Below, in pieces: positions 1 to 64,000 of a DNA stretch of 64,000 nucleotides (position 1 is its first letter; every line of letters begins with the position of its first letter). This stretch comes from a candidate division FCPU426 bacterium (GTDB lineage Bacteria > Oederibacteriota > Muellerivitia > Muellerivitales > Muellerivitaceae), in contig CAWKAR010000022.1 in assembly GCA_963847625.1 (NCBI GenBank), forward strand, positions 23,012-87,011, written 5' to 3'. The notes beneath the pieces are model-generated. The model did no database searches and was not told the DNA's origin. It saw only the letters and a list, made by a program, of their open reading frames with translations. The translations under genes were made by a program, and so were the position numbers.

Positions 1-58
1 AGCCGCTACCACGTGGAAAGCCACCCTATCCTTTCGCTTTCAAATTTAAAGGACCTTT

Positions 59-214
59 TTAAGAATCTTGCGGATACCCAAGATCCGCTAAAACCCAGGT
101 TTTCAAACTAAATAGTCTGTCCTTCATGACCCGCTGAATCGAATATACCAATCCCATCATTTCATCCATGACCGCCCAGATCCGATTTGAAATAAAACCT
201 TCAATACGAGCCAT
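59..214 (-). CDS. small hypothetical protein (51 aa, MARIEGFISNRIWAVMDEMM...YPQDS)
   Basis: Manually read ATG(214)..TAA(59) ORF below the track cutoff; no recognisable family. Confidence 0.3.
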   Translation of the reverse strand: MARIEGFISNRIWAVMDEMMGLVYSIQRVMKDRLFSLKTWVLADLGYPQDS

Positions 215-316
215 ATACAAATTCAAATGAGCGGGCCGTTTTTATGTTAAAGTCATTACTGGATAGATGAAACCATTGGCTAGGCTTTTTACACTTTAGC
301 CGTTTCAGGAGGAATT

Positions 317-652
317 ATGGCTGACTCCCGTTATCTCAAACTCACCGGTAATTATTACTTTGACCCCATTCGCAAGGAAATACTTAAAAAGCAAGGGGGT
401 CAATTCGCGCTCGTACTTCATGACCGCCGGCGATTCAACCAACCCGTGGTCAAAGACCGCCGAAGCCGCTATGAATCCCTTCCAATCCACTTGAAGCCGA
501 TGGCTCGGGGTCTTTTTTGGGACGAGGAAAATATGAACGTCTATCGTAAAATCAAAGATAACTTTGTTCTTTACTCCAGGGACCGCCGTAAGGCGCTAAG
601 CTCCAGCCCGATCGGATTGAACCGTCGAAATCCCGCCAAAAAACCCAAGTGA
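317..652 (+). CDS. hypothetical basic protein with internal duplication and DRR motifs
   Basis: Strong SD CAGGAGG before ATG; two similar ~45-aa halves. Confidence 0.75.
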   Translation: MADSRYLKLTGNYYFDPIRKEILKKQGGQFALVLHDRRRFNQPVVKDRRSRYESLPIHLKPMARGLFWDEENMNVYRKIKDNFVLYSRDRRKALSSSPIGLNRRNPAKKPK

Positions 653-715
653 TTCACTTTTGATACCGGATTTTGTCTTTTATTGGAATGGCTTTTAAAA
701 CTGAATAAAGCAAGC

Positions 716-1567
716 TCATTTTACCAGCATGAGGAAGGCGCCCACCCGGCCCGTAGCCCGTTGCGCGGAAGTTTCGGCGCGGTGGGAATAAAAAAGGCCG
801 ATATTCTCGATGGTGCAAAGCTTAGGGCGGATAAGGTTCTCCGGTTTTAAGCCGATTTCCACAAGCTGTCTGGCGTTTGCTTCCGGAAGGTCCAGCTTCC
901 ATTGCATTTCCCCGCATTTCCGCAAGACTTCCCCGCCCCAGGGAAAAACGCACCCCAGTTCGGTCTTCACGTTCTCACCAACTTCGTAGCAACAGGGCCC
1001 AACGCAAGGCCCCATCGCGGCGCGGACTTCCCCGGGCCTGGTTCCAAAGGCTTCGGACATGGCTAAAAGGGTCTTGGCGGCCACGTGGCCGACCGTGCCC
1101 CTCCAACCTGCGTGGGCCAAACCGATGGCTTTATGGGTGGGGTCGTAAAAAAAGACCGGCAGGCAGTCCGCGACGAGAATGGCCAGGGGAATGCCCGGTT
1201 CCGAGGTGATCAAACCGTCCCCGTCGCCCAATAATTCCCCGACTTTTGGCCAATTGGATAAATTAACTTTCAGGACCTTGTTCCCGTGAACTTGGTTGAC
1301 CTGGACGAGCCGGCTCAAGTCCATATCTAGGGCATAGGAAAGAAGCATCCGGTTTTCTTTCACCCTCAGGGGTTCGTCCCCCACACGATAACTCAAGTTG
1401 AGTGAATCGTAAGGTCCCCGGCTGACGCCCCCCACACGCGTGGAAACCGCGTGTTTGACGACCCTGGAGTCGGCCAAACGGGGAAAAGTGAGGGTGACCA
1501 CACCCCCGTTTTCGGTTTTGACGGTCTCAGCGCCGAGCTTGGCGGTTTTCAAGATTCCCCTCCGCAT
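716..1567 (-). CDS. pgeF: peptidoglycan editing factor PgeF/YfiH (multicopper-oxidase-like purine nucleoside phosphorylase family)
   Basis: STRVGGVS, SLNL, QVHG, DGLIT, ADCLP, HAGWRG, GPCCYEV, FYSHR motifs; downstream of ftsZ. Confidence 0.93.
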   Translation of the reverse strand: MRRGILKTAKLGAETVKTENGGVVTLTFPRLADSRVVKHAVSTRVGGVSRGPYDSLNLSYRVGDEPLRVKENRMLLSYALDMDLSRLVQVNQVHGNKVLKVNLSNWPKVGELLGDGDGLITSEPGIPLAILVADCLPVFFYDPTHKAIGLAHAGWRGTVGHVAAKTLLAMSEAFGTRPGEVRAAMGPCVGPCCYEVGENVKTELGCVFPWGGEVLRKCGEMQWKLDLPEANARQLVEIGLKPENLIRPKLCTIENIGLFYSHRAETSAQRATGRVGAFLMLVK

Positions 1568-2942
1568 TTCCCTCTACCAGGTCCCGATAATCCAGGATCC
1601 CATCGGCAATGGATCCAGCGATCTGGTCCCTCCAATAGGGGTCACGAAGTTTGATTTCTTCTCTTTGGTTGCTGATAAACGCCGTTTCGATGAGAATCGA
1701 AGGCATGTCCACCCGGCATAGGACGTAAAAGGGGGCCTGTTGTACACGCCTCAGTTGTTGTCCTAACCTTTTTTTTATTTGTTCTTCGACTTTATCAGCT
1801 AAATCGTAACTGCGTCTTACATAAATTCTTTGATGAAGATCGTTTAGTAGTGAGCCCGTATAATCTCTTCGCCCATTTTCCCGTCTAGCTGCGCCTGCCG
1901 CGAAATTATTGGAAGCCTTTAATCCATAAACGTAAGTCTCAGTGCCGGTAGCCCGGCTGTGCCGGTTGGAATTGCAATGAATGGAGACAAAAAGATCAGC
2001 TTTATGCCGGTTAGCGAAATCCGTCCGGCCCCTCAGGCTGACGTAATAGTCCGCAGTCCGAGTCATCAAGACTTCCAGTTTAGGATCCTTTTTTAAGAGC
2101 TCCGCCACCCTTCTGGCAATTTCGAGAGTGGCTTGTTTTTCGAAATAATTTCTGTCAAAACCACTAGCGCCGATGTCCCGCCCTCCGTGGCCGGGATCGA
2201 TAATGATTCTTCGGACATGAAAAGCCTGGTTGGAAGGAGGCGCTTCTTCCTCAACTTTTCTCGGCACTACAGCAGGTGCGGCGGATTCTACGGCTTTTTC
2301 ACCATTTTCCCCTCCTCCAGAGGGCGTTGATTCGGCTTTTTGAACCGCATTGGAGACCTTTTCCTGGGCTGTTGTCTCGGGTACCGCGGTTGAAACCGCC
2401 ACGGTGTCTTTTTCCTTTCCTTGCGCCAAAATTTCATCCCGGATTTCGTCTCTTGGAATTCCACCGACAACCAATGCCTGCTGTTCAGGTTCCCAACGGG
2501 CTAAGACGTTTAATATCGCCATCAAGATATCCACAGCCGCCTCGGGGGGAATACCCAATTGACCCGAAACTACCTCGGCCGGTTCCATAGGAAAGGCACT
2601 AATGGGATCACCAGTTAAAAATACGGGTTGGGAAAGAACGGTCTTGATTTGGCTTTTTCCCTTCCCCAGGGTAACTCTTCGGGTTTGGGAGTCGAAATTT
2701 AGTTGGATTCCATAAAATTGTGCTACATCTTGCAGTGGTAAATATACATTTCCCTTTATATCTTTAAGAAGGACAACCTCGTTTTGATCCGGCCGGTAGG
2801 TATACTTGAGAACCGCGTCTTCTCCGGCGTTGGCGCCAACCGGAAAGATGAAAAAGAGGGGGCCGCAAAGCCACAGAGAAATAAGAAAAATTTGAAATGG
2901 GTTTTTAACCCACCCTGGGCATTTGTTATTAATAAGCGTCAT
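1527..2942 (-). CDS. N-acetylmuramoyl-L-alanine amidase (Amidase_3) with N-terminal extra domain
   Basis: IIIDPGHGGRD, EK, FVSIHCNS, PSILIETAFISN motifs; hydrophobic N-terminus. Confidence 0.92.
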   Translation of the reverse strand: MTLINNKCPGWVKNPFQIFLISLWLCGPLFFIFPVGANAGEDAVLKYTYRPDQNEVVLLKDIKGNVYLPLQDVAQFYGIQLNFDSQTRRVTLGKGKSQIKTVLSQPVFLTGDPISAFPMEPAEVVSGQLGIPPEAAVDILMAILNVLARWEPEQQALVVGGIPRDEIRDEILAQGKEKDTVAVSTAVPETTAQEKVSNAVQKAESTPSGGGENGEKAVESAAPAVVPRKVEEEAPPSNQAFHVRRIIIDPGHGGRDIGASGFDRNYFEKQATLEIARRVAELLKKDPKLEVLMTRTADYYVSLRGRTDFANRHKADLFVSIHCNSNRHSRATGTETYVYGLKASNNFAAGAARRENGRRDYTGSLLNDLHQRIYVRRSYDLADKVEEQIKKRLGQQLRRVQQAPFYVLCRVDMPSILIETAFISNQREEIKLRDPYWRDQIAGSIADGILDYRDLVEGNAEGNLENRQARR

Positions 2943-4119
2943 TCGTTTCTTCTTTTTGGACTTTTAGGTTTTTGTGTTTCAACCTGAAATACCATGTGTA
3001 TATCCGGTGGTTTCCCTCGTCGTCCTTGGCCGTCAAGATCAACATGTGTCCTCCCGGCCTCAATTTGGATTTAATCTGGTGGGTCAATATTTTCGTCTGG
3101 GGGTTGTAACGGAAAACCATTCGATGGTCCCCCAGGTGTAAATCCAGGGAGTCCGGAACAATCTCGTCCAATATTTTCGTGGAGATCTTAGGAAAAGCGT
3201 TCGAAATCACCTCCCCATCGTAGGGAAACATTTTTTCCAAATGAAGCACTTTGGTTTCGAATATTTTCCCGAATTTATCGTGGCCCAGTGGATAGAGGAT
3301 CAGGTAGCGGCGCAACTTCAGAGCTGAAACGGTTCTGTCATTCGGGCCCTTATTGACGGTAAAGGCCATTTGATATCCCTTTTCCTGGGTTTTTTTGACT
3401 ATGGTATCGTCGTAGACCCCGTATGGGTAAGCCAAGATGGTTGCTTTTCGATTGAATTTTTCACTGATAAAAGATAAGGGTTCGCTCAATTCCTCGTCCA
3501 GAATCCGGTTGAAATCCGCCGGTTCTCTTTTCTCCTCCTCCAAACCGAGGTTCAAGTGGCTCTTGGTGTGGGATTCCACTGCCATTCCTTTCCGTTGCAT
3601 GGCCTCTATTTCCGTGTAACGAAGGGATTTATTCTGTCCCCGGATGAAATCGGTGTAAAGAAAGAGAACCCCCGGATAGCCGAATTTCCGGAACACGGGA
3701 TAAGCTTTGTGGTAAATGCTGTTGAACCCGTCGTCGAAAGTCAAAAGAACCGCTTTGTCGGGGAGGGGTTTCCCTTCAAACCAGTATGCTTTCAATTGTT
3801 CGAGCGAAATGGGCACGATCCCGTGTTCCTTCAAGTATTTCATTTGCCAGCTAAATTCGGTCACCGGGAGCCGGTACATCGACAGCGTGGATTTCTGCCA
3901 TTCCGGATGTGAAACAAACCGGTGATAGCACAACACCGTGAAGCCGTTGTCCGGCGGCTCCGGCGTAGGCGTGAAAGCAACGGTGGCCTTGGGCGTTTCC
4001 ATTGGAGTCGCCTTGAGCAAAGCCTTTTCCCCGGCCAGCGCGGGCGCTAAACTTGCCAGCGCCAACGCCACCGTTCCAATGAAAAAATTTTGGTTTTTTT
4101 TCCGCCGACTTCCCGGCAT
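2929..4119 (-). CDS. secreted polysaccharide deacetylase (CE4, IcaB/PgaB-like)
   Basis: LCYHRF, LTFDDG, SHTKSH, AYPYG motifs; signal peptide. Confidence 0.9.
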   Translation of the reverse strand: MPGSRRKKNQNFFIGTVALALASLAPALAGEKALLKATPMETPKATVAFTPTPEPPDNGFTVLCYHRFVSHPEWQKSTLSMYRLPVTEFSWQMKYLKEHGIVPISLEQLKAYWFEGKPLPDKAVLLTFDDGFNSIYHKAYPVFRKFGYPGVLFLYTDFIRGQNKSLRYTEIEAMQRKGMAVESHTKSHLNLGLEEEKREPADFNRILDEELSEPLSFISEKFNRKATILAYPYGVYDDTIVKKTQEKGYQMAFTVNKGPNDRTVSALKLRRYLILYPLGHDKFGKIFETKVLHLEKMFPYDGEVISNAFPKISTKILDEIVPDSLDLHLGDHRMVFRYNPQTKILTHQIKSKLRPGGHMLILTAKDDEGNHRIYTWYFRLKHKNLKVQKEETNDAY

Positions 4120-4181
4120 TTTCCCCGCCTTTCATCGTCATCCATCACCGCCAGCCCATACTGCAGTCGGCGGCAGTTTCC

Positions 4182-5348
4182 TCAGTTGTTTTGGAACGGC
4201 TTGCTGGCCAAGCGGCGGCGCAAATAAGCCGGGATGTCGTACTGCCCGTCAGATAGTTTCAAAGCCATATCCCCTACCTCTTCCTCGGTTGGCGCCGGGT
4301 TGGAGGAGGAAGCTTTGGCGGTATTGAAACTGGGCGTAACGAAATTTTTTAGGTCGATCACCGTCGCCATCTCGGCCGGATCCTTCGGTTGGTCGAAACC
4401 AGTGGCGATGATGGTTACCCGGATCCCATCCTTCAGGTTCTCGTCTCGAACGATGCCGGGAACGATTTCGGCGCCGGGACGAGCCGCTTTCTGGAGGAAA
4501 CCGTTGATCTGGTTGAACTCGTTCAAGGTGAAGTTTGCCCCAGCGGTAACCTGCGCTAGAACTGCAGTTGCTCCTGCAATATCCACGTCCTCCAGAAGGG
4601 GACTGTTGACGGCCTTCTGGACTGCTTTCAAGGCCCGGTCCTCACCCGTACCATAGCCGGTTCCCATGAGCACCTTGCCCTTGGAGGTGAGAATGCGCTT
4701 CACGTCGGCAAAGTCGCGGTTGATGATGCCTTCCGAGTGAATGACCACTGAGATGCCCTGGATCGCCTGCACCAGTACCTCGTCCACGCGGGCGAATGCC
4801 GAGGTCAGTTCAACGTCCTGCTCGCAAACCAGGTTGATGCGCTCATTGGGAATGACCACAATGGCGTCCACGTGCGGCAGCATGGCTTGGAGACCATCTT
4901 CCGCTTGCGCTTTGCGCACCGGCCCCTCGTGCTCGAAGGGGCGGCTGACCACCCCGACCGTCAGGATGCCCAGTTTTTTGGAAACCTCGGCCACGATGGG
5001 CGCAGCGCCCGTGCCCGTGCCTCCGCCCATACCAGCCGCGATGACCACCATATCGGCCCCTTCCAGCATCTTCTGGATTTCCTCGGTGGATTCCAAGGCG
5101 GCCTCCCTCCCAATGGTGGGATTACCCCCCGAACCCAGTCCCTTGGTCAGGTTCTTGCCCAGCTGGATTTTCTTGCTGCCCTTGGAGCGCCTGAGCGACT
5201 TATAGTCGGTGTTGGCCGCGATGCACTCCACTCCCTCAATGCCGGCCTCGATCATTTTGTTGATGGCGTTGCAACCGCCCCCGCCCACTCCGATTACTTT
5301 CAGATGGGCCAGGTACTGCGTGACATCATCTTCTGCGAATTCGATCAT
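4182..5348 (-). CDS. ftsZ: cell division protein FtsZ
   Basis: GVGGGGCNA, GMGGGTGTG, INRDFADV, C-terminal DIPAYLRR. Confidence 0.99.
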   Translation of the reverse strand: MIEFAEDDVTQYLAHLKVIGVGGGGCNAINKMIEAGIEGVECIAANTDYKSLRRSKGSKKIQLGKNLTKGLGSGGNPTIGREAALESTEEIQKMLEGADMVVIAAGMGGGTGTGAAPIVAEVSKKLGILTVGVVSRPFEHEGPVRKAQAEDGLQAMLPHVDAIVVIPNERINLVCEQDVELTSAFARVDEVLVQAIQGISVVIHSEGIINRDFADVKRILTSKGKVLMGTGYGTGEDRALKAVQKAVNSPLLEDVDIAGATAVLAQVTAGANFTLNEFNQINGFLQKAARPGAEIVPGIVRDENLKDGIRVTIIATGFDQPKDPAEMATVIDLKNFVTPSFNTAKASSSNPAPTEEEVGDMALKLSDGQYDIPAYLRRRLASKPFQNN

Positions 5349-5483
5349 CTTAATCCCCCTCTTTTTACATCAAATTTTTACAGCTGCTTCCTAAAAACGT
5401 CCTTTCTCATCCTTGTATTTCTCTCGTCGCCTCTGCACCTCCTCCAAAATGTTTTAAAATCTAAATCCCAATTTTTAATTTTT

Positions 5484-6737
5484 TTAAACTGAATCTCCGA
5501 ACCACTTTTTCATCCGTCCAAGGATATTCTTGATGGAATCCCCGCTCGAAAAAATCCCGGCCCGGCGGCCCCCAGCAGCTTTTCCGGCTTGCACTCCCAT
5601 CAAAACCAGGCCGACGGCCGTGGAATAGATGGGATTGGAAACCACGTCGGTCAGGCCACCCACTCTCTTGGGGGATCCGATGCGAACCGGCAGTTGCAGG
5701 ATCTTTTCCGCCAGTTCGGCGGTCCCTTCCATGAGAGAAGTCCCGCCGGTGATGACCGCGCCGGCTGGAATCCGGTCCTCGAATCCGTGCCGCTTTAATT
5801 CGGCCGAAACCAGCTCAAATATTTCCTCCATTCGGGCCTCGATAATTTCGGAAAGAACCCTGCGGGGCATGCGGCGGTCGGGACGCCCGCCCACCCCGGG
5901 CACGCTGATTTCCTCCTCCTCCTTCACCATGGCTGTATAGGCGCATCCATATTGGATCTTGATGTTCTCGGCCTCGGTGTTGGGGGTGCGCAGCCCGACA
6001 GCCACATCGCTGGTCACGAGCGACCCACCCAAGGTGATGATTCCCGTGTACCAGAGCGAGCCGTTGATGAAAATCGCGATGTCGGAGGTCCCACCTCCGA
6101 TGTCCACCAGCATCACTCCCAGTTCCTTTTCGTCGGCGGAAAGGATGGCCTCGGCGGAAGCCAGGGGCTGCAGGATGATGTCCGAAACGTGGATCCCGGC
6201 CCTTTCCACGCTGCGGACGATGTTCTGCACGCTGGTCACCGCGCCTGTCACCACGTGAACCTCGGCTTCCAACCGCACTCCTGACATTCCAACGGGGTTC
6301 TTGATCCCGTCCTGGTCGTCCACAATGTATTCCTGGGGAATGACGTGGATGATTTCCCGGTCCATGGGAATGGCGATGGCTTGGGCCGCGTCGATCACGC
6401 GTTCCCGGTCCTCCTCGGAGATTTCCCGGTCCTTGCGTGACACTGCGATGACACCCCGGCTGTTCAAGCCCTTGATGTGCCCGCCGGCCACGCCCGCGAA
6501 GACGGAAGAAACTTCCACTCCTGCCATGCGTTCGGCGTCCGAGATGGATTTCTTGATGGAAGCGATGGTCTGCTCGATGTTGACAACCGACCCCTTCTTG
6601 AGGCCCGTGGAGGGAGTCGTACCCACCCCGATGATGTGGACTTGCCCCTCGTCGTCTTGTTCCCCGATGATGGTGCAGACCTTGGTCGTCCCCAGGTCCA
6701 AGCCCACCACGATGTCCTGCTTGATTTCTTTAGCCAT
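5484..6737 (-). CDS. ftsA: cell division protein FtsA
   Basis: VGLDLGTTKV, VDIGGGTSD, VITGGTS motifs. Confidence 0.99.
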   Translation of the reverse strand: MAKEIKQDIVVGLDLGTTKVCTIIGEQDDEGQVHIIGVGTTPSTGLKKGSVVNIEQTIASIKKSISDAERMAGVEVSSVFAGVAGGHIKGLNSRGVIAVSRKDREISEEDRERVIDAAQAIAIPMDREIIHVIPQEYIVDDQDGIKNPVGMSGVRLEAEVHVVTGAVTSVQNIVRSVERAGIHVSDIILQPLASAEAILSADEKELGVMLVDIGGGTSDIAIFINGSLWYTGIITLGGSLVTSDVAVGLRTPNTEAENIKIQYGCAYTAMVKEEEEISVPGVGGRPDRRMPRRVLSEIIEARMEEIFELVSAELKRHGFEDRIPAGAVITGGTSLMEGTAELAEKILQLPVRIGSPKRVGGLTDVVSNPIYSTAVGLVLMGVQAGKAAGGRRAGIFSSGDSIKNILGRMKKWFGDSV

Positions 6738-6788
6738 CCTTCCACCCCCTACCCCAATTTAAATTTCAAAATTCTTAATCGTTGCCGT

Positions 6789-7811
6789 TTATCTTGTCTT
6801 GACTAGAACCATGTCCTTGTAGCGGAAATCCATGGTTCCAACTTTTTTCCGCCTCTGGCTTAAATCGCTTAAAACTAGCGCCATGCGTCTCAACTCTTTC
6901 TCGGTCACCTCCGGGTTGAAAATAGAGGTGATCCCGTCGATAAATGTCACTTTCAATGAGTCCGGATCCGCGATGCTCATCTCGGATATATCCTGGGCCA
7001 TAACCGGATCCCGTTGCCGGACGAATTCGAAGAAATCCAGGGCGGGTTTGACCGCCTCCGCCAAACGGGTGGTTCCCAATGCGTCTGGTTCCACACTCAC
7101 CCCCGAAATGAGAGGCAAGTCCTCCTGAAGCAGGACATCCGAGGGGGAAAGCACCCGTCCGTTCCGATCCATTCCATATAGGGCCCCAGAATCCAAAAGC
7201 ACTGCTGGCTTCCTTTCCACCACCGAGATCAAGACGGTCTGGGGTAACCGCCTTTCCATAAACACCCTTTCCACCCAATCCAGCCCCCTCACTTTTTGGG
7301 CGGCCTCGTCCAACTTCAACTTGAACATGTTCACGCCCAGGGGTAATCCCGCGACCCGGATTACCTGTTCCTCGGTTAAGTAATGGTTGCCTTGCACTAT
7401 GACCCGGGAAAGCTTCAAACCCGCCATGTCTTGCAATAGGGCTGTGGATTTGTTTTTCGCCCATGCCACGACCAAACCGAGGGCTAGGACCAACAAAATT
7501 TTCACAATCGGGTGTTTTCCCTTCCATGCCGGAACCCGGATAACCCGTTTTCTGGGTCTTTCCGGGAATCGGGGTAAATCTCTCCCCGGCGTAACCCCCG
7601 GCCTGTAAAAGGCATAAACCTTCTGCCGATCCGCCGCCTCGAGTGAATAAGATTTGGATTCCCTCTTTCCCCATCGGGTGAAGGTACCTCCTTTCCCCGG
7701 TTTCCAGAGCGAGGGGACTTTCCAAGCCACGCCAGTTTTTTCAACCTTTTTATCGCCGGGAAAGCCGGTTTTCCTCAAACCGGATGAGACCTGGCTTCCG
7801 CGGTAGTACAT
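6789..7811 (-). CDS. ftsQ: cell division protein FtsQ/DivIB with long basic N-terminal tail
   Basis: TM + POTRA (VQGNHYLT...WVERVFMERRLP...VERKP), C-terminal DFRYKD; between ddl and ftsA. Confidence 0.9.
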   Translation of the reverse strand: MYYRGSQVSSGLRKTGFPGDKKVEKTGVAWKVPSLWKPGKGGTFTRWGKRESKSYSLEAADRQKVYAFYRPGVTPGRDLPRFPERPRKRVIRVPAWKGKHPIVKILLVLALGLVVAWAKNKSTALLQDMAGLKLSRVIVQGNHYLTEEQVIRVAGLPLGVNMFKLKLDEAAQKVRGLDWVERVFMERRLPQTVLISVVERKPAVLLDSGALYGMDRNGRVLSPSDVLLQEDLPLISGVSVEPDALGTTRLAEAVKPALDFFEFVRQRDPVMAQDISEMSIADPDSLKVTFIDGITSIFNPEVTEKELRRMALVLSDLSQRRKKVGTMDFRYKDMVLVKTR

Positions 7812-7816
7812 TTAAA

Positions 7817-8797
7817 TTACGCTCCCACTGCCAACTGAAAACCAATGCCGTTTCGGGTTTTCGACGCGGCTCTTTTCTTTTTCATGGCCATGCGTGTCAG
7901 CGTCGCCAAGAGCCGGGGGAATGAAATTCCCGCGGCCTTGGCTGCGTCCGGCACCAGGCTCGTCGAGGTCATTCCCGGCACCGTATTCACCTCCAAAATC
8001 TGCGGTTCGCCCTTTTTTGGAACGATGAAATCCACGCGGTAATAATCCCCACATCCCATGGCCTTCCCGGCCCGGACAGCGTATTTTTTCACTTTCCGGC
8101 CCTGTTCTTGGCTGATCCTCGCAGGAATGAGGTGATCGGACCGCCCTGGCGTGTACTTGGCGTCGAAATCGTAAAACTCGTTCTTAGGCACGATTTCGAT
8201 AACCGGCAGGGCTTTCTCTCCCAACACCGTTACGGTCACTTCCACACCGGGTATGAATTTCTCCACGATGGCCCACGAACTGAACTTGAAGGCCAGAGTG
8301 ATTGCTTTGGCCAATTCCCCCCTGTCCCGGATAATGGTGACCCCGATCGCTGAACCCGTATCCGCGGGTTTCACCACTAACGGAGTGCCGAATTTGATCT
8401 CTTTCAACCAGTCCTTCCGGGTTGTGCTTTCATGGAGGGCCTGCCAGGGGGCCGTGGGAATCCTGTTGGCCTCGAATACCAGTTTCGAACAACCCTTATG
8501 CATTGCCAAACCGCAGGCGAGTGCACCTGATCCGGTGTAAGGAATTTCCCACCGGTCCAAGAGAGCCTGCAGGCTTCCGTCTTCCCCGAACCCCCCATGC
8601 AGCGCGATGAAAACAACGTCGAAATTCGCCGCCTTGAGGCGTTTTTCAAGACGCCTTTCATTCTTATCCGCCGGCCCCAGCATGAACGCGGTCGTGTTCA
8701 GGCCTGCGGCTCTCAATCCTTCCACCACGTTTCCGCCGGAAAGAAGAGAAATTTTTCTTTCCGGGCTCCAGCCGCCCATCAGGACTCCAACTCTCAT
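7817..8797 (-). CDS. ddl: D-alanine--D-alanine ligase
   Basis: GGWSPERKISL, ALHGGFGEDG, IPYTGSG, FYDFDAKY, LEVNTVPGMT; start chosen at ATG after SD GGGGG (alternative 8818/8821). Confidence 0.97.
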   Translation of the reverse strand: MRVGVLMGGWSPERKISLLSGGNVVEGLRAAGLNTTAFMLGPADKNERRLEKRLKAANFDVVFIALHGGFGEDGSLQALLDRWEIPYTGSGALACGLAMHKGCSKLVFEANRIPTAPWQALHESTTRKDWLKEIKFGTPLVVKPADTGSAIGVTIIRDRGELAKAITLAFKFSSWAIVEKFIPGVEVTVTVLGEKALPVIEIVPKNEFYDFDAKYTPGRSDHLIPARISQEQGRKVKKYAVRAGKAMGCGDYYRVDFIVPKKGEPQILEVNTVPGMTSTSLVPDAAKAAGISFPRLLATLTRMAMKKKRAASKTRNGIGFQLAVGA

Positions 8798-8810
8798 TGT
8801 GTTCCCCCTT

Positions 8811-8864
8811 CTATTCATCAAATGACTTGTCCACTTCCGGTTCCCAGCCTTGAAACTCGCTCAT
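8811..8864 (-). CDS. putative linker peptide MSEFQGWEPEVDKSFDE between murB and ddl
   Basis: ATG overlaps TGA of a 3-codon ORF (MVE, 8861-8872); stop lies immediately before the ddl SD. Confidence 0.3.
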   Translation of the reverse strand: MSEFQGWEPEVDKSFDE

Positions 8865-8910
8865 TCAACCATCTATGCGTCCTTAAACCCTTTTAAGGTC
8901 TGCCCAGTCT

Positions 8911-9882
8911 TTAACTCGTTTTTTGAGGATTCCCAAAAACGTCCCGGATCTCATCCCGGTCCCAGTCGCCCAAGGGCACGATCTCCGGCTCCAAGCGGAC
9001 CAGGAATTTCTCGAAAACCCGCCTTTGAATTTCCCGCATCACGGCCACGACGTCATGGGCGGTCGCGTTTCCCTCGTTGTTGATGAAGTTGGCATGGATT
9101 TCGCTAACCCTCGCCCCACCCACTTGAAAGCTCTTTAAACCGGCGGTTTCGATCAACTTTCCCGCGGAATTTTTGTCGGGATTTTTAAAGACGCTTCCCG
9201 CGTTTTTCTCGGTCCGGGGCTGCTTTCCCCTGCGATTCCTGAAATACTCCTTTACTTTTTTCTCGATTTCCTCCGGGGGTTCCTTTTTCAACTTCAACAC
9301 GGCTTCCACCAGGACGTTTCCACTGCCCTTGAGAGATGAGGTCCGGTAGCCATAGGCGTAATCCCCCTTTTCCAGCCGGCGGACTTCCCCCCTCGGGGTC
9401 ACGACAGTGAGTTCCTGTACTAGGGGCCCGATCCAGGCTTTCTTGGCGCCTGCGTTTCCCACCACCGCACCTCCCAGGGTCCCCGGAATTCCCGCGAAAA
9501 ATTCAACGCCACCCAGGCCCGCTTCGCGGGTCTTCTCCAGCACGCTCACCAACCTTGTGCCGGCCTTAGCTCGCACCCGGTCGCCTTCGATTCGAACACC
9601 CTGGAAATTCCGTCCCAGACGGATCACGGCACCGCGGTAGCCCTCATCCGCGAATAGCACGTTGCTTCCGCCGCCCAGCAATAAATAAGGAACTTGGGCG
9701 AGGGTCAGGCATCGCAAGAGAGTCTCGAGATCCTCAACCGACTGGGGCTCCACAAAAACCGCGGCCTTCCCCCCGATGTGGTAGGTGGTATAGGGCGCAA
9801 TGGATTGATCCATCTCCACCCGTCCCTTGATGAGATTTTGAAGTTCGCTAAAGTCCACGCCTTTCCTTTCCAGTACAAGCAT
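8911..9882 (-). CDS. murB: UDP-N-acetylenolpyruvoylglucosamine reductase
   Basis: GGGSNVL, GIPGTLGGAVVGNAGA, YRTS, AGSVFKNP, HANFINN, LEPEI; alternative GTG start at 9858. Confidence 0.97.
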   Translation of the reverse strand: MLVLERKGVDFSELQNLIKGRVEMDQSIAPYTTYHIGGKAAVFVEPQSVEDLETLLRCLTLAQVPYLLLGGGSNVLFADEGYRGAVIRLGRNFQGVRIEGDRVRAKAGTRLVSVLEKTREAGLGGVEFFAGIPGTLGGAVVGNAGAKKAWIGPLVQELTVVTPRGEVRRLEKGDYAYGYRTSSLKGSGNVLVEAVLKLKKEPPEEIEKKVKEYFRNRRGKQPRTEKNAGSVFKNPDKNSAGKLIETAGLKSFQVGGARVSEIHANFINNEGNATAHDVVAVMREIQRRVFEKFLVRLEPEIVPLGDWDRDEIRDVFGNPQKTS

Positions 9883-9919
9883 TGTTTACTTCCTTCTCAC
9901 CGCCGACAGCGGCGGCCAT
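9848..9919 (-). CDS. putative linker peptide MAAAVGGEKEVNNACTGKERRGL between murC and murB
   Basis: ATG 7 nt after murC stop; stop overlaps the murB 5' end. Confidence 0.3.
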   Translation of the reverse strand: MAAAVGGEKEVNNACTGKERRGL

Positions 9920-9926
9920 CGTTTTC

Positions 9927-11333
9927 TTATCCTTTATGTTTCTGGATAAGGTCATTGCCGACTTTCCAGATATCCCCGGCGCCCATGGTCAAAAGAACGT
10001 ATTTTTCAGTCAGGTGGTTCTTCAGGTAATCCAAAAGGCCCGGTCGGTCCTCCGCGTAAATGACATGGGGGTGGCCGTTCTCCCGCAGGGCTTCCACCAG
10101 GGTTTTACCCGTGACTCCTGCGATGGGTTTCTCGCGCGAGGGATAGATGGCCGTGATAATGACCTCATCCGCGTCCCCGAAGGCCTTACCGAACTTGTCC
10201 CGAAGCAGCTGTGTCCGCGAGAAAAGGTGCGGTTGGAAGACCACCAGGACTTTTTTCGAGGGCCCGGCGAAATTCTTGGCCGCTTTCAGGGTTTCCGAAA
10301 CGGCCGTCGGATGATGGGCGTAGTCATCCACGACCACGGCCCCCTTGAAGGAACCCTTGACCTCGAACCGGCGTTGGACGCCATGGAATTTCGTCAACCC
10401 GCTCGCGATATTTTTAAAGGAAATCCTCAGTTCGAGCCCCACCGTGACTGCCGCGAGGGCATTCTTGACGTTAAACAGCCCCGGCACGTTGAGTTTGACC
10501 GTTCCCATTTTTTTCCCATGGACCACAGCCTCAAATGATGAACCGATTTTCTCCAGTCGGATCTTCCGGGCCGAAACCTGCGCCTTGGGTAAAATCCCAT
10601 AAGTTGTCACCCGCCGTTGGATATGGGGAAGGATTTGCTGGACCTGTTTATCGTCGATTCCCAACACGACGCAGCCGTAAAAGGGGACCTTATTGGTGAA
10701 TGTCACGAAGGCGTCCCGCACTTTTTCGATGGAGCCGTAGTAATCCAGGTGGTCATCGTCGATGTTGGTCACCACGGATATCATGGGAGAGAGCAGGAAA
10801 AATTCCCCGAAGGCCTCGCATGCTTCCGCGACCAAATAGGGGCTTTTCCCCAGTTTGGCATTGGATTTGAAAGCGTCCACCTGCCCCCCGATGACGAGGG
10901 TGGGGTCCAAACGGGCCTCGGTCATGACCAGCCCTACCATGGATGTAGTGGTGGTCTTGCCATGGGTGCCCGAAACGGCGATGCCGAACTTCAAGCGCAT
11001 AAGTTCCGCCAGCATCTCGGTGCGGGGGATGACGGGAATGGATCTCCTTCGGGCTTCCAGGATTTCCGGATTGTCCGGGGGAACTGCGGCCGAATAAACC
11101 ACCACGTCCACGCCGGCCACGTTTCCGGCCTTGTGGCTGAAATGGATACGAGCCCCCATTTGGATAAGCCTTTGCGTTGTTTCGGAGGATTTCAGATCTG
11201 AGCCGGTCACCTCGTATTTGAGGCTTAAAAGCACGGCGGCGATACCGCTCATGCCAGCGCCCCCGATGCCGATGAAATGCACCCGTTTCACGGCCCCGAA
11301 AGGTTGGGTCAGGATTCCGAATGACGGTTTCAT
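9927..11333 (-). CDS. murC: UDP-N-acetylmuramate--L-alanine ligase
   Basis: HFIGIGGAGMSG, GTHGKTTTT, DDYAHHPT, FQPH. Confidence 0.98.
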   Translation of the reverse strand: MKPSFGILTQPFGAVKRVHFIGIGGAGMSGIAAVLLSLKYEVTGSDLKSSETTQRLIQMGARIHFSHKAGNVAGVDVVVYSAAVPPDNPEILEARRRSIPVIPRTEMLAELMRLKFGIAVSGTHGKTTTTSMVGLVMTEARLDPTLVIGGQVDAFKSNAKLGKSPYLVAEACEAFGEFFLLSPMISVVTNIDDDHLDYYGSIEKVRDAFVTFTNKVPFYGCVVLGIDDKQVQQILPHIQRRVTTYGILPKAQVSARKIRLEKIGSSFEAVVHGKKMGTVKLNVPGLFNVKNALAAVTVGLELRISFKNIASGLTKFHGVQRRFEVKGSFKGAVVVDDYAHHPTAVSETLKAAKNFAGPSKKVLVVFQPHLFSRTQLLRDKFGKAFGDADEVIITAIYPSREKPIAGVTGKTLVEALRENGHPHVIYAEDRPGLLDYLKNHLTEKYVLLTMGAGDIWKVGNDLIQKHKG

Positions 11334-11404
11334 GATGGATTCCTCTTATTCATAAATGTCAACGCGGGTTCTTCCCCGTGTTTTTTCTTTAAATTGAGTT
11401 TCAT
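11330..11404 (-). CDS. putative linker peptide MKLNLKKKHGEEPALTFMNKRNPS between murG and murC
   Basis: ATGA overlap with murG stop and ATGA overlap with murC start. Confidence 0.45.
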   Translation of the reverse strand: MKLNLKKKHGEEPALTFMNKRNPS

Positions 11405-12498
11405 TTCTTTTCCGCCATTTCAAAGATTTCCCCGGCGATCTGACGGGCCGCTTCGGGTTTGGCTAGTAAGGCTGCCGCCTGTCCCATAGATTTCAGCTTT
11501 TCCTCATCCGAGAGAAGGGAGATCAGGGTCCGGCTGAGCATTTCCTCTCCCAACTCCCTTTCCAAAATCACGACGGCCGCCCCCGCCGCCTCAAGGGCCC
11601 TGGCATTCTTCTCCTGGTGCCCGGAAGCGTGAGGATAGGGTATAAAGAGAACGGGCAGGCCTCGGCTGACCACTTCCGCGCAGGTCAAGGCCCCTGAACG
11701 GGCTACCACCAGATCCGCCACTGCGTAGGCCTCCTGGATGTTCCCGAAAAACGGCCGGACGACCATCCGAACCGGGCACTTTTCCAACTGGTCCACGGTT
11801 CTGCGGTAGTCGGCCGTTCCGGTCATCATGAGGACCTGGAACCGGTGACCCCCTTCGCCCAGGAAAAGGATGGCCTCGGCCATGATTTGGTTCAACATCC
11901 GGGCTCCCTGGCTTCCACCCAGCATCAGGATGTTTTTGACACCGGGAAAAAGTTTGAAGTTCTCGAGGGCCTTGGACCTCTCCGCCGCCCGGATTTCCTC
12001 CCTGACCGGAATTCCCGTCCATTGGGCCCTCCCCTTGGAAAAATGTCGAACCGTCTCTTCAAAACCCGCGAATATCTTCTTGGAAAACCTGCTGGAGAAC
12101 CTTGCTCCCAAACCCGGAATGACGTTGGGTTCCAGCAATCCCACCGGGATGCCCTTCCAGGCCGCGGCCAGCGAAACAGGAACCGACACGTACCCCCCCG
12201 TCGAGAAAACCGCGTCCGGCTTGAAGGAAGCCACCAATTCCCGGGCTTGTTTGAGTCCGGAAAAAAAGTCGTATCCGAAGGTGAAATACTTCCAGGACGG
12301 TCGGCGGGGGAACCCGCTGGCCGGAATACCTTCGAATAGAAGCCCCGCCTCGGGTACCCATTTTTCCTCGGGTCCGTTTTTTTTACCCACGTAAAGCACG
12401 ACTACCTCCGGTTGTTTCATTAATTCTCTCGCCACTGCGATGCCGGGGAATACGTGTCCCCCCGTTCCACCGCCCGTGATGATGAATCGTTTAATCAA
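11401..12498 (-). CDS. murG: undecaprenyldiphospho-muramoylpentapeptide beta-N-acetylglucosaminyltransferase
   Basis: GGGTGGHVFP, TGGYVS, GGSQGA, RSGALT, HQEKNA; TTG start 12498 (alternative ATG 12519). Confidence 0.97.
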   Translation of the reverse strand: MIKRFIITGGGTGGHVFPGIAVARELMKQPEVVVLYVGKKNGPEEKWVPEAGLLFEGIPASGFPRRPSWKYFTFGYDFFSGLKQARELVASFKPDAVFSTGGYVSVPVSLAAAWKGIPVGLLEPNVIPGLGARFSSRFSKKIFAGFEETVRHFSKGRAQWTGIPVREEIRAAERSKALENFKLFPGVKNILMLGGSQGARMLNQIMAEAILFLGEGGHRFQVLMMTGTADYRRTVDQLEKCPVRMVVRPFFGNIQEAYAVADLVVARSGALTCAEVVSRGLPVLFIPYPHASGHQEKNARALEAAGAAVVILERELGEEMLSRTLISLLSDEEKLKSMGQAAALLAKPEAARQIAGEIFEMAEKK

Positions 12499-12583
12499 AA
12501 TCGCCCGCCGTGAAAACATATTGAAAGGAACATATATCTCGAATGCAGCGTTGCTTTTTGCTTCCCTTTGAAAACAGTCTCAT
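12491..12583 (-). CDS. putative linker peptide MRLFSKGSKKQRCIRDICSFQYVFTAGDFD between ftsW and murG
   Basis: ATGA overlap with ftsW stop; TAA overlaps murG TTG start (TTGATTAA). Confidence 0.4.
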   Translation of the reverse strand: MRLFSKGSKKQRCIRDICSFQYVFTAGDFD

Positions 12584-13734
12584 CGGACGGCCTCCCCTGC
12601 TTGGCTTAAGGGTATTGGCAGTCTGGTTTCCCGGGAGATGTTGAGCAGGAATCCGATTGAAATCAGCGTAAAAACCATGGAAGAACCCCCATAGGATATG
12701 AGCGGAAGGGGAATTCCCTTGGTGGGAAGCAATCCCGTCACCACTCCCAAATTCACGAGGGCTTGGAACCCGATCAGCCCGGTGATGCCCGCCGCCATCA
12801 TTCCTGGGAAAAAGCCGCCTTCCCTCCGGCTGACGGCCCGGGAGACTTTGAACCCCCTCAAGATGAAGAGGGCGAAAAGAAACACGAGGGCCCCGGCTCC
12901 CACCAGGCCCAATTCCTCCGCGATGATGGCGAATATGAAGTCCGTATGCGGCGCCGGGAGATAGAAAAGTTTCTGGGAACTGTTGGAGAGTCCCACGCCC
13001 AGGGGGCCGCCGTTGCCCACTGCGATCAGGCTTTGGATCAGCTGGAACCCCGCACCCTGAGGGTCGTCCCCGGGATGCAGAAAGGATAGGATACGGACCA
13101 CCCGATAATGGACGGATTCCACCAGGAACACGAAAACCGGGACAAAGACAAAGAGAGGGATCAGGAAAAACTTCCATTCCATCCCAGCTAAAAACAGTGA
13201 AAGGATGGTGACCAGAGCCAGGAGTACCGCCGTCCCAAAGTCATGTTGCTTTTCCAAGAGCAACATGCAGATTCCCAGCAGGACCAAATAGGGCATGAGC
13301 CCGGAAAAACTCCCCAAGGTCTGCCGGCGCCGGTCCAGGGAATCGGCTAGGTAAAAAACGAGAGCAATTTTCAGGATTTCAGAAGGTTGGAAAGAAAAGA
13401 ACCCCAGCCGGAACCATCTTTGGGCCCCGCCGACCGTTCTCCCGATCCCGGGAACACAAACCAGGGCCATCAGGATCAAGGCCACGATTAGTCCCGGAAT
13501 GGCCAAGGCCCTGAGTTCCTCCAAGTCAACCTTCGAGGCGAAGAAAAGGCCCAGGCTCCCCAGCGCCACCCAGAGGAGCTGGCGGAGGAAAAAATAGTAG
13601 GAATTTCCGAAACGATCGTGGGCCAGGATGGCCGAGGCGCTATAAACCATGATCAGCCCGGCTGTGACCAGAACGAGCGTTAAAAGAAACAAGAAAAAAT
13701 CAGGCGAGGCTTGTTTTTTGACATTAAAACTCAT
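12580..13734 (-). CDS. ftsW: SEDS peptidoglycan glycosyltransferase FtsW
   Basis: MVYSAS, GAQRW, FQPSE, PHTDFIFAIIAEELG, PTKGIPLPLISYGGSS; start 13734 after GGAG (alternative ATG 13797). Confidence 0.97.
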   Translation of the reverse strand: MSFNVKKQASPDFFLFLLTLVLVTAGLIMVYSASAILAHDRFGNSYYFFLRQLLWVALGSLGLFFASKVDLEELRALAIPGLIVALILMALVCVPGIGRTVGGAQRWFRLGFFSFQPSEILKIALVFYLADSLDRRRQTLGSFSGLMPYLVLLGICMLLLEKQHDFGTAVLLALVTILSLFLAGMEWKFFLIPLFVFVPVFVFLVESVHYRVVRILSFLHPGDDPQGAGFQLIQSLIAVGNGGPLGVGLSNSSQKLFYLPAPHTDFIFAIIAEELGLVGAGALVFLFALFILRGFKVSRAVSRREGGFFPGMMAAGITGLIGFQALVNLGVVTGLLPTKGIPLPLISYGGSSMVFTLISIGFLLNISRETRLPIPLSQAGEAVR

Positions 13735-14026
13735 GAACTTCTCCAAAACATATTTTTTTACCCCGGTCTTCGTGATAAATCCCGGTTTTGGTTTCATCCT
13801 TCCGTTCGGATTCCGAGCGAAGTGTCGTAGACGTTGGAAGAGTGTCGGAAGTGTTGTTGTCAGAATCCGAACGCAGGGATGGAACCTCCTTTCCGGTTGT
13901 CACAACTCGAAGGACCGCCTTTTCCAATCGGAATACCACCAGCATCTCCGGCAGCTGGAGGCTTTCCAATTTGATGGCGGTGTTGTTGCGCTTCGTCCCA
14001 CTCGGCTCCAACGGGTTGAAAAGCAT
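13724..14026 (-). CDS. hypothetical 100-aa protein between murD and ftsW
   Basis: TGATG overlap with murD stop; its stop overlaps the ftsW start; fills the gap exactly. Confidence 0.5.
   Translation of the reverse strand: MLFNPLEPSGTKRNNTAIKLESLQLPEMLVVFRLEKAVLRVVTTGKEVPSLRSDSDNNTSDTLPTSTTLRSESERKDETKTGIYHEDRGKKICFGEVHEF
13790..13886. repeat. long inverted repeat / hairpin inside the murD-ftsW ORF
   Basis: CGTTCGGATTC (13803-13813) / GAATCCGAACG (13863-13873) perfect 11 bp; GGTTTCATCC / GGATGGAACC outer stem. Confidence 0.75.
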
Positions 14027-15462
14027 CAGTTGTTCCCCCCTCTGGCGTCCGGCGGCTGAAGCCCCTCGTTTTTTTTCTGGCCCGCTTTCATTTCAGCCAG
14101 CTTTTTCACCACGGCCTTGAACTTCCGGCCCCGGTCCTCGTAATTTTCGAACATATCATAGCTGGCGCAACCGGGTGAAAAGAGTACTACCCCCCCTTTC
14201 CCGCAGGACGCGAAGGCCCCTTGGACCGTCTCTTCCAAGCCGCCTGCCTCCACCACCGTCGCAGCGTTTGACAATTGCTGAACCACCTTGCGTTTGCACT
14301 CCCCGAAGGCCACTACTCGCGTGACTTTCTCCTGGACCAAGGGGGCTAGACGGGTGAAATCCCCCGCCTTATCCCGGCCGCCGAGGATCAGCACGATGGG
14401 CGCCTTGAAGCTCTGCAGGGCCTTCACCACCGAATCGACGTTGGTTCCCTTGGAGTCGTTGACGAACATAACCCCTTCGACTTCCCCCGCCGGTTCCAGG
14501 CGGTGCTCGACTCCGGGGAATTCCGCCAGGGTCGAAGCGATGGCACCGTCAGGCACACCGCAGAGGGAGGCGGTCAGCGCCGCGGCACAGGCGTTTTCCA
14601 AATTGTGGGGACCGGGGATCTTCAATTCGGAAGTATGGATAAGGTGTCGTCCTAGAAGTTCGATCCGGTCCCCAACAACGTAACATCCGGGTTTCCCGGT
14701 ATTACAGGCATTCTCAATAAAGCCGAACAAGTAAAGCCGGCTCTTCACCAGGCTGCTGTAGATGGGTGTGTACTTGTCGGATAGGTTCAAGAGAGCTGCA
14801 TCCTCGGGTTTTTGGTTCGCGAAAATCCGACCCTTGGTTTCCACGTAGGCCTGCATCCCGGGATGCCGGTCCAGGTGGTCCGGCGTCACGTTGAGAATGG
14901 AGGCCACCTGGGGTCGGAATTCTCGCATGGTCTCCAGCTGGAAACTCGAGACTTCCAGGACCGCCCAATCGTTGGCGGAAAGTTCGAAAACCGCCTCCGC
15001 GAAAGCCTTGCCGATGTTGCCGCAGGCCACCGCTCCCTTTCCGGCGTTCTTGATCATGGCGGCAGTCAGAGTCGTAGTCGTGGTCTTGCCGTTTGTGCCG
15101 GTAATGGCCGCCATGGGCGCTGGACAGTAACCGAATGCCAGCTCCATTTCCCCGATCACGGGAATTCCTTTTTCACGGGCTCTTTCTAGGGCCGGATGGC
15201 AGTAGGGCACCCCCGGGGAGGTCACCACCAGATCCGAGTTAGTCACCGAGACCGGGTCGATTCCTCCCAGCATGAGCTTGGCGTGGGTAAGACCCATGGC
15301 CTTGTCCATCCAGGCTGTGAGTTTCTCGGGAGTTTTGTCGTCCAGGATAACGACCCGGGCTCCGTGCACGGTTAAGAGCCGCGCCGCAGCGTAACCCGAC
15401 CTTCCCAATCCGATGACCGTCACTTGTTTTCCATGAACGTAGTACAAGTTGTTCTGCTCCAA
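14026..15462 (-). CDS. murD: UDP-N-acetylmuramoyl-L-alanine--D-glutamate ligase
   Basis: GLGRSG, TSPGV, GTNGKTTTT, LEVSSFQLE, NDSKGTN, SPGCASYD. Confidence 0.98.
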   Translation of the reverse strand: MEQNNLYYVHGKQVTVIGLGRSGYAAARLLTVHGARVVILDDKTPEKLTAWMDKAMGLTHAKLMLGGIDPVSVTNSDLVVTSPGVPYCHPALERAREKGIPVIGEMELAFGYCPAPMAAITGTNGKTTTTTLTAAMIKNAGKGAVACGNIGKAFAEAVFELSANDWAVLEVSSFQLETMREFRPQVASILNVTPDHLDRHPGMQAYVETKGRIFANQKPEDAALLNLSDKYTPIYSSLVKSRLYLFGFIENACNTGKPGCYVVGDRIELLGRHLIHTSELKIPGPHNLENACAAALTASLCGVPDGAIASTLAEFPGVEHRLEPAGEVEGVMFVNDSKGTNVDSVVKALQSFKAPIVLILGGRDKAGDFTRLAPLVQEKVTRVVAFGECKRKVVQQLSNAATVVEAGGLEETVQGAFASCGKGGVVLFSPGCASYDMFENYEDRGRKFKAVVKKLAEMKAGQKKNEGLQPPDARGGNN

Positions 15463-15497
15463 TCCTTTTTTTATCGCGTCCTAGTGGACGCTTTTAC

Positions 15498-16586
15498 TTA
15501 ACGCAGTTTCAGCGTGCTCAAGGTTAGTAAGGTCAGGATGATGGCGACGATCCAGAACCTGACGATCAGCTTGGACTCGGGTATGCCGGACAACTCGAAA
15601 TGATGGTGCAGCGGAGCCATCTTAAACACCCTTTTCCCGCTCACCTTGAAGGAGGTCACTTGGATGATGACCGACAGGGCCTCCGCCACGAAAATACCTC
15701 CTACGATGATCAGGAGAATCTCCTGTTTCACCATGACCGCAATCGTTCCCAGCAGGCCTCCCAGAGCCAGGGAGCCAGTGTCCCCCATGAAAACCTGGGC
15801 CGGATGGGCGTTAAACCAGAGGAACCCGAGGCCTGCTCCCGCCAGTGCCGCGCAGACCACGGTAAGCTCGCCGGCGCCGGGCACCATGATGATCTTGAGG
15901 TATTCGCTGAACTTAATGTTCCCGGAAACGTAGGTGATGACCACAAAGGCCATGGCCGCGAAAATCGTGCAACCTACGGCGAGACCGTCCAAACCGTCGG
16001 TCAGGTTTACCGCGTTGGAGGCGCTCACGATCACCAAAACCGCGAAAAAGGGATAAACAACGTCCAGGTTCAGGGGGTGTTTGAAAAACGGCAGGGTGAT
16101 GGATGTCTTCAGGTGGAAATCGTCCGGGAGGACTGAAAGGTAGAAAAATACGATGATCATGGCCCCACAGGCCTGGAATATCAGTTTCCACAAGCCGGGA
16201 ATGCCCCGGCTTTTCCCGATGCCCTTGAGTTTCAGGAGATCGTCAACGATTCCCAACATCCCGTACCAGATAAGGGAGAAGACACACAGCCAGAAAAGTT
16301 TGGAATCCCACCGCACCCATAAAAGGATGCTCAAGAGGAGGGTCAGGAGGATCAGAATTCCACCCATCGTGGGGGTGCCAGCCTTGGAGGAATGGGCTGC
16401 TGGGCCATCGGAGCGGATTTTCTCGCCCAATTGGGCAGCTCGGATCCTGGCGATAACTGCGCTTCCGAAGAGAAGGCACAGTCCGAAAGACGTTACCGCC
16501 GCGTACACGCTCCGGAAAGTGACGTAACGGAAAACATTGAATCCGATGAATTTTCCAGCCAACGGATAGAGTAGGTGGTATAACAC
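15498..16586 (-). CDS. mraY: phospho-N-acetylmuramoyl-pentapeptide transferase
   Basis: KAGTPTMGG, NAVNLTDGLDGL, FMGDTGS, MAPLHHHFE. Confidence 0.99.
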   Translation of the reverse strand: MLYHLLYPLAGKFIGFNVFRYVTFRSVYAAVTSFGLCLLFGSAVIARIRAAQLGEKIRSDGPAAHSSKAGTPTMGGILILLTLLLSILLWVRWDSKLFWLCVFSLIWYGMLGIVDDLLKLKGIGKSRGIPGLWKLIFQACGAMIIVFFYLSVLPDDFHLKTSITLPFFKHPLNLDVVYPFFAVLVIVSASNAVNLTDGLDGLAVGCTIFAAMAFVVITYVSGNIKFSEYLKIIMVPGAGELTVVCAALAGAGLGFLWFNAHPAQVFMGDTGSLALGGLLGTIAVMVKQEILLIIVGGIFVAEALSVIIQVTSFKVSGKRVFKMAPLHHHFELSGIPESKLIVRFWIVAIILTLLTLSTLKLR

Positions 16587-16612
16587 TTTTTCTCCTTAAT
16601 TCCGGCCTTCGA

Positions 16613-17956
16613 TCAGAATGCCTTCAATACTTTTTCCAATCTCATGGCCCGCGATCCCTTCAATAAAACCGCGTCGCCTTTTTCGGCGATTTCCGCTAAA
16701 AATTTCCCGGCTCGATCCGCTTGATCGAAGCAATGAATGACTCCCCCGGAGACCCCTGGCAAACCCCGTATAGCTTCCTGGAAGGCTTTTCCAACCAAAA
16801 GAAGGCAGTTTGGCTGCAAATCCAGGGCCCTTTGGAGGACCTGTTCATGAGCTTTCTTGGTAAATTCCCCCATTTCCAGCATGTCCCCTAATACTGCGAT
16901 TTTGCGCCTGACGCCCTGAAGACTCCGGAAAGTATCCAATGCCGCCTCCATGGAGGTAGGCGAGGCGTTGTAGGCATCGTTGACGAAAAGAATGCCCTGC
17001 CGGTTTAGGATTTCCATGCGCATGGGAGCGCGGGGAATAAAGCTTCCCAACCTTTGCGCGAGGGCTTTTAGGGGCAAACCCAGGGCCAATCCGGCCGCGA
17101 CCGCAGCCAGGGCGTTTTTCACGTTATGCTCCCCCGGCATGGAAAGACGGACGGGAATTTCCGCGCCTTGCGCCTCCAGCAGGAAGCGGGTCTTCCACCC
17201 ATCCACCTGGAGGTCCTTGGCTCTCACTTGTCCCACCTTGATCCCGAATGTGAACACATCGTCTCCTTTGCGGCCCAACAACGGGTCCTCTGCGTTTAAA
17301 ACCACTTTTCTACCGGCCCGGAAGGCCGTTCCGATTTTTAATTTTTCCAATGCCAGATGCCTTTTGTCCCGGAAAAATCCCAAGTGGGCTTCCCCGATCG
17401 CCGTTACTACCGCCACGTCGGGCCTGGCTGTTTCGGACAACCGCTCCATTTCGCCCGGGTGGTTGATGCCCAGTTCCACCACTGCCGCCTCATGCCCCGG
17501 TTCCAAGCTCAACAAGGTCAAGGGAAGACCCCATTGGTTGTTCAAATTTCCCTCGGTCTTCAAGACTCTGAACTTCCCGGCCAACAAATGGGCCGTCATG
17601 TCCTTGACCGTCGTTTTACCCACGCTCCCCGTGACCGCTACCACCGGCCCGTCCCACTGCAGCCGTTGGGCCCTTCCAAGTGCTCCCAGAGCTTGGGTGG
17701 TGTCCTTCACCCGGATGACGGGTACTCCAATCCCAGATACAGACTTGGAAACCACCGCCGCCCTCGCGCCCTTCACCGCCGCCGCCCTCAGGTAACGGTG
17801 ACCATCCAGCTGATTTCCGATGATGGCGATGAACAAATCCCCTTTCCGGATTTTCCTGCTGTCGTGGCAAACACCCGTCACTTGGATTTTTCCATTTCCC
17901 GCCGTCAACCGCCCGTTCACGAGCGCTGTCGCTTCCCGCAGGGTCCATGGCAGCAT
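16613..17956 (-). CDS. murF: UDP-N-acetylmuramoyl-tripeptide--D-alanyl-D-alanine ligase
   Basis: TGSVGKTTVK, GNLNNQWG, NDAYNASP, LGDMLEMG, KGSR. Confidence 0.97.
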   Translation of the reverse strand: MLPWTLREATALVNGRLTAGNGKIQVTGVCHDSRKIRKGDLFIAIIGNQLDGHRYLRAAAVKGARAAVVSKSVSGIGVPVIRVKDTTQALGALGRAQRLQWDGPVVAVTGSVGKTTVKDMTAHLLAGKFRVLKTEGNLNNQWGLPLTLLSLEPGHEAAVVELGINHPGEMERLSETARPDVAVVTAIGEAHLGFFRDKRHLALEKLKIGTAFRAGRKVVLNAEDPLLGRKGDDVFTFGIKVGQVRAKDLQVDGWKTRFLLEAQGAEIPVRLSMPGEHNVKNALAAVAAGLALGLPLKALAQRLGSFIPRAPMRMEILNRQGILFVNDAYNASPTSMEAALDTFRSLQGVRRKIAVLGDMLEMGEFTKKAHEQVLQRALDLQPNCLLLVGKAFQEAIRGLPGVSGGVIHCFDQADRAGKFLAEIAEKGDAVLLKGSRAMRLEKVLKAF

Positions 17957-18033
17957 CAATTGCTCGGACAGCCGACAGATGACAGTCGGCAGCTACCGCC
18001 TCCCTCCCCGATCTGTATAGTTGCAGGGTTCAT
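17956..18033 (-). CDS. putative linker peptide MNPATIQIGEGGGSCRLSSVGCPSN between murE and murF
   Basis: ATGA overlap with murE stop; TGATG overlap with murF start. Confidence 0.45.
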   Translation of the reverse strand: MNPATIQIGEGGGSCRLSSVGCPSN

Positions 18034-19504
18034 TGCTTAAGTCCCTCCAGCGCCAGTAGGACTTCCTTCCGATCGTCGAAAGGGCGTTTTTCATCGCCTA
18101 TGATCTGGTATGTCTCATGCCCTTTGCCCGCGATCAAGACCAAGTCTCCTTTTTTAGCAATGGAAAGCGCTAGGCGGATGGCCGTCCCTCTTTCCTCTTC
18201 CACCCAAACCCGGCGGTGCCCGTTCTTGGAGAGCGGGGAGGGGATACCCTTGAGAATCTCGTTCAGGATGGCCTGGGCATTCTCCGTCCTGGGGTTGTCG
18301 GAAGTTAATACGGTCAAATCGGCTATCTGGGCCGAGATTCTTCCCATGATCGGCCGCTTGGTCCTGTCCCGGTCGCCTCCGCAGCCGAATACCGAGATGA
18401 CGCGGTGCCCTTTTTTAGGGTTCAAAATCCCCCGGGCCGCTATCAAGGCTTGTTTCAAGGCGTCCGGGGTATGGGCGTAATCCACCAAGACCGTGAAATC
18501 CTGCCCCGCCGAGATTTCCTCGAAGCGTCCCGGGACGACCGGAGCCCGCATCAGGCCTTCCTGGATGGCTTCCCAGGAAAAACCCAGTTCCTTCGTCACC
18601 GAAAGGGCCGCAAGGCAATTGTAGACGTTGAAAATTCCAGTCAGGGGAACCTCGAATTTTTTTCCCCCACCCGGAAGGAAACACGGCCCGGAAGGGTCTT
18701 TACTTTTTCAGCGCGGTAGGTGCATTTGGAGCGGATACCGTAGCCAGCTGCCTTAGACTTCAATTCCTTCAACAGCCTTCGGCCGTAGGAGTCGTCGGCG
18801 TTAGCAACGCGGGCCTTGAGGCTTTTAAACTCGGTGAAGAGACGGCGTTTGGCCTGAAAATAGTTGGAAAAATTCTTGTGAAAATCCAAATGGTCCCGCC
18901 CCAGGTTGGTAAAGACGGCCCCCTGGAATTCGACGCCTAAAACGCGCTTCATTTCCAGGGCGTGGGAGGAAACTTCCATGACGGCCCACCCGCACTTTTG
19001 AAGCCTCATTTCATTCAATAATTCCACCACCGCTAAAGCCGAGGGGGTGGTGTTGGGGGCGACGTAGGTCTTGTTTCCGACCTGGTAGCTGATGGTGCCA
19101 ATCAATCCGGCATCCTGTCCCGCAGCTTTCAGGATTGCGCGTAGGAGATAAGTCGTCGTCGTCTTGCCTTTGGTTCCGGTGACGCCAACCACCCTCACGC
19201 GTCGGGAGGGATTCCCGAAAAAAGCGTGCGCCAGGCGGGCCAGGGCTTCCCGGCTATCCGGTACTGTCGCCTGTGGGACAGGAATGTTTTCCAAGGGTTT
19301 CCCTTCCGTCACTAGCGCACAAGCCCCAGCCTGGACGGCCTCACTTGCGAATTTCCGTCCATCCAACTTGGCACCCGGCACACAGACGAATAGGTCGCCC
19401 GGATTGGTTTTTTTGGAATTCTCGGAAAGGCCCGTCACTTCGGGATTACCCTTTCCGATGGTTTTCACATGTTCCAATTTCCTCAGGAGGCTTTGGAATT
19501 TCAT
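18030..19504 (-). CDS. murE: UDP-N-acetylmuramoyl-L-alanyl-D-glutamate--2,6-diaminopimelate ligase (one -1 frameshift at ~18657-18668)
   Basis: Two ORFs: N-half GTKGKTTTT, MEVSSHAL, DHLDFH; C-half DYAHTPD, GCGGDRD, DNPR (meso-DAP type), AGKGHE; frame switch at G5A7 restores PLTGIFNVYNCLAA. Confidence 0.95.
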
Positions 19505-21642
19505 GAGTTACCTCCCGCCGGGTTGCCCGACGACCGGGTAATCGGAAGGTTACAGTTGAGTTCGATGGCTGAGTCGACCTGGATTTTCCGTCCGGCCAAT
19601 GGAAATTGGGCCCGCACCACTCCAGCCCCCTTGAAATTTACGCGGACCCCGATGGGCGCCAATAGAGCGAGGGCCTGACGCTTGGTCTTTCCCCTCAGGT
19701 CCGGCATCAGACCCTGACCCTCACCCAGGGGTGTTTCCACACCGAGGGTCAACAGGATCTTGCGGGTGTCCGGATCCATCGGCGAAGGCGATCCAGGGGA
19801 AGGATTTTGTTGGAACACTTTTTCGCCTTTCCCAGTAAATCCCAATTTCAAGTTATCGCGATCCGCCAGCCAGCGGCATTGGACTTTCGTCAAACCCAGG
19901 AATGATGGAATGGTTTTTCCGGGAATGGAAGGCACGGCGGATACTTGGGTTATCACCGGTGGCACGAGGTCATAAGCTAGAACCCGCTTGGTGACTTCCT
20001 TAAAGACGGGACCTGCGGTGTAACCACCCCAGTAAAGGCCCCGGGGATCATCCAAAGAGATATAAATGACCAGTCTTGGGTTATCCGCCGGGACGAACCC
20101 AACGAAGGAGGAAACATAGTTGTATTTGGAGTAACGCCCATTCATGAACTTGTAGGCTGTTCCGGTCTTCCCGGCGATGGAATAACTGGGAATAGAAACT
20201 GCGGTCCCAGTTCCCTTTTCCACGACCCATTTCAACATTTCAGTCAGGCGCCGGGCGGTTTTGGCCGAGCAAACCCGCCGAATCCTCTGAGGCGAGAAAA
20301 CCTTGAGGGTCTTTCCATCGCGGGTTCGGAGTTCCTTGGCTAGGAATGGCTTCATCAGTACCCCGCCGTTAGCGATAGAAGCGTAGGCCGAAAGGATCTG
20401 GATGGGCGTGGCGGACACTTCGTATCCATAGGGAATGGTCGTCAAGGAGAGACCGCTCCACTTTGCCGGTTCCCGTAATAAGCCGAGCGCTTCTCCCGGC
20501 AGGTCGATGTGGGTGGCCTCGCCAAATCCGAGTCGCTTGGCATAGCGGTAGAGGTTTTCTTTCCCCAGCTTCGCCCCCACCTTCACCATGCCGATATTGC
20601 TTGAATAGCCAAATACTTCCCTGAAAGTAAGCCAACCGTGTTTTTCATGGTCCGTCACGACTCGGCCGTATTGGGTTTTATAAGCACCGTTTTCGCAAAA
20701 AAACCTGTCTTCCTCGTTGACTACACCCTCTTCCAATGCCCCCAGGGCTGTCACCAGCTTGAAAGTGCTGCCGGGCTCGAACTCATCGTTCACTACGCGG
20801 TTTTTCCAAAATTCCGGGGGGTAATTGCCGAAATGGTTCGGGTCGAAGGTAGGGTAATTGGACATGGCCAATATCTCACCCGTCCTCGGGTCCATGACGA
20901 CAGCCGAGGCAGCTTTGCAACGGTATTTTTCGAAGGCTTTCTGCAGTTCCACCTGGGTGATGTGCTGGATGGTCCTGTCCAGCGTGGTGACCAGGTCCAA
21001 GCCGTCCTTGCTGGCCTTGACCAGCTGGCTGTCAGCCGCCACTACGCGGCCGCGCGCGTCCCTTTCCGTGATCAGCAGGCCCTTTTGGCCGGAGAGGAAG
21101 CGGTCGAAGTATTTCTCTAGTCCGTTCAAGCCCTGGTTATCGAGCCCGGCGAAACCCAGTGCGTGGGACGCCATGTCATGGTCGGGATAAAACCGCCTTT
21201 GCTCGCGGGAAGCCTCGATGCCGTCCAATTTCAGGTTTTCCACAGCCTGGGATCTTTCGTAAGGCACCTGCCGCGCTAGCCAGACGAAGGACTTGTTCTC
21301 GGACAACTTGGAAAGAAGTTCCCCGTAGGACATTCCCAAAGCCCGGGCCAGAACCGACGCCGTGTAGGACTTGTCGTGGATTTGGTCGGGATGTCCTGCC
21401 ACGTTGTAGAGGTCGATATTCATCGCCAGTAGATCGTAATTGCGGTCCTCGATGAGACCGCGGGAAGGGCTGGTTTCCCTGGGTGAGAACTGTTGACGGT
21501 AAGCCATCTGGCGGAAGTCGGAGTGTTTGAGGATCTGGAGGTAAACTAAGCGGACTTCCAACGTCAGGGCGGCCACGATAACGAAAGCCTCCAACAGGAT
21601 GAGGCGGCTTTGGCTGAGGGCCGAGGGCCGTGAACCTTTCAT
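19501..21642 (-). CDS. ftsI: class B penicillin-binding protein FtsI with two C-terminal PASTA-like domains
   Basis: RGLIEDRN, EPGSTFK (SxxK), SSN, KTGT; PSFLGL and MPDLRG PASTA starts; ATGA overlap with ftsL. Confidence 0.96.
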   Translation of the reverse strand: MKGSRPSALSQSRLILLEAFVIVAALTLEVRLVYLQILKHSDFRQMAYRQQFSPRETSPSRGLIEDRNYDLLAMNIDLYNVAGHPDQIHDKSYTASVLARALGMSYGELLSKLSENKSFVWLARQVPYERSQAVENLKLDGIEASREQRRFYPDHDMASHALGFAGLDNQGLNGLEKYFDRFLSGQKGLLITERDARGRVVAADSQLVKASKDGLDLVTTLDRTIQHITQVELQKAFEKYRCKAASAVVMDPRTGEILAMSNYPTFDPNHFGNYPPEFWKNRVVNDEFEPGSTFKLVTALGALEEGVVNEEDRFFCENGAYKTQYGRVVTDHEKHGWLTFREVFGYSSNIGMVKVGAKLGKENLYRYAKRLGFGEATHIDLPGEALGLLREPAKWSGLSLTTIPYGYEVSATPIQILSAYASIANGGVLMKPFLAKELRTRDGKTLKVFSPQRIRRVCSAKTARRLTEMLKWVVEKGTGTAVSIPSYSIAGKTGTAYKFMNGRYSKYNYVSSFVGFVPADNPRLVIYISLDDPRGLYWGGYTAGPVFKEVTKRVLAYDLVPPVITQVSAVPSIPGKTIPSFLGLTKVQCRWLADRDNLKLGFTGKGEKVFQQNPSPGSPSPMDPDTRKILLTLGVETPLGEGQGLMPDLRGKTKRQALALLAPIGVRVNFKGAGVVRAQFPLAGRKIQVDSAIELNCNLPITRSSGNPAGGNS

Positions 21643-22079
21643 GGTTTCTCCGTATTCTTCATCTTGGTGGTCCATAAGGAAAGCCATCGGGGTATCAAAG
21701 GCGATCCCTCTTTCAGGATCACAATCTGGTCATTGGATGGGGTGACCATGCCCAGCTGTTCCCGCGCGATTTTTTCCACCCGAGGAAGGCTGTTCACGTC
21801 GTACATCTGGTACTTGAGGTAATAGTATTGGTTGACGAGTTGCTGTTTCTGGACCCTGAGCGCCTGCACCTCGTAGCCAAGCTTGACTACCTGCATGTGC
21901 AGCCAAACGTATAGAAAGAGGAAAAGGCTCAGAAAAAGCACACCCCAGAGGGTTCCCCTGAAGTCGCGCCGGTGCACGGCCTTGGCTAGGTTTCCTCGCC
22001 AGAAAAAGCCGGCGTCCAAAGCGCGGTTGGCGGTGTCGAAAAACTGGTCCTTAATGGAATCGACTTGGTATCCGTTCAC
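21639..22079 (-). CDS. ftsL: cell division protein FtsL
   Basis: TM + coiled coil + RVEKIAREQLGMVTP; between rsmH and ftsI. Confidence 0.88.
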   Translation of the reverse strand: MNGYQVDSIKDQFFDTANRALDAGFFWRGNLAKAVHRRDFRGTLWGVLFLSLFLFLYVWLHMQVVKLGYEVQALRVQKQQLVNQYYYLKYQMYDVNSLPRVEKIAREQLGMVTPSNDQIVILKEGSPLIPRWLSLWTTKMKNTEKP

Positions 22080-23038
22080 GAGGCCGTCTCCACTCGCAAT
22101 TTTTCCGCAACCCTCAGTTTGGCGCTACGAGCCCTCGGGTTTTGCGCTAGTTCCGCTTCCGAGGCCATGACTGGTTTTTTAGTCAGGATCCGCAGGTTCG
22201 CCTTGTGCCCACAGACGCATTGGGGCAGATCGGGCGGGCAAAGGCAGTCGGTGCTTTCGGTCTTGAAGAATTCCTTGACAATCCGGTCTTCAAGGGAATG
22301 GAAGGTAATGACGGCGATCCGCCCGCTTTGAGCGAGAACCTTCAGGGCGGCCTGGAGCCCCTGGGAAAGAGCTTCCAGTTCCTTGTTCACTTCGATTCGG
22401 AGGGCTTGGAAAAGACGCGTAGCGGGATGGTGTCGAAGTTTCCTCCCTTTTTTAAAGGTTTTCCCGCAAACACGTTTGGCCAATTGGGCGAGTTCAAGAG
22501 TCGTTTCGAAACCCTTTTGGTTACGGGCCTGTACGATGGCGCGGGCCAGGGCGCGGGCCTTGGGTTCCTCTCCGTATTCATAGATGATTTTGGAAAGCTT
22601 TCCTTCGGGATAGTTGTTGACGATCCAGGCGGCTGTGCGGCCGGCGGCCTGGTCCATACGCATGTCCAGCGGGCCGTCCTGAAGGAAGGAAAAACCGCGT
22701 TCGGCGGCGTCAAGTTGTAAGGAGGAAACCCCTATATCCATCAACACGCTGTTAACCTCGCTGATTGAAAGGTCTTTCAGCACCCACAGGAGGTCGGCGA
22801 AGTTAGCCTTGAAAAGAGAGACCCTTGGGTCTTTCTTGAGTGCTAGGCCAGCGTGTTGTAGGGCATCGACATCCTGGTCAATCCCAACCAAGCGGCCCTT
22901 TGGCAGGTGTTTCAAAAGCTCCTGCGAATGACCGCCCATCCCGACCGTCAAATCCAAGACCACCCCGTCGGGAGGGGGCGACAGCCATTCCACCGCCTCT
23001 TTTATAAGAACTGGTTGGTGGACGTTTTCAGGGTTCAA
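22076..23038 (-). CDS. rsmH: 16S rRNA m4C1402 methyltransferase RsmH
   Basis: HQPVL, DLTVGMGGHS, DIGVSSLQLD, RGFSF, PLDMRMD, FHSLEDRIVK, NPRARSAKLR; TTG start 23038. Confidence 0.98.
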   Translation of the reverse strand: MNPENVHQPVLIKEAVEWLSPPPDGVVLDLTVGMGGHSQELLKHLPKGRLVGIDQDVDALQHAGLALKKDPRVSLFKANFADLLWVLKDLSISEVNSVLMDIGVSSLQLDAAERGFSFLQDGPLDMRMDQAAGRTAAWIVNNYPEGKLSKIIYEYGEEPKARALARAIVQARNQKGFETTLELAQLAKRVCGKTFKKGRKLRHHPATRLFQALRIEVNKELEALSQGLQAALKVLAQSGRIAVITFHSLEDRIVKEFFKTESTDCLCPPDLPQCVCGHKANLRILTKKPVMASEAELAQNPRARSAKLRVAEKLRVETAS

Positions 23039-23366
23039 AGCGGGCGAGGGCTTCTTCCTCGCTCGATACCACATCGAAGTAGGAAAAAGCTCCCACGAGC
23101 TTGAATAGGTTCACCACGTAAGGGATCAAGCCGGCCAGCTTGATCTCCCCTCCTATGGATCTGAACCTCATATTTTTTTCGGACAAAAGAGATATCCCGT
23201 CCAGGGAGACGTGGGAGACATTCTTGAAATTCAAAACAACCTTGTTCTGGTTTTTCAACACCATGTCGGTAAGCAAGTTCAAGACCGATTCCATGTCCCT
23301 TTTTCTGATATAGCCGGATAAGCGGATGACGGAGGCGGTTTCGGTCGGAGTCAGTGTGGCGTTCAT
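23028..23366 (-). CDS. STAS-domain (anti-sigma factor antagonist-like) protein
   Basis: IRLSGYI, VVLNFKNVSHV, GEIKLAGL...LFKLVG, EEEAL STAS pattern; coupled to both neighbours. Confidence 0.85.
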   Translation of the reverse strand: MNATLTPTETASVIRLSGYIRKRDMESVLNLLTDMVLKNQNKVVLNFKNVSHVSLDGISLLSEKNMRFRSIGGEIKLAGLIPYVVNLFKLVGAFSYFDVVSSEEEALARFEP

Positions 23367-23731
23367 CAGTCCTCCTGTGCCGGCGCGTAAACCGGCATAC
23401 GTCCAGTTTTCACCATCATTTCTTTGACGTCTAAATAAATTTCAAACGCCTTTTCGACTCCCATGGACCGGAATAAGTGCATGAGGCGACTGGAAAGGCC
23501 TACGATTTTCAGGTCTCCTTTCCGGAATCGTATCTGGCCCCAATGGTTCAACAAGGCCCCCAAAACATTGGCGTTCATGAAAGAAACCCGGCTCAAGTCC
23601 AAAACCATGTGCCGGTAGCCTTTTTTGATCATGTTATCCATGGCTTCCCCGAGTTCCTGGATATCTAATTCACTTAGGTCCCCTTCAAGGGTAATCAGCG
23701 AAAATTTTTCTTTTATTTCAATGCCCACCAT
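23366..23731 (-). CDS. STAS-domain (anti-sigma factor antagonist-like) protein
   Basis: ITLEGDL, MVLDLSRVSFM, GDLKIVGL...LFRSMG..AFEIY; SD AAGGAG. Confidence 0.87.
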   Translation of the reverse strand: MVGIEIKEKFSLITLEGDLSELDIQELGEAMDNMIKKGYRHMVLDLSRVSFMNANVLGALLNHWGQIRFRKGDLKIVGLSSRLMHLFRSMGVEKAFEIYLDVKEMMVKTGRMPVYAPAQED

Positions 23732-23748
23732 CGGGTTACTCCTTTTCT

Positions 23749-24207
23749 TTACAATGGAATCGACTGGATACCCTTATCCGAAAGTTTCTGTCCCAACAGC
23801 TCGAGCGATTGCGATGTCTGGGCGTGGTAGTTTTCGTATTTAGCCTTGTCCCAAATCTCGATGCGGTGGAGCATTCCCACGATCACCACGCTCTTACTGA
23901 TGCCCGCCTCCTTGCGCAAGACCGGTGAGATCATGATGCGTCCCTGCTGGTCGATCTCCACTTCGTCGAAGGCTTTCAGAATCGCGCGTTGGAATTGCCT
24001 TTCCTCCGGGCTCAATGAGTTCAAAGAGGAGAGCTTCTCTTCGATTTTTTTCCATGCGTCCATGGGGTAAAGGAACAGGCACTGGTCGAATCCCAGGTTG
24101 AGGATCATGGGCGTTTCATGCTCGGAGCGGATTTGTTCCCGAAACCGGGCTGGAATGCTCATCCGGCCCTTGTCGTCCACTGTGTTGTAGAAAATTCCTC
24201 TGAACAC
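23749..24207 (-). CDS. mraZ: dcw transcriptional repressor MraZ
   Basis: FRG, DDKGRMSIPARFR, DQQGRI, IEIWD; GTG start after GGAG (alternative TTG 24219). Confidence 0.97.
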   Translation of the reverse strand: MFRGIFYNTVDDKGRMSIPARFREQIRSEHETPMILNLGFDQCLFLYPMDAWKKIEEKLSSLNSLSPEERQFQRAILKAFDEVEIDQQGRIMISPVLRKEAGISKSVVIVGMLHRIEIWDKAKYENYHAQTSQSLELLGQKLSDKGIQSIPL

Positions 24208-24248
24208 AAATTTCTCCAAACCGTAAAAAATAAAGGTTTTTCGGGGCC

Positions 24249-24274
24249 TCCCACTTTATCCCACCGCTCCCCAT
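24249..24274 (-). promoter_or_regulatory. MraZ-binding direct repeats
   Basis: ATGGGG, GTGGGA, GTGGGA at 10-bp spacing upstream of mraZ, matching known TGGG(A/G) MraZ boxes. Confidence 0.85.
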
Positions 24275-24282
24275 TTCGCGCC

Positions 24283-24311
24283 ATTATTAGGGTAAACAAT
24301 GACCTAGTCAA
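24283..24311 (-). promoter_or_regulatory. sigma70-type dcw promoter
   Basis: TTGACT-17nt-AATAAT immediately upstream of the MraZ boxes. Confidence 0.65.
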
Positions 24312-24574
24312 GGTTTTTTTATTGAAAATAAAGGAATTCCTCGCTCATAAGCAGGCAGGGCAAGGGTAATTTCTAATGATTTATTGATATTTATTGTTGA
24401 AACGGCCTATTTAGGATTTCTTCCAATGTTGATAAGAATGGGGGGAATATTGGAATTCCGGTGGGATTATCAAATTTTATGATGAATTAATCCGGCTTCC
24501 CATCTCAAGAAATGTTCAGCAACACCATCCCGAATCATGACGGATTACTTTTAGTCTGAAAGTGTAACGGTAAT

Positions 24575-26698
24575 TTAATTGTTATACCCATGTGGCTTCA
24601 AATCTCGGGTTTTAAGATTTGCATGAACAGATAGTATTCGGGCTATTTGCAGAGCCCTTTTTGATTCCTCACTTCGGCCCATGGCTTGTAAACAAATCCC
24701 TTTGCCGTAATACAAATGGGCAAAGGAGTAACCTTGTTGGATGGCTTGATGGTAGGCATCGACGGCTGCCGCATAATCCCCGCCCCAAAATTTAAAACAA
24801 GCGAATTTTTCCCAATAAACCGCAGTGAGGAATCGGTCATCCTTCGCGATATCCTTCAATGGATCCAAGCGTTCCGAATAAATCCTCCAGGAATCCAGGG
24901 GGTTCTTGTTTTTTATCTCCAGGTTGATCTGGCGATGGATGCGGTCGGACCGAATCCAACGGTTTAGGAGCGTAGGTGTCATCTGGGAAACGGGAATCAA
25001 GAAAATCCCAAAAGGGGGAGGATCGTTTGGTGAGGTTTTATCGGTCTTTAAGACTTCGAATTTCATCCCCGGGAAACATGCACCCAAATAAGGGGCGTAT
25101 TGGGCATTGAGAATCAGGACCGCCCACTGGGGTGTCTCTCCGTAAAGAGAAGGGTTTTGGAGAACATCAAAAGGATAACTGGCGATATCTAGCGTCTTAT
25201 TGTCGTAATCGGGGTTGAATTCAGAAAAAATATAAAGAGGTCCTGATTCCTTTTGAAGTTTGTTGATGATTTGATAGGCACTATAGTATTGCACACTACG
25301 CCATTGCCGTACGGATAGAACCCTCGTGATGTCGCAATAGGGCCCAGTGAAATTGTAGAAGTTTAGAGAAAGGGAAACAAGAACCAGTCCTCCTAACCCA
25401 AACCATATTTTTTTTCCAGACAATCGAGAAAGAAGACATTGAGCGCCGAATCCGGCCAATAACATCCAGAGGGGCAGTGAAGGCGTCACCCGGTGCAATT
25501 CCAGACCGCTGGTGGTGATTCCGGGTAGCATGGAAACAAAAAGCACTAGGCTTAGGAATCCAAGCAATGCATTGCCGATTTTTTCAAAAGCATGGACCGT
25601 CCCGATCATAATTAAGGAGCCGGTCACAGGATCGAACATTCCCCCGAAATTGGGTGCAAAAGGAAAACTGTTTTTACTGTTCCAAAAAAGTCCGATAATA
25701 TAGGTGAAATAGGATTGGATTGAAAAAAAGCCAATCCAAATGTTTCGGAGATATGTCAACCCACCTAGCTGAAGGCGGGCTATAAGCAGGGGTAAAATGA
25801 GGACCAGCTCTACAAGTTGAAAAAAACCAAAAAACATCTTACCCTTTTTACCGTTTTTCAAAGCGTAGATACCCAGGGCGAGAGTGATGAAAAACCAAAC
25901 AGCCACCCAATTCACATAGGAATAAAATCCAAAAGCATTGCTCACGCATAGGCCCAACAACCATCGCCACCGGGCAGCTTCGCTCCTAGCCCTCAGAAAC
26001 CCGCCCAATAAACCCAGGGATAATAGATGAAAAATTGGGATTAGGTCTTCTGGCGTGCAGAAACGCATGAGCGAGAATTCCCAAAAGGAAAAAGTGATGA
26101 AGCAAAGAAAAATAAAAGAGAAGTAAGGGGAAGAAAATCGTCGAATGGACCAGAAAGCGAGAAAAGCCGTCACGATGGAAAGCAGGGTAGGATAAAGCCT
26201 TAGGGCGAAAAGGGAAGGTTTTACGAAACGGAAAAAAAACCCCATGGACCATATCAATAGAGGTTCGTTCTTTCCTGAAGTCCACAACAGATTCCAGTGC
26301 CATTTTTTCATGAGGCCCATGGCTAGTATTGAAAAAATACCTTCATCACATAAAGGCCAGGAGGGAATGCCCGTAAGCTGGTAAAAACGAGTGAAAAAAA
26401 GAAAGAAGCCAAAAAGAAACCACAACCATAGAGGCGGAGATGGACCAGGAACATCTATGGAAAAGGAGTCATGGGAAAAGGTTGTAGAAGAGGAGCTTTT
26501 CAATCGTTTTTCCAGGACAGTCCAAAGGGCCGCGAGGAAAGGAAGCATTACGCCTAGTATACCAATCCAGAGTTTGGCCTGCAGAGGCAGTGTTGTGTAG
26601 GAAAGAAGAAATCCGGAGACTAGGAAGATCCCGAAATAAATAGGCGCATGGAATGGAATTTGAAGTCTTAGGCCCGAAAGAATTTCCTTTTTATTCAT
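24575..26698 (-). CDS. GT-C (ArnT/PMT-like) membrane glycosyltransferase with C-terminal TPR
   Basis: Multi-TM; TRFYQL...DEG motif; LFALRL; C-terminal TPR-like helices. Confidence 0.72.
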   Translation of the reverse strand: MNKKEILSGLRLQIPFHAPIYFGIFLVSGFLLSYTTLPLQAKLWIGILGVMLPFLAALWTVLEKRLKSSSSTTFSHDSFSIDVPGPSPPLWLWFLFGFFLFFTRFYQLTGIPSWPLCDEGIFSILAMGLMKKWHWNLLWTSGKNEPLLIWSMGFFFRFVKPSLFALRLYPTLLSIVTAFLAFWSIRRFSSPYFSFIFLCFITFSFWEFSLMRFCTPEDLIPIFHLLSLGLLGGFLRARSEAARWRWLLGLCVSNAFGFYSYVNWVAVWFFITLALGIYALKNGKKGKMFFGFFQLVELVLILPLLIARLQLGGLTYLRNIWIGFFSIQSYFTYIIGLFWNSKNSFPFAPNFGGMFDPVTGSLIMIGTVHAFEKIGNALLGFLSLVLFVSMLPGITTSGLELHRVTPSLPLWMLLAGFGAQCLLSRLSGKKIWFGLGGLVLVSLSLNFYNFTGPYCDITRVLSVRQWRSVQYYSAYQIINKLQKESGPLYIFSEFNPDYDNKTLDIASYPFDVLQNPSLYGETPQWAVLILNAQYAPYLGACFPGMKFEVLKTDKTSPNDPPPFGIFLIPVSQMTPTLLNRWIRSDRIHRQINLEIKNKNPLDSWRIYSERLDPLKDIAKDDRFLTAVYWEKFACFKFWGGDYAAAVDAYHQAIQQGYSFAHLYYGKGICLQAMGRSEESKRALQIARILSVHANLKTRDLKPHGYNN

Positions 26699-26918
26699 TG
26701 AGCCTCCGCCAAACTAATAAGTTCTTATTATTTTATTACTATTCCAGCAGTTAATGGAACCTAAAGAGATCTTGCTTTTTATTTTTGAATTTCGAATTAG
26801 CAAGTATTGTATGTTGAACCCCATAAAATATTTCTTGCGAAAGGTCACATTATTTAAATGGAAGCCTAGCTGGAATGGTTTGCCAATCAGAGTAATATAA
26901 AACTTTTTCGAAAAAAAC

Positions 26919-28409
26919 TTAGTTCTGGGTTAGGACCTGCCCCACGGCCCAAATCCAACCGGCCCATAATTTCTTTCGCACTGCTTCCTTCATCCTCGGT
27001 CGGTACAATTTGTCCACCTTGCGGATTTTCTGGATTTCAGCGCTGTCCTTCCAGAATCCGACTTGCAAGCCCGCCAGGAATGCCGCGCCCATGGCGGTAG
27101 TCTCCACCACTTTCGGCCGGTTGATCTTGACATTCAGAATGTCGGCCTGGAATTGCATCAACAGGTTGTTCTTGCAGGCACCCCCGTCCACCCGCAACTC
27201 TTTCATCTTGAATTTTGAATCCTTCAGCATCGCATCCGCGACATCACGGCTTTGGTAAGCCAAGGATTCCAACGCGGCCCTTATCACATGTTCCCTTTTA
27301 GTTCCCCGTGTTATCCCAACAAGACCGCCGCGTGCTTTGGCATCCCAATAAGGCGCTCCCAATCCCACGAAAGCCGGCACCAGGTAAACCCCCCCGGTAT
27401 CCGGTACTTTTCTGGCGGCCGCTTCTGATTCAGGTGAAGATTTAATCAATTGAAGTCCATCTCTAACCCATTGAATGGCCGCTCCCCCGATGAAAACCGA
27501 CCCTTCCAAGGCGTAAACCGGTTGCCCCCTTCCATCGCAGGCAAGTGTAGTCAATAACTTGTTTTTTGAACTGAAATGACGCTTGCCGAGGTTTAAAAGA
27601 AGGAAGCATCCGGTTCCATAGGTATTCTTCAGGGTTCCAGGCTCGTGGCACCCCTGTCCAAACAGGGCCGCCTGCTGGTCGCCCGCGATTCCCGTAATGG
27701 GAACGCCGGCTCCCAAATAACTTTTCCGGGAAGTTTTTCCGAAGAGGCTTGCGGAAGCCTGAACCTTCGGAAGCAATGAGGAATGGATATGCAGGAACTT
27801 CAGGAGTTGGGAATCCCACTTTTTAGTCTTGATGTTGAAAATTAAGGTCCGGGAAGCATTGGAAAAATCCGTGGCATGGGAACTGCCTCCTGTCAGGTTC
27901 CATAAAACCCAACTATCGATGGTGCCGAAAGCCAGTTGGCCCTTGGCCGCCCGCCGGGCGACACCCGGCACGTTTTTCAAGAGCCATTCCACCTTGGTGC
28001 CGGAAAAATAAGCGTCGATCACCAAACCTGTTTTGCTTCGAAACAACTTTTCTTTTCCCTGAGCCTTCAACTGGTCGCACCGGGGAGCCGTCCTGCGGCA
28101 TTGCCAGACGATGGCCTTGTGAATGGGTTTTCCCGTTTGGCGGTCCCATAGGACCGTGGTTTCCCGTTGGTTGGTGATTCCGATTCCAGCGATTTGAGAA
28201 GGTTTTACTCCTGCGGTTTTTAATGCCTTTTTTCCTGTCTCCTCGACGGTTGCCCAGATCTCATTCGCGTCATGTTCCACCCAGCCCGGTTTTGGAAAAT
28301 ATTGAGTGAATTCCCGATAAGCGCTCCCCACGACTTTGCCCGAATGGTCGAAAAGATAAGACCTGGTTCCAGTCGTACCCTGGTCGATTGCAAGAATCAA
28401 TTTTTCCAT
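26919..28409 (-). CDS. glpK: glycerol kinase
   Basis: AIDQGTTGTR, GITNQRET, DAYFSGTK, AGDQQAALFGQ, KNTYGTG, LGAPYWD. Confidence 0.98.
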   Translation of the reverse strand: MEKLILAIDQGTTGTRSYLFDHSGKVVGSAYREFTQYFPKPGWVEHDANEIWATVEETGKKALKTAGVKPSQIAGIGITNQRETTVLWDRQTGKPIHKAIVWQCRRTAPRCDQLKAQGKEKLFRSKTGLVIDAYFSGTKVEWLLKNVPGVARRAAKGQLAFGTIDSWVLWNLTGGSSHATDFSNASRTLIFNIKTKKWDSQLLKFLHIHSSLLPKVQASASLFGKTSRKSYLGAGVPITGIAGDQQAALFGQGCHEPGTLKNTYGTGCFLLLNLGKRHFSSKNKLLTTLACDGRGQPVYALEGSVFIGGAAIQWVRDGLQLIKSSPESEAAARKVPDTGGVYLVPAFVGLGAPYWDAKARGGLVGITRGTKREHVIRAALESLAYQSRDVADAMLKDSKFKMKELRVDGGACKNNLLMQFQADILNVKINRPKVVETTAMGAAFLAGLQVGFWKDSAEIQKIRKVDKLYRPRMKEAVRKKLWAGWIWAVGQVLTQN

Positions 28410-29872
28410 AAACCGCTCCCTGCCTGGACTTCGCTTGCTTCCAGTTCCCGGTTAACGATAAGCATTAAATCCTCGCCGCTTTTTACAGGATACCACTTCT
28501 TGACACCCACTTGGATTTCCGGCAGGTCCTTCCGGTGGGCCAGACACAGTACCGTATCGCGGTTTTGAAAAACCCTTTCCAGGTCCTCCACTTTTTGGAA
28601 CAGGGGTTCGGCCGCGTGGTCAGAGAAAAACAAGAGAGCGTTGTTAAGCCCGTAAAATTCCTCATGCAAGGCTACGATCTTGGCCCCCCTGTCCCCGAAA
28701 TATTTCACGTATGGCGCCAGGACGCGCGTATCCTTTTCCCGATCCTTGTCCAAACGGAACGGCAGAGCAGGCAATAAAACCGCGATGGACACCCCGGCAG
28801 TTAGGAGAATTTTTGCTGTAGTGAAACGCCACTTGGAAGTGGAAATAATCCGATCAGCTGCGTAACCCGACAGGAGGGCCAAGGCCGGGAAGCAAGGCAT
28901 GAAGTACCAAATAACCCTGGCTTTCAGCAGGCTGATGATGATGAAAATGAGACTGAACCAAATTAAAACGAAAAGGTTGTTCTCGTTTTTCCTGAGTTTG
29001 GTACGCGCCATCCATACCCCCCCTAAAACCGACAGGGGCAACCAAGGCCAATAATAGGTCGTTAAATCCAATAAAAAGCCCAGGTGGCGGTATAACGGCT
29101 CGGGATTTCCTTGGAACCCCCGTTGGAATATCAACCAGCTGAAATGAACTTCGATAAAATTCTGGCCGAAGGAAAGATATTCAACCGCATACCAACTGCA
29201 TCCCACGAAAAGTGAAATCGCCAAGCCAGAGAAAAAAAACGGATTAAGAGCTTTTTTCCATTGGGAAGTAGACAAGAGAAAGGCTCCGGAAATGGCCAGC
29301 GGAAACAAACCCAAAACACTTTTAACCAACATCGCCAACCCGATACAAAATCCCCACAATAGAAAGAACCGGCGGTCCTTCCGAAGGGCCAGAAGAAACA
29401 AGAAAAGGGCTGAAACCACGAAGAAAGTAAGGGTTACATCGACCATCGCGTGACGGGAATATTTAAGGAAAGGATAAGTGGTGGCCAGGATAAAACCCGC
29501 GTATAAGCCGACTCGTCGGTGGAAAAGATATTTTCCCAGGTGATAGACCAACATGACGTTTAAAAAACCCATGAGGGCTGATGGAAACTTCGCGGCGAAT
29601 ACACCGATTCCGAAAATTTTGTAAGAAAGGGCGGCCAACCACATGTAAAAGGGGGGATTTTCAAAGGCGGGGTGATGGTTATAAGTCAGCGTCCACCACT
29701 TGTGGTTTTGAAGAATTTCCTTGGCTTTTTCTGCATAAAAGCAGTCGTCGAAATTGGCCATGCCGTTTAGGCCAAGTTTGGAGAAATAGATAGACAGCGT
29801 AAAAAGGGCCAGAACTCCTAGTTGGATTCTTTCGCTTAATGCCAGGTCATCCAGGTCCTGACGCTGGGCCAT
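28397..29872 (-). CDS. ArnT-like glycosyltransferase (GT83/GT39)
   Basis: DDCFYAEKAKE, ENPPFYMW, AAKFPSAL, LVKS, WYFMPCFPALAL. Confidence 0.88.
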   Translation of the reverse strand: MAQRQDLDDLALSERIQLGVLALFTLSIYFSKLGLNGMANFDDCFYAEKAKEILQNHKWWTLTYNHHPAFENPPFYMWLAALSYKIFGIGVFAAKFPSALMGFLNVMLVYHLGKYLFHRRVGLYAGFILATTYPFLKYSRHAMVDVTLTFFVVSALFLFLLALRKDRRFFLLWGFCIGLAMLVKSVLGLFPLAISGAFLLSTSQWKKALNPFFFSGLAISLFVGCSWYAVEYLSFGQNFIEVHFSWLIFQRGFQGNPEPLYRHLGFLLDLTTYYWPWLPLSVLGGVWMARTKLRKNENNLFVLIWFSLIFIIISLLKARVIWYFMPCFPALALLSGYAADRIISTSKWRFTTAKILLTAGVSIAVLLPALPFRLDKDREKDTRVLAPYVKYFGDRGAKIVALHEEFYGLNNALLFFSDHAAEPLFQKVEDLERVFQNRDTVLCLAHRKDLPEIQVGVKKWYPVKSGEDLMLIVNRELEASEVQAGSGLWKN

Positions 29873-30627
29873 CAGGGTTTCGTCTTCTCAAAGGTAAAAA
29901 GTTTCGTTTTCCATAACCCCATCCGCGCCAGGCGGAACTGGAGGGCCGTCCAGAGGCATCCTAAGCCATAGTTTAGACTGCGCATGAAGTTGATGGAGGA
30001 AGCCTCGGGGAAATACTTGGTGGGACAAGTGACTTCAGCGATCCTGAACCTGAGAAAATGAATTTGCGAGAGCATCTGGTTATCGAAAATAAAGTCGTCC
30101 GAGTCTTGTTGGATGGGCACGGTTTCAAGCACCTGGCGCGTAAAGACCCGATATCCTGTGTGGTATTCGGACAGCTTGGCCCCCATCAGGAAATTCTGGG
30201 TCAGGGTCAAGAAACGATTGCTGAGGTACTTGTAAAAAGGCATTCCCCCCTTAAGGGCTTGTCCCCCCAAAATACGGGAACCCAGCACCACGTCGTAAAG
30301 GCCCGAGTCCAAAAGATAGGCCATGGATGAAATGAGTTTCGGGGTGTATTGGTAGTCCGGGTGGAGCATTACGACGATGTCGGCGCCGCTTTGCAAGGCG
30401 GCCTTATAACAGGTCTTTTGGTTTCCCCCGTAGCCCCGGTTTTCGGGATGCACGATGGTCTTGATTCCCAATTCCAGGGCCACCCGGGCCGTAAAATCCC
30501 GGCTGGCGTCGTCCACCAGGATGACCTCGTCCACGATGTCCTTGGGAACTTCCGCGTAAGTCTGTTCCAAGGTCTTTTCGGCATTATAGGCCGGCATGAC
30601 AACGACTATTTTTTTTCCGTGGATCAC
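29872..30627 (-). CDS. GT2 polyprenol-phosphate glycosyltransferase (DPM1-like)
   Basis: VVMPAYNAE, VDDASRD, NRGYGGNQK, HPDYQY, GSR, YHTGYR. Confidence 0.93.
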   Translation of the reverse strand: MIHGKKIVVVMPAYNAEKTLEQTYAEVPKDIVDEVILVDDASRDFTARVALELGIKTIVHPENRGYGGNQKTCYKAALQSGADIVVMLHPDYQYTPKLISSMAYLLDSGLYDVVLGSRILGGQALKGGMPFYKYLSNRFLTLTQNFLMGAKLSEYHTGYRVFTRQVLETVPIQQDSDDFIFDNQMLSQIHFLRFRIAEVTCPTKYFPEASSINFMRSLNYGLGCLWTALQFRLARMGLWKTKLFTFEKTKP

Positions 30628-30700
30628 GCTTTTTCCTTTTTCCGTATAAGTTTTGCTAAATCACAAGACTGGATTTCTATGCTTTTCTTTTTTCTCTGGG

Positions 30701-30955
30701 TTATCGGGAAGGCCGCAAAAGCCGAATAACCACCAATAACACAACCGCCCCCAAGATTGAAATCGCGAGGTTTCCCAATAGTCCTTCAGCGATATGGATA
30801 TGAAGGGTATTGGCCAAAAAGCCCCCGATCAAGGCCCCTAAAATACCCACCACCATATCGGGAAGGACGCCCATCCCCTTACCTTGAACCAGGATACTGG
30901 CCAGCCAGCCGGTAACCAAACCCACCAAAGCTGTCCATATCAAATGATGTTCCAT
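30701..30955 (-). CDS. GlsB/YeaQ/YmgE family membrane protein
   Basis: GLVTGWLA...VVGILGALIGG...ILGAVVLL pattern; SD AAGGAGG. Confidence 0.9.
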   Translation of the reverse strand: MEHHLIWTALVGLVTGWLASILVQGKGMGVLPDMVVGILGALIGGFLANTLHIHIAEGLLGNLAISILGAVVLLVVIRLLRPSR

Positions 30956-31011
30956 TCCAATCCTCCTTCAAGGTCTTAAGAAACCCAACGAGTTAAACCG
31001 AAAAATTCAAA

Positions 31012-31794
31012 TTATCGGAGGGCCTTTAAGACTTGGTTGTGGGTCAGGCCGTTGCTGGAGACGGCATTCCCTCCATATATAGTGTTCCTGCCCGATAGAT
31101 CGGTGAATTTACCGCCAGCTTCCTCCACGCAAATCTTGATAGCCGCTACGTCATAGGGTTTCACGAGCGGATCCACCATGGCTTCCACCATCCCCTGGAT
31201 CACCAGGGAATGCCCGAAGCAATCCCCGAAACCGCGGTCGTCATAGCATTTCGCGACTAACCGGCCCAGCTTGGGCCTGTAGGATAAAGGAACCAGTCTT
31301 AAACCTCCGTAAGTCAGGGTGCCCCCTTTCAAATGGGGAATTTTAGACACCCGGGATCTTTTTCCATTGGTGTAACAACCTATTCCCCTGGCCGCCTCAA
31401 TCGTGAGCCGGTAGGCCGGATGATGGATTACCCCGGCAATGACTTCCCCCCGGTATTCCAAGGCCACCAATGTTCCCCAAAAAGGAATACCCCGGATAAA
31501 TTGCCTGGTTCCATCCACAGGGTCGATCCACCAGCGGAATTCCGCTTTCTGACGTTTATCCCAACCGTATTCCTCCCCACACAACTGGTGAGAAGGATGC
31601 GCCTTGCCGATGATCCGGCGGATCACTTGTTCAGCTTCCCGGTCAGCCCGAGTCACAGGAGACCGGTCGATCTTTTTGGAAATCGAAACATTTTTTCGGA
31701 AATACTTGAGCGCCCTTATCCCCCCCTGGCTTGTGGCCTGATGGGCAAGGGCCAGGAAAGTTTTTAATTGATCGCGGGAAAAGGATGAAGGCAT
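31012..31794 (-). CDS. hisN: inositol monophosphatase family protein, HisN-like histidinol-phosphatase
   Basis: SPVTRADREAE, GEEYG, WWIDPVDGT..FIRGIP.WGTL, RGFGD, PYDVAA. Confidence 0.8.
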   Translation of the reverse strand: MPSSFSRDQLKTFLALAHQATSQGGIRALKYFRKNVSISKKIDRSPVTRADREAEQVIRRIIGKAHPSHQLCGEEYGWDKRQKAEFRWWIDPVDGTRQFIRGIPFWGTLVALEYRGEVIAGVIHHPAYRLTIEAARGIGCYTNGKRSRVSKIPHLKGGTLTYGGLRLVPLSYRPKLGRLVAKCYDDRGFGDCFGHSLVIQGMVEAMVDPLVKPYDVAAIKICVEEAGGKFTDLSGRNTIYGGNAVSSNGLTHNQVLKALR

Positions 31795-31895
31795 GGCGGG
31801 GCTATTTTACAGGTGGGGTTGGGGGCGGAAAACAAAAAAGGACGCCCTTCTGCGCCTTCTTTTATGAATTATATTTCGTTTAGCAGTGAATAATA

Positions 31896-32372
31896 TCAAG
31901 CCAGGCGGGAAATATCGTTCAAAGCCTTGGGAAAAAGCCTGATAAGTTCTTGTTTTTCTCCTAGGGTTAAGTCCTCGAATTCAAAACCCGGTGCCACGGT
32001 CATGCCCATCAACGCGAAATTGCCTCCCTCGTTCAAATAACCCCCGAACCAAGTTCCGGCTTTCACCACCGTTTGAAGTTGCTGGCCATGCTCCACTAGG
32101 CTCCCCATGACGGTTTTCTCGGTCTTTCCGTTTTCCTTTAACAAAACCCAAGTAACCGGATCGCCCAGGTAGAAATGAATCACCTCGTCGGAAAGTAGTT
32201 TATGCAGTTTTGAAACCGATCCGGAAACCAGCAGATAATAAATGGATGTGGAATAAACCCGCTCCGGATTGATTCCCGGGATGGATACGGGGCTTTTATA
32301 GGTTTCCCGGAAAAACCCCCCCTCGGGATGGGGTTTTAAATTCAGGATTTTGACCAATTGATCTGCGGTCAT
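31896..32372 (-). CDS. cupin domain protein (DUF985/Cupin_5)
   Basis: LKPHPEGGFFRETY, TSIYYLL, SDEVIHFYLG, VAPGFEFED. Confidence 0.92.
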   Translation of the reverse strand: MTADQLVKILNLKPHPEGGFFRETYKSPVSIPGINPERVYSTSIYYLLVSGSVSKLHKLLSDEVIHFYLGDPVTWVLLKENGKTEKTVMGSLVEHGQQLQTVVKAGTWFGGYLNEGGNFALMGMTVAPGFEFEDLTLGEKQELIRLFPKALNDISRLA

Positions 32373-32431
32373 TTAAATAAACCTCAGCCTCTCAGGTACT
32401 TATTCCAGGCAACTTTTTTAAAATAAAAAAT

Positions 32432-33529
32432 TCAAACCCCAAAGGAAACGTTGATTTTTTTGGCGGTCAGGACCAGCTCATGGCCCAGCGGAACCTTGCT
32501 TATTTTCCCACCCACTTCGGAAATAGGCACTGATCCCAAGACCCCATGATGCCAGGTGACCATCCGGCCGAAATGCCGTTTCAACACCAGTTCCATGGCC
32601 CGCACCCCGAAAAGGGTGGCCAATATCCTGTCAAAGGAAGTCGGCGTGCCCCCCCGAAGGACATGGCCCAGGATGACGGCCCTAGTTTCCATCCCCGACT
32701 TGGATTCCAAGCGCTCGGCGAGCACCCGGCTGATTCCGCCGAGGCGTATTTTTTCCGGGGACATCGGATTGACCCGGTCCACCACTATCTTGCCCTTGCG
32801 GGGATAAGCTCCCTCCGCCACCACGATGATGCTGCTTTTCCTCCCCCGGTTATACCGGTCTTCGATGACTTCGAGTATTTTCCCTTCATCATAGGGGATC
32901 TCCGGGATGAGGATGATGTCCGCGCCTCCTGCGATTCCCGACCTCAAGGCCAACCAGCCGGCGTAGCGGCCCATCACCTCCACTACCATGACCCGGTGGT
33001 GGGAAGCTGCGGTGGTATGGAGGCGGTCAATGGCCTCTGTGGCGATGTGGACCGCCGTATCGTGGCCGAAGGCCTGGTCCGTTCCGACCAAGTCGTTGTC
33101 GATGGTCTTGGGAACCCCCACGACGTGCAAACCCTTGCGGCTGAACCGCTCTGCCACGGTCATGGTGCCGTCCCCGCCCAAAACCACCAGGACTTCGATG
33201 CCATGGTTATTGAGGTTCTCGAGAACCTCATTGCTCCGATTCCGGCGGAGAATCCGGCCGTAAGGGTCCTTTTCCAGCATCCGGAAAGGGTCGTCCTTGT
33301 TGGAGGAGCCTAGGATGGTCCCGCCTAAAGTCAGGATATTGGAAACGTCGTCGTTTCCCAATATCTTGGTGGAATCTTGCATCATGCCCAGGAACCCGTC
33401 CCTGAACCCGATGACCTCGATTCCCTCACAAACCGCGCTTCGGACGACCGCCCGGATCACGGCGTTCAAACCAGGGCAATCGCCGCCGCCGGTTAGAATG
33501 CCGATTCGTTTGATGCGGGAGGGGGACAT
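32432..33529 (-). CDS. pfkA: 6-phosphofructokinase (group III, likely ATP-dependent)
   Basis: TGGGDCPGLN, GGDGT, PKTIDND, EVMGR, LGHVLRGG. Confidence 0.93.
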   Translation of the reverse strand: MSPSRIKRIGILTGGGDCPGLNAVIRAVVRSAVCEGIEVIGFRDGFLGMMQDSTKILGNDDVSNILTLGGTILGSSNKDDPFRMLEKDPYGRILRRNRSNEVLENLNNHGIEVLVVLGGDGTMTVAERFSRKGLHVVGVPKTIDNDLVGTDQAFGHDTAVHIATEAIDRLHTTAASHHRVMVVEVMGRYAGWLALRSGIAGGADIILIPEIPYDEGKILEVIEDRYNRGRKSSIIVVAEGAYPRKGKIVVDRVNPMSPEKIRLGGISRVLAERLESKSGMETRAVILGHVLRGGTPTSFDRILATLFGVRAMELVLKRHFGRMVTWHHGVLGSVPISEVGGKISKVPLGHELVLTAKKINVSFGV

Positions 33530-33531
33530 TT

Positions 33532-34047
33532 TTACTTGATGCCGAGAAGCTCGACGTCAAAGATCAAGGTGGCGTTCGGGGGAATGGCATTGCCCGCGCC
33601 GCGTTCGCCGTAGCCCAATTCGGACGGAATGGTCAATTTGCGTTTTTCGCCGACCTTCATGCCAGCCACGCCCTCATCCCATCCCTTGATGACATTCCCA
33701 GCCCCCAGGTTGAACTCGAAAGGTTGCCCCCGGTCCACCGAGCTGTCGAACTTGGTTCCGTTGGTCAGCCATCCGGTGTAATGAACCGAAACCGTTTGGC
33801 CGGCTTGGGCGGCGGGGCCCTTCCCTTTCTTCAAGATTTGGTATTTCAGGCCGGAAGCGGTCGTCACCACCTTGGAAGCAGCTTTGGCTTTCTTGGAAAC
33901 GACTTTGGACGTCGAGGCAGTCGGGGTCTGCTTATCCGCCGGGGTTTTGCCCGCGGATGTATTGTCCTGCGCCTTCGAGTAACTGGCCATAAAAGTTAAT
34001 ACTCCTATCAAAGAGATAAAGGCAAAAATGGCTTTACGGTAAAACAT
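33532..34047 (-). CDS. secreted FKBP-type peptidyl-prolyl isomerase
   Basis: [42 protein letters not shown]; ATG 34047 after GGAGGA. Confidence 0.96.
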
Positions 34048-34199
34048 GTAAATCCTCCCTGGCGATGATTGAACAAACCGCAAGAAAGTATAACCGAAGG
34101 AATAATCGAATGGACCGGGAAAATAGAGGCACAGAAAAACCTTTTGCTCATCTTCCTGACAGGATGCAGGAAGGTTCAAGTTCAGGCAAGTGAACCGCC

Positions 34200-34227
34200 T
34201 TGTCAAGCCCCTGAATATTATTATAAT
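34200..34227 (+). promoter_or_regulatory. sigma70-type promoter
   Basis: TTGTCA-16nt-TATAAT upstream of the 34260 ORF. Confidence 0.6.
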
Positions 34228-34259
34228 GTCACTCCCATTCATTATCGCGGAGACAGGTC

Positions 34260-34469
34260 ATGGCCATCCCAGGATATATCGACTACAAGCGCAGGGAATT
34301 TTGCAAGGACGTGAAGTGCCCTGTCCAGGTGGAAATGGACATAAAAAAAGAGGGTACAGAGGAATATGAAAAGCTGAGGCGGGACTGCCAGGTTGCCTGC
34401 CGCTACACCACCTATCAATTTCACCACTGGCTCATCAAAAAAGGCTATGAAATCGCAAGGCCGGCGTAA
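34260..34469 (+). CDS. small Cys/His-rich hypothetical protein
   Basis: CKDVKC...CQVAC...FHHW; SD GGAG; first gene of operon. Confidence 0.8.
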   Translation: MAIPGYIDYKRREFCKDVKCPVQVEMDIKKEGTEEYEKLRRDCQVACRYTTYQFHHWLIKKGYEIARPA

Positions 34470-34490
34470 CTTCATTTCAGGAGGCGTGTT

Positions 34491-35286
34491 ATGGACTGGG
34501 GCAAAAAAAACCGACTTTCCAAACTGATCCAAAGGGACGGGCATTGTTTTTACATGCCCATTGACCACGGGTATTTTCTGGGGCCCACCCGCTACCTTGA
34601 AAAACCCGGGGAAACCATCAAGCCCCTGCTGGAATACTGCGACGCCCTCTTTCGTGACCAGGGGCGTCCTACGCGCCTGCGTGATCCCGGAAGGCAGCAA
34701 GCCGATCATCCTGAGGGTGTCGGGCGGCACGAGCGTGATTGGCAAGGACCTGGCCAACGAATCGATCACCACTTCCATCGAGGAAATCATCCGCCTCAAC
34801 GCGACCGCTGTCGGGCTTTCGGTATTCATTGGCAGCGATTATGAGAACCAGACCCTGATGAACCTCTCCAAGCTTGTCAATGAATGCGCAACCTACGGGA
34901 TACCCGTGATGGCCGTGACAGCCGTGGGCAAGGAGTTGGAAAAACGGGATGCCCGCTACCTGGGTCTCTGCTGCCGCATCGCCGCCGAATTGGGGGCCGA
35001 CGTGGTGAAGACCTACTGGTGCCCCGATGGGTTCGACAAGGTCGTGGCTGGTTGCCCCGTGCCGGTGGTGATGGCCGGCGGGCCCAAATGCGAGACCCAG
35101 AAGGAAGTCTTTGATTTCGTGTACGACGGCATGCAGAAAGGCGCCATCGGCCTCAACCTCGGCCGGAACGTCTGGCAGGACCCGCATCCGGTCGCGGTCG
35201 AGAGGGCATTGTGGGGTATCATCCATGAAAAAAAGAACGCCAAGCAGGCATTTGATCTTTACAACGAAGTCAAGAACTCGAAATAA
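34491..35286 (+). CDS. lsrF: LsrF-like class I aldolase/thiolase (one +1 frameshift at ~34650)
   Basis: MDWGKKNRL...DHGYFLGPT, then VTRGVLR, AAELGADVVKTY, VMAGGPK, GRNVWQ in the shifted frame. Confidence 0.85.
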
Positions 35287-35298
35287 GAGCGGTTTAAA

Positions 35299-36325
35299 AT
35301 GCGCGTAGCGATGTATTACAAAAACAACGATGTTCGCCTGCAGGAAATGCCAGCTCCGAAAATCGGGCCCTGGGGAAATGCTCGTGAAGATACAAGCCAG
35401 CGGCATCTGCGGCAGCGACGTCCTGGAATGGTACCGCATCAAGAAGGCCCCCCTCGTGCTCGGGCATGAGGTCACAGGGGATGTCACCGAAGTGGGCGCG
35501 GGAGTGGAAAAATACAAGGTCGGGGACCGGGTCGCCGTTTCCCACCATGTCCCCTGCAACACCTGCCGATATTGCCTCAGCGGCAACCACACCGTCTGCG
35601 AAACCCTTCACACCACCCATTTTGACCCCGGCGGCTTTTCGGAATATGTCCGGGTACCCAAGATCAACGTGGACCGGGGGGTCTTTTTACTTCCTCCCGA
35701 AGTCTCCTACGAAGAGGGCTCCTTCATGGAACCGCTGGGATGCGTCCTGAGGGGGCAGAGGCTGGCGCGCCTGATGCCCGGGCAGACGGTGCTGGTGATG
35801 GGCAGCGGAATCTCAGGCCTCCTCCACGTGATGCTGGCAAAAGCCCTCGGTGCGGGCAGGGTTATCGCCACCGACGTTAGCCAGTACCGCCTGAACGCCG
35901 CCAGGAATCTGGGAGCCGACGCTCTCATCAACGCCAAGGAAGACGTGCCTTCGCGCCTGCTCGAGCTTAACGAAGGCAGACGGGCCGATCTTGTCATCGT
36001 TTGCACGGGAGCCATGCCGGCGTTCACGCAGGCCCTGAAGTCAGTGGACCATGGCGGTACCCTCATGTATTTCGCCACCACCGGCCCCGGGGAGACCCTG
36101 CCGGTGCCGATCAATGATTACTGGCGCAACGGCATCACCCTCCTGCCGTCCTACGGCAACAGCCCTTATGACGGCGAGGTCGCTATTTCGCTGATCCATT
36201 CGGGCAGGGTTCCGGTCAAAAAAATGATTACCCACCGCCTAGGCCTGGCGGAAGCGGCTCAGGGGTTTCAACTCGTCGCCAGCGCCGGGGAATCAATCAA
36301 AGTGATTATCGAACCCCAGAGATAG
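35299..36325 (+). CDS. Zn-dependent alcohol/polyol dehydrogenase (one +1 frameshift at ~35365-35370)
   Basis: MRVAMYYKNNDVRLQE start, then GICGSD, GHE, CNTCRYC...C, GSGISG. Confidence 0.9.
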
Positions 36326-36339
36326 ATATCCGCCTCACG

Positions 36340-36368
36340 TTGACAGGCCCTCCTCCCGCGCCTAAGAT
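36340..36368 (+). promoter_or_regulatory. sigma70-type promoter
   Basis: TTGACA-17nt-TAAGAT upstream of the ABC ATPase. Confidence 0.7.
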
Positions 36369-36386
36369 GCACCCTTTATATTCACC

Positions 36387-37403
36387 ATGAAAACAGCCAT
36401 CCGGGTTCAAAACCTATCGAAAAGCTTCAAGCGCCGCATCCGCCAGCCGGGCCTGGCCGGTGCTTTCAAGGCCCTTTTTTCCAGCCGTAGCGAGGAGCTT
36501 TACGCCGTCAGGAACCTCTCCTTTTCCATCCAACGGGGTGAGCGGGTGGGGTTGATCGGCGAGAATGGGGCGGGAAAATCCACTACCCTCAAGATGCTCA
36601 CGGGCATCCTAGTCCCCACCGGGGGAGAGTTGGAGGTCCTGGACCTCGTCCCCTGGAAGGAAAGGTCCCAGCTGGCCCTGAACATCGGGGTGGTCTTCGG
36701 CCAGCGACCCCAGCTTTTGTGGGATATCCCGGTTCGTGAGACCTTCCAGCTGTTGAAAACCATGTACCGGATCCCCTCCGACGTTTACGAGGCGGTTTAC
36801 GGCGAGGCCTTGAAAAGATTGGGCCTGGAGCCCCTTCTGTCCACTCCCGTACGCCACCTTTCCCTCGGACAGCGCATGCGCTGTGACCTGACCGCGGCTC
36901 TCCTTCACGCGCCCGCCGTGGCCTTCCTCGACGAACCCACCATCGGATTGGATCTTTCCGTCCGGGAACAGGTCCGGGAATTTATCACCGATATCCAGGA
37001 AAAATTCGGCACCACCCTCTTGATCACCACCCACGACCTGAAGGACATCACCGAAACCTGCGACCGCCTTCTGTTGCTGGACAATGGAAAATTGCTTTTC
37101 GACGGTTCCCTCCTGGCCTTCGAGAAGAAGTACGCGAGCGACCGCCGCATCGTGGCCGAACTTCAAAAGCCGGTGAGTGCGGAGGAAGTCCGAAACCTTT
37201 CCAAGGAAATCGCCTCTCTGGGAGGCACCCTCAAGGAAGCCCTGGGCCACCGGATCATCGTGGAACATAAGGAAGAAACCTCCGTTCCGGCGCTGACCCA
37301 GCTTCTTTTAAGCCGGCTCCCCGTGGTGGACCTGAACCTGGAAAAGACCGACATCGAGACCATTGTCACCCGGATATACCGTCAACCGGACGGGGAGGAC
37401 TGA
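36387..37403 (+). CDS. ABC exporter ATP-binding protein
   Basis: GENGAGKST, LSLGQRMR, FLDEPTIGLD, TTHD. Confidence 0.95.
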   Translation: MKTAIRVQNLSKSFKRRIRQPGLAGAFKALFSSRSEELYAVRNLSFSIQRGERVGLIGENGAGKSTTLKMLTGILVPTGGELEVLDLVPWKERSQLALNIGVVFGQRPQLLWDIPVRETFQLLKTMYRIPSDVYEAVYGEALKRLGLEPLLSTPVRHLSLGQRMRCDLTAALLHAPAVAFLDEPTIGLDLSVREQVREFITDIQEKFGTTLLITTHDLKDITETCDRLLLLDNGKLLFDGSLLAFEKKYASDRRIVAELQKPVSAEEVRNLSKEIASLGGTLKEALGHRIIVEHKEETSVPALTQLLLSRLPVVDLNLEKTDIETIVTRIYRQPDGED

Positions 37404-37405
37404 CC

Positions 37406-38236
37406 ATGAGGGCCCTCGCCTCTCCCCTGAACTTTTCGGAAAAAATCTTCGGTTATTTCGCCCTCTTGAACCGGGCCCTCAAGGCCAATTTCGCCTATCG
37501 TTCCACCACGTTTCTCGGCCTTTTCACGGCCTCCCTGAGCTATGGGATCACGGTACTGGTCTGGAACCACGTCTACGTCCAGAGAGGGTCCACCCTGGCC
37601 TTGCCCAAGGCTGAGATGTTCTCCTACCTGGCTCTGGCCTTTTGCCTCAACTACGTCCTTTCCATCAACATCGACCAGAGGGTGGGCCAGCGTATCCGGA
37701 TGGGTCTGATCGCCACCGACCTGTTGAAACCCGTTGATTTTCAGTTGTCCCAGGCGGTCCAAGCCTTGAGCGACAGCCTTTTCAATAGTTTCGTGGGTCT
37801 GGGCATCCTGGCGGTGGTGGCTTTCCTGTTAGGCCCCATGATCCTTCCCAAAAGCCCAGAGGCTTTTTGCTTGTTCTTCATCAGCCTTTTTCTGGCTTTC
37901 CTGGTCCAATACTCCATTGTTTTCATCTTTATTCAGGGGGCTTTTTACACCTACAGCGGCTACGGAATTTTCGCCTCCCGCATCGCCCTCCACCAAACTT
38001 TTTCAGGTTTGCAGGCGCCCCTCACCCTTTATCCCCCCATCCTTTTTTCCATCGGCCGTTGGCTTCCCTTCCAGCACGTCGTTTACACGCCGATCTCCCT
38101 TTACATGGGAAAGGTGCAGGGGGAGGCGGCGTGGAACCTTTTGGGCGAGCAGGCCCTTTGGGCCTTTGGCCTATATTTCACCGGAAAATGGGTCTTGCGA
38201 AAGGCTTTAGGGCAGTTGGAAATTCAGGGCGGTTGA
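37406..38236 (+). CDS. ABC-2 family permease (DUF990-like)
   Basis: AYR, GLIATDLLKP, SG...PL..YP, LPFQHVVYTP, C-terminal IQGG. Confidence 0.88.
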   Translation: MRALASPLNFSEKIFGYFALLNRALKANFAYRSTTFLGLFTASLSYGITVLVWNHVYVQRGSTLALPKAEMFSYLALAFCLNYVLSINIDQRVGQRIRMGLIATDLLKPVDFQLSQAVQALSDSLFNSFVGLGILAVVAFLLGPMILPKSPEAFCLFFISLFLAFLVQYSIVFIFIQGAFYTYSGYGIFASRIALHQTFSGLQAPLTLYPPILFSIGRWLPFQHVVYTPISLYMGKVQGEAAWNLLGEQALWAFGLYFTGKWVLRKALGQLEIQGG

Positions 38237-38259
38237 AGAAAAATTCGTTCTGGAGTTTT

Positions 38260-39045
38260 ATGTTATCGGAATTGAAAATTTACTGGGCGACCTTTAACGC
38301 TTCGCTTCAGGCAAAGCTGGAGTACAAGCTGGATTTCCTGTTGGGTATCTTCACCTCCACCATGCTCCAATTGGCCGCGTTGGGTTTCCTTTGGGTCGTC
38401 TTCCACCAAACAACCAGCCTCCAAGGTTGGAACCAGACTCAGGTCCTGCTGCTCTTCGGCCTGACCGCCATGTCCCTGGGTCTATCTGAGCTTTTTTTCA
38501 ACCATATTTGGATGGTGCCTTATTACATCGTCATGGGAGACCTGGACCGGCTGTTGGTTTATCCCGTGAAATCCCTTCCCTTTCTTTTGATTTCCCGGCC
38601 GGAGCTTCACTCCTTCGGAAACATGGCCACCGGATTGATCTTTACCGCAGTCTCCTTGGGAGCCCAACACATGCCCTGGTGGGATTGGGCCCTTGTTCCC
38701 CTTTGGGTCCTCAGTGGTTCGCTTATTTATACCTCGGTGTTGGTGATTTTTTGCAGCCTTTCCTTCAAGTTCGTGGGGCCCTATAGCTATACCCTGATGG
38801 TTCCCCACACCCTGCTCCAGGCCAGCCGCTACCCCTTGAGTATTTTTCCCGCTTGGGTGCATTACACGCTTTTGTTCCTGGTTCCTTACGGCGTTTTCAA
38901 CTACCTGCCTGGTAACTGGGTATTCGGGAAGATCCTCTCGCCCGGTTACGTCCTCATCACGCCCCTGGTGGCCATCCTTTGCATGACCGTGGCCCAAAAA
39001 GCATGGACCTGGGGACTCACGCACTACCAAAGTACGGGCTCCTAA
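38260..39045 (+). CDS. ABC-2 family permease (DUF990-like)
   Basis: LEYKLDF, GWN, GDLDRLLVYP, YPLSIFP, C-terminal YQSTGS; ATG 38260 after GGAG. Confidence 0.88.
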   Translation: MLSELKIYWATFNASLQAKLEYKLDFLLGIFTSTMLQLAALGFLWVVFHQTTSLQGWNQTQVLLLFGLTAMSLGLSELFFNHIWMVPYYIVMGDLDRLLVYPVKSLPFLLISRPELHSFGNMATGLIFTAVSLGAQHMPWWDWALVPLWVLSGSLIYTSVLVIFCSLSFKFVGPYSYTLMVPHTLLQASRYPLSIFPAWVHYTLLFLVPYGVFNYLPGNWVFGKILSPGYVLITPLVAILCMTVAQKAWTWGLTHYQSTGS

Positions 39046-39064
39046 ATAAAACCGGCCTGAAAAT

Positions 39065-39098
39065 AAAAAAACCCGGGGACCAACTGCTTCCCCGGGTT
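39065..39098 (-). terminator. intrinsic terminator between convergent operons
   Basis: AACCCGGG/CCCGGGTT stem followed by a T-tract on the minus strand. Confidence 0.65.
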
Positions 39099-39376
39099 GC
39101 CTACCTATACTTACTTTTGCTCATGGCCTGGGGATCATTCCCCGGGCAGGAAGGCCATAAAACTCTCTGATAAGGTTTTTTTTCATACCGGAAAGGGTCC
39201 GGCGTTTCAGATTGCCGTGTTACCTTTCTACCCTCTAGACGGCGAAAGTGAAATTTAATCCAAAAAAAGTGAATTTTTTTATCAAACCCATATTTAAAAT
39301 TCAGGGATTTGCTTAATACCCCCGGTTTTATTGAGGTTTAACCTGAAAAAAGGGGCTTCTACAAATGACTTCCGAG

Positions 39377-40726
39377 TTATTTTTCGCGATGATTATTCTC
39401 TAGCCATTCCCTCAAGGAGTCATTATCCGGATCCATATCCAGGATTTTTTGATAGGCTTCCATTGATTTATCATAATAGATATGCGCCAACTTATCCCAT
39501 GCCGGTTTAAAACCAGGTTCCTTTTTAGTGGCTTTGATATACAAATCCAATGCCTCCAAGATCTCTCCTTCTTTTTCTTTTTTCTTACCCAAGTCAAGCA
39601 GTTGGCGGGCGCTCATATTCTCCTCATTCACAACTTTAAATTTGAGCAGAACAGGTTTTAAGGTTTCTTTGTTTGATAAGGATGAAACTGATTTGGGGTG
39701 GTCCCTGGACTGGTCAGTCTCTTGTTTGGAGTTTCGAGGGTTTTCATACGGGGGGAAAGACAGGGTCAGAGAAAGGCGCTGGACGTTTCCCATATCTCCC
39801 TCGAAGGTGAAGGAATAATCCAGTTGAAACCGGCCCAGGGCCGCGCCGGCTCCAAATCCCAGTCCATTCACGTCCCCCAAGTAGTTATCCTGCAAATCGG
39901 AGGAACAACCGGCCCGAATAAAGTAACTCCCCTGAAATGCGTACTCGAACCCGGCCTTAACGCTACTGACACCCTGGAATGCATTATCCAACTCGGCCGA
40001 GAGTAACAGCCTGTGGCGATCCCCCTCCGTCAACTCAATTCGGTAAGCCGCTCCCAATAGCAATTCCAAAGGAAGTTGATAAAACCCGCTTACATCCCCG
40101 ATATTTTTCAGGTTCAATCCGAAGGATAGATCCGGGAGGGGTTTGGAGAGTAAACCCATGTCCCAAACCAAGCTCGAATAATCGTTGCCGCCGATTTCCT
40201 GCTGGATCCATTGCGTTCGGAATCCGGCGAAAAGGAAATCCGCTATCGGGAAGCCGAAAGCGCCGCCAAAACTAAGGTCATAGGGGTCGTAACTCCCCAA
40301 TAAGATTCCTCCGGAATCCCTTTTTTCAATGGCTCCATAGTCGAAATAATTGAAGCCGAAGGCCAAAGTGCCGAGGTCGGATAAGGGATAAGCGACTTCG
40401 GCGGTTTCGTAATATCCGTTGGCGAGGTAGCTGTCATGCGTCAGGGATAATTCCGGGTGCCAAATTTGGGCCAAACCCGCAGGGTTATAGTGGTAAGCCG
40501 CTAAATCGTCCGCCACTGCGGCGAAGCTCTCCCCCATTCCTACCGCTCGGGCGCCCAATCCAATTGAAAGAACCGGAAAGGCGGTGGAACTGGATGAATA
40601 AACGGTTTGCGCGGCCACTGGCATGGCCGCCAGGATCGCCAAGGGTAAGAACCAGGCAACAAGGACCCTGGAAAATTTTATTTTGGGGCAATATTTAAAT
40701 AACCATTTCAGGATTCGATAGTCCAT
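39377..40726 (-). CDS. PorV/PorQ-like outer-membrane beta-barrel with C-terminal TPR
   Basis: LSIGLGARAVGMGESFAAVADD...YNPAGL signature; amphipathic strands; TPR tail ending LREWL. Confidence 0.82.
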   Translation of the reverse strand: MDYRILKWLFKYCPKIKFSRVLVAWFLPLAILAAMPVAAQTVYSSSSTAFPVLSIGLGARAVGMGESFAAVADDLAAYHYNPAGLAQIWHPELSLTHDSYLANGYYETAEVAYPLSDLGTLAFGFNYFDYGAIEKRDSGGILLGSYDPYDLSFGGAFGFPIADFLFAGFRTQWIQQEIGGNDYSSLVWDMGLLSKPLPDLSFGLNLKNIGDVSGFYQLPLELLLGAAYRIELTEGDRHRLLLSAELDNAFQGVSSVKAGFEYAFQGSYFIRAGCSSDLQDNYLGDVNGLGFGAGAALGRFQLDYSFTFEGDMGNVQRLSLTLSFPPYENPRNSKQETDQSRDHPKSVSSLSNKETLKPVLLKFKVVNEENMSARQLLDLGKKKEKEGEILEALDLYIKATKKEPGFKPAWDKLAHIYYDKSMEAYQKILDMDPDNDSLREWLENNHREK

Positions 40727-40739
40727 CTTTTTACCCCAA

Positions 40740-42056
40740 TCAAGGCCGAATGATTGCGAATTTCACCGGTTTCGTCTTGTAGGTTCCGGAAATCGAGGTC
40801 ATTTGCAACAAGTAATAATAGATGCCGTGGGAAAAACCCGAGATATCCAGAGTTTCGGTGTTAGGTCCCGTAAGACCCTGGAATGAGTAAGTGGCCGCCA
40901 ATCCTAAGCTGACGTTATAAATAGATACCTGGACCACCCCGGTTTCACACAAGGTGAAGGATAATGATAAATTCGGCTCGCTGACGGGGTTAGGATAGAC
41001 GTAAGTCCCGAGGATGCCTTGGCAATGGCTTGGGGTCGGCGTCGAGGTGGGGGTGGGGGTAGATGTCAAGGGTGTCAGGGTGCCGGTGGGGGTGAGGGTC
41101 GGTTCCCACCCGCAACCTTGATAAACCGACACGGGACCACCGTTCACATTGCTCACGAAAACATTGCCGGATTTATTGACTGCCACTCCCCAGACAACCG
41201 GTGTAGTATAAGTTGTTAATTGCGACCAATCCGGGCTGTATTTTTGGATGAAATTGCCCTGTGAAAATCCGTTATTATTAGATCCCCCCACGTAAAAATT
41301 TCCCGCCAGATCTGTTCTCATGCCAGATGGATAAGGCGGAACCGCCACCACAATGGGAGTGGGATTCGCCACAGTCGTGTCGAATTTTACGATTGCGCCG
41401 CCATAAGTACTCGTCGCGTACAGATCATTCCCTACTTTGACAAGGGCATTAGTCCCCATAAGAATCCCAGGGCCCCCGTAGGTGGCTGTCGCCGAATAGG
41501 TGGTTCCGCTTCCGGTATATTGGTAAATATAATTCTGGGGGATTGCGGGCGTGGGAGGAGGGAGCGCGGGTATATAGACGTTCTGCTGCGAAACACTCCC
41601 CGCTATATCTTCCACCCAAACCCCAGTGGCGCTGACGCCGGCGGCGATCGGTCCAAGATAATTGTAACCCGAATCGAATTTTTCAACCGCCGCAACCTCA
41701 AAATCCGCCACGTAAATATTTCCAAATCTGTCAACCGCCACGTCCCAGGGGTATTGGAAAGTGACAGGGTCTCCGGGTAAAGGAAAGACAGTGACGGGGC
41801 TGAAGGTGTTGCTGTCAAATACCTGTACCACAAAGTGGGGAAAATCCGTGACGTAAAGGCGGTTTCTGGCATAATCGACAACCATACCGGCGGGCCCGCT
41901 CAATGGGTGGCCAGGGAGGCCTGTAATTTCAGTCAAGCCCTGGCAGAAAATGGAAGCAGGACAAAAAGGGGTGGAAGTTGCGGCTTGGGAAAATCCTGAT
42001 TGAGGCAATGCCCCCAAGATCAAGCCTAGAAGAATGGCCGTTTTGGTCTTTTCCAA
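40740..42056 (-). CDS. secreted NHL-repeat protein with PT linker and T9SS type-A CTD-like domain
   Basis: Signal peptide; PWDVAVDRFGNIYVAD repeats; YVYPNP...SIYN...GIYYY...KFAIIR. Confidence 0.82.
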   Translation of the reverse strand: MEKTKTAILLGLILGALPQSGFSQAATSTPFCPASIFCQGLTEITGLPGHPLSGPAGMVVDYARNRLYVTDFPHFVVQVFDSNTFSPVTVFPLPGDPVTFQYPWDVAVDRFGNIYVADFEVAAVEKFDSGYNYLGPIAAGVSATGVWVEDIAGSVSQQNVYIPALPPPTPAIPQNYIYQYTGSGTTYSATATYGGPGILMGTNALVKVGNDLYATSTYGGAIVKFDTTVANPTPIVVAVPPYPSGMRTDLAGNFYVGGSNNNGFSQGNFIQKYSPDWSQLTTYTTPVVWGVAVNKSGNVFVSNVNGGPVSVYQGCGWEPTLTPTGTLTPLTSTPTPTSTPTPSHCQGILGTYVYPNPVSEPNLSLSFTLCETGVVQVSIYNVSLGLAATYSFQGLTGPNTETLDISGFSHGIYYYLLQMTSISGTYKTKPVKFAIIRP

Positions 42057-42165
42057 TGATCAGATCCCTTACCGGTATTTCTTCCCTGATTTTAGTGGCC
42101 ACCACTAAAGATGCCAGAAAAACTTTGCCGATTTTCCGGCAGACCTGGCTCGGAAGGTCATCGAA

Positions 42166-43179
42166 TTAATCGCCGAATATGACTTCCCTGGATTGGATAT
42201 TTCCCCCCGCATCCAACGTCACAGTATAGGTCCCGGGAGTAACGAGTTTTCCGTTATCGCCCCTTCCGTCCCAGCTGATGAAATTATTGCCTTCCTTGAA
42301 AACCCCGTTGAACAAAAACCTGATCAAATTCCCGGAGGCATTATAAATTTTGACCTCGCCCTGCAGGGAATTTGCCATCGGGAAGGACATGATAACGGGA
42401 AACCCCTCGTCGGTGTGGATCTGGAGCACGGATCCTGTCGTGGGGGGGGGCCCTGCGGAAGGAGTCTGGAAAACCAATAACGAGTTGTTCGAGCTGGTCC
42501 CGGCTCCTTGGGAAGGCAAGGAAGGAGAATTTAACTTCGCGACAAGGACGCTTCCGACGATTCCATTGTCCAAGGGGGCCGCCATGGAATGATTGGCACT
42601 ACCCATTTCCCGGTAACCGGTGATTTTGCTTTTCAAGGTTGTTTTGGCCTTGGCCTTTAGCCGGGCCTTCATTCCACTCAAAACGTGATGTTTTACCTTC
42701 CTCACAGCCGTTTTTTTAATGATTGGAGTGAAGTTTGCGGTTTTCTGGACCTGCTCGGCGGTTTTCTGAATCGTACCGCTTTGATCCAATCCAGTGACAG
42801 CGGAATTCATTCCCGTTACGGCTGGACTGGTTACAGGTAGGTCGCTGGTGGCCTTCGAGGACGTATTGATCCGGAATCCGACATAAAGCAGGCCCACTAC
42901 AGCGGCTATGATAAGGAGGGGCCGGAACGACCTGAAAAAGGACATCCAGGGGGAAGGTTTATACTGTTCCCAAATCGCGTCGATCTTGCTGTCCAGGTGC
43001 GAAGCGATGTCATCGATTCGCATGCCGGGGGCCGTCCCTAGCCTTTCCGCGACAGACTGAGTCACCTTTTCGGAGAATTTGGGGTCCTTTTTCATGAGCT
43101 CGTCGAAAGCGGCTTGAGCCTCTTCCGTAAAGGATCCGTCTAGATAAATTTGGAGCAAATTGTCGGGTGTGAATTTCAT
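42166..43179 (-). CDS. membrane anti-sigma factor with C-terminal FlgD-Ig/CTD-like domain
   Basis: N-terminal LLQIYLDGSF anti-sigma-like helices; single TM; VKIYNASGNLIR...WDGRGDNG...PGTY; ATGA-coupled to ECF sigma. Confidence 0.75.
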   Translation of the reverse strand: MKFTPDNLLQIYLDGSFTEEAQAAFDELMKKDPKFSEKVTQSVAERLGTAPGMRIDDIASHLDSKIDAIWEQYKPSPWMSFFRSFRPLLIIAAVVGLLYVGFRINTSSKATSDLPVTSPAVTGMNSAVTGLDQSGTIQKTAEQVQKTANFTPIIKKTAVRKVKHHVLSGMKARLKAKAKTTLKSKITGYREMGSANHSMAAPLDNGIVGSVLVAKLNSPSLPSQGAGTSSNNSLLVFQTPSAGPPPTTGSVLQIHTDEGFPVIMSFPMANSLQGEVKIYNASGNLIRFLFNGVFKEGNNFISWDGRGDNGKLVTPGTYTVTLDAGGNIQSREVIFGD

Positions 43180-43733
43180 ATTTTAATCTCCTCCCCCTTG
43201 GGAAGTCTCTCACGGACCCGCTCGATAATTTTATTTCGGGCCCGGTATAATGTTGAAGTCACGGTACCTATGGGAATCCTGAGGCGATTGGCGATGGCCT
43301 CGTAGGACAACCCCTTGAGATCCCGAAGGTTGACTATTTCTTTCTCACGGCCTTCCAGGTTCTCTATTTCCCGCCTCACCAGCTGTACCGTTTCTTCGGT
43401 GTAAGGGGGCTTCTGATCTATAGACGGCAAACTCGAAAAAAAATCCAAAGAAAATGGTAAATTTTTTTTCTTTTGTTCCAATAGGTCCCGGCACAGGTTG
43501 ACGGCGATATGGTTCAGCCAGGTCCCCAGGGAACACTCAAAACGGAAAAAACGCAGGTTTTTCAGGGCTTTTATGAAGGTATCCTGGATAACATCCTCTA
43601 CATCGGCGTCTTCCCCCAGGAAATACCAGCATGCGCGAATAAGGGCTTTTTTATAGGAATGATAAATGGCTTGGAAAGCCAGTTGATCACCCTTCAATAC
43701 CTGGTTGACAAGATCGCGTTCGGTCTGGGCCAA
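43176..43733 (-). CDS. ECF RNA polymerase sigma factor
   Basis: GDQLAF, DVEDVIQDTF, FRFECSLGTWL..IAVNLC, GLSYEAIA...GTVTSTLYRAR; TTG start after AAGGA. Confidence 0.93.
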   Translation of the reverse strand: MAQTERDLVNQVLKGDQLAFQAIYHSYKKALIRACWYFLGEDADVEDVIQDTFIKALKNLRFFRFECSLGTWLNHIAVNLCRDLLEQKKKNLPFSLDFFSSLPSIDQKPPYTEETVQLVRREIENLEGREKEIVNLRDLKGLSYEAIANRLRIPIGTVTSTLYRARNKIIERVRERLPKGEEIKI

Positions 43734-43986
43734 TGGATATTCCTTAAAAAACCCCAAAATTAGGTTAATTTTACGGCAATAAAACGGACCTAAAGAGGCC
43801 ATTCCTTTAAGAACAAGGGTTTATTATTAAAAAAGGAATTGAATACCTTGTTTATAATAGAAATAGGCGATATCAATGTGGCCAAATTATACATGATTCG
43901 GGTTATCTTTAAACTTCCTAAAATAGTCAATAATCCTGAGGTGGCAATGGGGGGGCAGGCTTCTTTTCCCTTAAAAAGGGGGTGGG

Positions 43987-44391
43987 TTATGAACCGGATC
44001 CAACGCCAAGCTGGGTCAACACCTTTAGGCTATGGCTTGCGGCGGCCACGACTCGGGCGTTTATGGCGAATGCCGCTTTGGCGATGAGCATTTGGACCAT
44101 TTCCGACGCCAGGTCGACATCCAAAGAATAGAAAAGACCCCCGGGTAAAAGATCAGAGTCCGGTGAACCTGCGGTTCCTTCAAGGCTTCCTGGTCCCACT
44201 TCCCCGTACTGTATCCCTTCCCTTCCGGCAACTCCCTGGACATTCGCAGGCAAGGCGGATTCCTGGTTCATGACTTCCGAAAATGGGACCTCCAAAGCGG
44301 AAGAAATCCTCACTCCGAGAGTATCCATCAGGGTGCTGTTGGATTGAAGCCCCGCTAATCCGTTTTCTAAAGCTGATAATCCCATTTCCAT
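43987..44391 (-). CDS. small flagellar basal-body rod/hook terminal-domain protein (FlgC/FlgE-like ends)
   Basis: N-terminal ALENGLAGL and C-terminal VDLASEMVQMLIAKAAFAINARVV. Confidence 0.7.
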   Translation of the reverse strand: MEMGLSALENGLAGLQSNSTLMDTLGVRISSALEVPFSEVMNQESALPANVQGVAGREGIQYGEVGPGSLEGTAGSPDSDLLPGGLFYSLDVDLASEMVQMLIAKAAFAINARVVAAASHSLKVLTQLGVGSGS

Positions 44392-44485
44392 TCCTCTCTC
44401 TTTATTAACGGCAAATTTATCGAAAACATGAGTTATTTTTTTGGATGAGATATTTTGAAATAGGAGACCTATCGGCGGGAACTTC

Positions 44486-45691
44486 CTAAAAGAAATAAGC
44501 GTTGACCGACAAGCCCGCGTCAAAGCCGGAAAAATCCACCGAGGCCCAACTGTCCCCGCTGGGAACCTTGTCGGTCGGTTCCAGTACCAAGGCGCCTTTG
44601 AGGGTTTTATAGAGTCCGGCGGTTCCCGACCAAAGAGAAGGATTATTGCTGCTGGAAATCGTCGCGTTTCCCGTCAGCCCTGAAAAGGAGGCGTATCGCC
44701 CCCGGAGGGATAATTCGAGGCCGAATCCCGGTGAGAGCATCCACTCGTATCCCAACGCGCCGCTGAGGCAAAAACTGCCGGCCGTAAAATCCAGGGGCCC
44801 TTCGGTAAAGTCGTAGGGTGAGACGATGATCAATTGCCCGAAATAATTGACTACGGCTAAACCATATCCCGCCGCCGCCTTGAGGAAAAACCGGCCGTCT
44901 TTCTGGTTCCAAAAATGGTAATAGGCCAGTTCGGCCGAGAACAGGCTCGGCGCGGCGTCCTGGGCGAAATTATAAGTCACCGAATTACCTGAAATGGTCG
45001 TCACCGCGAGGCCTTCCCCGGCGAAGGAAGTAAACTGGCCCCACGAAAAATCCAGGGCCAACCCGTTGGAAGGGTCCAAGAACGTGCCCCCCTCCAGGGT
45101 AAAAAGAGCCCCATCGTTACCCGCGTCGGCCTTGGCCACCGCCCGGTAAGTCTTGTGCCAGGCTGAAATGGCCTGGTTGAAATCACCCATGGCCCCGTAG
45201 GCGTAACCCCCGTATGTTTTCACCCAAAGCTTAGTGTCCGAAATTGGGTGGGATGGAATCGCCGTGGTTTCCTGGGTTTTTCTGCCCGCGTTCTCTTGAT
45301 CCTGATCTCCTTTGGATCCAACCGTCTCCCCTTCGGAAGCGGCTGTTGGGGCAGAAACAGCTTCCGGATTCCCGGCCCCCAATTGGTCGGCGAACTGCCG
45401 GAGCGAGGGATTATCCGGATGGATTTCCAGGCTCTTTCGGGCGGCCTGCAAAGCTTGGCTGTCTTTTTGAAGGCCGTGGTAGGACTTGGCCATCACTTGG
45501 TAAACCTGCCAAAGGTCCGGCTTGATTTTCAGGGCGTTTTGGCAGAACTGGATGGCCTGGTCGTATTGGGCTTTTTCAAGGGCGTTCACCGCGGCGGCGT
45601 AGTATTGGCTGTAGGTCGTGGCATTTCCCTTGGAAAAGGAAAAAAGAAAGGGAAAAAGAAAAAGAAGGATTAGGAATTTATTCCACATCAT
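44486..45691 (-). CDS. TPR domain plus outer-membrane beta-barrel protein
   Basis: Signal peptide, TPRs (YDQAIQFCQNALKIKPD), barrel strands, C-terminal AGLSVNAYFF. Confidence 0.75.
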   Translation of the reverse strand: MMWNKFLILLFLFPFLFSFSKGNATTYSQYYAAAVNALEKAQYDQAIQFCQNALKIKPDLWQVYQVMAKSYHGLQKDSQALQAARKSLEIHPDNPSLRQFADQLGAGNPEAVSAPTAASEGETVGSKGDQDQENAGRKTQETTAIPSHPISDTKLWVKTYGGYAYGAMGDFNQAISAWHKTYRAVAKADAGNDGALFTLEGGTFLDPSNGLALDFSWGQFTSFAGEGLAVTTISGNSVTYNFAQDAAPSLFSAELAYYHFWNQKDGRFFLKAAAGYGLAVVNYFGQLIIVSPYDFTEGPLDFTAGSFCLSGALGYEWMLSPGFGLELSLRGRYASFSGLTGNATISSSNNPSLWSGTAGLYKTLKGALVLEPTDKVPSGDSWASVDFSGFDAGLSVNAYFF

Positions 45692-45774
45692 TCGCCTTCC
45701 AAATGATAAAAGCCGGTTTCCTAGGAAAAAGAAAACCGGCTTTTGTTGGAACCACATTCAAATCGGACAATCTG

Positions 45775-46260
45775 CTAATTAATGGCGGCCTCAGCCTTCA
45801 TGCGGTACTGAGGCCCAACGCGCACGAGGCCCTTGCAGCTGGGCGCCCCGCACTGGCATTTGAACTCGTAGGACCAGTTCCCCACGTCGTCGGTTTCCGT
45901 GTAGTCCCAGCTGATTTCCTCGCCCGTGGAAATATCCCGGCAGGCCACCAAAACCACCCCGTTCACGACCTTTGAACTTGGTTCACAGGAATGGTTGACG
46001 AAACAGAGGGGATCGCAACCGTTCTCGTAATCGTGGAGCATGATGAAACCGGGGTAAATATACATGGCGTGGTCAATGTTCAGCTTTTCCTCGGGAACGA
46101 CGCGGGAGAGTGATTCAATTGATTCCTCGGGTACCACGATCCCCCCGAACACCCCGATGACGTCGCCTTCCTTGATATCCCTGACCGCGTAAACCCCTTT
46201 GCCTTCCATCCCGCTTTGCCTTACTTCCACTGCTTCGCTGACCCAAGGCTTTATTTTCAT
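45775..46260 (-). CDS. SET-domain protein-lysine methyltransferase with post-SET
   Basis: GKGVYA, FVNHSCEP, GEEISWDY, CQCGAPSC. Confidence 0.92.
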   Translation of the reverse strand: MKIKPWVSEAVEVRQSGMEGKGVYAVRDIKEGDVIGVFGGIVVPEESIESLSRVVPEEKLNIDHAMYIYPGFIMLHDYENGCDPLCFVNHSCEPSSKVVNGVVLVACRDISTGEEISWDYTETDDVGNWSYEFKCQCGAPSCKGLVRVGPQYRMKAEAAIN

Positions 46261-46451
46261 TTGTCCTTGTCTAACCGTCCTTTGTAACAGATTGAGGGTT
46301 TCCCCGCCGGCCGGGCGGGGTCCCTATATATGGGGGTGATTTTATCGCAAACCCCCCGGCGGTTCATCGGTTCTTTGGGATTTTTTTAGGGGGTTTTTAA
46401 AGGGCTTTTGCCCAAGGAGAGGTCCCCCAGGGGGGCAGAGAGGATGAAGGC

Positions 46452-46631
46452 TTGACCCGCCTGGGTGGCCTGAGAAACCCGTTATCGGCTTGGAGAACGA
46501 AGAGATAAAAGCCACTGTGGGTTAACGACCCCGTATACAGGGTTACGGCACCTTATACTGGGTAACGCCTTCGTTTACCGGGTTGCGAGCCCATGCCGCC
46601 AGGAATTCGGCTAGGGAATAATTCGGGTCAA
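46452..46631. ncRNA. candidate rod-like structured RNA (6S-like size, unassigned)
   Basis: Nested complementary pairs TTGACCCG/CGGGTCAA, CCTGG/CCAGG, AACCCG/CGGGTT, AACGAAG/CTTCGTT, ACCC/GGGT. Confidence 0.5.
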
Positions 46632-47386
46632 TTGATAAGCGGATCTTTCAATCCAGCTTCCTTGAAACCCTTGGCGCGAAGCAGGCAGGAATCGCACTTA
46701 CCACATGGTATCCATTCCCCATAAGAATGGACACGGCCAATTCGCGCGCCTCGGCTTGTAGCCTTGGCGCTAGGCCCGTTCCCCTTAGGCTTGGGGTCGT
46801 AACAGGAATGGGTAAGGCTGTAATCCACCTTTAACTTTTGCCCAGCCCTGATGATTTGGGCCTTGGTCATGCGGATCAAGGGAGTGTGGATTTTGAGTTT
46901 CCCCTTCCCTTCCACCCCCTTCTTGGTGGCCAATTTGGCGAGTTTTTCAAAGGCCCGGATGAACTCCGGCCGGCAGTCGGGATATCCGCTGTAATCCAGG
47001 GCGTTCACGCCGATGAAGAGATGCTCCGCGCCCAAGACCTCGGCCCAGGCCATGGCCAACGCCAGGAATACCGTGTTGCGGGCAGGAACGTAAGTGGAAG
47101 GAATTCCCTTCCCCATGGCCCGGAGGCTCCTTTGCTTGGGAACCTTGATCTTCCGATCCGTCAGGGACGAACCACCAATAGAAGTGAGCGGGACATCCAA
47201 CACCAGGTGTTTCTTCACCCCATAGGCCTTGGACACCCTCCGGGCGGCCTTCAGCTCAGCATGATGCCTCTGGCCGTAAAAAAGGGACAGCGCGTAGGGT
47301 TCAAATCCCTGTTTTTTCGCCAGGGCCAGGCAGGTCGTGGAGTCCAGGCCCCCGGAAACCAATACCACGGCCTTCTTTTTTTCCAT
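46628..47386 (-). CDS. queC: 7-cyano-7-deazaguanine synthase
   Basis: [32 protein letters not shown]...CGKCDSC. Confidence 0.97.
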
Positions 47387-47432
47387 TCAGTATCCCCTTG
47401 GTTGGCCATCAGCTATCCGCTACCCACTGCCT

Positions 47433-48095
47433 TTATTTTCCTTTTTTATCATTCGGCCAAACATACTTGTGCATTTGCAACTGGAACCTCACGGGCAACC
47501 GATCCGCTGTGATCCATTCGGCCAAGTCTGATGATTTGAGACTCTTATAAACGGGTGAAAAGAGAAGAGTGTTCTTCCCGGCCAATCCCCGCCCGATAAC
47601 CACCCACTTCGCCCATTCGTAGTCCGCCTTGTCCCGGATGACGAATTTAATCTCATCCTGGCCCGGCACCAGTTTTTCGAGGTTTTCCAAAAGGTTCCTT
47701 AATTCCATGCCGGAACCGGGGCACTTGAGATCCATGATTTTGACAACTCGCCTGGGTACCCTACCCACATCCACCGCCCCGCTGGTTTCAAGAAGCACCT
47801 GGTAGCCCTTTTGGAGGAGGGCTTCCATCAAGGGATAAACGCCCTCCTGTTCGAGTGGTTCCCCGCCCGTGATTTCAACCAATTTGATTCCATAGGATTC
47901 AACCTGAGTCAGGATTTCTTCCGGGTTCCGGTCCTGCCCCTCGTAAAAGGCGTAGGCCGTGTCGCACCATACGCACCTCAGGGAACACCCGGTCAGCCGC
48001 ACGAAGACGCAGGGAAGCCCCGCCCAGGTGGATTCTCCCTGGAGGCTCAAATAAATTTCATTGATTTTCACGCGGATTGCGGATGGTACGGCCAT
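47433..48095 (-). CDS. queE: 7-carboxy-7-deazaguanine synthase (radical SAM)
   Basis: EIYLSLQGE, CSLRCVWCDT, ITGGEPL, LQMHK. Confidence 0.95.
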   Translation of the reverse strand: MAVPSAIRVKINEIYLSLQGESTWAGLPCVFVRLTGCSLRCVWCDTAYAFYEGQDRNPEEILTQVESYGIKLVEITGGEPLEQEGVYPLMEALLQKGYQVLLETSGAVDVGRVPRRVVKIMDLKCPGSGMELRNLLENLEKLVPGQDEIKFVIRDKADYEWAKWVVIGRGLAGKNTLLFSPVYKSLKSSDLAEWITADRLPVRFQLQMHKYVWPNDKKGK

Positions 48096-48098
48096 GGA

Positions 48099-48617
48099 TT
48101 AAAAAACCAGGCCCTGGATGGCCAGCTTGCCGCCCTTGCCCGCCAGTGCTCGCACGTAGATCTTTCCGGAGCGCAGGTTGGCCAGTTCGCTTTTCCGTTT
48201 TTCGCTGAAGTAATACTTCTCAATGCCGAATGTCACCGCGTTATTGTAAAACCATTCGCCCACCACCCAAACGCCCTCCCCGGTTTTCAGGTCGGAGGGA
48301 GGAGGCACCTGGCACCGGACGGCCTGCCAGAGCGTGTATTCGATACCGCCGACATTGACCTGTCCGCCCGCCTTGAGCAATACTCCGATTTGCGCCGCCC
48401 GGCCGGGCTCGGGTTTGGGGAACCCCAGAAGCTGTTCCACCTGCGCGATCTTATACTTCAATTGCAGGTACTGGCCCGAAATCAAGTCGCGCGGATCCAC
48501 GGGCAATGTCTCCAGCAATACGACCTGCCCGGAAGCCTTTATCCACTCCTCGTAACCGACCCAAGCCGAGAAAAAAAGGATTTGGACGAGAAGCGTCCAC
48601 CGGACCCAGCTTTTCAT
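48099..48617 (-). CDS. GDYXXLXY domain protein
   Basis: PVDPRDLISGQYLQLKY, FGIEKYYFSE. Confidence 0.88.
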   Translation of the reverse strand: MKSWVRWTLLVQILFFSAWVGYEEWIKASGQVVLLETLPVDPRDLISGQYLQLKYKIAQVEQLLGFPKPEPGRAAQIGVLLKAGGQVNVGGIEYTLWQAVRCQVPPPSDLKTGEGVWVVGEWFYNNAVTFGIEKYYFSEKRKSELANLRSGKIYVRALAGKGGKLAIQGLVF

Positions 48618-49986
48618 GGCTTCCCCCTTCCCGCGGCGGCCAGCAGCTTTTTACGGCCCTGGTTCAAAAGCCAGGCCGACCCGACGAAAAAGAGCCCCGC
48701 CACGATAAAGGCGACCCCGCTTTGGAGCATGGTCCCGAAATAATCGATGAACCTCGTGAAAACCAAGAGGCCAATGAGCATAATCGCCCAGTTGATTCTC
48801 TTGGGTTGTTTCAGGATGACGGCTTCCCGGATCAGCCAAAGGGCGAAACCCAAATAAGCCAGGTTGGCGGTGACGGAAGCGGTTTTCCCATCCACCCCGG
48901 CCATGAGAAGGAGCCCCAAAATACCGGGCGCCAGGATGAATAATTTTAGGGCACGGATCATCAAAGCGGAGGAAACGGTTTTCGACAGGTCCATGAATCC
49001 CATCAAGAGGGTGCCGGCCAGCAAAAGGACCATGGCCGAAACACCCGAAAACATCGAACCTCTTTCGTACGGCGAATCACCATGCCAGAGGAATGTGATC
49101 GAATAAAGGCACGCGAAGGCGAGGAAAAACCCCCAGCCTTCCCAGGGATGTTGCTCTAGGCGAAAAGCGCCCCTGAGTCCCCAGAAAAGGGCCAGGATGG
49201 CGCCGGCAACGGTAAAGTGCACGATTCCTTCGGACCAGAAAGGGGTGTGGGAAAAAAGAGGGCCCAAAGGAATACCAACAGGCAAAGAAGAATCAGCAAG
49301 CGCCCTTTGTCGCCCAGGTATTTCCTGGCCTGATAAACCGTGTAGGTCCAGAACAAGGCAACTATCAAAAAAGCCGGGCCGTAATCCTGGAGGAACTGGG
49401 GGGAAGTGCCTTCCCAGCCCGTGAATCGCCAGGATAAGCCCGGGCACTCCATCGCGAACCAGGTTCCTTGCGCGTAGGTGCCCTGGAAGGCGGCCCAGAC
49501 AAGGCCGATAGTATGGAGTAAAATCAGAGGCCTGTTTCCAGTGGCCAAAACCAGGGGAAGACCCAACAAAAGCCAAATCAACAAAGGCTTCAAGGGATCA
49601 CCGGACAATTGGTAAATCTGGGCCCAGAGCCCGATACCCGCCAGTGGCAGCATGAGCCAAAGGATGAGAAGGGCCGTGCGGACGGTTTTGTTTTCTGCGG
49701 GCACCCGCTGGTAGCCCTCCCCGGCCAGGGCCAGCAGGACCAGGAATCCGGCTATCTTGATAAAAGCGGGTATTTTCTCCCAGTTGTAGGAAATCACCAG
49801 GATGATACCCAGGGCCACGCAAAGGCCGCCCAAGGCGGTCAAGAGCATCGAGGCGTTGAAGGCGTAGGTCCCCGATTCCTTTTTTGTTTTTTCAAGGATG
49901 GCTTCGGCTTGTTGGGAAGTGATGAGTTTTTCCTTCGCCCATTCCCCAACCTTTTTTTCAAGCCATTTTTCTTCCCGAAACTTCAT
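48614..49986 (-). CDS. DUF2157 membrane protein (one -1 frameshift at ~49252-49257)
   Basis: W...LITSQQAEAI, LGIILVISYNW, AQIYQL; second frame continues to TRFIDYFGTMLQSGVAF; ATGA-coupled to GDYXXLXY gene. Confidence 0.85.
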
Positions 49987-50207
49987 TTGACCGGTCCGTT
50001 CTTTTTGGGATGCGCCATTATTTCATAAATAAAAAGCCTTAACACATTTTTATCGTTTGCCAAATCGCGGGAATTGTAATGAAAAGGGGCCTTTTTGGAA
50101 TGGGCGGACGATCCAAAGAACTCTTATAAGTTCCGCTTAAGTCAGAATTTTTTCTGGGTTAAAAAACCATCCGTAATTGAAGGAAACGGTTTAAGAAAAA
50201 CCCGTTA

Positions 50208-51878
50208 TCAGTAACAGTATCCAGCGTAGATGACGCCTTGTCCGGTGTTGTAAGTCGGTGGCGGCGTTGCGGCTGGCGTTGCCAATATATCCAAGTAAGG
50301 ATTGGGCATGACGGCTCCGCCCCCTTCCCACGTAATCAAGGCATTCGAACCAGATGCGGCTTCCAAAAAAATCGTACTATTTATTGTACTGGCGCAGGCC
50401 AGCCAATAAGTTCCCGCGGGAAGGTTGACGCTTGGCACGACGGGAATATCATTGATCCCGGTGACCAGGGATTGGGGGGCGGATACCCAAATCAGGTCCA
50501 TTGGATAACCGCTGGGGTAATTGGTATAGATGCCCACGTACCCGTAATTGGGAATTCCCATATCGACCGATATCATGGAAACCGACGCGCTTTGGGTGAT
50601 GGCGTACTGTTGAGCCATCGTAGACCCGACAAAGGTTACTGGGTAGCCACCTAGGGATGCGTCCCCAAAAACAGTCGTGGAGGCACAAACAATCGTAATA
50701 GTAGGTGTCGGGGTGTAAGGAAGTGGCGATGGGGTCGGTGTTACGGTCGATGTTCCAGTTGGAGCGGCAGTGGGGCTGTTCGTGGATGTTGGAGTCCCCG
50801 GCGGGGTCGGCGTCATAGTGGAAGTAACAGTATTTATAGAAGTCGGAGTGGAGGTCATAGTCTTCGTAGACGTGTTCATGGCCGTGTTCGTCGCAGTAGA
50901 AGTCATAGTCTTCGTAGACGTTTCCGTGACCGTGTTCGTCGCAGTAGAGGTTATAGTCTTCGTAGACGTGTTCGTGGCGGTGTGTGTGGAAGTTGGCGAT
51001 GGGGGTGGGGTTGAGGTTGGAGTTCCTGGATCAGTGGTGACTGTGGGGGTGAGGGTATTTGTTGGAGATGGAGTGGACGTGGAAGAATTCGTGGGTGTAG
51101 AGGTCACCAGTTGAGTTGCTGTCGGGGTAGTCGTTTCGGTCTCGGTTTCAGTCGCGGTGGTTGTAAAAGTGTCGGTGGATGCGGGAGTCAAGATCGGCGT
51201 CGGCGTTAGTGTGGGAGTTTTAGTATCTGTATCAATCGGGGTGAAAGTGGATGTGTCTGTAGGTATTAATGTTACCGGCTGGGTCGCGGTTTCAGTCGCG
51301 GTGGATGTGGAAGTTTCCGTGGGTGTTGAAGTCAAGATCGAGGTCGGCGTTAAGATAGGGGTTACAGTCTCAGTATCAGTGGGGGTGTAAGTGGGGGTGT
51401 CCGTGGGTGTTAAGGCCACTTGTTGGGTCAGCGTTAAAGTGGGAGTTAAGGTCGTTGTATCAGTCGGAGTGTAAGTGGGGGTGTCTGTGGGAATGAAGGA
51501 CACCGGTTGGGTCAGAGTTAAAGTGGGAGTTAAGGTCGTTGTATCAGTGGAGGTGTCTGTAGGTATTAAAGTCACCGGCTGGGTTGGCGTTATAGTAGGA
51601 GTTACAGTCTCAGTATCAGTCGGGGTGTAAGTTGGGGTATCCGTGGGAATGAAGGACACCGGCTGGGTCGCCGTAATAGAGGGGGTAATGGTTGTTGTAA
51701 AAGTCGCAGTGTTGGTTAAAGGCGGAGTCGCGGTAATGGTGAGAGTCGTGGTTTGGGAGATGGGTAAGGCCATGGTTGGGACTGGATTTGGCGCGAAAGG
51801 CAGGGGTGCGCGCTGGCATCCCCAAAAACCCGCAAAAACCAAGACCAAACAAATAAATAAGGAATATAGAATCCTCAA
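50208..51878 (-). CDS. Thr/Pro-rich surface lipoprotein with C-terminal globular domain
   Basis: SD GGAGG, lipobox FWGC, long TPT-rich stalk, C-terminal LPAGTYWLA domain. Confidence 0.82.
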   Translation of the reverse strand: MRILYSLFICLVLVFAGFWGCQRAPLPFAPNPVPTMALPISQTTTLTITATPPLTNTATFTTTITPSITATQPVSFIPTDTPTYTPTDTETVTPTITPTQPVTLIPTDTSTDTTTLTPTLTLTQPVSFIPTDTPTYTPTDTTTLTPTLTLTQQVALTPTDTPTYTPTDTETVTPILTPTSILTSTPTETSTSTATETATQPVTLIPTDTSTFTPIDTDTKTPTLTPTPILTPASTDTFTTTATETETETTTPTATQLVTSTPTNSSTSTPSPTNTLTPTVTTDPGTPTSTPPPSPTSTHTATNTSTKTITSTATNTVTETSTKTMTSTATNTAMNTSTKTMTSTPTSINTVTSTMTPTPPGTPTSTNSPTAAPTGTSTVTPTPSPLPYTPTPTITIVCASTTVFGDASLGGYPVTFVGSTMAQQYAITQSASVSMISVDMGIPNYGYVGIYTNYPSGYPMDLIWVSAPQSLVTGINDIPVVPSVNLPAGTYWLACASTINSTIFLEAASGSNALITWEGGGAVMPNPYLDILATPAATPPPTYNTGQGVIYAGYCY

Positions 51879-51916
51879 AAACCGCCTCCGGGAAACGATT
51901 CACAGACCGTCAATCA

Positions 51917-51946
51917 TATAGTGTTGTTTGGGCGATATTTATTCCC
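51917..51946 (-). promoter_or_regulatory. putative ECF-sigma promoter GGGAATAAAT-N12-ACACTATA
   Basis: Identical bipartite motif also at 54067-54096. Confidence 0.75.
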
Positions 51947-52341
51947 TCTCGCCACCACTTTTTTTAAGGTTTTTCCAGTTTATCACAACACGGGATTATT
52001 GGTTAAAATCAGCCTTTTCGGGGGATTTGCGGTTGTTTCAAGGCAATCCCCCCTTTTTCCGAACCCTCCTTAATCCATTTAAACCCTCTTATCTCATCCC
52101 GATACATGATTTTATTGAAAGAAGTTTGGAAAATGTTTTCACGTAATAACGCAAACAACCTACCTATAGGGATTGGTAAAGGCTTTTTATTCCCGCCCGT
52201 ATAAAAAATATTCCCGAACCTTAAACGTTCCCAACCCCGTTCCAACGATATAAAATATTGCCTCGTTACGCGCGTTGACGCGTTATGGAACGAATTCAAA
52301 ATATTTACGAAACATCCCGGCCGTAAAAAGGCCTATAAGCC

Positions 52342-52728
52342 ATGATGAATTTCCGCTTCCTGCGCCATTTGAATAAGCGGCTTCTATTTGCGGCCGCCTT
52401 TCTTTTAATTACCTGGCTCGCCTCACCGGCTGTTCCTTTCCAGAATCCCCAACCCGGTTCCTGTTTCGTCTATCCAGCACCCGCCACCAGCAACTGGGCC
52501 TGGGTGGTCTATAACATGCCCCAAAACGGATCGGTCAATGTAAGGGTCTACAACGAGGCCGGGGAATTGGTTTTGGAGGTTGGCGAACCAAAATCGGCCG
52601 GCGTCCAGGAAACGTTTATGAACCTGTTTTATCTTCGCGACGGGGTCTTCCTCTGCAGGGTATTCCTCACCCCCGATGGCGGCGTAACACAGACACTGAA
52701 AACCTTCAAATTCACGGTGGTTCGATGA
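52342..52728 (+). CDS. secreted stand-alone T9SS-CTD-like protein
   Basis: Signal peptide; FVYPAP...VRVYNEAGELV...GVFL...KFTVVR; ATGA-coupled to PorV-like gene. Confidence 0.8.
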   Translation: MMNFRFLRHLNKRLLFAAAFLLITWLASPAVPFQNPQPGSCFVYPAPATSNWAWVVYNMPQNGSVNVRVYNEAGELVLEVGEPKSAGVQETFMNLFYLRDGVFLCRVFLTPDGGVTQTLKTFKFTVVR

Positions 52729-54074
52729 AAAGGCGGTTTTTTAAAAATATCCTATGGGCCTTCTGTCCGTTTTTTCTTTGGATCCCTCTTGTTTCCTTTG
52801 CTGACCAGACCGCTTATACGACCGCTTACATTCCTTATCCTTTGGAAGACATGGGCCATTCCCCCCGGGCCGCGGCCCTGGGCTCGGCTTTCGCAGCCGT
52901 GGAAGGGGACGCCTTCTGTCTATTTGAAAACCCCGCCGGCTTGGGAAACATCCTGGAACAGCAAATTTCGCTTGTCCACCAGTCCTGGATTTCCGACATA
53001 AACCAGGAAACCCTGGTAGGTGCCTTCTCCATGGAAAAACTGGGCATCCTGGCCATCGGGGCCAATTACCTCAATTTCGGGACCATGGACGGCTACGACG
53101 CCAACGGCTTTTCCACCTCGACTTACCGGCCTTACCGCGCCTCCCTGTCCCTGGGTTGGGGGTCTTATATTTATCCAAACTTATCCCTGGGATTCTCCCT
53201 TCGGGGTCTGGAACAATCCCTGGCTTCGGACCAGAACAACATCGCTACATCGTTAAACGCCGGTATGCTCTGGAGCTTGTCTCCACGCCTGAAAATAGGT
53301 GGTTATGGCGCCTTTCTCTATAGCGATGCTGATGCCGGCCTGGGCCAGATGAAATGGGGCGCCTCCTATACCCTGCCGGTGATCGGGGATGACCCGGCGC
53401 TTCTTTTGGCGGATATATCCATGCCGCCCCAGGGGGTTTACAAGATCCAATGCGGAATAGAGCAGACTTTTGTATCCGTGCTGAGTGTCCGGATTGGGAA
53501 CCAATGGGAATTTAAAAACAACGAAATCGGGGGATTTCGGGGATTCGCCGCGGGTTTGGGCCTCCGTTGGAAGGGTCTTGATTTAAGCGCCAGTTTCGCC
53601 CCTGACGGGGACTTGGGCTCCTCCCTCATGCTGGGTCTGACCTATCTTATACCGGTGGAACAACCTGGCCCTCCTCCACCCCCACCCCCTCCCCCCCAAA
53701 AACCCGAACCGGCCCTGGAACCGCCGGTAACTTTCAAACCCCCGGAGAAAATTTCTCCCAATGACGAGGTGATTTGGGTGAAAATGCAATTCAAGCTTCC
53801 AGAACTGGTTTCCGGTGGAACAGCCCCATCCGTCACCCCCTCCCCGGAACGGGACCGTAAGATTGAGATCCTGGCTAAAAAAGTCCAGTCCGATCCCCAG
53901 GATTTCCAAGCCTGGCTGGCCCTGGGAAGCCTCTATTATCAGGCTGGAAAGCCTGATTTTACGGTCCAATGCTTCGAGGAGGCCCTCCGGCTGAAACCGG
54001 ACACCCCCCCCTTGAAAGCCTGGTTGGAGCAATATCACAAGCTATTTCCACCGGTTTCCGCCCCCGGGGAATAA
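52725..54074 (+). CDS. PorV/PorQ-like outer-membrane beta-barrel with poly-Pro linker and TPR
   Basis: SPRAAALGSAFAAVEGD...FENPAGL signature; poly-Pro; TPR ending LKAWL. Confidence 0.82.
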   Translation: MKRRFFKNILWAFCPFFLWIPLVSFADQTAYTTAYIPYPLEDMGHSPRAAALGSAFAAVEGDAFCLFENPAGLGNILEQQISLVHQSWISDINQETLVGAFSMEKLGILAIGANYLNFGTMDGYDANGFSTSTYRPYRASLSLGWGSYIYPNLSLGFSLRGLEQSLASDQNNIATSLNAGMLWSLSPRLKIGGYGAFLYSDADAGLGQMKWGASYTLPVIGDDPALLLADISMPPQGVYKIQCGIEQTFVSVLSVRIGNQWEFKNNEIGGFRGFAAGLGLRWKGLDLSASFAPDGDLGSSLMLGLTYLIPVEQPGPPPPPPPPPQKPEPALEPPVTFKPPEKISPNDEVIWVKMQFKLPELVSGGTAPSVTPSPERDRKIEILAKKVQSDPQDFQAWLALGSLYYQAGKPDFTVQCFEEALRLKPDTPPLKAWLEQYHKLFPPVSAPGE

Positions 54075-54096
54075 ATCGGGCCCTTCCGACACTATA
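54067..54096 (+). promoter_or_regulatory. putative ECF-sigma autoregulatory promoter GGGAATAAAT-N12-ACACTATA
   Basis: Directly upstream of the ECF sigma SD (AAGGA); identical to motif at 51917-51946. Confidence 0.75.
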
Positions 54097-54110
54097 GAGT
54101 AAGGACAAAA

Positions 54111-54683
54111 ATGGAAAGCGAACGGGACCTAGTCAAAAAAATACTTTCCGGCGACAAGGAAGCTCAAACCCGTTTTTACCAGGAAAACGCGAGGCGCCTT
54201 TACCCCATTTGCGTGCATTTTTTGGGATACCAGGACCTCGAAGCCGAGGACCTCGTGCAAGAGGCCTTCCTCATCGCCTTCAGGAAACTCGCGCAGTTTG
54301 AGTTCCGTTCCAGCCTCTATACCTGGATGGCCCATATTTGCGTGAACCTTTGTTACGAAAGGCTGAGGAAAAGAAAACGGGAGTTGGGGACCCTACATGA
54401 GGATTTGGAACGGATGTCCCAGCCCCAAGCGGGAATTCGGTTGCAGGAGGAACAATTGGAGGCGGAAAAAAGGAGCCAGCTGGAAACCCTGGATCGGCTG
54501 ATGAAATCCATGAGCGAAAAATGCCGGCAGGTCCTGGAACTTCGGGACCGCCAGGGCATTAGTTATATCGATCTCTCCCGGAAGTTGAAGATGCCGCCCG
54601 GGACCGTGATGTCCCAATTGGCCCGTTGCCGCCAGGCCTTGAAGAGCTTGCTGGAAAGCGAACGAAGGGAAGTGGAGATTTGA
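54111..54683 (+). CDS. ECF RNA polymerase sigma factor
   Basis: GDKEA, EAEDLVQEAF, FEFRSSLYTWM..ICVNLC, GISY...GTVMSQLARCR. Confidence 0.94.
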   Translation: MESERDLVKKILSGDKEAQTRFYQENARRLYPICVHFLGYQDLEAEDLVQEAFLIAFRKLAQFEFRSSLYTWMAHICVNLCYERLRKRKRELGTLHEDLERMSQPQAGIRLQEEQLEAEKRSQLETLDRLMKSMSEKCRQVLELRDRQGISYIDLSRKLKMPPGTVMSQLARCRQALKSLLESERREVEI

Positions 54684-55327
54684 ACCCATTGGTGGAGGAA
54701 TATTTCAAGCGTGACCTGACCGAGGCGGAAGAAACGCGCCTGGCCGAGATTCTCCATGCCTCTCCCGACGAGGCCTTGCGGTTCGCCCAGGGAATGGCCG
54801 CCCATTACCTGGAGTTGGGCCTGCCCGAACCCGTATGGCCCGAAAAACCCATGGCCTATCCGGACACCCTGGTAAAACCCGTGAAGCATTTCCCCTGGTT
54901 AGGCATGTCAGTCTTTCTCTTGATACTCATCCTTTTAGGTCTCATCAAATTGAATACCGTGAAGGAATCCTTGCCTGTGTCCGCACCCGTACCCCACCCG
55001 AAGGCCCTGCTCAAGAAAAATCCCCTGGCGGTTCATCGTGAGGCGCCGCCCGCTCCCTTCCTCCCCCCAGCCGCACCGCCCAGCCGGTATGAGGAGCTTT
55101 CGGTGACCGTAGAGATGCCCCAAAGCGCCTTGGCGACGGTAAAAGTTTTCGATCAAACCGGGAACGTCGTTCGCACCCTTTTCGCGGGCATTCTCCCGTC
55201 GGGCCGGCAGACATTCATTTGGGATGGAAAAACCACCCAGGGATTGAACTCCGCGCCAGGCCTCTACACCCTCGAGGTGCGCTCGGGCCAAAACCTGATG
55301 AAAAAACAGATCCGGTTACAGCCCTAA
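54680..55327 (+). CDS. membrane anti-sigma factor with C-terminal FlgD-Ig/CTD-like domain
   Basis: TTGA overlap with sigma; LVEEYFKRDL N-terminus; TM; VKVFDQTGNVVRTL...WDGK...PGLY. Confidence 0.78.
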   Translation: MNPLVEEYFKRDLTEAEETRLAEILHASPDEALRFAQGMAAHYLELGLPEPVWPEKPMAYPDTLVKPVKHFPWLGMSVFLLILILLGLIKLNTVKESLPVSAPVPHPKALLKKNPLAVHREAPPAPFLPPAAPPSRYEELSVTVEMPQSALATVKVFDQTGNVVRTLFAGILPSGRQTFIWDGKTTQGLNSAPGLYTLEVRSGQNLMKKQIRLQP

Positions 55328-55367
55328 CGAATGGTTTTCTTAAATTTGAAACTTAAAATTCAAAATT

Positions 55368-58300
55368 TTATTTAGTCGTTTCCACCAAGTAGTAGGTCAC
55401 TTGGTCCTTGGGCGAGATCGTGAACTTCAACTTGCCTTCCTCCATTTTCGCGTCCAGCGCCTTGCCCTTGTTCCCCGACTCGTCTAAAGGCGTTACACTG
55501 CAACTCTTTCCCCCGACCTTCATGGCAATGTCCGCTTGGACCCCCTGCATGAGGATCGGGGTGTGTCCAGCGTCCTTCAGGGAGGTCCGGGTGGGGTTAT
55601 AAACCTGGCCGCTGTTCTCGGCCCTGGCCACCGCCACTACCAGGATCTTTTCGGATTCCGCCAGGGGTTTCTTATCCAGGCTGACAGCCAGGATGCTGGC
55701 CCAGGGATTGCGCTTGGCCGCGCTGACCACCAGGCCCTGAGCGCTGAAAGCCTCTCCCGTGCCGATGGCGCCCGTGAAGCCCTGCACAAAGGGGCTGTCC
55801 AGTTTCAAGACCCCCTTGCCGTAGTCAAGCGTTTGCTCGCCGGTGGAGCTTTGGATAACCTTGGCCTGGGCGTCGTAAAGTTTTTCCACCTGGGTCAGGT
55901 CGGAAGCCGCCTCTTCCTTGGCGCCCGTGAACTTCTTCGCGACCCTGGCGGCATAGGGCAGCCAGGGGTGGTCGAACAGCCAGTTGCTCTTGCTTCCGTT
56001 GGCGAGAATATCCTTGTCCTCGATGGGCTCCATGACGGTGACTTCCGAGGGTTTCAGGAGACCCTGCCTAAAAATCACGGCGCCCGCTTGGTTCAAGGGT
56101 TCGTTGTCCGGCCGGGAATTGATGGCGAAGTTTGACATCTTTTGCGACCCGATCAGCGAGGGCCCGTAGTCGTACTGCAACAGCCCGTCCCAGTCCTGCA
56201 GGCTCGCGTAGGCCGCCATCATGACGGGCCCCTCGATGCGGTACTCGTTAGGAACGCAATCGTTCCATTCGGTGATGATAAGGGGCAGGCCCTGGACGCG
56301 CACGTGGGACAGGCTGAAAAGAAGCGACCCCTGGAAGGGATTCTTGAGTTGGGAATTGTTGTTCATGGGAGCGTGGTCCACGTTCTGCCAGCCGCCCGCG
56401 ATGTTCCAGATCTGCGGGTGGTCCCAGTAGGCGTGGGTGTCCATGAAATCCATGACCGAGTCGCTCTTGACGTTGCCCAAGACCGGCAGGCCCATGTTGC
56501 TGCCGGTTAAAAGCGCGTGGGGGCTGACCTTCCTGAGGAAAGCCTTCATTTCCAGGTTGCTCTTCACGACCGTTTCGAGCAGGAACTTCAGGCTCGAGTC
56601 GGCGTTTTCCGGGTTCTGGGTGGGCAATAGCTTTTGCCCATCCCAATCGAACTTGAAGTGGGTGATCTTGCCTGTCCCGCCCCAGGCTTCGTACATCTTC
56701 TGGAGTTCGTCCCAGAAGGGCTGGGGAAAGTTCTGCTCGCCGAAGCCGCAGAAGATGGAGGATTCGTTGACGATCTCGTTGCCCACGTAAACCGGGTCGT
56801 CCTTGAGGGCCATGCCCGTGTAGGGGTTCACGTGGGTAAGGAGCATTTGGGCATACTTCTTGTTGAGCTCGATGATGCGGCGGCTGAAATGGATGACCGT
56901 CTTGGCGCCGTCCTCCAGCTCGGAGGAGCCGTCCACCTGGTCACCCTTGCGGAACTTGCGTCCCACCGACCAGTCGGGGTAAACGTAGATGCCGTTCTTT
57001 TTCAAGGCCGCGATGAGGTAGTCTATCTTGTCCAGCGATTCCGGGTTGAAGGTCTGGGTGTTGTCGGCATTCGGCACGAAAAGGCTCACGTCGCCCCAGT
57101 TGTTGTCCAGGAAAGGCATGCGCACCAGGTTGAAGCCGAGTTTCGCCATGCGCTCGGCCACCAGGCCAGCCTCCTCATGCCCGATAAACAGGTTGAGCCC
57201 CGAGCCGTCCGTGCCCCAGAACCTGACACGCGTGCCGTCGGCAAAGACAAAATGCCCCTTCTTGACTGAAACAAAGCCGTGGGTGCCGGCCGGCTTCTCA
57301 TTCAGATAGGAAAAGTCAAGCGGGGCGTCCGAGGCCTTGGCTGGAGGCTTGTAGGCGTACCAATCGGAAGTGTCGGTGACCTGTTCGGTCTTGAGTGTGG
57401 CCTGGATTTTTTTTCCATCGGCGTCCAGGAGCGTGAGGGAAAGGTCGTCGAACCAGGCCTTGCCCGTGCAGTTGCCGAGCCCAGCGTCCACCCAGGCCTG
57501 AGTGGTTCCAGGCGGCAGAGTATATTTTCTCTCGTAATAGGTCCAGTCGGTGTCGCCGACCACTTTGCACACCGAATCCTGCCACCCGCCCACCTGCTTG
57601 TTGTTGTCGTCCCGGAAATCGATGCCGAGCCGCGCGGCCTCCCAGGTTTCCTTGCCGCGCACCACTCCCTGGGTCTTCACCCAGCCTCCGTAAACCAGAG
57701 AAGCGGGGGTTTTGCCCTGGAAAGACACCAACTGGCCCGCCAGGTTCCAGGAGGGTGTGTCGTTTTGGGCGACGCCGCAGTGAACCGACTGGTGCCCGTT
57801 CCCGGTGATGTGGCATTGGCTCCATTCGCCGGAACCGGGCATTTCAAAGCCAGGGTTCATGATCCAGTTGTCGCCCTTGACTACCAGGGGCGCCTGGAGG
57901 CCGGGATGCGTGGATTTACCGGCGGCCAGGGGTTTTAGGTCGTAGTCATACATGAGGCATTGAATGCCGCTGAACCAGGCCTTGCCCGTGCAATGGTCCA
58001 GCACCACACCCACGCGCGCGTAGGACGCGCCTGGGGGAACCGTATATTGGTTGGAATAAAAGTCCCAATCGTGGGTGCCTTTGAGCCTGGCGATGTCCGC
58101 GGGCCAGTCCCCGGCGCGAACGCCCCTTTCGTCGTAAAAGATCACCGTGATTCGGGCCATTTCCCAATCGTGCAATCCCGCCACCGAGACGCCCTCGGTC
58201 TTCATCCAGCCCGAGACCTCGATGGCCGGGGGAAGCGGCTGGGGCAGTTTAACGTCCTGCTCCAGGGAGTTCCAGGTGAATTGGGTGTTTTCCAGGAAGG

Positions 58301-58466
58301 CCGCGGGATTCCCTTCCCGGCCGGTTTGGGTGACCGGGGCGGGTTTCCACGCTTCCTGGGTCTTGAAATCGCCGTTCACGACCCAATTGAGGTTGGGGGT
58401 CGCCGCCAATTGGCTCCCCAGCGCAAGCCAAATAAGGATACAGATTAATAATTTGAACTTTTTCAT
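55368..58466 (-). CDS. secreted clan GH-A glycoside hydrolase (GH5/GH148-like) with two N-terminal CBM4/9-like modules
   Basis: NGDF and NPGFE...AWFDD CBM repeats; VRFWG, GFNLVR, VNPYTG, IVNES (acid/base), ITEW (nucleophile). Confidence 0.85.
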   Translation of the reverse strand: MKKFKLLICILIWLALGSQLAATPNLNWVVNGDFKTQEAWKPAPVTQTGREGNPAAFLENTQFTWNSLEQDVKLPQPLPPAIEVSGWMKTEGVSVAGLHDWEMARITVIFYDERGVRAGDWPADIARLKGTHDWDFYSNQYTVPPGASYARVGVVLDHCTGKAWFSGIQCLMYDYDLKPLAAGKSTHPGLQAPLVVKGDNWIMNPGFEMPGSGEWSQCHITGNGHQSVHCGVAQNDTPSWNLAGQLVSFQGKTPASLVYGGWVKTQGVVRGKETWEAARLGIDFRDDNNKQVGGWQDSVCKVVGDTDWTYYERKYTLPPGTTQAWVDAGLGNCTGKAWFDDLSLTLLDADGKKIQATLKTEQVTDTSDWYAYKPPAKASDAPLDFSYLNEKPAGTHGFVSVKKGHFVFADGTRVRFWGTDGSGLNLFIGHEEAGLVAERMAKLGFNLVRMPFLDNNWGDVSLFVPNADNTQTFNPESLDKIDYLIAALKKNGIYVYPDWSVGRKFRKGDQVDGSSELEDGAKTVIHFSRRIIELNKKYAQMLLTHVNPYTGMALKDDPVYVGNEIVNESSIFCGFGEQNFPQPFWDELQKMYEAWGGTGKITHFKFDWDGQKLLPTQNPENADSSLKFLLETVVKSNLEMKAFLRKVSPHALLTGSNMGLPVLGNVKSDSVMDFMDTHAYWDHPQIWNIAGGWQNVDHAPMNNNSQLKNPFQGSLLFSLSHVRVQGLPLIITEWNDCVPNEYRIEGPVMMAAYASLQDWDGLLQYDYGPSLIGSQKMSNFAINSRPDNEPLNQAGAVIFRQGLLKPSEVTVMEPIEDKDILANGSKSNWLFDHPWLPYAARVAKKFTGAKEEAASDLTQVEKLYDAQAKVIQSSTGEQTLDYGKGVLKLDSPFVQGFTGAIGTGEAFSAQGLVVSAAKRNPWASILAVSLDKKPLAESEKILVVAVARAENSGQVYNPTRTSLKDAGHTPILMQGVQADIAMKVGGKSCSVTPLDESGNKGKALDAKMEEGKLKFTISPKDQVTYYLVETTK

Positions 58467-58490
58467 GACGGCTCCTTATATAAGTTCAAC

Positions 58491-58505
58491 GCAATTCTTT
58501 TGCCA
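58491..58505 (-). promoter_or_regulatory. sigma54-type (-24/-12) promoter
   Basis: TGGCA-AAAGAA-TTGC (GG-N10-GC) about 25 nt upstream of the GH start. Confidence 0.65.
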
Positions 58506-58571
58506 TGATTAGACAATTTTTTTCGTAAAAGTGTCGAGCGCAAAGACAATAATTTGTAAGGTTATTTGAAC

Positions 58572-58609
58572 AAAAAAAAAGCGGCCCGCCTTTTAGACGG
58601 GCCGCTTTT
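58572..58609 (-). terminator. intrinsic terminator
   Basis: AAAAGCGGCCCG/CGGGCCGCTTTT stem with long T-tract on minus strand, after the 58628 gene. Confidence 0.85.
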
Positions 58610-58627
58610 ATAAAACTGTTCAAACGA

Positions 58628-61600
58628 TCAATAGAACTCCACCGCATCAACAAGAGCGGTTCCGCCAGTCCAAGTTCCCGCGCCTCCCGCGCCGAATTGA
58701 ATCCCAAACTTCTGGACTTGTGTAACATCGCTAAATGGCGATGGGAAATCTAAGGCTGTCCAGGTGGCCGCGGTTAAATTGGTCCAAGTACCTGCTTGAT
58801 AGGCCCAACTTGCCCCGCTATTGGACCATATGAAAGAACCTGTTGGATTGGTGGATAAAGCAACATCTTCATAAACTTCAGCGCGAATTCCCGAAATGTT
58901 GTAAGAGGATAGATCTGTCGCGGAAGCGTATTGACAAAAGATATCGACGGTGTCATTTAATGCCCCGAAGGTAACTCCTGCGGCCAAACAACCCGCGCTT
59001 CCATCGTAGCCAGGCGCAAAAATGGATAATGCGCCAATTGCTGCAGATCCACTAAAGTCGGTTTGCCAGCCGGTTGGAACCGATCCACCGTCAAATTCGT
59101 AAGAGATGGCGGAAATCACGGGTAAAGGTGTTGAGGTAGGTGTAGGAGTGGGAGCACTTATGTTTATATTGACATCGTCAACATAAACATTTCCGGAAGC
59201 TCCGGCAGGGACGTTGCCCATCTGTAAACCAATAGCGGTAACAGCCGTGTCACTGGGGGAAACATTAATGGTTACCGGAACCCAACGAGCATCATCCGCT
59301 CCCTTGTTCATTTTATGCCAATTGCCATTCCAATTGGTGATTGCACTCAGATAAAAAGGCTGAATATCTGTGATCCAATCGGTTGAATTAACCAAGCTGG
59401 TATCCACCCAAACGTACATTGTGATTTGAGCACCAGACATGTTTTGGGGTGTGGCGTAGAGAAGCGTCAAGTTGATGTTCACGGAACTACTTGACGTGTT
59501 GTTGATATTGGTAAAGTAAGAATTCGTTCCGCTATGAGCTTCGGTCGAAGATAGACCGTGGGCTATAATGACGCTAGCCGGAGCGCCATTTGCGGGAAAT
59601 GGATACCAGCAATCCTCCGAGGTTTCAAACGTATAGGTTGATTGAATGCTGGGCGCCATGCAGTAGGGTTTAATAGTGACCGCGTCGATGTAGATATTGC
59701 CCGTAGCCCCCGGAGCGATTCCAGGAACCTGAAACCCAACCCGGGAAACATTATGGGTATCCACTTTACCGCCGGACCCAGAAGTCACCATGGTCATTTT
59801 AATCCACTGGCCACCGGTAATATTTGTCCATGACGTTTCCATAGGATAAGTAGCGCTTGTTCCACCCACAGCTGTTACGCTTTGGTCAAAGAGTTGGGCG
59901 CCGGTGTTGCCCAAACTGCCATCACAGTAAATATAGGCTTCAATCGTGCCGCCCTCGAAATCCTGGGCGGTACCATAGTCAACTTCCATTTGTAACGTCC
60001 CAGTATTTGTAGTGGATGGATTGGTTACGTTAATAGCCAAAGCTCCTGTACTGCCAATTTTATAATCCACTTGCGCCGTTGAAATGTTGATACTGTTTAC
60101 GTTCACATTCGTGCCGCCGTATGGATCCGAATGCCAACAATCCGTGCTGGTCGCGAAGGTGTAAGTTGTCTGGATAGAAGGCGCATAGCAGATAGCTGGG
60201 ACGGGGGTAGGTGTATTCAGCGCCTGTGCCGTCGCCTGGATAACCAGGTGGTAATCCCCGCTCGGCGCATTCTCCGAAAAGGCGTAAACCACCACTGTAT
60301 ATTGTTGGGCGGTCAAGCTCACCGTCTGTTGATCCAAGGGAGTGTTCCCGGCTGAACACGCCGCCAGGGTGCCTGTCGAATCGTACAGGTCGTATGCCGC
60401 GAGGACTTTGCCCGTCCCGTCGTCGAAGCAGTCCAGCGAGATCACAAAGTTACCCGCCGCCCCCGGTGTGAAGGTCCAGCTGTTGGTGTACTCGAAATTC
60501 CAGTCGATGTGGCCGGTTCCTACCGCGTCCGTCGTTACCGTCCCCAAGTCGGTGGTGCCAGTTCCTAGCGGCACCGGCACTGCCACGGGAGTCAGAGTGC
60601 AGGCAGGTTTAAAGGTGGTGAGACAAAGCGTGAAAGGCCCGAAGTCTCCCGCGGTGTTACCGTCCACGACCACATAATAGGTACCAGCCGGAAGAACTCC
60701 CGTTGCCAATGAGGAGGATGTGTTTCCGCAAGAGGCGGAATCATCGTCAAAAGCGATGGTGGTGTTAGGATCGGTCTCATTGGTCCGAACATATAGGACC
60801 GAGTCGAAATTGTTGCTGGTACAGAGACTGATAAACAGGTTCTGGGGGGCCAGGAGCGTGAACGAGTAGGCAATGTCTGGTGCCCCAGATCCGTAATTGA
60901 TAGAACCAATCGTTTCGCTGTGATGGTCGAGGAGATTGGTCGTATCGTCCGTTATGCAAGCCCCGTCGATATTGCCGGTAATGTCCGTAACGTTGGGAAT
61001 AGCTGTCTCTGTCGCCCGCACCTGCTGAGTCGCCGTGGCTTGTGCCTGTGCCGTTTGCGTGGCCTGCTCTTGATAGGTCGCTGTAGCAATGGCTACTTGC
61101 GTTTGAGTGGCCTGCTCTTGATAGGTCGCAGTTGGGATGGCTATTTGCGTTTGAGTGGCCTGCGCTTGATAGGTCGCTGTAGCTATGGCTACTTGCGTTT
61201 GAGTGGCCTGCTCTTGATAGGTCGCAGTTGGGATGGCTACTTGCGTTTCCGTGGCCTGCTCTTGATAGGTCGCAGTTGGGATGGCTACTTGCGTTTCCGT
61301 GGCCTGCTCTTGATAGGTCGCCGTAGCAATGGCTACTTGCGTTTGAGTGGCCTGCTCTTGATAGGTCGCAGTTGGGATGGCTACTTGCGTTTCCGTGGCC
61401 TGCTCTTGATAGGTCGCTGTAGCGATGGCTACTTGCGTTTGAGTGGCCTGCTCTTGATAGGTCGCAGTTGGGATGGCTATTTGCGTTTGCGTGGCCTGTG
61501 CTTGATTGGTCGCGGTAGCTATGGCTACTTGCGTTTGAGTGGCCTGCTCTTGATAGGTCGCAGTTGGGATGGCTACTTGCGTTTGCGTGGCCTGCGCTTG

Positions 61601-61996
61601 ATAGGTCGCAGTTGGGATGGCTACTTGCGTTTCCGTGGCCTGCTCTTGATAGGTCGCTGTAGCGATGGCTACTTGCGTTTGAGTGGCCTGCTCTTGATAG
61701 GTCGCAGTTGGGATGGCTACTTGCGTTTGCGTGGCCTGCGCTTGATAGGTCGCTGTAGCGATGGCTACTTGCGTTTGAGTGGCTTGTGCCTGCGCCGTCG
61801 CAGTCTGAATCACCTGCTGAGTCGCCGTGAGATTTGGCGTAGTGGTCGCCGTACTAGTGGTTGTTGGAGTAAAAGTTTTAGTGTCAGCAGGAGGGGGAGT
61901 AGTAGGGTTGGATTTAGAACCGCACCCTTGCCCGATCACCCAAGTCGCCATTAAAAGGATCAACGGCATGATCAAAATGAATTTTTTCGTCTCCAT
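58628..61996 (-). CDS. large surface lipoprotein: 16-aa repeat stalk, PPC-like and CBM-like domains
   Basis: SD GGAGG, lipobox GQGC; FDSVLYVR...LPAGTYYVVVDG; three jelly-roll-like modules ending IYIDAV, VYVDDV, LVDAV. Confidence 0.85.
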   Translation of the reverse strand: METKKFILIMPLILLMATWVIGQGCGSKSNPTTPPPADTKTFTPTTTSTATTTPNLTATQQVIQTATAQAQATQTQVAIATATYQAQATQTQVAIPTATYQEQATQTQVAIATATYQEQATETQVAIPTATYQAQATQTQVAIPTATYQEQATQTQVAIATATNQAQATQTQIAIPTATYQEQATQTQVAIATATYQEQATETQVAIPTATYQEQATQTQVAIATATYQEQATETQVAIPTATYQEQATETQVAIPTATYQEQATQTQVAIATATYQAQATQTQIAIPTATYQEQATQTQVAIATATYQEQATQTAQAQATATQQVRATETAIPNVTDITGNIDGACITDDTTNLLDHHSETIGSINYGSGAPDIAYSFTLLAPQNLFISLCTSNNFDSVLYVRTNETDPNTTIAFDDDSASCGNTSSSLATGVLPAGTYYVVVDGNTAGDFGPFTLCLTTFKPACTLTPVAVPVPLGTGTTDLGTVTTDAVGTGHIDWNFEYTNSWTFTPGAAGNFVISLDCFDDGTGKVLAAYDLYDSTGTLAACSAGNTPLDQQTVSLTAQQYTVVVYAFSENAPSGDYHLVIQATAQALNTPTPVPAICYAPSIQTTYTFATSTDCWHSDPYGGTNVNVNSINISTAQVDYKIGSTGALAINVTNPSTTNTGTLQMEVDYGTAQDFEGGTIEAYIYCDGSLGNTGAQLFDQSVTAVGGTSATYPMETSWTNITGGQWIKMTMVTSGSGGKVDTHNVSRVGFQVPGIAPGATGNIYIDAVTIKPYCMAPSIQSTYTFETSEDCWYPFPANGAPASVIIAHGLSSTEAHSGTNSYFTNINNTSSSSVNINLTLLYATPQNMSGAQITMYVWVDTSLVNSTDWITDIQPFYLSAITNWNGNWHKMNKGADDARWVPVTINVSPSDTAVTAIGLQMGNVPAGASGNVYVDDVNINISAPTPTPTSTPLPVISAISYEFDGGSVPTGWQTDFSGSAAIGALSIFAPGYDGSAGCLAAGVTFGALNDTVDIFCQYASATDLSSYNISGIRAEVYEDVALSTNPTGSFIWSNSGASWAYQAGTWTNLTAATWTALDFPSPFSDVTQVQKFGIQFGAGGAGTWTGGTALVDAVEFY
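61073..61792 (-). repeat. 15 tandem 48-bp coding repeats (Q[AE]QAT[QE]TQ[VI]AI[AP]TAT[YN])
   Basis: Directly visible period-48 repeat plus a partial 16th copy. Confidence 0.95.
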
Positions 61997-62138
61997 ATTT
62001 CCTCCAAGATTTATTAAATTAATTTTCAGCACAAAGCTATTTTGCCAGGGTGGTAGGTTAAACTAAATGAATTGACATGTCCAATAAAAAAAGCGTTTAA
62101 ATAAAGGGAAAATCGTTTCACTTAACGATAAATTTTTT

Positions 62139-63460
62139 CACAAGTGTCCGGTTAAAAACGCAGTAAAGACAATTGGTTTTCAGTGTTGGTGTTTTCTGAA
62201 ATGCAGGCGTCGTCTGAAAACGCTTGTAGTATAGGGGTTTTCTCAAAAAGGGTGACGCTCAAAATCTGTAGGATTGTGTAAAGGCTTAATTGAAGGCCGA
62301 GTTTTTTCTTGACGATGGCGACTAAGACATACACGCAAATAGCGATCCAAATTTGGGTTTTGACGGCATTGGATGATGTGCCAAAGAAAGCTTTGATGCG
62401 AAGATGCTGTTTGATCCACTTGAAGAAGAGTTCGACTTGCCATCTAGATTTGTAGAGTTGACAGATGGTCAAAGCTGGTAAGACGAAGTTATTGGTAAGA
62501 AAAACCAAGCGCTTACGGGTGATGGGGTCAACGAAGCCGATGCGGCGTAGGGGATGAGGATATTCCTTGAACTTATTCGGATCGGCCAAGACGACAGTCT
62601 GGTCGAACCGAAGGCCCAGAGATAAATTCACAGGGGCGGAATATCGCCGATAGAAGTTAAAATTGGACTTGGCACGTATGACAAAGAAGGAAAGGTTTTC
62701 GATGAGGCGGTTCAATCTGCTGAAATCCGTGTAGCCACGGTCGAGCATGTAGAAGGAGCCTGGTTCCAAGGGTAGGATGTCCAGCAAATGTACGTCATGC
62801 ACGGAAGCGTTGGAAACACAGGCAAAAGCGGGAATGTTGCTTCTGAGGTTGAGAAGGGTGTGTAGTTTGACGCCTGATTTCGTGGACCGAAAGCGCGCCC
62901 AAGGAAAGAGCGATAGGCATAGGTCGATGATGGTGGAGTCCAAGGCATAGGCGGCTTGGTTCAAGTCCACGCTAAAATCGTCATTGGTGTAAAGGGATTG
63001 GGCGGTTTTGATCAGGACTTGGGCGAAGTCGGCGTAGATACGCCAATCTCGCTTTTGGTTGGCGTCAGCCAGTGTAGCCCTGGCGACCCGTCCACGGATA
63101 CCTACGTGGTAAAGTTTGTTTTTGAAGGAACCCAGACAGGCTTCAATGTCGCGGAGACCTTCCCGGTAGGTAAGCTGGGCGAAAACCATGCAGAGGAATT
63201 GATCGAGACAGGAGAAGCTGCGGATCCTACGGTTGCCGTGGTAGCGATCAACGCATTTCTGAAACTCATGGCGGGGAAAGAAGTCCATCAACTGAGCAAA
63301 AACAGTACGTCCGGCATTCATAAGGAACCACCCTTTCTTGGATGAAAGGATGGTGAGGCAGGACGATTCAGTTCAAATCGAAAAAGGTCGTTTAGGCATG
63401 GAACAGATTACAGGCAAAGGCTTTTAGAGTTTTTGGAAGATCGTTAACCGGACACTAGTG
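62139..63460 (-). mobile_element. IS4-family insertion sequence, intact
   Basis: 17-bp IRs CACAAGTGTCCGGTTAA / TTAACCGGACACTAGTG (1 mismatch); 9-bp TSD AAATTTTTT at 62130-62138 and 63461-63469. Confidence 0.93.
62152..63321 (-). CDS. IS4-family DDE transposase (DUF4372 + DDE_Tnp_1)
   Basis: DSTII, KLH, DRGY, YKSRWQVELFFKWIKQ (YREK). Confidence 0.97.
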   Translation of the reverse strand: MNAGRTVFAQLMDFFPRHEFQKCVDRYHGNRRIRSFSCLDQFLCMVFAQLTYREGLRDIEACLGSFKNKLYHVGIRGRVARATLADANQKRDWRIYADFAQVLIKTAQSLYTNDDFSVDLNQAAYALDSTIIDLCLSLFPWARFRSTKSGVKLHTLLNLRSNIPAFACVSNASVHDVHLLDILPLEPGSFYMLDRGYTDFSRLNRLIENLSFFVIRAKSNFNFYRRYSAPVNLSLGLRFDQTVVLADPNKFKEYPHPLRRIGFVDPITRKRLVFLTNNFVLPALTICQLYKSRWQVELFFKWIKQHLRIKAFFGTSSNAVKTQIWIAICVYVLVAIVKKKLGLQLSLYTILQILSVTLFEKTPILQAFSDDACISENTNTENQLSLLRF

Positions 63461-63743
63461 AAATTTTTTAAAAATTTAACGCATTTTTTACACAAAAAGG
63501 CGAAAATTGTAAACCCCTGAAAAAACAGCGTATCCTTCAAGCGAAGCGCTTTTTTATGCCCAAAAACATTCCGATTTTTCCAACCTGAATGACGCAAAAA
63601 ATTAAAGGGTTCCCGGAATTTTCATGGTTTTTACCCTATTTTTATGGCAATTCAGAAGAATTTTAGTATCATGACGGCTTCCCAGGAGCCTTTCCGGGCT
63701 TGGGATGCAGTTAAATTTTAATTAGTAGAAAGGTAGTTGCAGC

Positions 63744-63944
63744 ATGGCACAAGGTACAGTCAAGTGGTTTAAGAACGAAAAAGGTTTTGGCTTCATTTCC
63801 CAAGACGGGGGAGAGGATGTGTTCGTCCATTTCTCCTCTATCCAAACAGATGGATATAAATCCCTCAACGAGGGAGACAGGGTGGAGTTTGAGGTTACCC
63901 AGGGACAGAAGGGGTTGAAGGCCGAAAACGTGCGCAAGATCTAA
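63744..63944 (+). CDS. cspA: cold-shock protein
   Basis: GTVKWF, KGFGFI, DVFVHFS RNP motifs. Confidence 0.96.
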
Positions 63945-63958
63945 AGTCGAGCGGCGTC

Positions 63959-63994
63959 AAAAAAGCCTCCGGGGCAACCCCCGGGGGCTTTTTT
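63959..63994 (+). terminator. intrinsic terminator
   Basis: AAAAAAGCCTCCGGGG/CCCCGGGGGCTTTTTT hairpin plus T-tract after cspA. Confidence 0.88.
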
Positions 63995-64000
63995 ATTTTC

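Follow-up and report, generated by a model that had tools for sequence, protein, structure and literature searches.

The locus described here, from an uncultured peat bacterium, raises the question of why an ECF sigma factor and a membrane anti-sigma factor should be encoded together with a PorV-like barrel bearing a TPR tail and with a partner protein bearing a CTD tag. Several copies of this four-gene unit are found in the genome, two of them in the window, the stretch of 64,000 nucleotides that was analysed:

43176..43802, minus strand: ECF sigma factor P0001 of module 1 (Sigma70_r2 49.7 bits, r4_2 47.3 bits)
42166..43179, minus strand: anti-sigma factor P0002 of module 1 (337 aa; FlgD_ig at residues 271-324, 40.7 bits)
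40740..42056, minus strand: partner P0003 of module 1 (438 aa; NHL 49.2 bits; Por_Secre_tail 29.2 bits, cut-off 27)
39377..40726, minus strand: barrel with C-terminal TPR tail P0004 of module 1 (449 aa; NF033709 141.2 bits, cut-off 90)
52342..52728, plus strand: partner P0005 of module 2 (128 aa; a signal peptide, then a bare CTD without passenger domain)
52725..54074, plus strand: barrel with proline linker and TPR tail P0006 of module 2 (449 aa; NF033709 103 bits)
54111..54683, plus strand: ECF sigma factor P0007 of module 2 (190 aa; Sigma70_r2 53.8 bits, TIGR02937 82.1 bits)
54626..55327, plus strand: anti-sigma factor P0008 of module 2 (up to 233 aa, start uncertain; FlgD_ig 49 bits)

The first-pass annotation had proposed two four-gene modules at these positions, and both are confirmed by domain profile matches and by alignment of the paralogues. 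The short motifs on which it had relied (TERDLV/SERDLV, GDMG/GDLG and LREWL/LKAWL) are all found in the translations. Judged by their sequences, the components of the two modules are true homologues: the barrels P0004 and P0006 share 27% identity over their full length (E 5e-32), the sigma factors P0001 and P0007 31% (E 2e-30), the CTD proteins P0003 and P0005 23% (E 6e-6), and the anti-sigma factors P0002 and P0008 32% in the Ig domain only (E 1e-12). P0001 also matches TIGR02937 (89.2 bits, cut-off 42.9). Its real start is probably the TTG at 43733, the position given in the first-pass annotation; this shortens the product from the 208 aa of the longest ORF to about 185 aa, in line with the 185-186 aa of the orthologous sigma factors.

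The start of P0002 overlaps the stop of P0001. In its product, helices at the N-terminus are followed by a single membrane helix and a long linker of low complexity, with an Ig domain of FlgD type at the C-terminus; an HxxxCxxC zinc motif is kept in its homologue at locus L078 (family alignment A3). The AF2 model of P0008 contains helices at residues 20-63, a membrane helix at 93-107 and a beta-sandwich at 158-231, for which the best folds are FlgD Ig domains, with solved T9SS CTDs scoring more weakly. The FlgD-type Ig domain of the anti-sigma factors and the CTD tags belong to one domain superfamily. Within it the anti-sigma Ig domains form a branch of their own, and a 'flgd' profile outscores a 'ctd' profile in 26/27 cases; in fold they are nearer to FlgD than to solved T9SS CTDs, and a mimicry of CTDs is thus not established.

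The description of the barrels as PorV-like stands, with NF033709 (the PorV/PorQ family) above its cut-off and PorV chains at the top of the fold search. In the AF2 model of P0006 a barrel of about 14-16 DSSP strands (residues 79-309) is followed by a disordered segment (310-372) and four helices (374-440). The best fold matches of the barrel are the PorV chains 8gl6_F and 6h3i_F, so that the closest fold is PorV in the SprA translocon. Immediately upstream of 11/16 PorV-family barrels in this genome, and of 54/74 in 68 loci of other lineages, there is a CTD gene, which argues for cognate cargo-barrel pairs. The earlier claim that a CTD gene comes immediately before the barrel in every case holds within the window but is too strong for the family, where several loci have the order sigma, anti-sigma, barrel, CTD. 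As fusions, the PorV-like barrels of this genome carry OmpA domains in four cases, fn3 in four and TPR in four. This TPR tail also occurs in 6/6 examined barrel and cargo pairs without sigma or anti-sigma factor from other families of the phylum, and the tail must thus have a function independent of the anti-sigma factor.

The partner P0003 is composed of a signal peptide, an NHL beta-propeller, a Thr/Pro linker and the CTD. P0005 reaches 18 bits with Por_Secre_tail (E 0.004), which is under the cut-off, and is assigned to the CTD family by a profile built from its own genome. A bare-CTD partner of this kind is kept in five modules, module 2 and four others. Ten partners were sampled, of which five have NHL, two PA14+CBM9, one LamG+DUF11 and two no family; no enzyme was found among them, and from their domains they look like sensors.

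With a third module on contig C27, the genome holds three modules in total, and wider sampling supports the quartet as a conserved, jointly inherited unit. The neighbourhood check that had been proposed bears this out: in four good genomes from this family, sigma factor, anti-sigma factor and CTD partner adjoin the barrel with TPR tail in 20/20 loci, one of the sigma factors being detected solely by six-frame search, and three gene orders occur among these loci. The full set is also present in 8/8 related loci with sufficient flank from public species genomes, a set that partly overlaps the 20 family loci and in which four further loci are cut by contig ends. Gene calls outside the window are longest ORFs, and the profiles for CTD, barrel and sigma factor derive from this genome. 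Within the genome, a FlgD_ig-type anti-sigma factor follows 3/3 sigma factors that adjoin a barrel with TPR tail, against 0/5 of the other ECF sigma factors of the clade. Over 19 modules, the distances of sigma factor, anti-sigma factor and barrel co-vary (Mantel rho 0.68 and 0.70, p 0.001).

The joint inheritance of the genes is accompanied by a conserved ECF-type promoter, GGAATAAA-N14-CACT, upstream of sigma, barrel, cargo and flanking surface-protein genes. The genome contains 17 strict matches to the GGAATAAA-type motif, 12 with the N14 spacing, against about 2 expected, and 364 kb of module loci contain 24 against about 0.3 expected. These 24 lie before sigma genes (8), barrels (2), CTD proteins (3), other neighbours (8) and no called gene (3). 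The window has the following elements:

54068..54093, plus strand: promoter GGAATAAA-N14-CACT of the module 2 sigma gene, overlapping the barrel stop codon
51920..51945, minus strand: promoter GGAATAAA-N14-CACT of P0009, 42 nt upstream of that gene
50208..51878, minus strand: Thr/Pro-rich lipoprotein P0009 (556 aa; lipobox and Thr/Pro stalk in the translation)
43886..43913, minus strand: housekeeping-type promoter of the module 1 sigma gene, TTTAAA-N16-TATAAT with TG
39236-39261, minus strand: ECF-type promoter GGATTAAA-N12-CGTCTAGAG, heading the unit 39045..39262 downstream of the module 1 barrel

P0009, for which no Pfam family was found, may be transcribed by the module 2 sigma factor, because both genes have the promoter motif in common. 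The first-pass annotation had the sigma factors expressing surface lipoproteins; this would apply to the one lipoprotein P0009 and not to lipoproteins in general, as the predicted targets are mostly the sigma gene itself, the genes for barrel and cargo, and large CTD proteins. The sigma factor appears, from its promoter motif, to drive neighbouring surface-protein genes. No GGAATAAA-type motif was found in front of the CTD gene of module 2. The promoter of the module 1 sigma gene is of the housekeeping and not of the ECF type, and TGTATAAT there is kept in two orthologous loci, L004 and L009. Beside module 1 there is a related promoter class, GGATTAAA-N12-CGTCTAG. The unit that follows the GGATTAAA-N12-CGTCTAGAG promoter has about 180 nt and ends in a GC hairpin and T-run, which makes 39045..39262 on the minus strand a candidate sigma-dependent small RNA; it recurs at the corresponding position in L004, L127 and L113 (alignment A4) and has no Rfam family.

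The route by which CTD proteins pass the outer membrane of this bacterium is uncertain. The proposed check for SprA and PorKLMN gave a divided answer, with an SprA-like translocon gene present and PorL and PorM undetected. PorL, PorM, PorP and PorU were not detected in the genome, the control genomes being silent too, GldK gave generic matches below the cut-off only, and the PorP/SprF family TIGR03519 had no match. With PorL, PorM, PorP and PorU undetected, the term T9SS holds here only in the reduced sense of SprA and PorV-like proteins.

The explanation that we favour, at about even chances, is that the anti-sigma factor reads the periplasmic state of its own pair of CTD partner and barrel, so that every module forms a regulatory cassette complete in itself. 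In this cassette, a sigma factor and a single-pass anti-sigma factor are genetically locked to a PorV-family barrel and to that barrel's CTD partner. The anti-sigma factor would expose its FlgD-type Ig domain at the end of a long disordered periplasmic linker, with the N-terminal helices in the cytoplasm. The barrel with its periplasmic TPR tail most likely serves, by analogy with PorV/PorQ and PorP/SprF of Bacteroidota, to carry or anchor its cognate partner, which is a ligand-binding module (NHL propeller, PA14+CBM9 or lectin-like) or, in module 2, a CTD alone. Once freed, the sigma factor would transcribe its own gene, the barrel and partner genes and adjacent large surface-protein genes from GGAATAAA-N14-CACT promoters; the housekeeping-type promoter of the module 1 sigma gene counts against this. 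As to the signal, the CTD could bind the Ig domain of the anti-sigma factor in the periplasm as its ligand, much as the PorA CTD does with PorY, or the barrel or its tail could contact the anti-sigma factor, as FecA does FecR.

A simpler possibility, which we consider somewhat unlikely, is co-regulation only: an ordinary envelope- or nutrient-sensing sigma pair whose Ig domain detects another cue, for example a glycan, a cell-wall fragment or a misfolded protein, and for which barrel and partner are a target operon without feedback. ECF pairs often adjoin their regulon (PMC7826278), sigma-type promoters precede the barrel and cargo genes, and TPR-tailed barrels and cargo work without a sigma factor in other families. 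Mere co-regulation would also be consistent with the lack of specific co-variation between the Ig domain and the TPR tail, for which no signal beyond module history was found (partial rho 0.05 given sigma, a weak test on 19 related modules). However, the four genes remain linked through repeated duplications and in three orders, this type of anti-sigma factor occurs in the genome solely with this type of barrel, the partners are binding modules and not enzymes, and a bare CTD without passenger is hard to explain as a mere regulon product.

The first-pass annotation had instead envisaged a relay similar to that of FecA and FecR, in which the barrel displays its partner and ligand binding is passed on through the periplasmic TPR tail to the anti-sigma factor. 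Both termini of a PorV/FadL-type barrel should be periplasmic, and peptidoglycan-binding OmpA domains occupy the TPR position in other barrel paralogues, which would place TPR tail and anti-sigma Ig domain in the same compartment. The partners are ligand-binding modules, and within the family the sigma pair accompanies TPR-tailed barrels only. The relay is nonetheless improbable, because the tail is kept in pairs without a sigma factor, it does not co-vary with the Ig domain beyond the shared module history, and the bare CTD of module 2 and its four relatives cannot bind an outside ligand. Far less credible still are FadL-type importers of hydrophobic compounds, which would make the cassette a control of uptake and not of surface display. 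Weak Toluene_X and UPF0164 matches at the N-terminal hatch motif and the appearance of FadL, TodX and TbuX in the fold list point in this direction, but Toluene_X stays far below its own cut-off where NF033709 exceeds its own, PorV chains come first in the fold search, and the barrels are systematically linked to CTD genes.

The cassette resembles several known systems. In TonB-dependent cell-surface signalling (FecA-FecR-FecI and relatives), the genes for an ECF sigma factor and its single-pass anti-sigma partner lie beside that of a sigma-controlled outer-membrane barrel. The likeness lies in a surface receptor that reports to the cytoplasm and in a barrel that is itself a sigma target. By contrast, the module barrel is PorV/FadL-like, the periplasmic domain of the anti-sigma factor is an Ig domain of FlgD type and not of FecR type, and Pfam detected neither a TonB-dependent transducer nor an N-terminal signalling domain in the modules. 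TPR and OmpA-like periplasmic domains also accompany outer-membrane parts of the T9SS; in this genome such domains are fused to the PorV-like barrels themselves and are not on a separate lipoprotein. The type B CTD shuttle barrels (PorP/SprF-like) of Flavobacterium johnsoniae are similar in that a cargo gene is linked to its own carrier or anchor barrel (PMC12618676), but the module barrels are of the PorV/PorQ family and the tags of the type A or FlgD_ig kind. According to that source, type A CTDs are all recognised by a single PorV shuttle; a set of cargo-specific PorV paralogues therefore departs from that picture.

No published description of such a four-gene unit was found in the literature, and the closest precedent is the PorA-PorV-PorXY-SigP circuit of Porphyromonas, a published case of CTD-to-ECF signalling that the first-pass annotation had missed. 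In P. gingivalis, the CTD of PorA interacts with PorV and also, in the periplasm, with PorY, and turns on the ECF sigma factor SigP (PMC7712824, PMC12152298). Here the host lies outside Bacteroidota and PorL, PorM and PorU are undetected; the modules have an Ig-domain membrane anti-sigma factor in place of PorY/PorX and do without a two-component system, their barrel is a dedicated TPR-tailed paralogue and not the general PorV, and all their genes lie side by side, in several copies. In the PorA circuit, as the same sources present it, a small CTD protein acts on an inner-membrane sensor and raises the activity of an autoregulated ECF sigma factor for secretion-related genes, and module 2 has the same cast of small CTD protein, PorV-like barrel and ECF sigma factor. 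Set beside these systems, the cassette looks like a route, apparently not described before, by which the genome is informed of conditions at the cell surface.

Both four-gene modules proposed for the window by the first-pass annotation were recovered by ORF listing, translation and searches against Pfam and NCBIfam. Each comprises an ECF sigma factor, a candidate anti-sigma factor, a partner protein with a putative T9SS-type C-terminal tag (CTD) and a PorV-like barrel with a TPR tail, arranged as follows:

43176-43802, minus strand: module 1 ECF sigma factor, with the start probably at the TTG at 43733
42166-43179, minus strand: module 1 anti-sigma factor, with an FlgD_ig (Ig-type) domain at the C-terminus
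40740-42056, minus strand: module 1 partner, NHL propeller and Por_Secre_tail by Pfam
39377-40726, minus strand: module 1 PorV/PorQ-family barrel with TPR tail, NF033709 141.2 bits (cut-off 90)
52342-52728, plus strand: module 2 CTD partner of 128 aa, signal peptide and CTD only
52725-54074, plus strand: module 2 barrel with TPR tail, NF033709 103 bits (cut-off 90)
54111-54683, plus strand: module 2 ECF sigma factor
54626-55327, plus strand: module 2 anti-sigma factor

Between the two modules, the barrels share 27% identity over their full length (E 5e-32), the sigma factors 31% (E 2e-30), the Ig domains of the anti-sigma factors 32% (E 1e-12) and the CTDs 23% (E 6e-6), and judged by these alignments the paralogous parts are true homologues.

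Immediately upstream of the module 1 sigma gene lies a 178-aa ORF (43987-44523, minus strand) with a Flg_bbr_C flagellar rod C-terminal motif (24.7 bits), beyond which follow a TPR protein, a SET-domain protein and queuosine genes. Convergent with module 2 are two large secreted-looking proteins (55368-58466 and 58628-62032, both minus strand), one of 1,032 aa with a weak GH5 cellulase match and one of 1,134 aa with a PPC domain slightly under cut-off; no ECF-type motif was found ahead of these two genes. An IS-type transposase (DUF4372 and DDE_Tnp_1; 62152-63321, minus strand) is located close to the window end. Part of the stretch is present in four DNA-type peat metagenome runs from one study, with none listed from RNA.

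Against the equivalog models for PorV (NF033710, cut-off 250) the module 1 and module 2 barrels score 63.3 and 35.2 bits, and against that for PorQ (NF033711, cut-off 220) 89.3 and 87.7 bits; these scores, together with those above the NF033709 cut-off, mark the barrels as paralogues within the PorV/PorQ family and exclude PorV or PorQ proper. In the AF2 prediction for the module 2 barrel (mean pLDDT 75.5), residues 79-309 form a beta-barrel, which a disordered, proline-rich linker separates from four helices at 374-440. Foldseek places PorV chains of the SprA translocon at the top of the ranking for this model (8gl6_F, E 3e-11; 6h3i_F, E 3e-9), with TbuX, TodX and FadL behind them, and the PorV-like character first assigned to the barrels is therefore upheld by profile and by fold. 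Sixteen PorV-family loci exist in the genome by NF033709, 12 of them above cut-off, and a same-strand CTD-bearing gene lies immediately upstream of 11 of the 16 barrels. The other paralogues end in OmpA (four), fn3 (four) or a different TPR array (one), and some paralogues outside the modules have an internal FlgD_ig domain; the OmpA domains argue for periplasmic tails. Outside Bacteroidota, the PorV family presents itself as numerous barrels, each specific to a cargo and extended by additional periplasmic domains, which challenges the notion of a single general PorV shuttle serving every type A tag.

A third complete module is found on contig C27 of the same genome, where a BNR/Sortilin CTD protein comes first, followed in turn by an NHL CTD protein, a barrel with TPR tail (518 aa), a sigma factor, an FlgD_ig anti-sigma factor and a 2,792-aa multi-NHL CTD protein. 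A pattern search with one genome per species returned 80 loci, of which 12 align with the entire barrel, TPR tail included. Sigma and anti-sigma genes adjoin the barrel in all eight full-length loci with enough flanking sequence, the other four loci ending at contig ends. One of the eight, L078, belongs to a MAG that is labelled Spirochaetia; the anti-sigma factor of this locus keeps the HxxxCxxC zinc motif and is the sole full-length anti-sigma match in that genome, and the L078 cluster holds two barrels, one with and one without a TPR tail. The occurrence of this cluster outside the family may be due to transfer or to a binning error. The remaining 68 loci, which by record title belong to Elusimicrobia, Krumholzibacteria, WOR-3, TA06, Zixibacteria, KSB1 and others, have a CTD gene immediately upstream of 54 of their 74 barrels, and across them no ECF-size sigma lies within three genes of a barrel.

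Within the phylum of the window, a profile search detected PorV-family barrels in all 99 genomes. Full-length matches to barrel and TPR tail occur in several copies per genome throughout the window's family, where all 30 other genomes match, apparently most of them among the full-length (barrel and TPR) matches listed. In four good family genomes, the sigma factor, the anti-sigma factor and at least one CTD partner adjoin the barrel in all 20 loci listed, a set that partly overlaps the one-genome-per-species set, both drawing on the same species genomes. Locus L117, at first sight an exception without a sigma gene, is none, as a six-frame search revealed a sigma gene that the ORF filter had masked. 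Three gene orders are seen: sigma-anti-CTD-barrel, sigma-anti-barrel-CTD and CTD-barrel-sigma-anti. The distances of sigma factor, anti-sigma factor and barrel co-vary over 19 modules (rho 0.68-0.70, Mantel p 0.001, in a kind of test that related sequences inflate), which implies that modules duplicate and diverge as units. The unit is a conserved, multi-copy, co-diverging set of four genes in which the barrel has a PorV-like fold and the partner is either of a binding type or a bare CTD. Each examined genome of this uncultured family has at least three copies, and as many as seven were seen. In other families of the phylum, six full-length loci have the CTD gene and a barrel with the same tail, with a sigma gene in none of the six.

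The CTD of the module 1 NHL protein (P0003) scores 29.2 bits with PF18962 (cut-off 27) and 18.6 bits with TIGR04183 (cut-off 23), and that of the bare module 2 protein (P0005) 18.0 and 17.1 bits, each under cut-off. ORFs of at least 60 aa were called in the genome and profiles were built on proteins of the window; by an iterated profile of the genome's own sequences, both CTDs fall among about 120 such C-terminal domains. Profiles seeded from the anti-sigma FlgD_ig domain and from the cargo CTDs converge, collecting 96 and 119 proteins with 90 in common, which places both in one domain superfamily. A scan of ten partners encoded beside barrels of the family gave five NHL propellers, two proteins with PA14 and CBM9, one with LamG and DUF11 and two without a family, with no enzymes among the ten; the module partners resemble glycan or ligand binders. 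The bare CTD protein of module 2 is kept in four further modules, all of the CTD-barrel-sigma-anti type.

The assembly (4.43 Mb, 63 contigs, 93.9% complete) contains a SprA-like frame of 2,013 aa whose match is split over four segments (117, 71, 36 and 26 bits), none of which reaches the 200-bit cut-off. On contig C45 (L002:5449-16229) this gene is followed by one of 1,580 aa, and neither has a Pfam family. In profile searches of the genome, PorU matched through CTD-like parts alone and GldK through generic C-terminal matches under cut-off, GldM, GldL and PorP gave no match, and PorL and PorM were not detected; as several of these models gave no signal in control genomes either and the assembly is 93.9% complete, the absence of T9SS parts is not proven. 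As it stands, the secretion machinery would be a reduced system of SprA plus PorV-like proteins, short of a complete T9SS.

The sigma factors of modules 1 and 2 score 89.2 and 82.1 bits with TIGR02937 (cut-off 42.9) and exceed the Pfam cut-offs for Sigma70_r2 and r4_2, matches by which they are classed as ECF (group IV) sigma-70 factors with regions sigma-2 and sigma-4 alone. No equivalog-level NCBIfam model reaches its cut-off on them, which leaves them outside any named ECF group for now. FlgD, PorV, TPR and Ig-like domains go unmentioned in the main text of the ECF reclassification (PMC7826278), the supplements of which may describe such a group. The candidate anti-sigma genes directly follow the sigma genes and overlap them. 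Their products begin with three helices, have a single membrane helix and end in an Ig domain, and they match none of the Pfam anti-sigma models. In the AF2 model from module 2, the membrane helix (93-107) leads through a disordered region into a beta-sandwich predicted with confidence (158-231), and the best Foldseek hits are FlgD Ig domains (7bhq_B, E 1.8e-5, 33% identity), with PorZ and PorU entries and the CTDs of RgpB and NucA ranking lower. That the domain is a copy of the CTD of its own partner was rejected, as it falls on its own FlgD-type branch in 26 of 27 cases and FlgD is its best match. Eight ECF sigma factors of this clade are encoded in the genome, and an FlgD_ig protein follows all three that are linked to a barrel with TPR tail and none of the other five.

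ECF-type promoters stand ahead of the sigma genes, the barrel and cargo genes and neighbouring surface-protein genes. The motif common to the upstream regions, GGAATAAA-N14-CACT, has 17 strict matches genome-wide (12 at exactly N14; about 2 expected under equal base use), including sites ahead of the module 2 and module 3 sigma genes, the 2,792-aa protein and the lipoprotein P0009. A looser form has 24 matches in 29 module loci (364 kb) versus about 0.3 expected, eight of them ahead of sigma genes, two ahead of barrels, three ahead of CTD proteins, eight ahead of other neighbours and three ahead of no called gene. The module 1 sigma gene and its orthologues have a housekeeping-type promoter, TGTATAAT, instead. 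A second promoter class, GGATTAAA-N12/13-CGTCTA(G/T)AG, with 12 genome matches versus about 0.3 expected, is found ahead of the NHL-CTD gene of module 3 and of the genes for four CTD proteins about 1,000-1,500 aa long; examples of the 12 sites in the genome are C28:130966, C45:65061, C45:71178 and C60:59000. Ahead of several of these CTD proteins the promoter has a near-identical extended form, GGATTAAATCGGC...CCGTCTAGAGGGTGTGGAAA, and it marks a second ECF-type regulon. We infer from adjacency alone which sigma factor reads which promoter class. Two further features lie past the module 1 barrel:

39236-39261, minus strand: GGATTAAA-N12-CGTCTAGAG promoter, just past the module 1 barrel
39045-39262, minus strand: this promoter with the unit of ~180 nt that it heads, a candidate sigma-dependent small RNA ending in a hairpin and T-run

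The ~180-nt unit is kept at the same position in three other genomes (L004, L127, L113), and an Rfam search gave nothing near any gathering score for it. As a candidate sigma-dependent small RNA it has a parallel in the sigma-E-dependent sRNAs. The neighbour of module 2, P0009 (50208-51878, minus strand), is a lipoprotein encoded divergently from the module, in which Thr/Pro repeats form a stalk of ~370 residues and the last ~160 aa make up a domain without a Pfam family; its gene accounts for a spike in GC skew (0.31) at 50-52 kb. This domain is absent from the neighbours of other modules and recurs in one other ORF of its own genome alone, which implies that conservation at the protein level does not extend to the flanking targets.

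In the mechanism first proposed, the barrel passes a signal through its TPR tail to the anti-sigma factor. Two observations speak against this relay: the tail also occurs in barrel and CTD pairs without a sigma gene, and the partial correlation between TPR and Ig domain is 0.05 (rho) with shared history removed, a weak test. A complex prediction for the module 2 barrel with TPR tail (residues 27-449) and the periplasmic part of the anti-sigma factor (110-233) gave scores of 0.23 and 0.00 versus a mark of 0.32 for this one uncontrolled pair, and counts neither for nor against a contact. The barrel would carry or anchor the CTD of the neighbouring gene, and the anti-sigma factor would read the pair of barrel and CTD partner. 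A receptor role would suit the NHL and CBM partners, and the combination of a bare CTD with an Ig-domain anti-sigma factor fits a logic like that of PorA better than a relay of surface ligands. A wider reading, which is tentative and in our view rather doubtful as a whole, is that of a new trans-envelope signalling class, in which a cargo-specific PorV-like barrel and a CTD-tagged ligand-binding (or bare-CTD) partner would replace the TonB-dependent transducer, with the anti-sigma factor reading both in the periplasm via a domain of the secretion tag's fold family. Surface display or export status would thereby be coupled directly to an autoregulated ECF sigma factor, with the small RNA possibly as a second output. 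Sigma factor, anti-sigma factor, promoter, barrel and CTD protein make up a minimal system that could be rebuilt, and which would allow one to test whether a secretion tag may also serve as a signal.

The cassette was not found described in literature on PorV/PorQ, ECF and anti-sigma factors, FlgD or Elusimicrobia, supplements being outside the scope of this search, and the Goldbacteria paper (PMC7031533), checked for T9SS and sigma terms, has a single mention, in its reference list. The cassette is filed here as ECF sigma/anti-sigma surface signalling, a known kind, with the PorV-like partner as the new element; proof of the coupling could make it a new class. To our knowledge, feedback from T9SS-type secretion to gene expression is known from one pathogen alone, by the PorA-PorXY-SigP route, the details of which are still emerging; the same idea appears here to be hard-wired in a compact four-gene unit. 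TonB-dependent signalling uses a transducer and a FecR-type anti-sigma factor, whereas TonB-dependent receptor, STN and FecR domains are absent from the Pfam matches of the module and flanking proteins. In PorXY-SigP, the kinase PorY and PorX act upstream of the sigma factor, whereas no kinase or response-regulator genes lie inside or adjoining the three modules. In Porphyromonas gingivalis, the small CTD protein PorA is a ligand of PorV; with its CTD it also contacts the sensor PorY on the periplasmic side, and SigP activity rises (PMC7712824, PMC12152298). This PorA circuit is the best precedent for the cassette.
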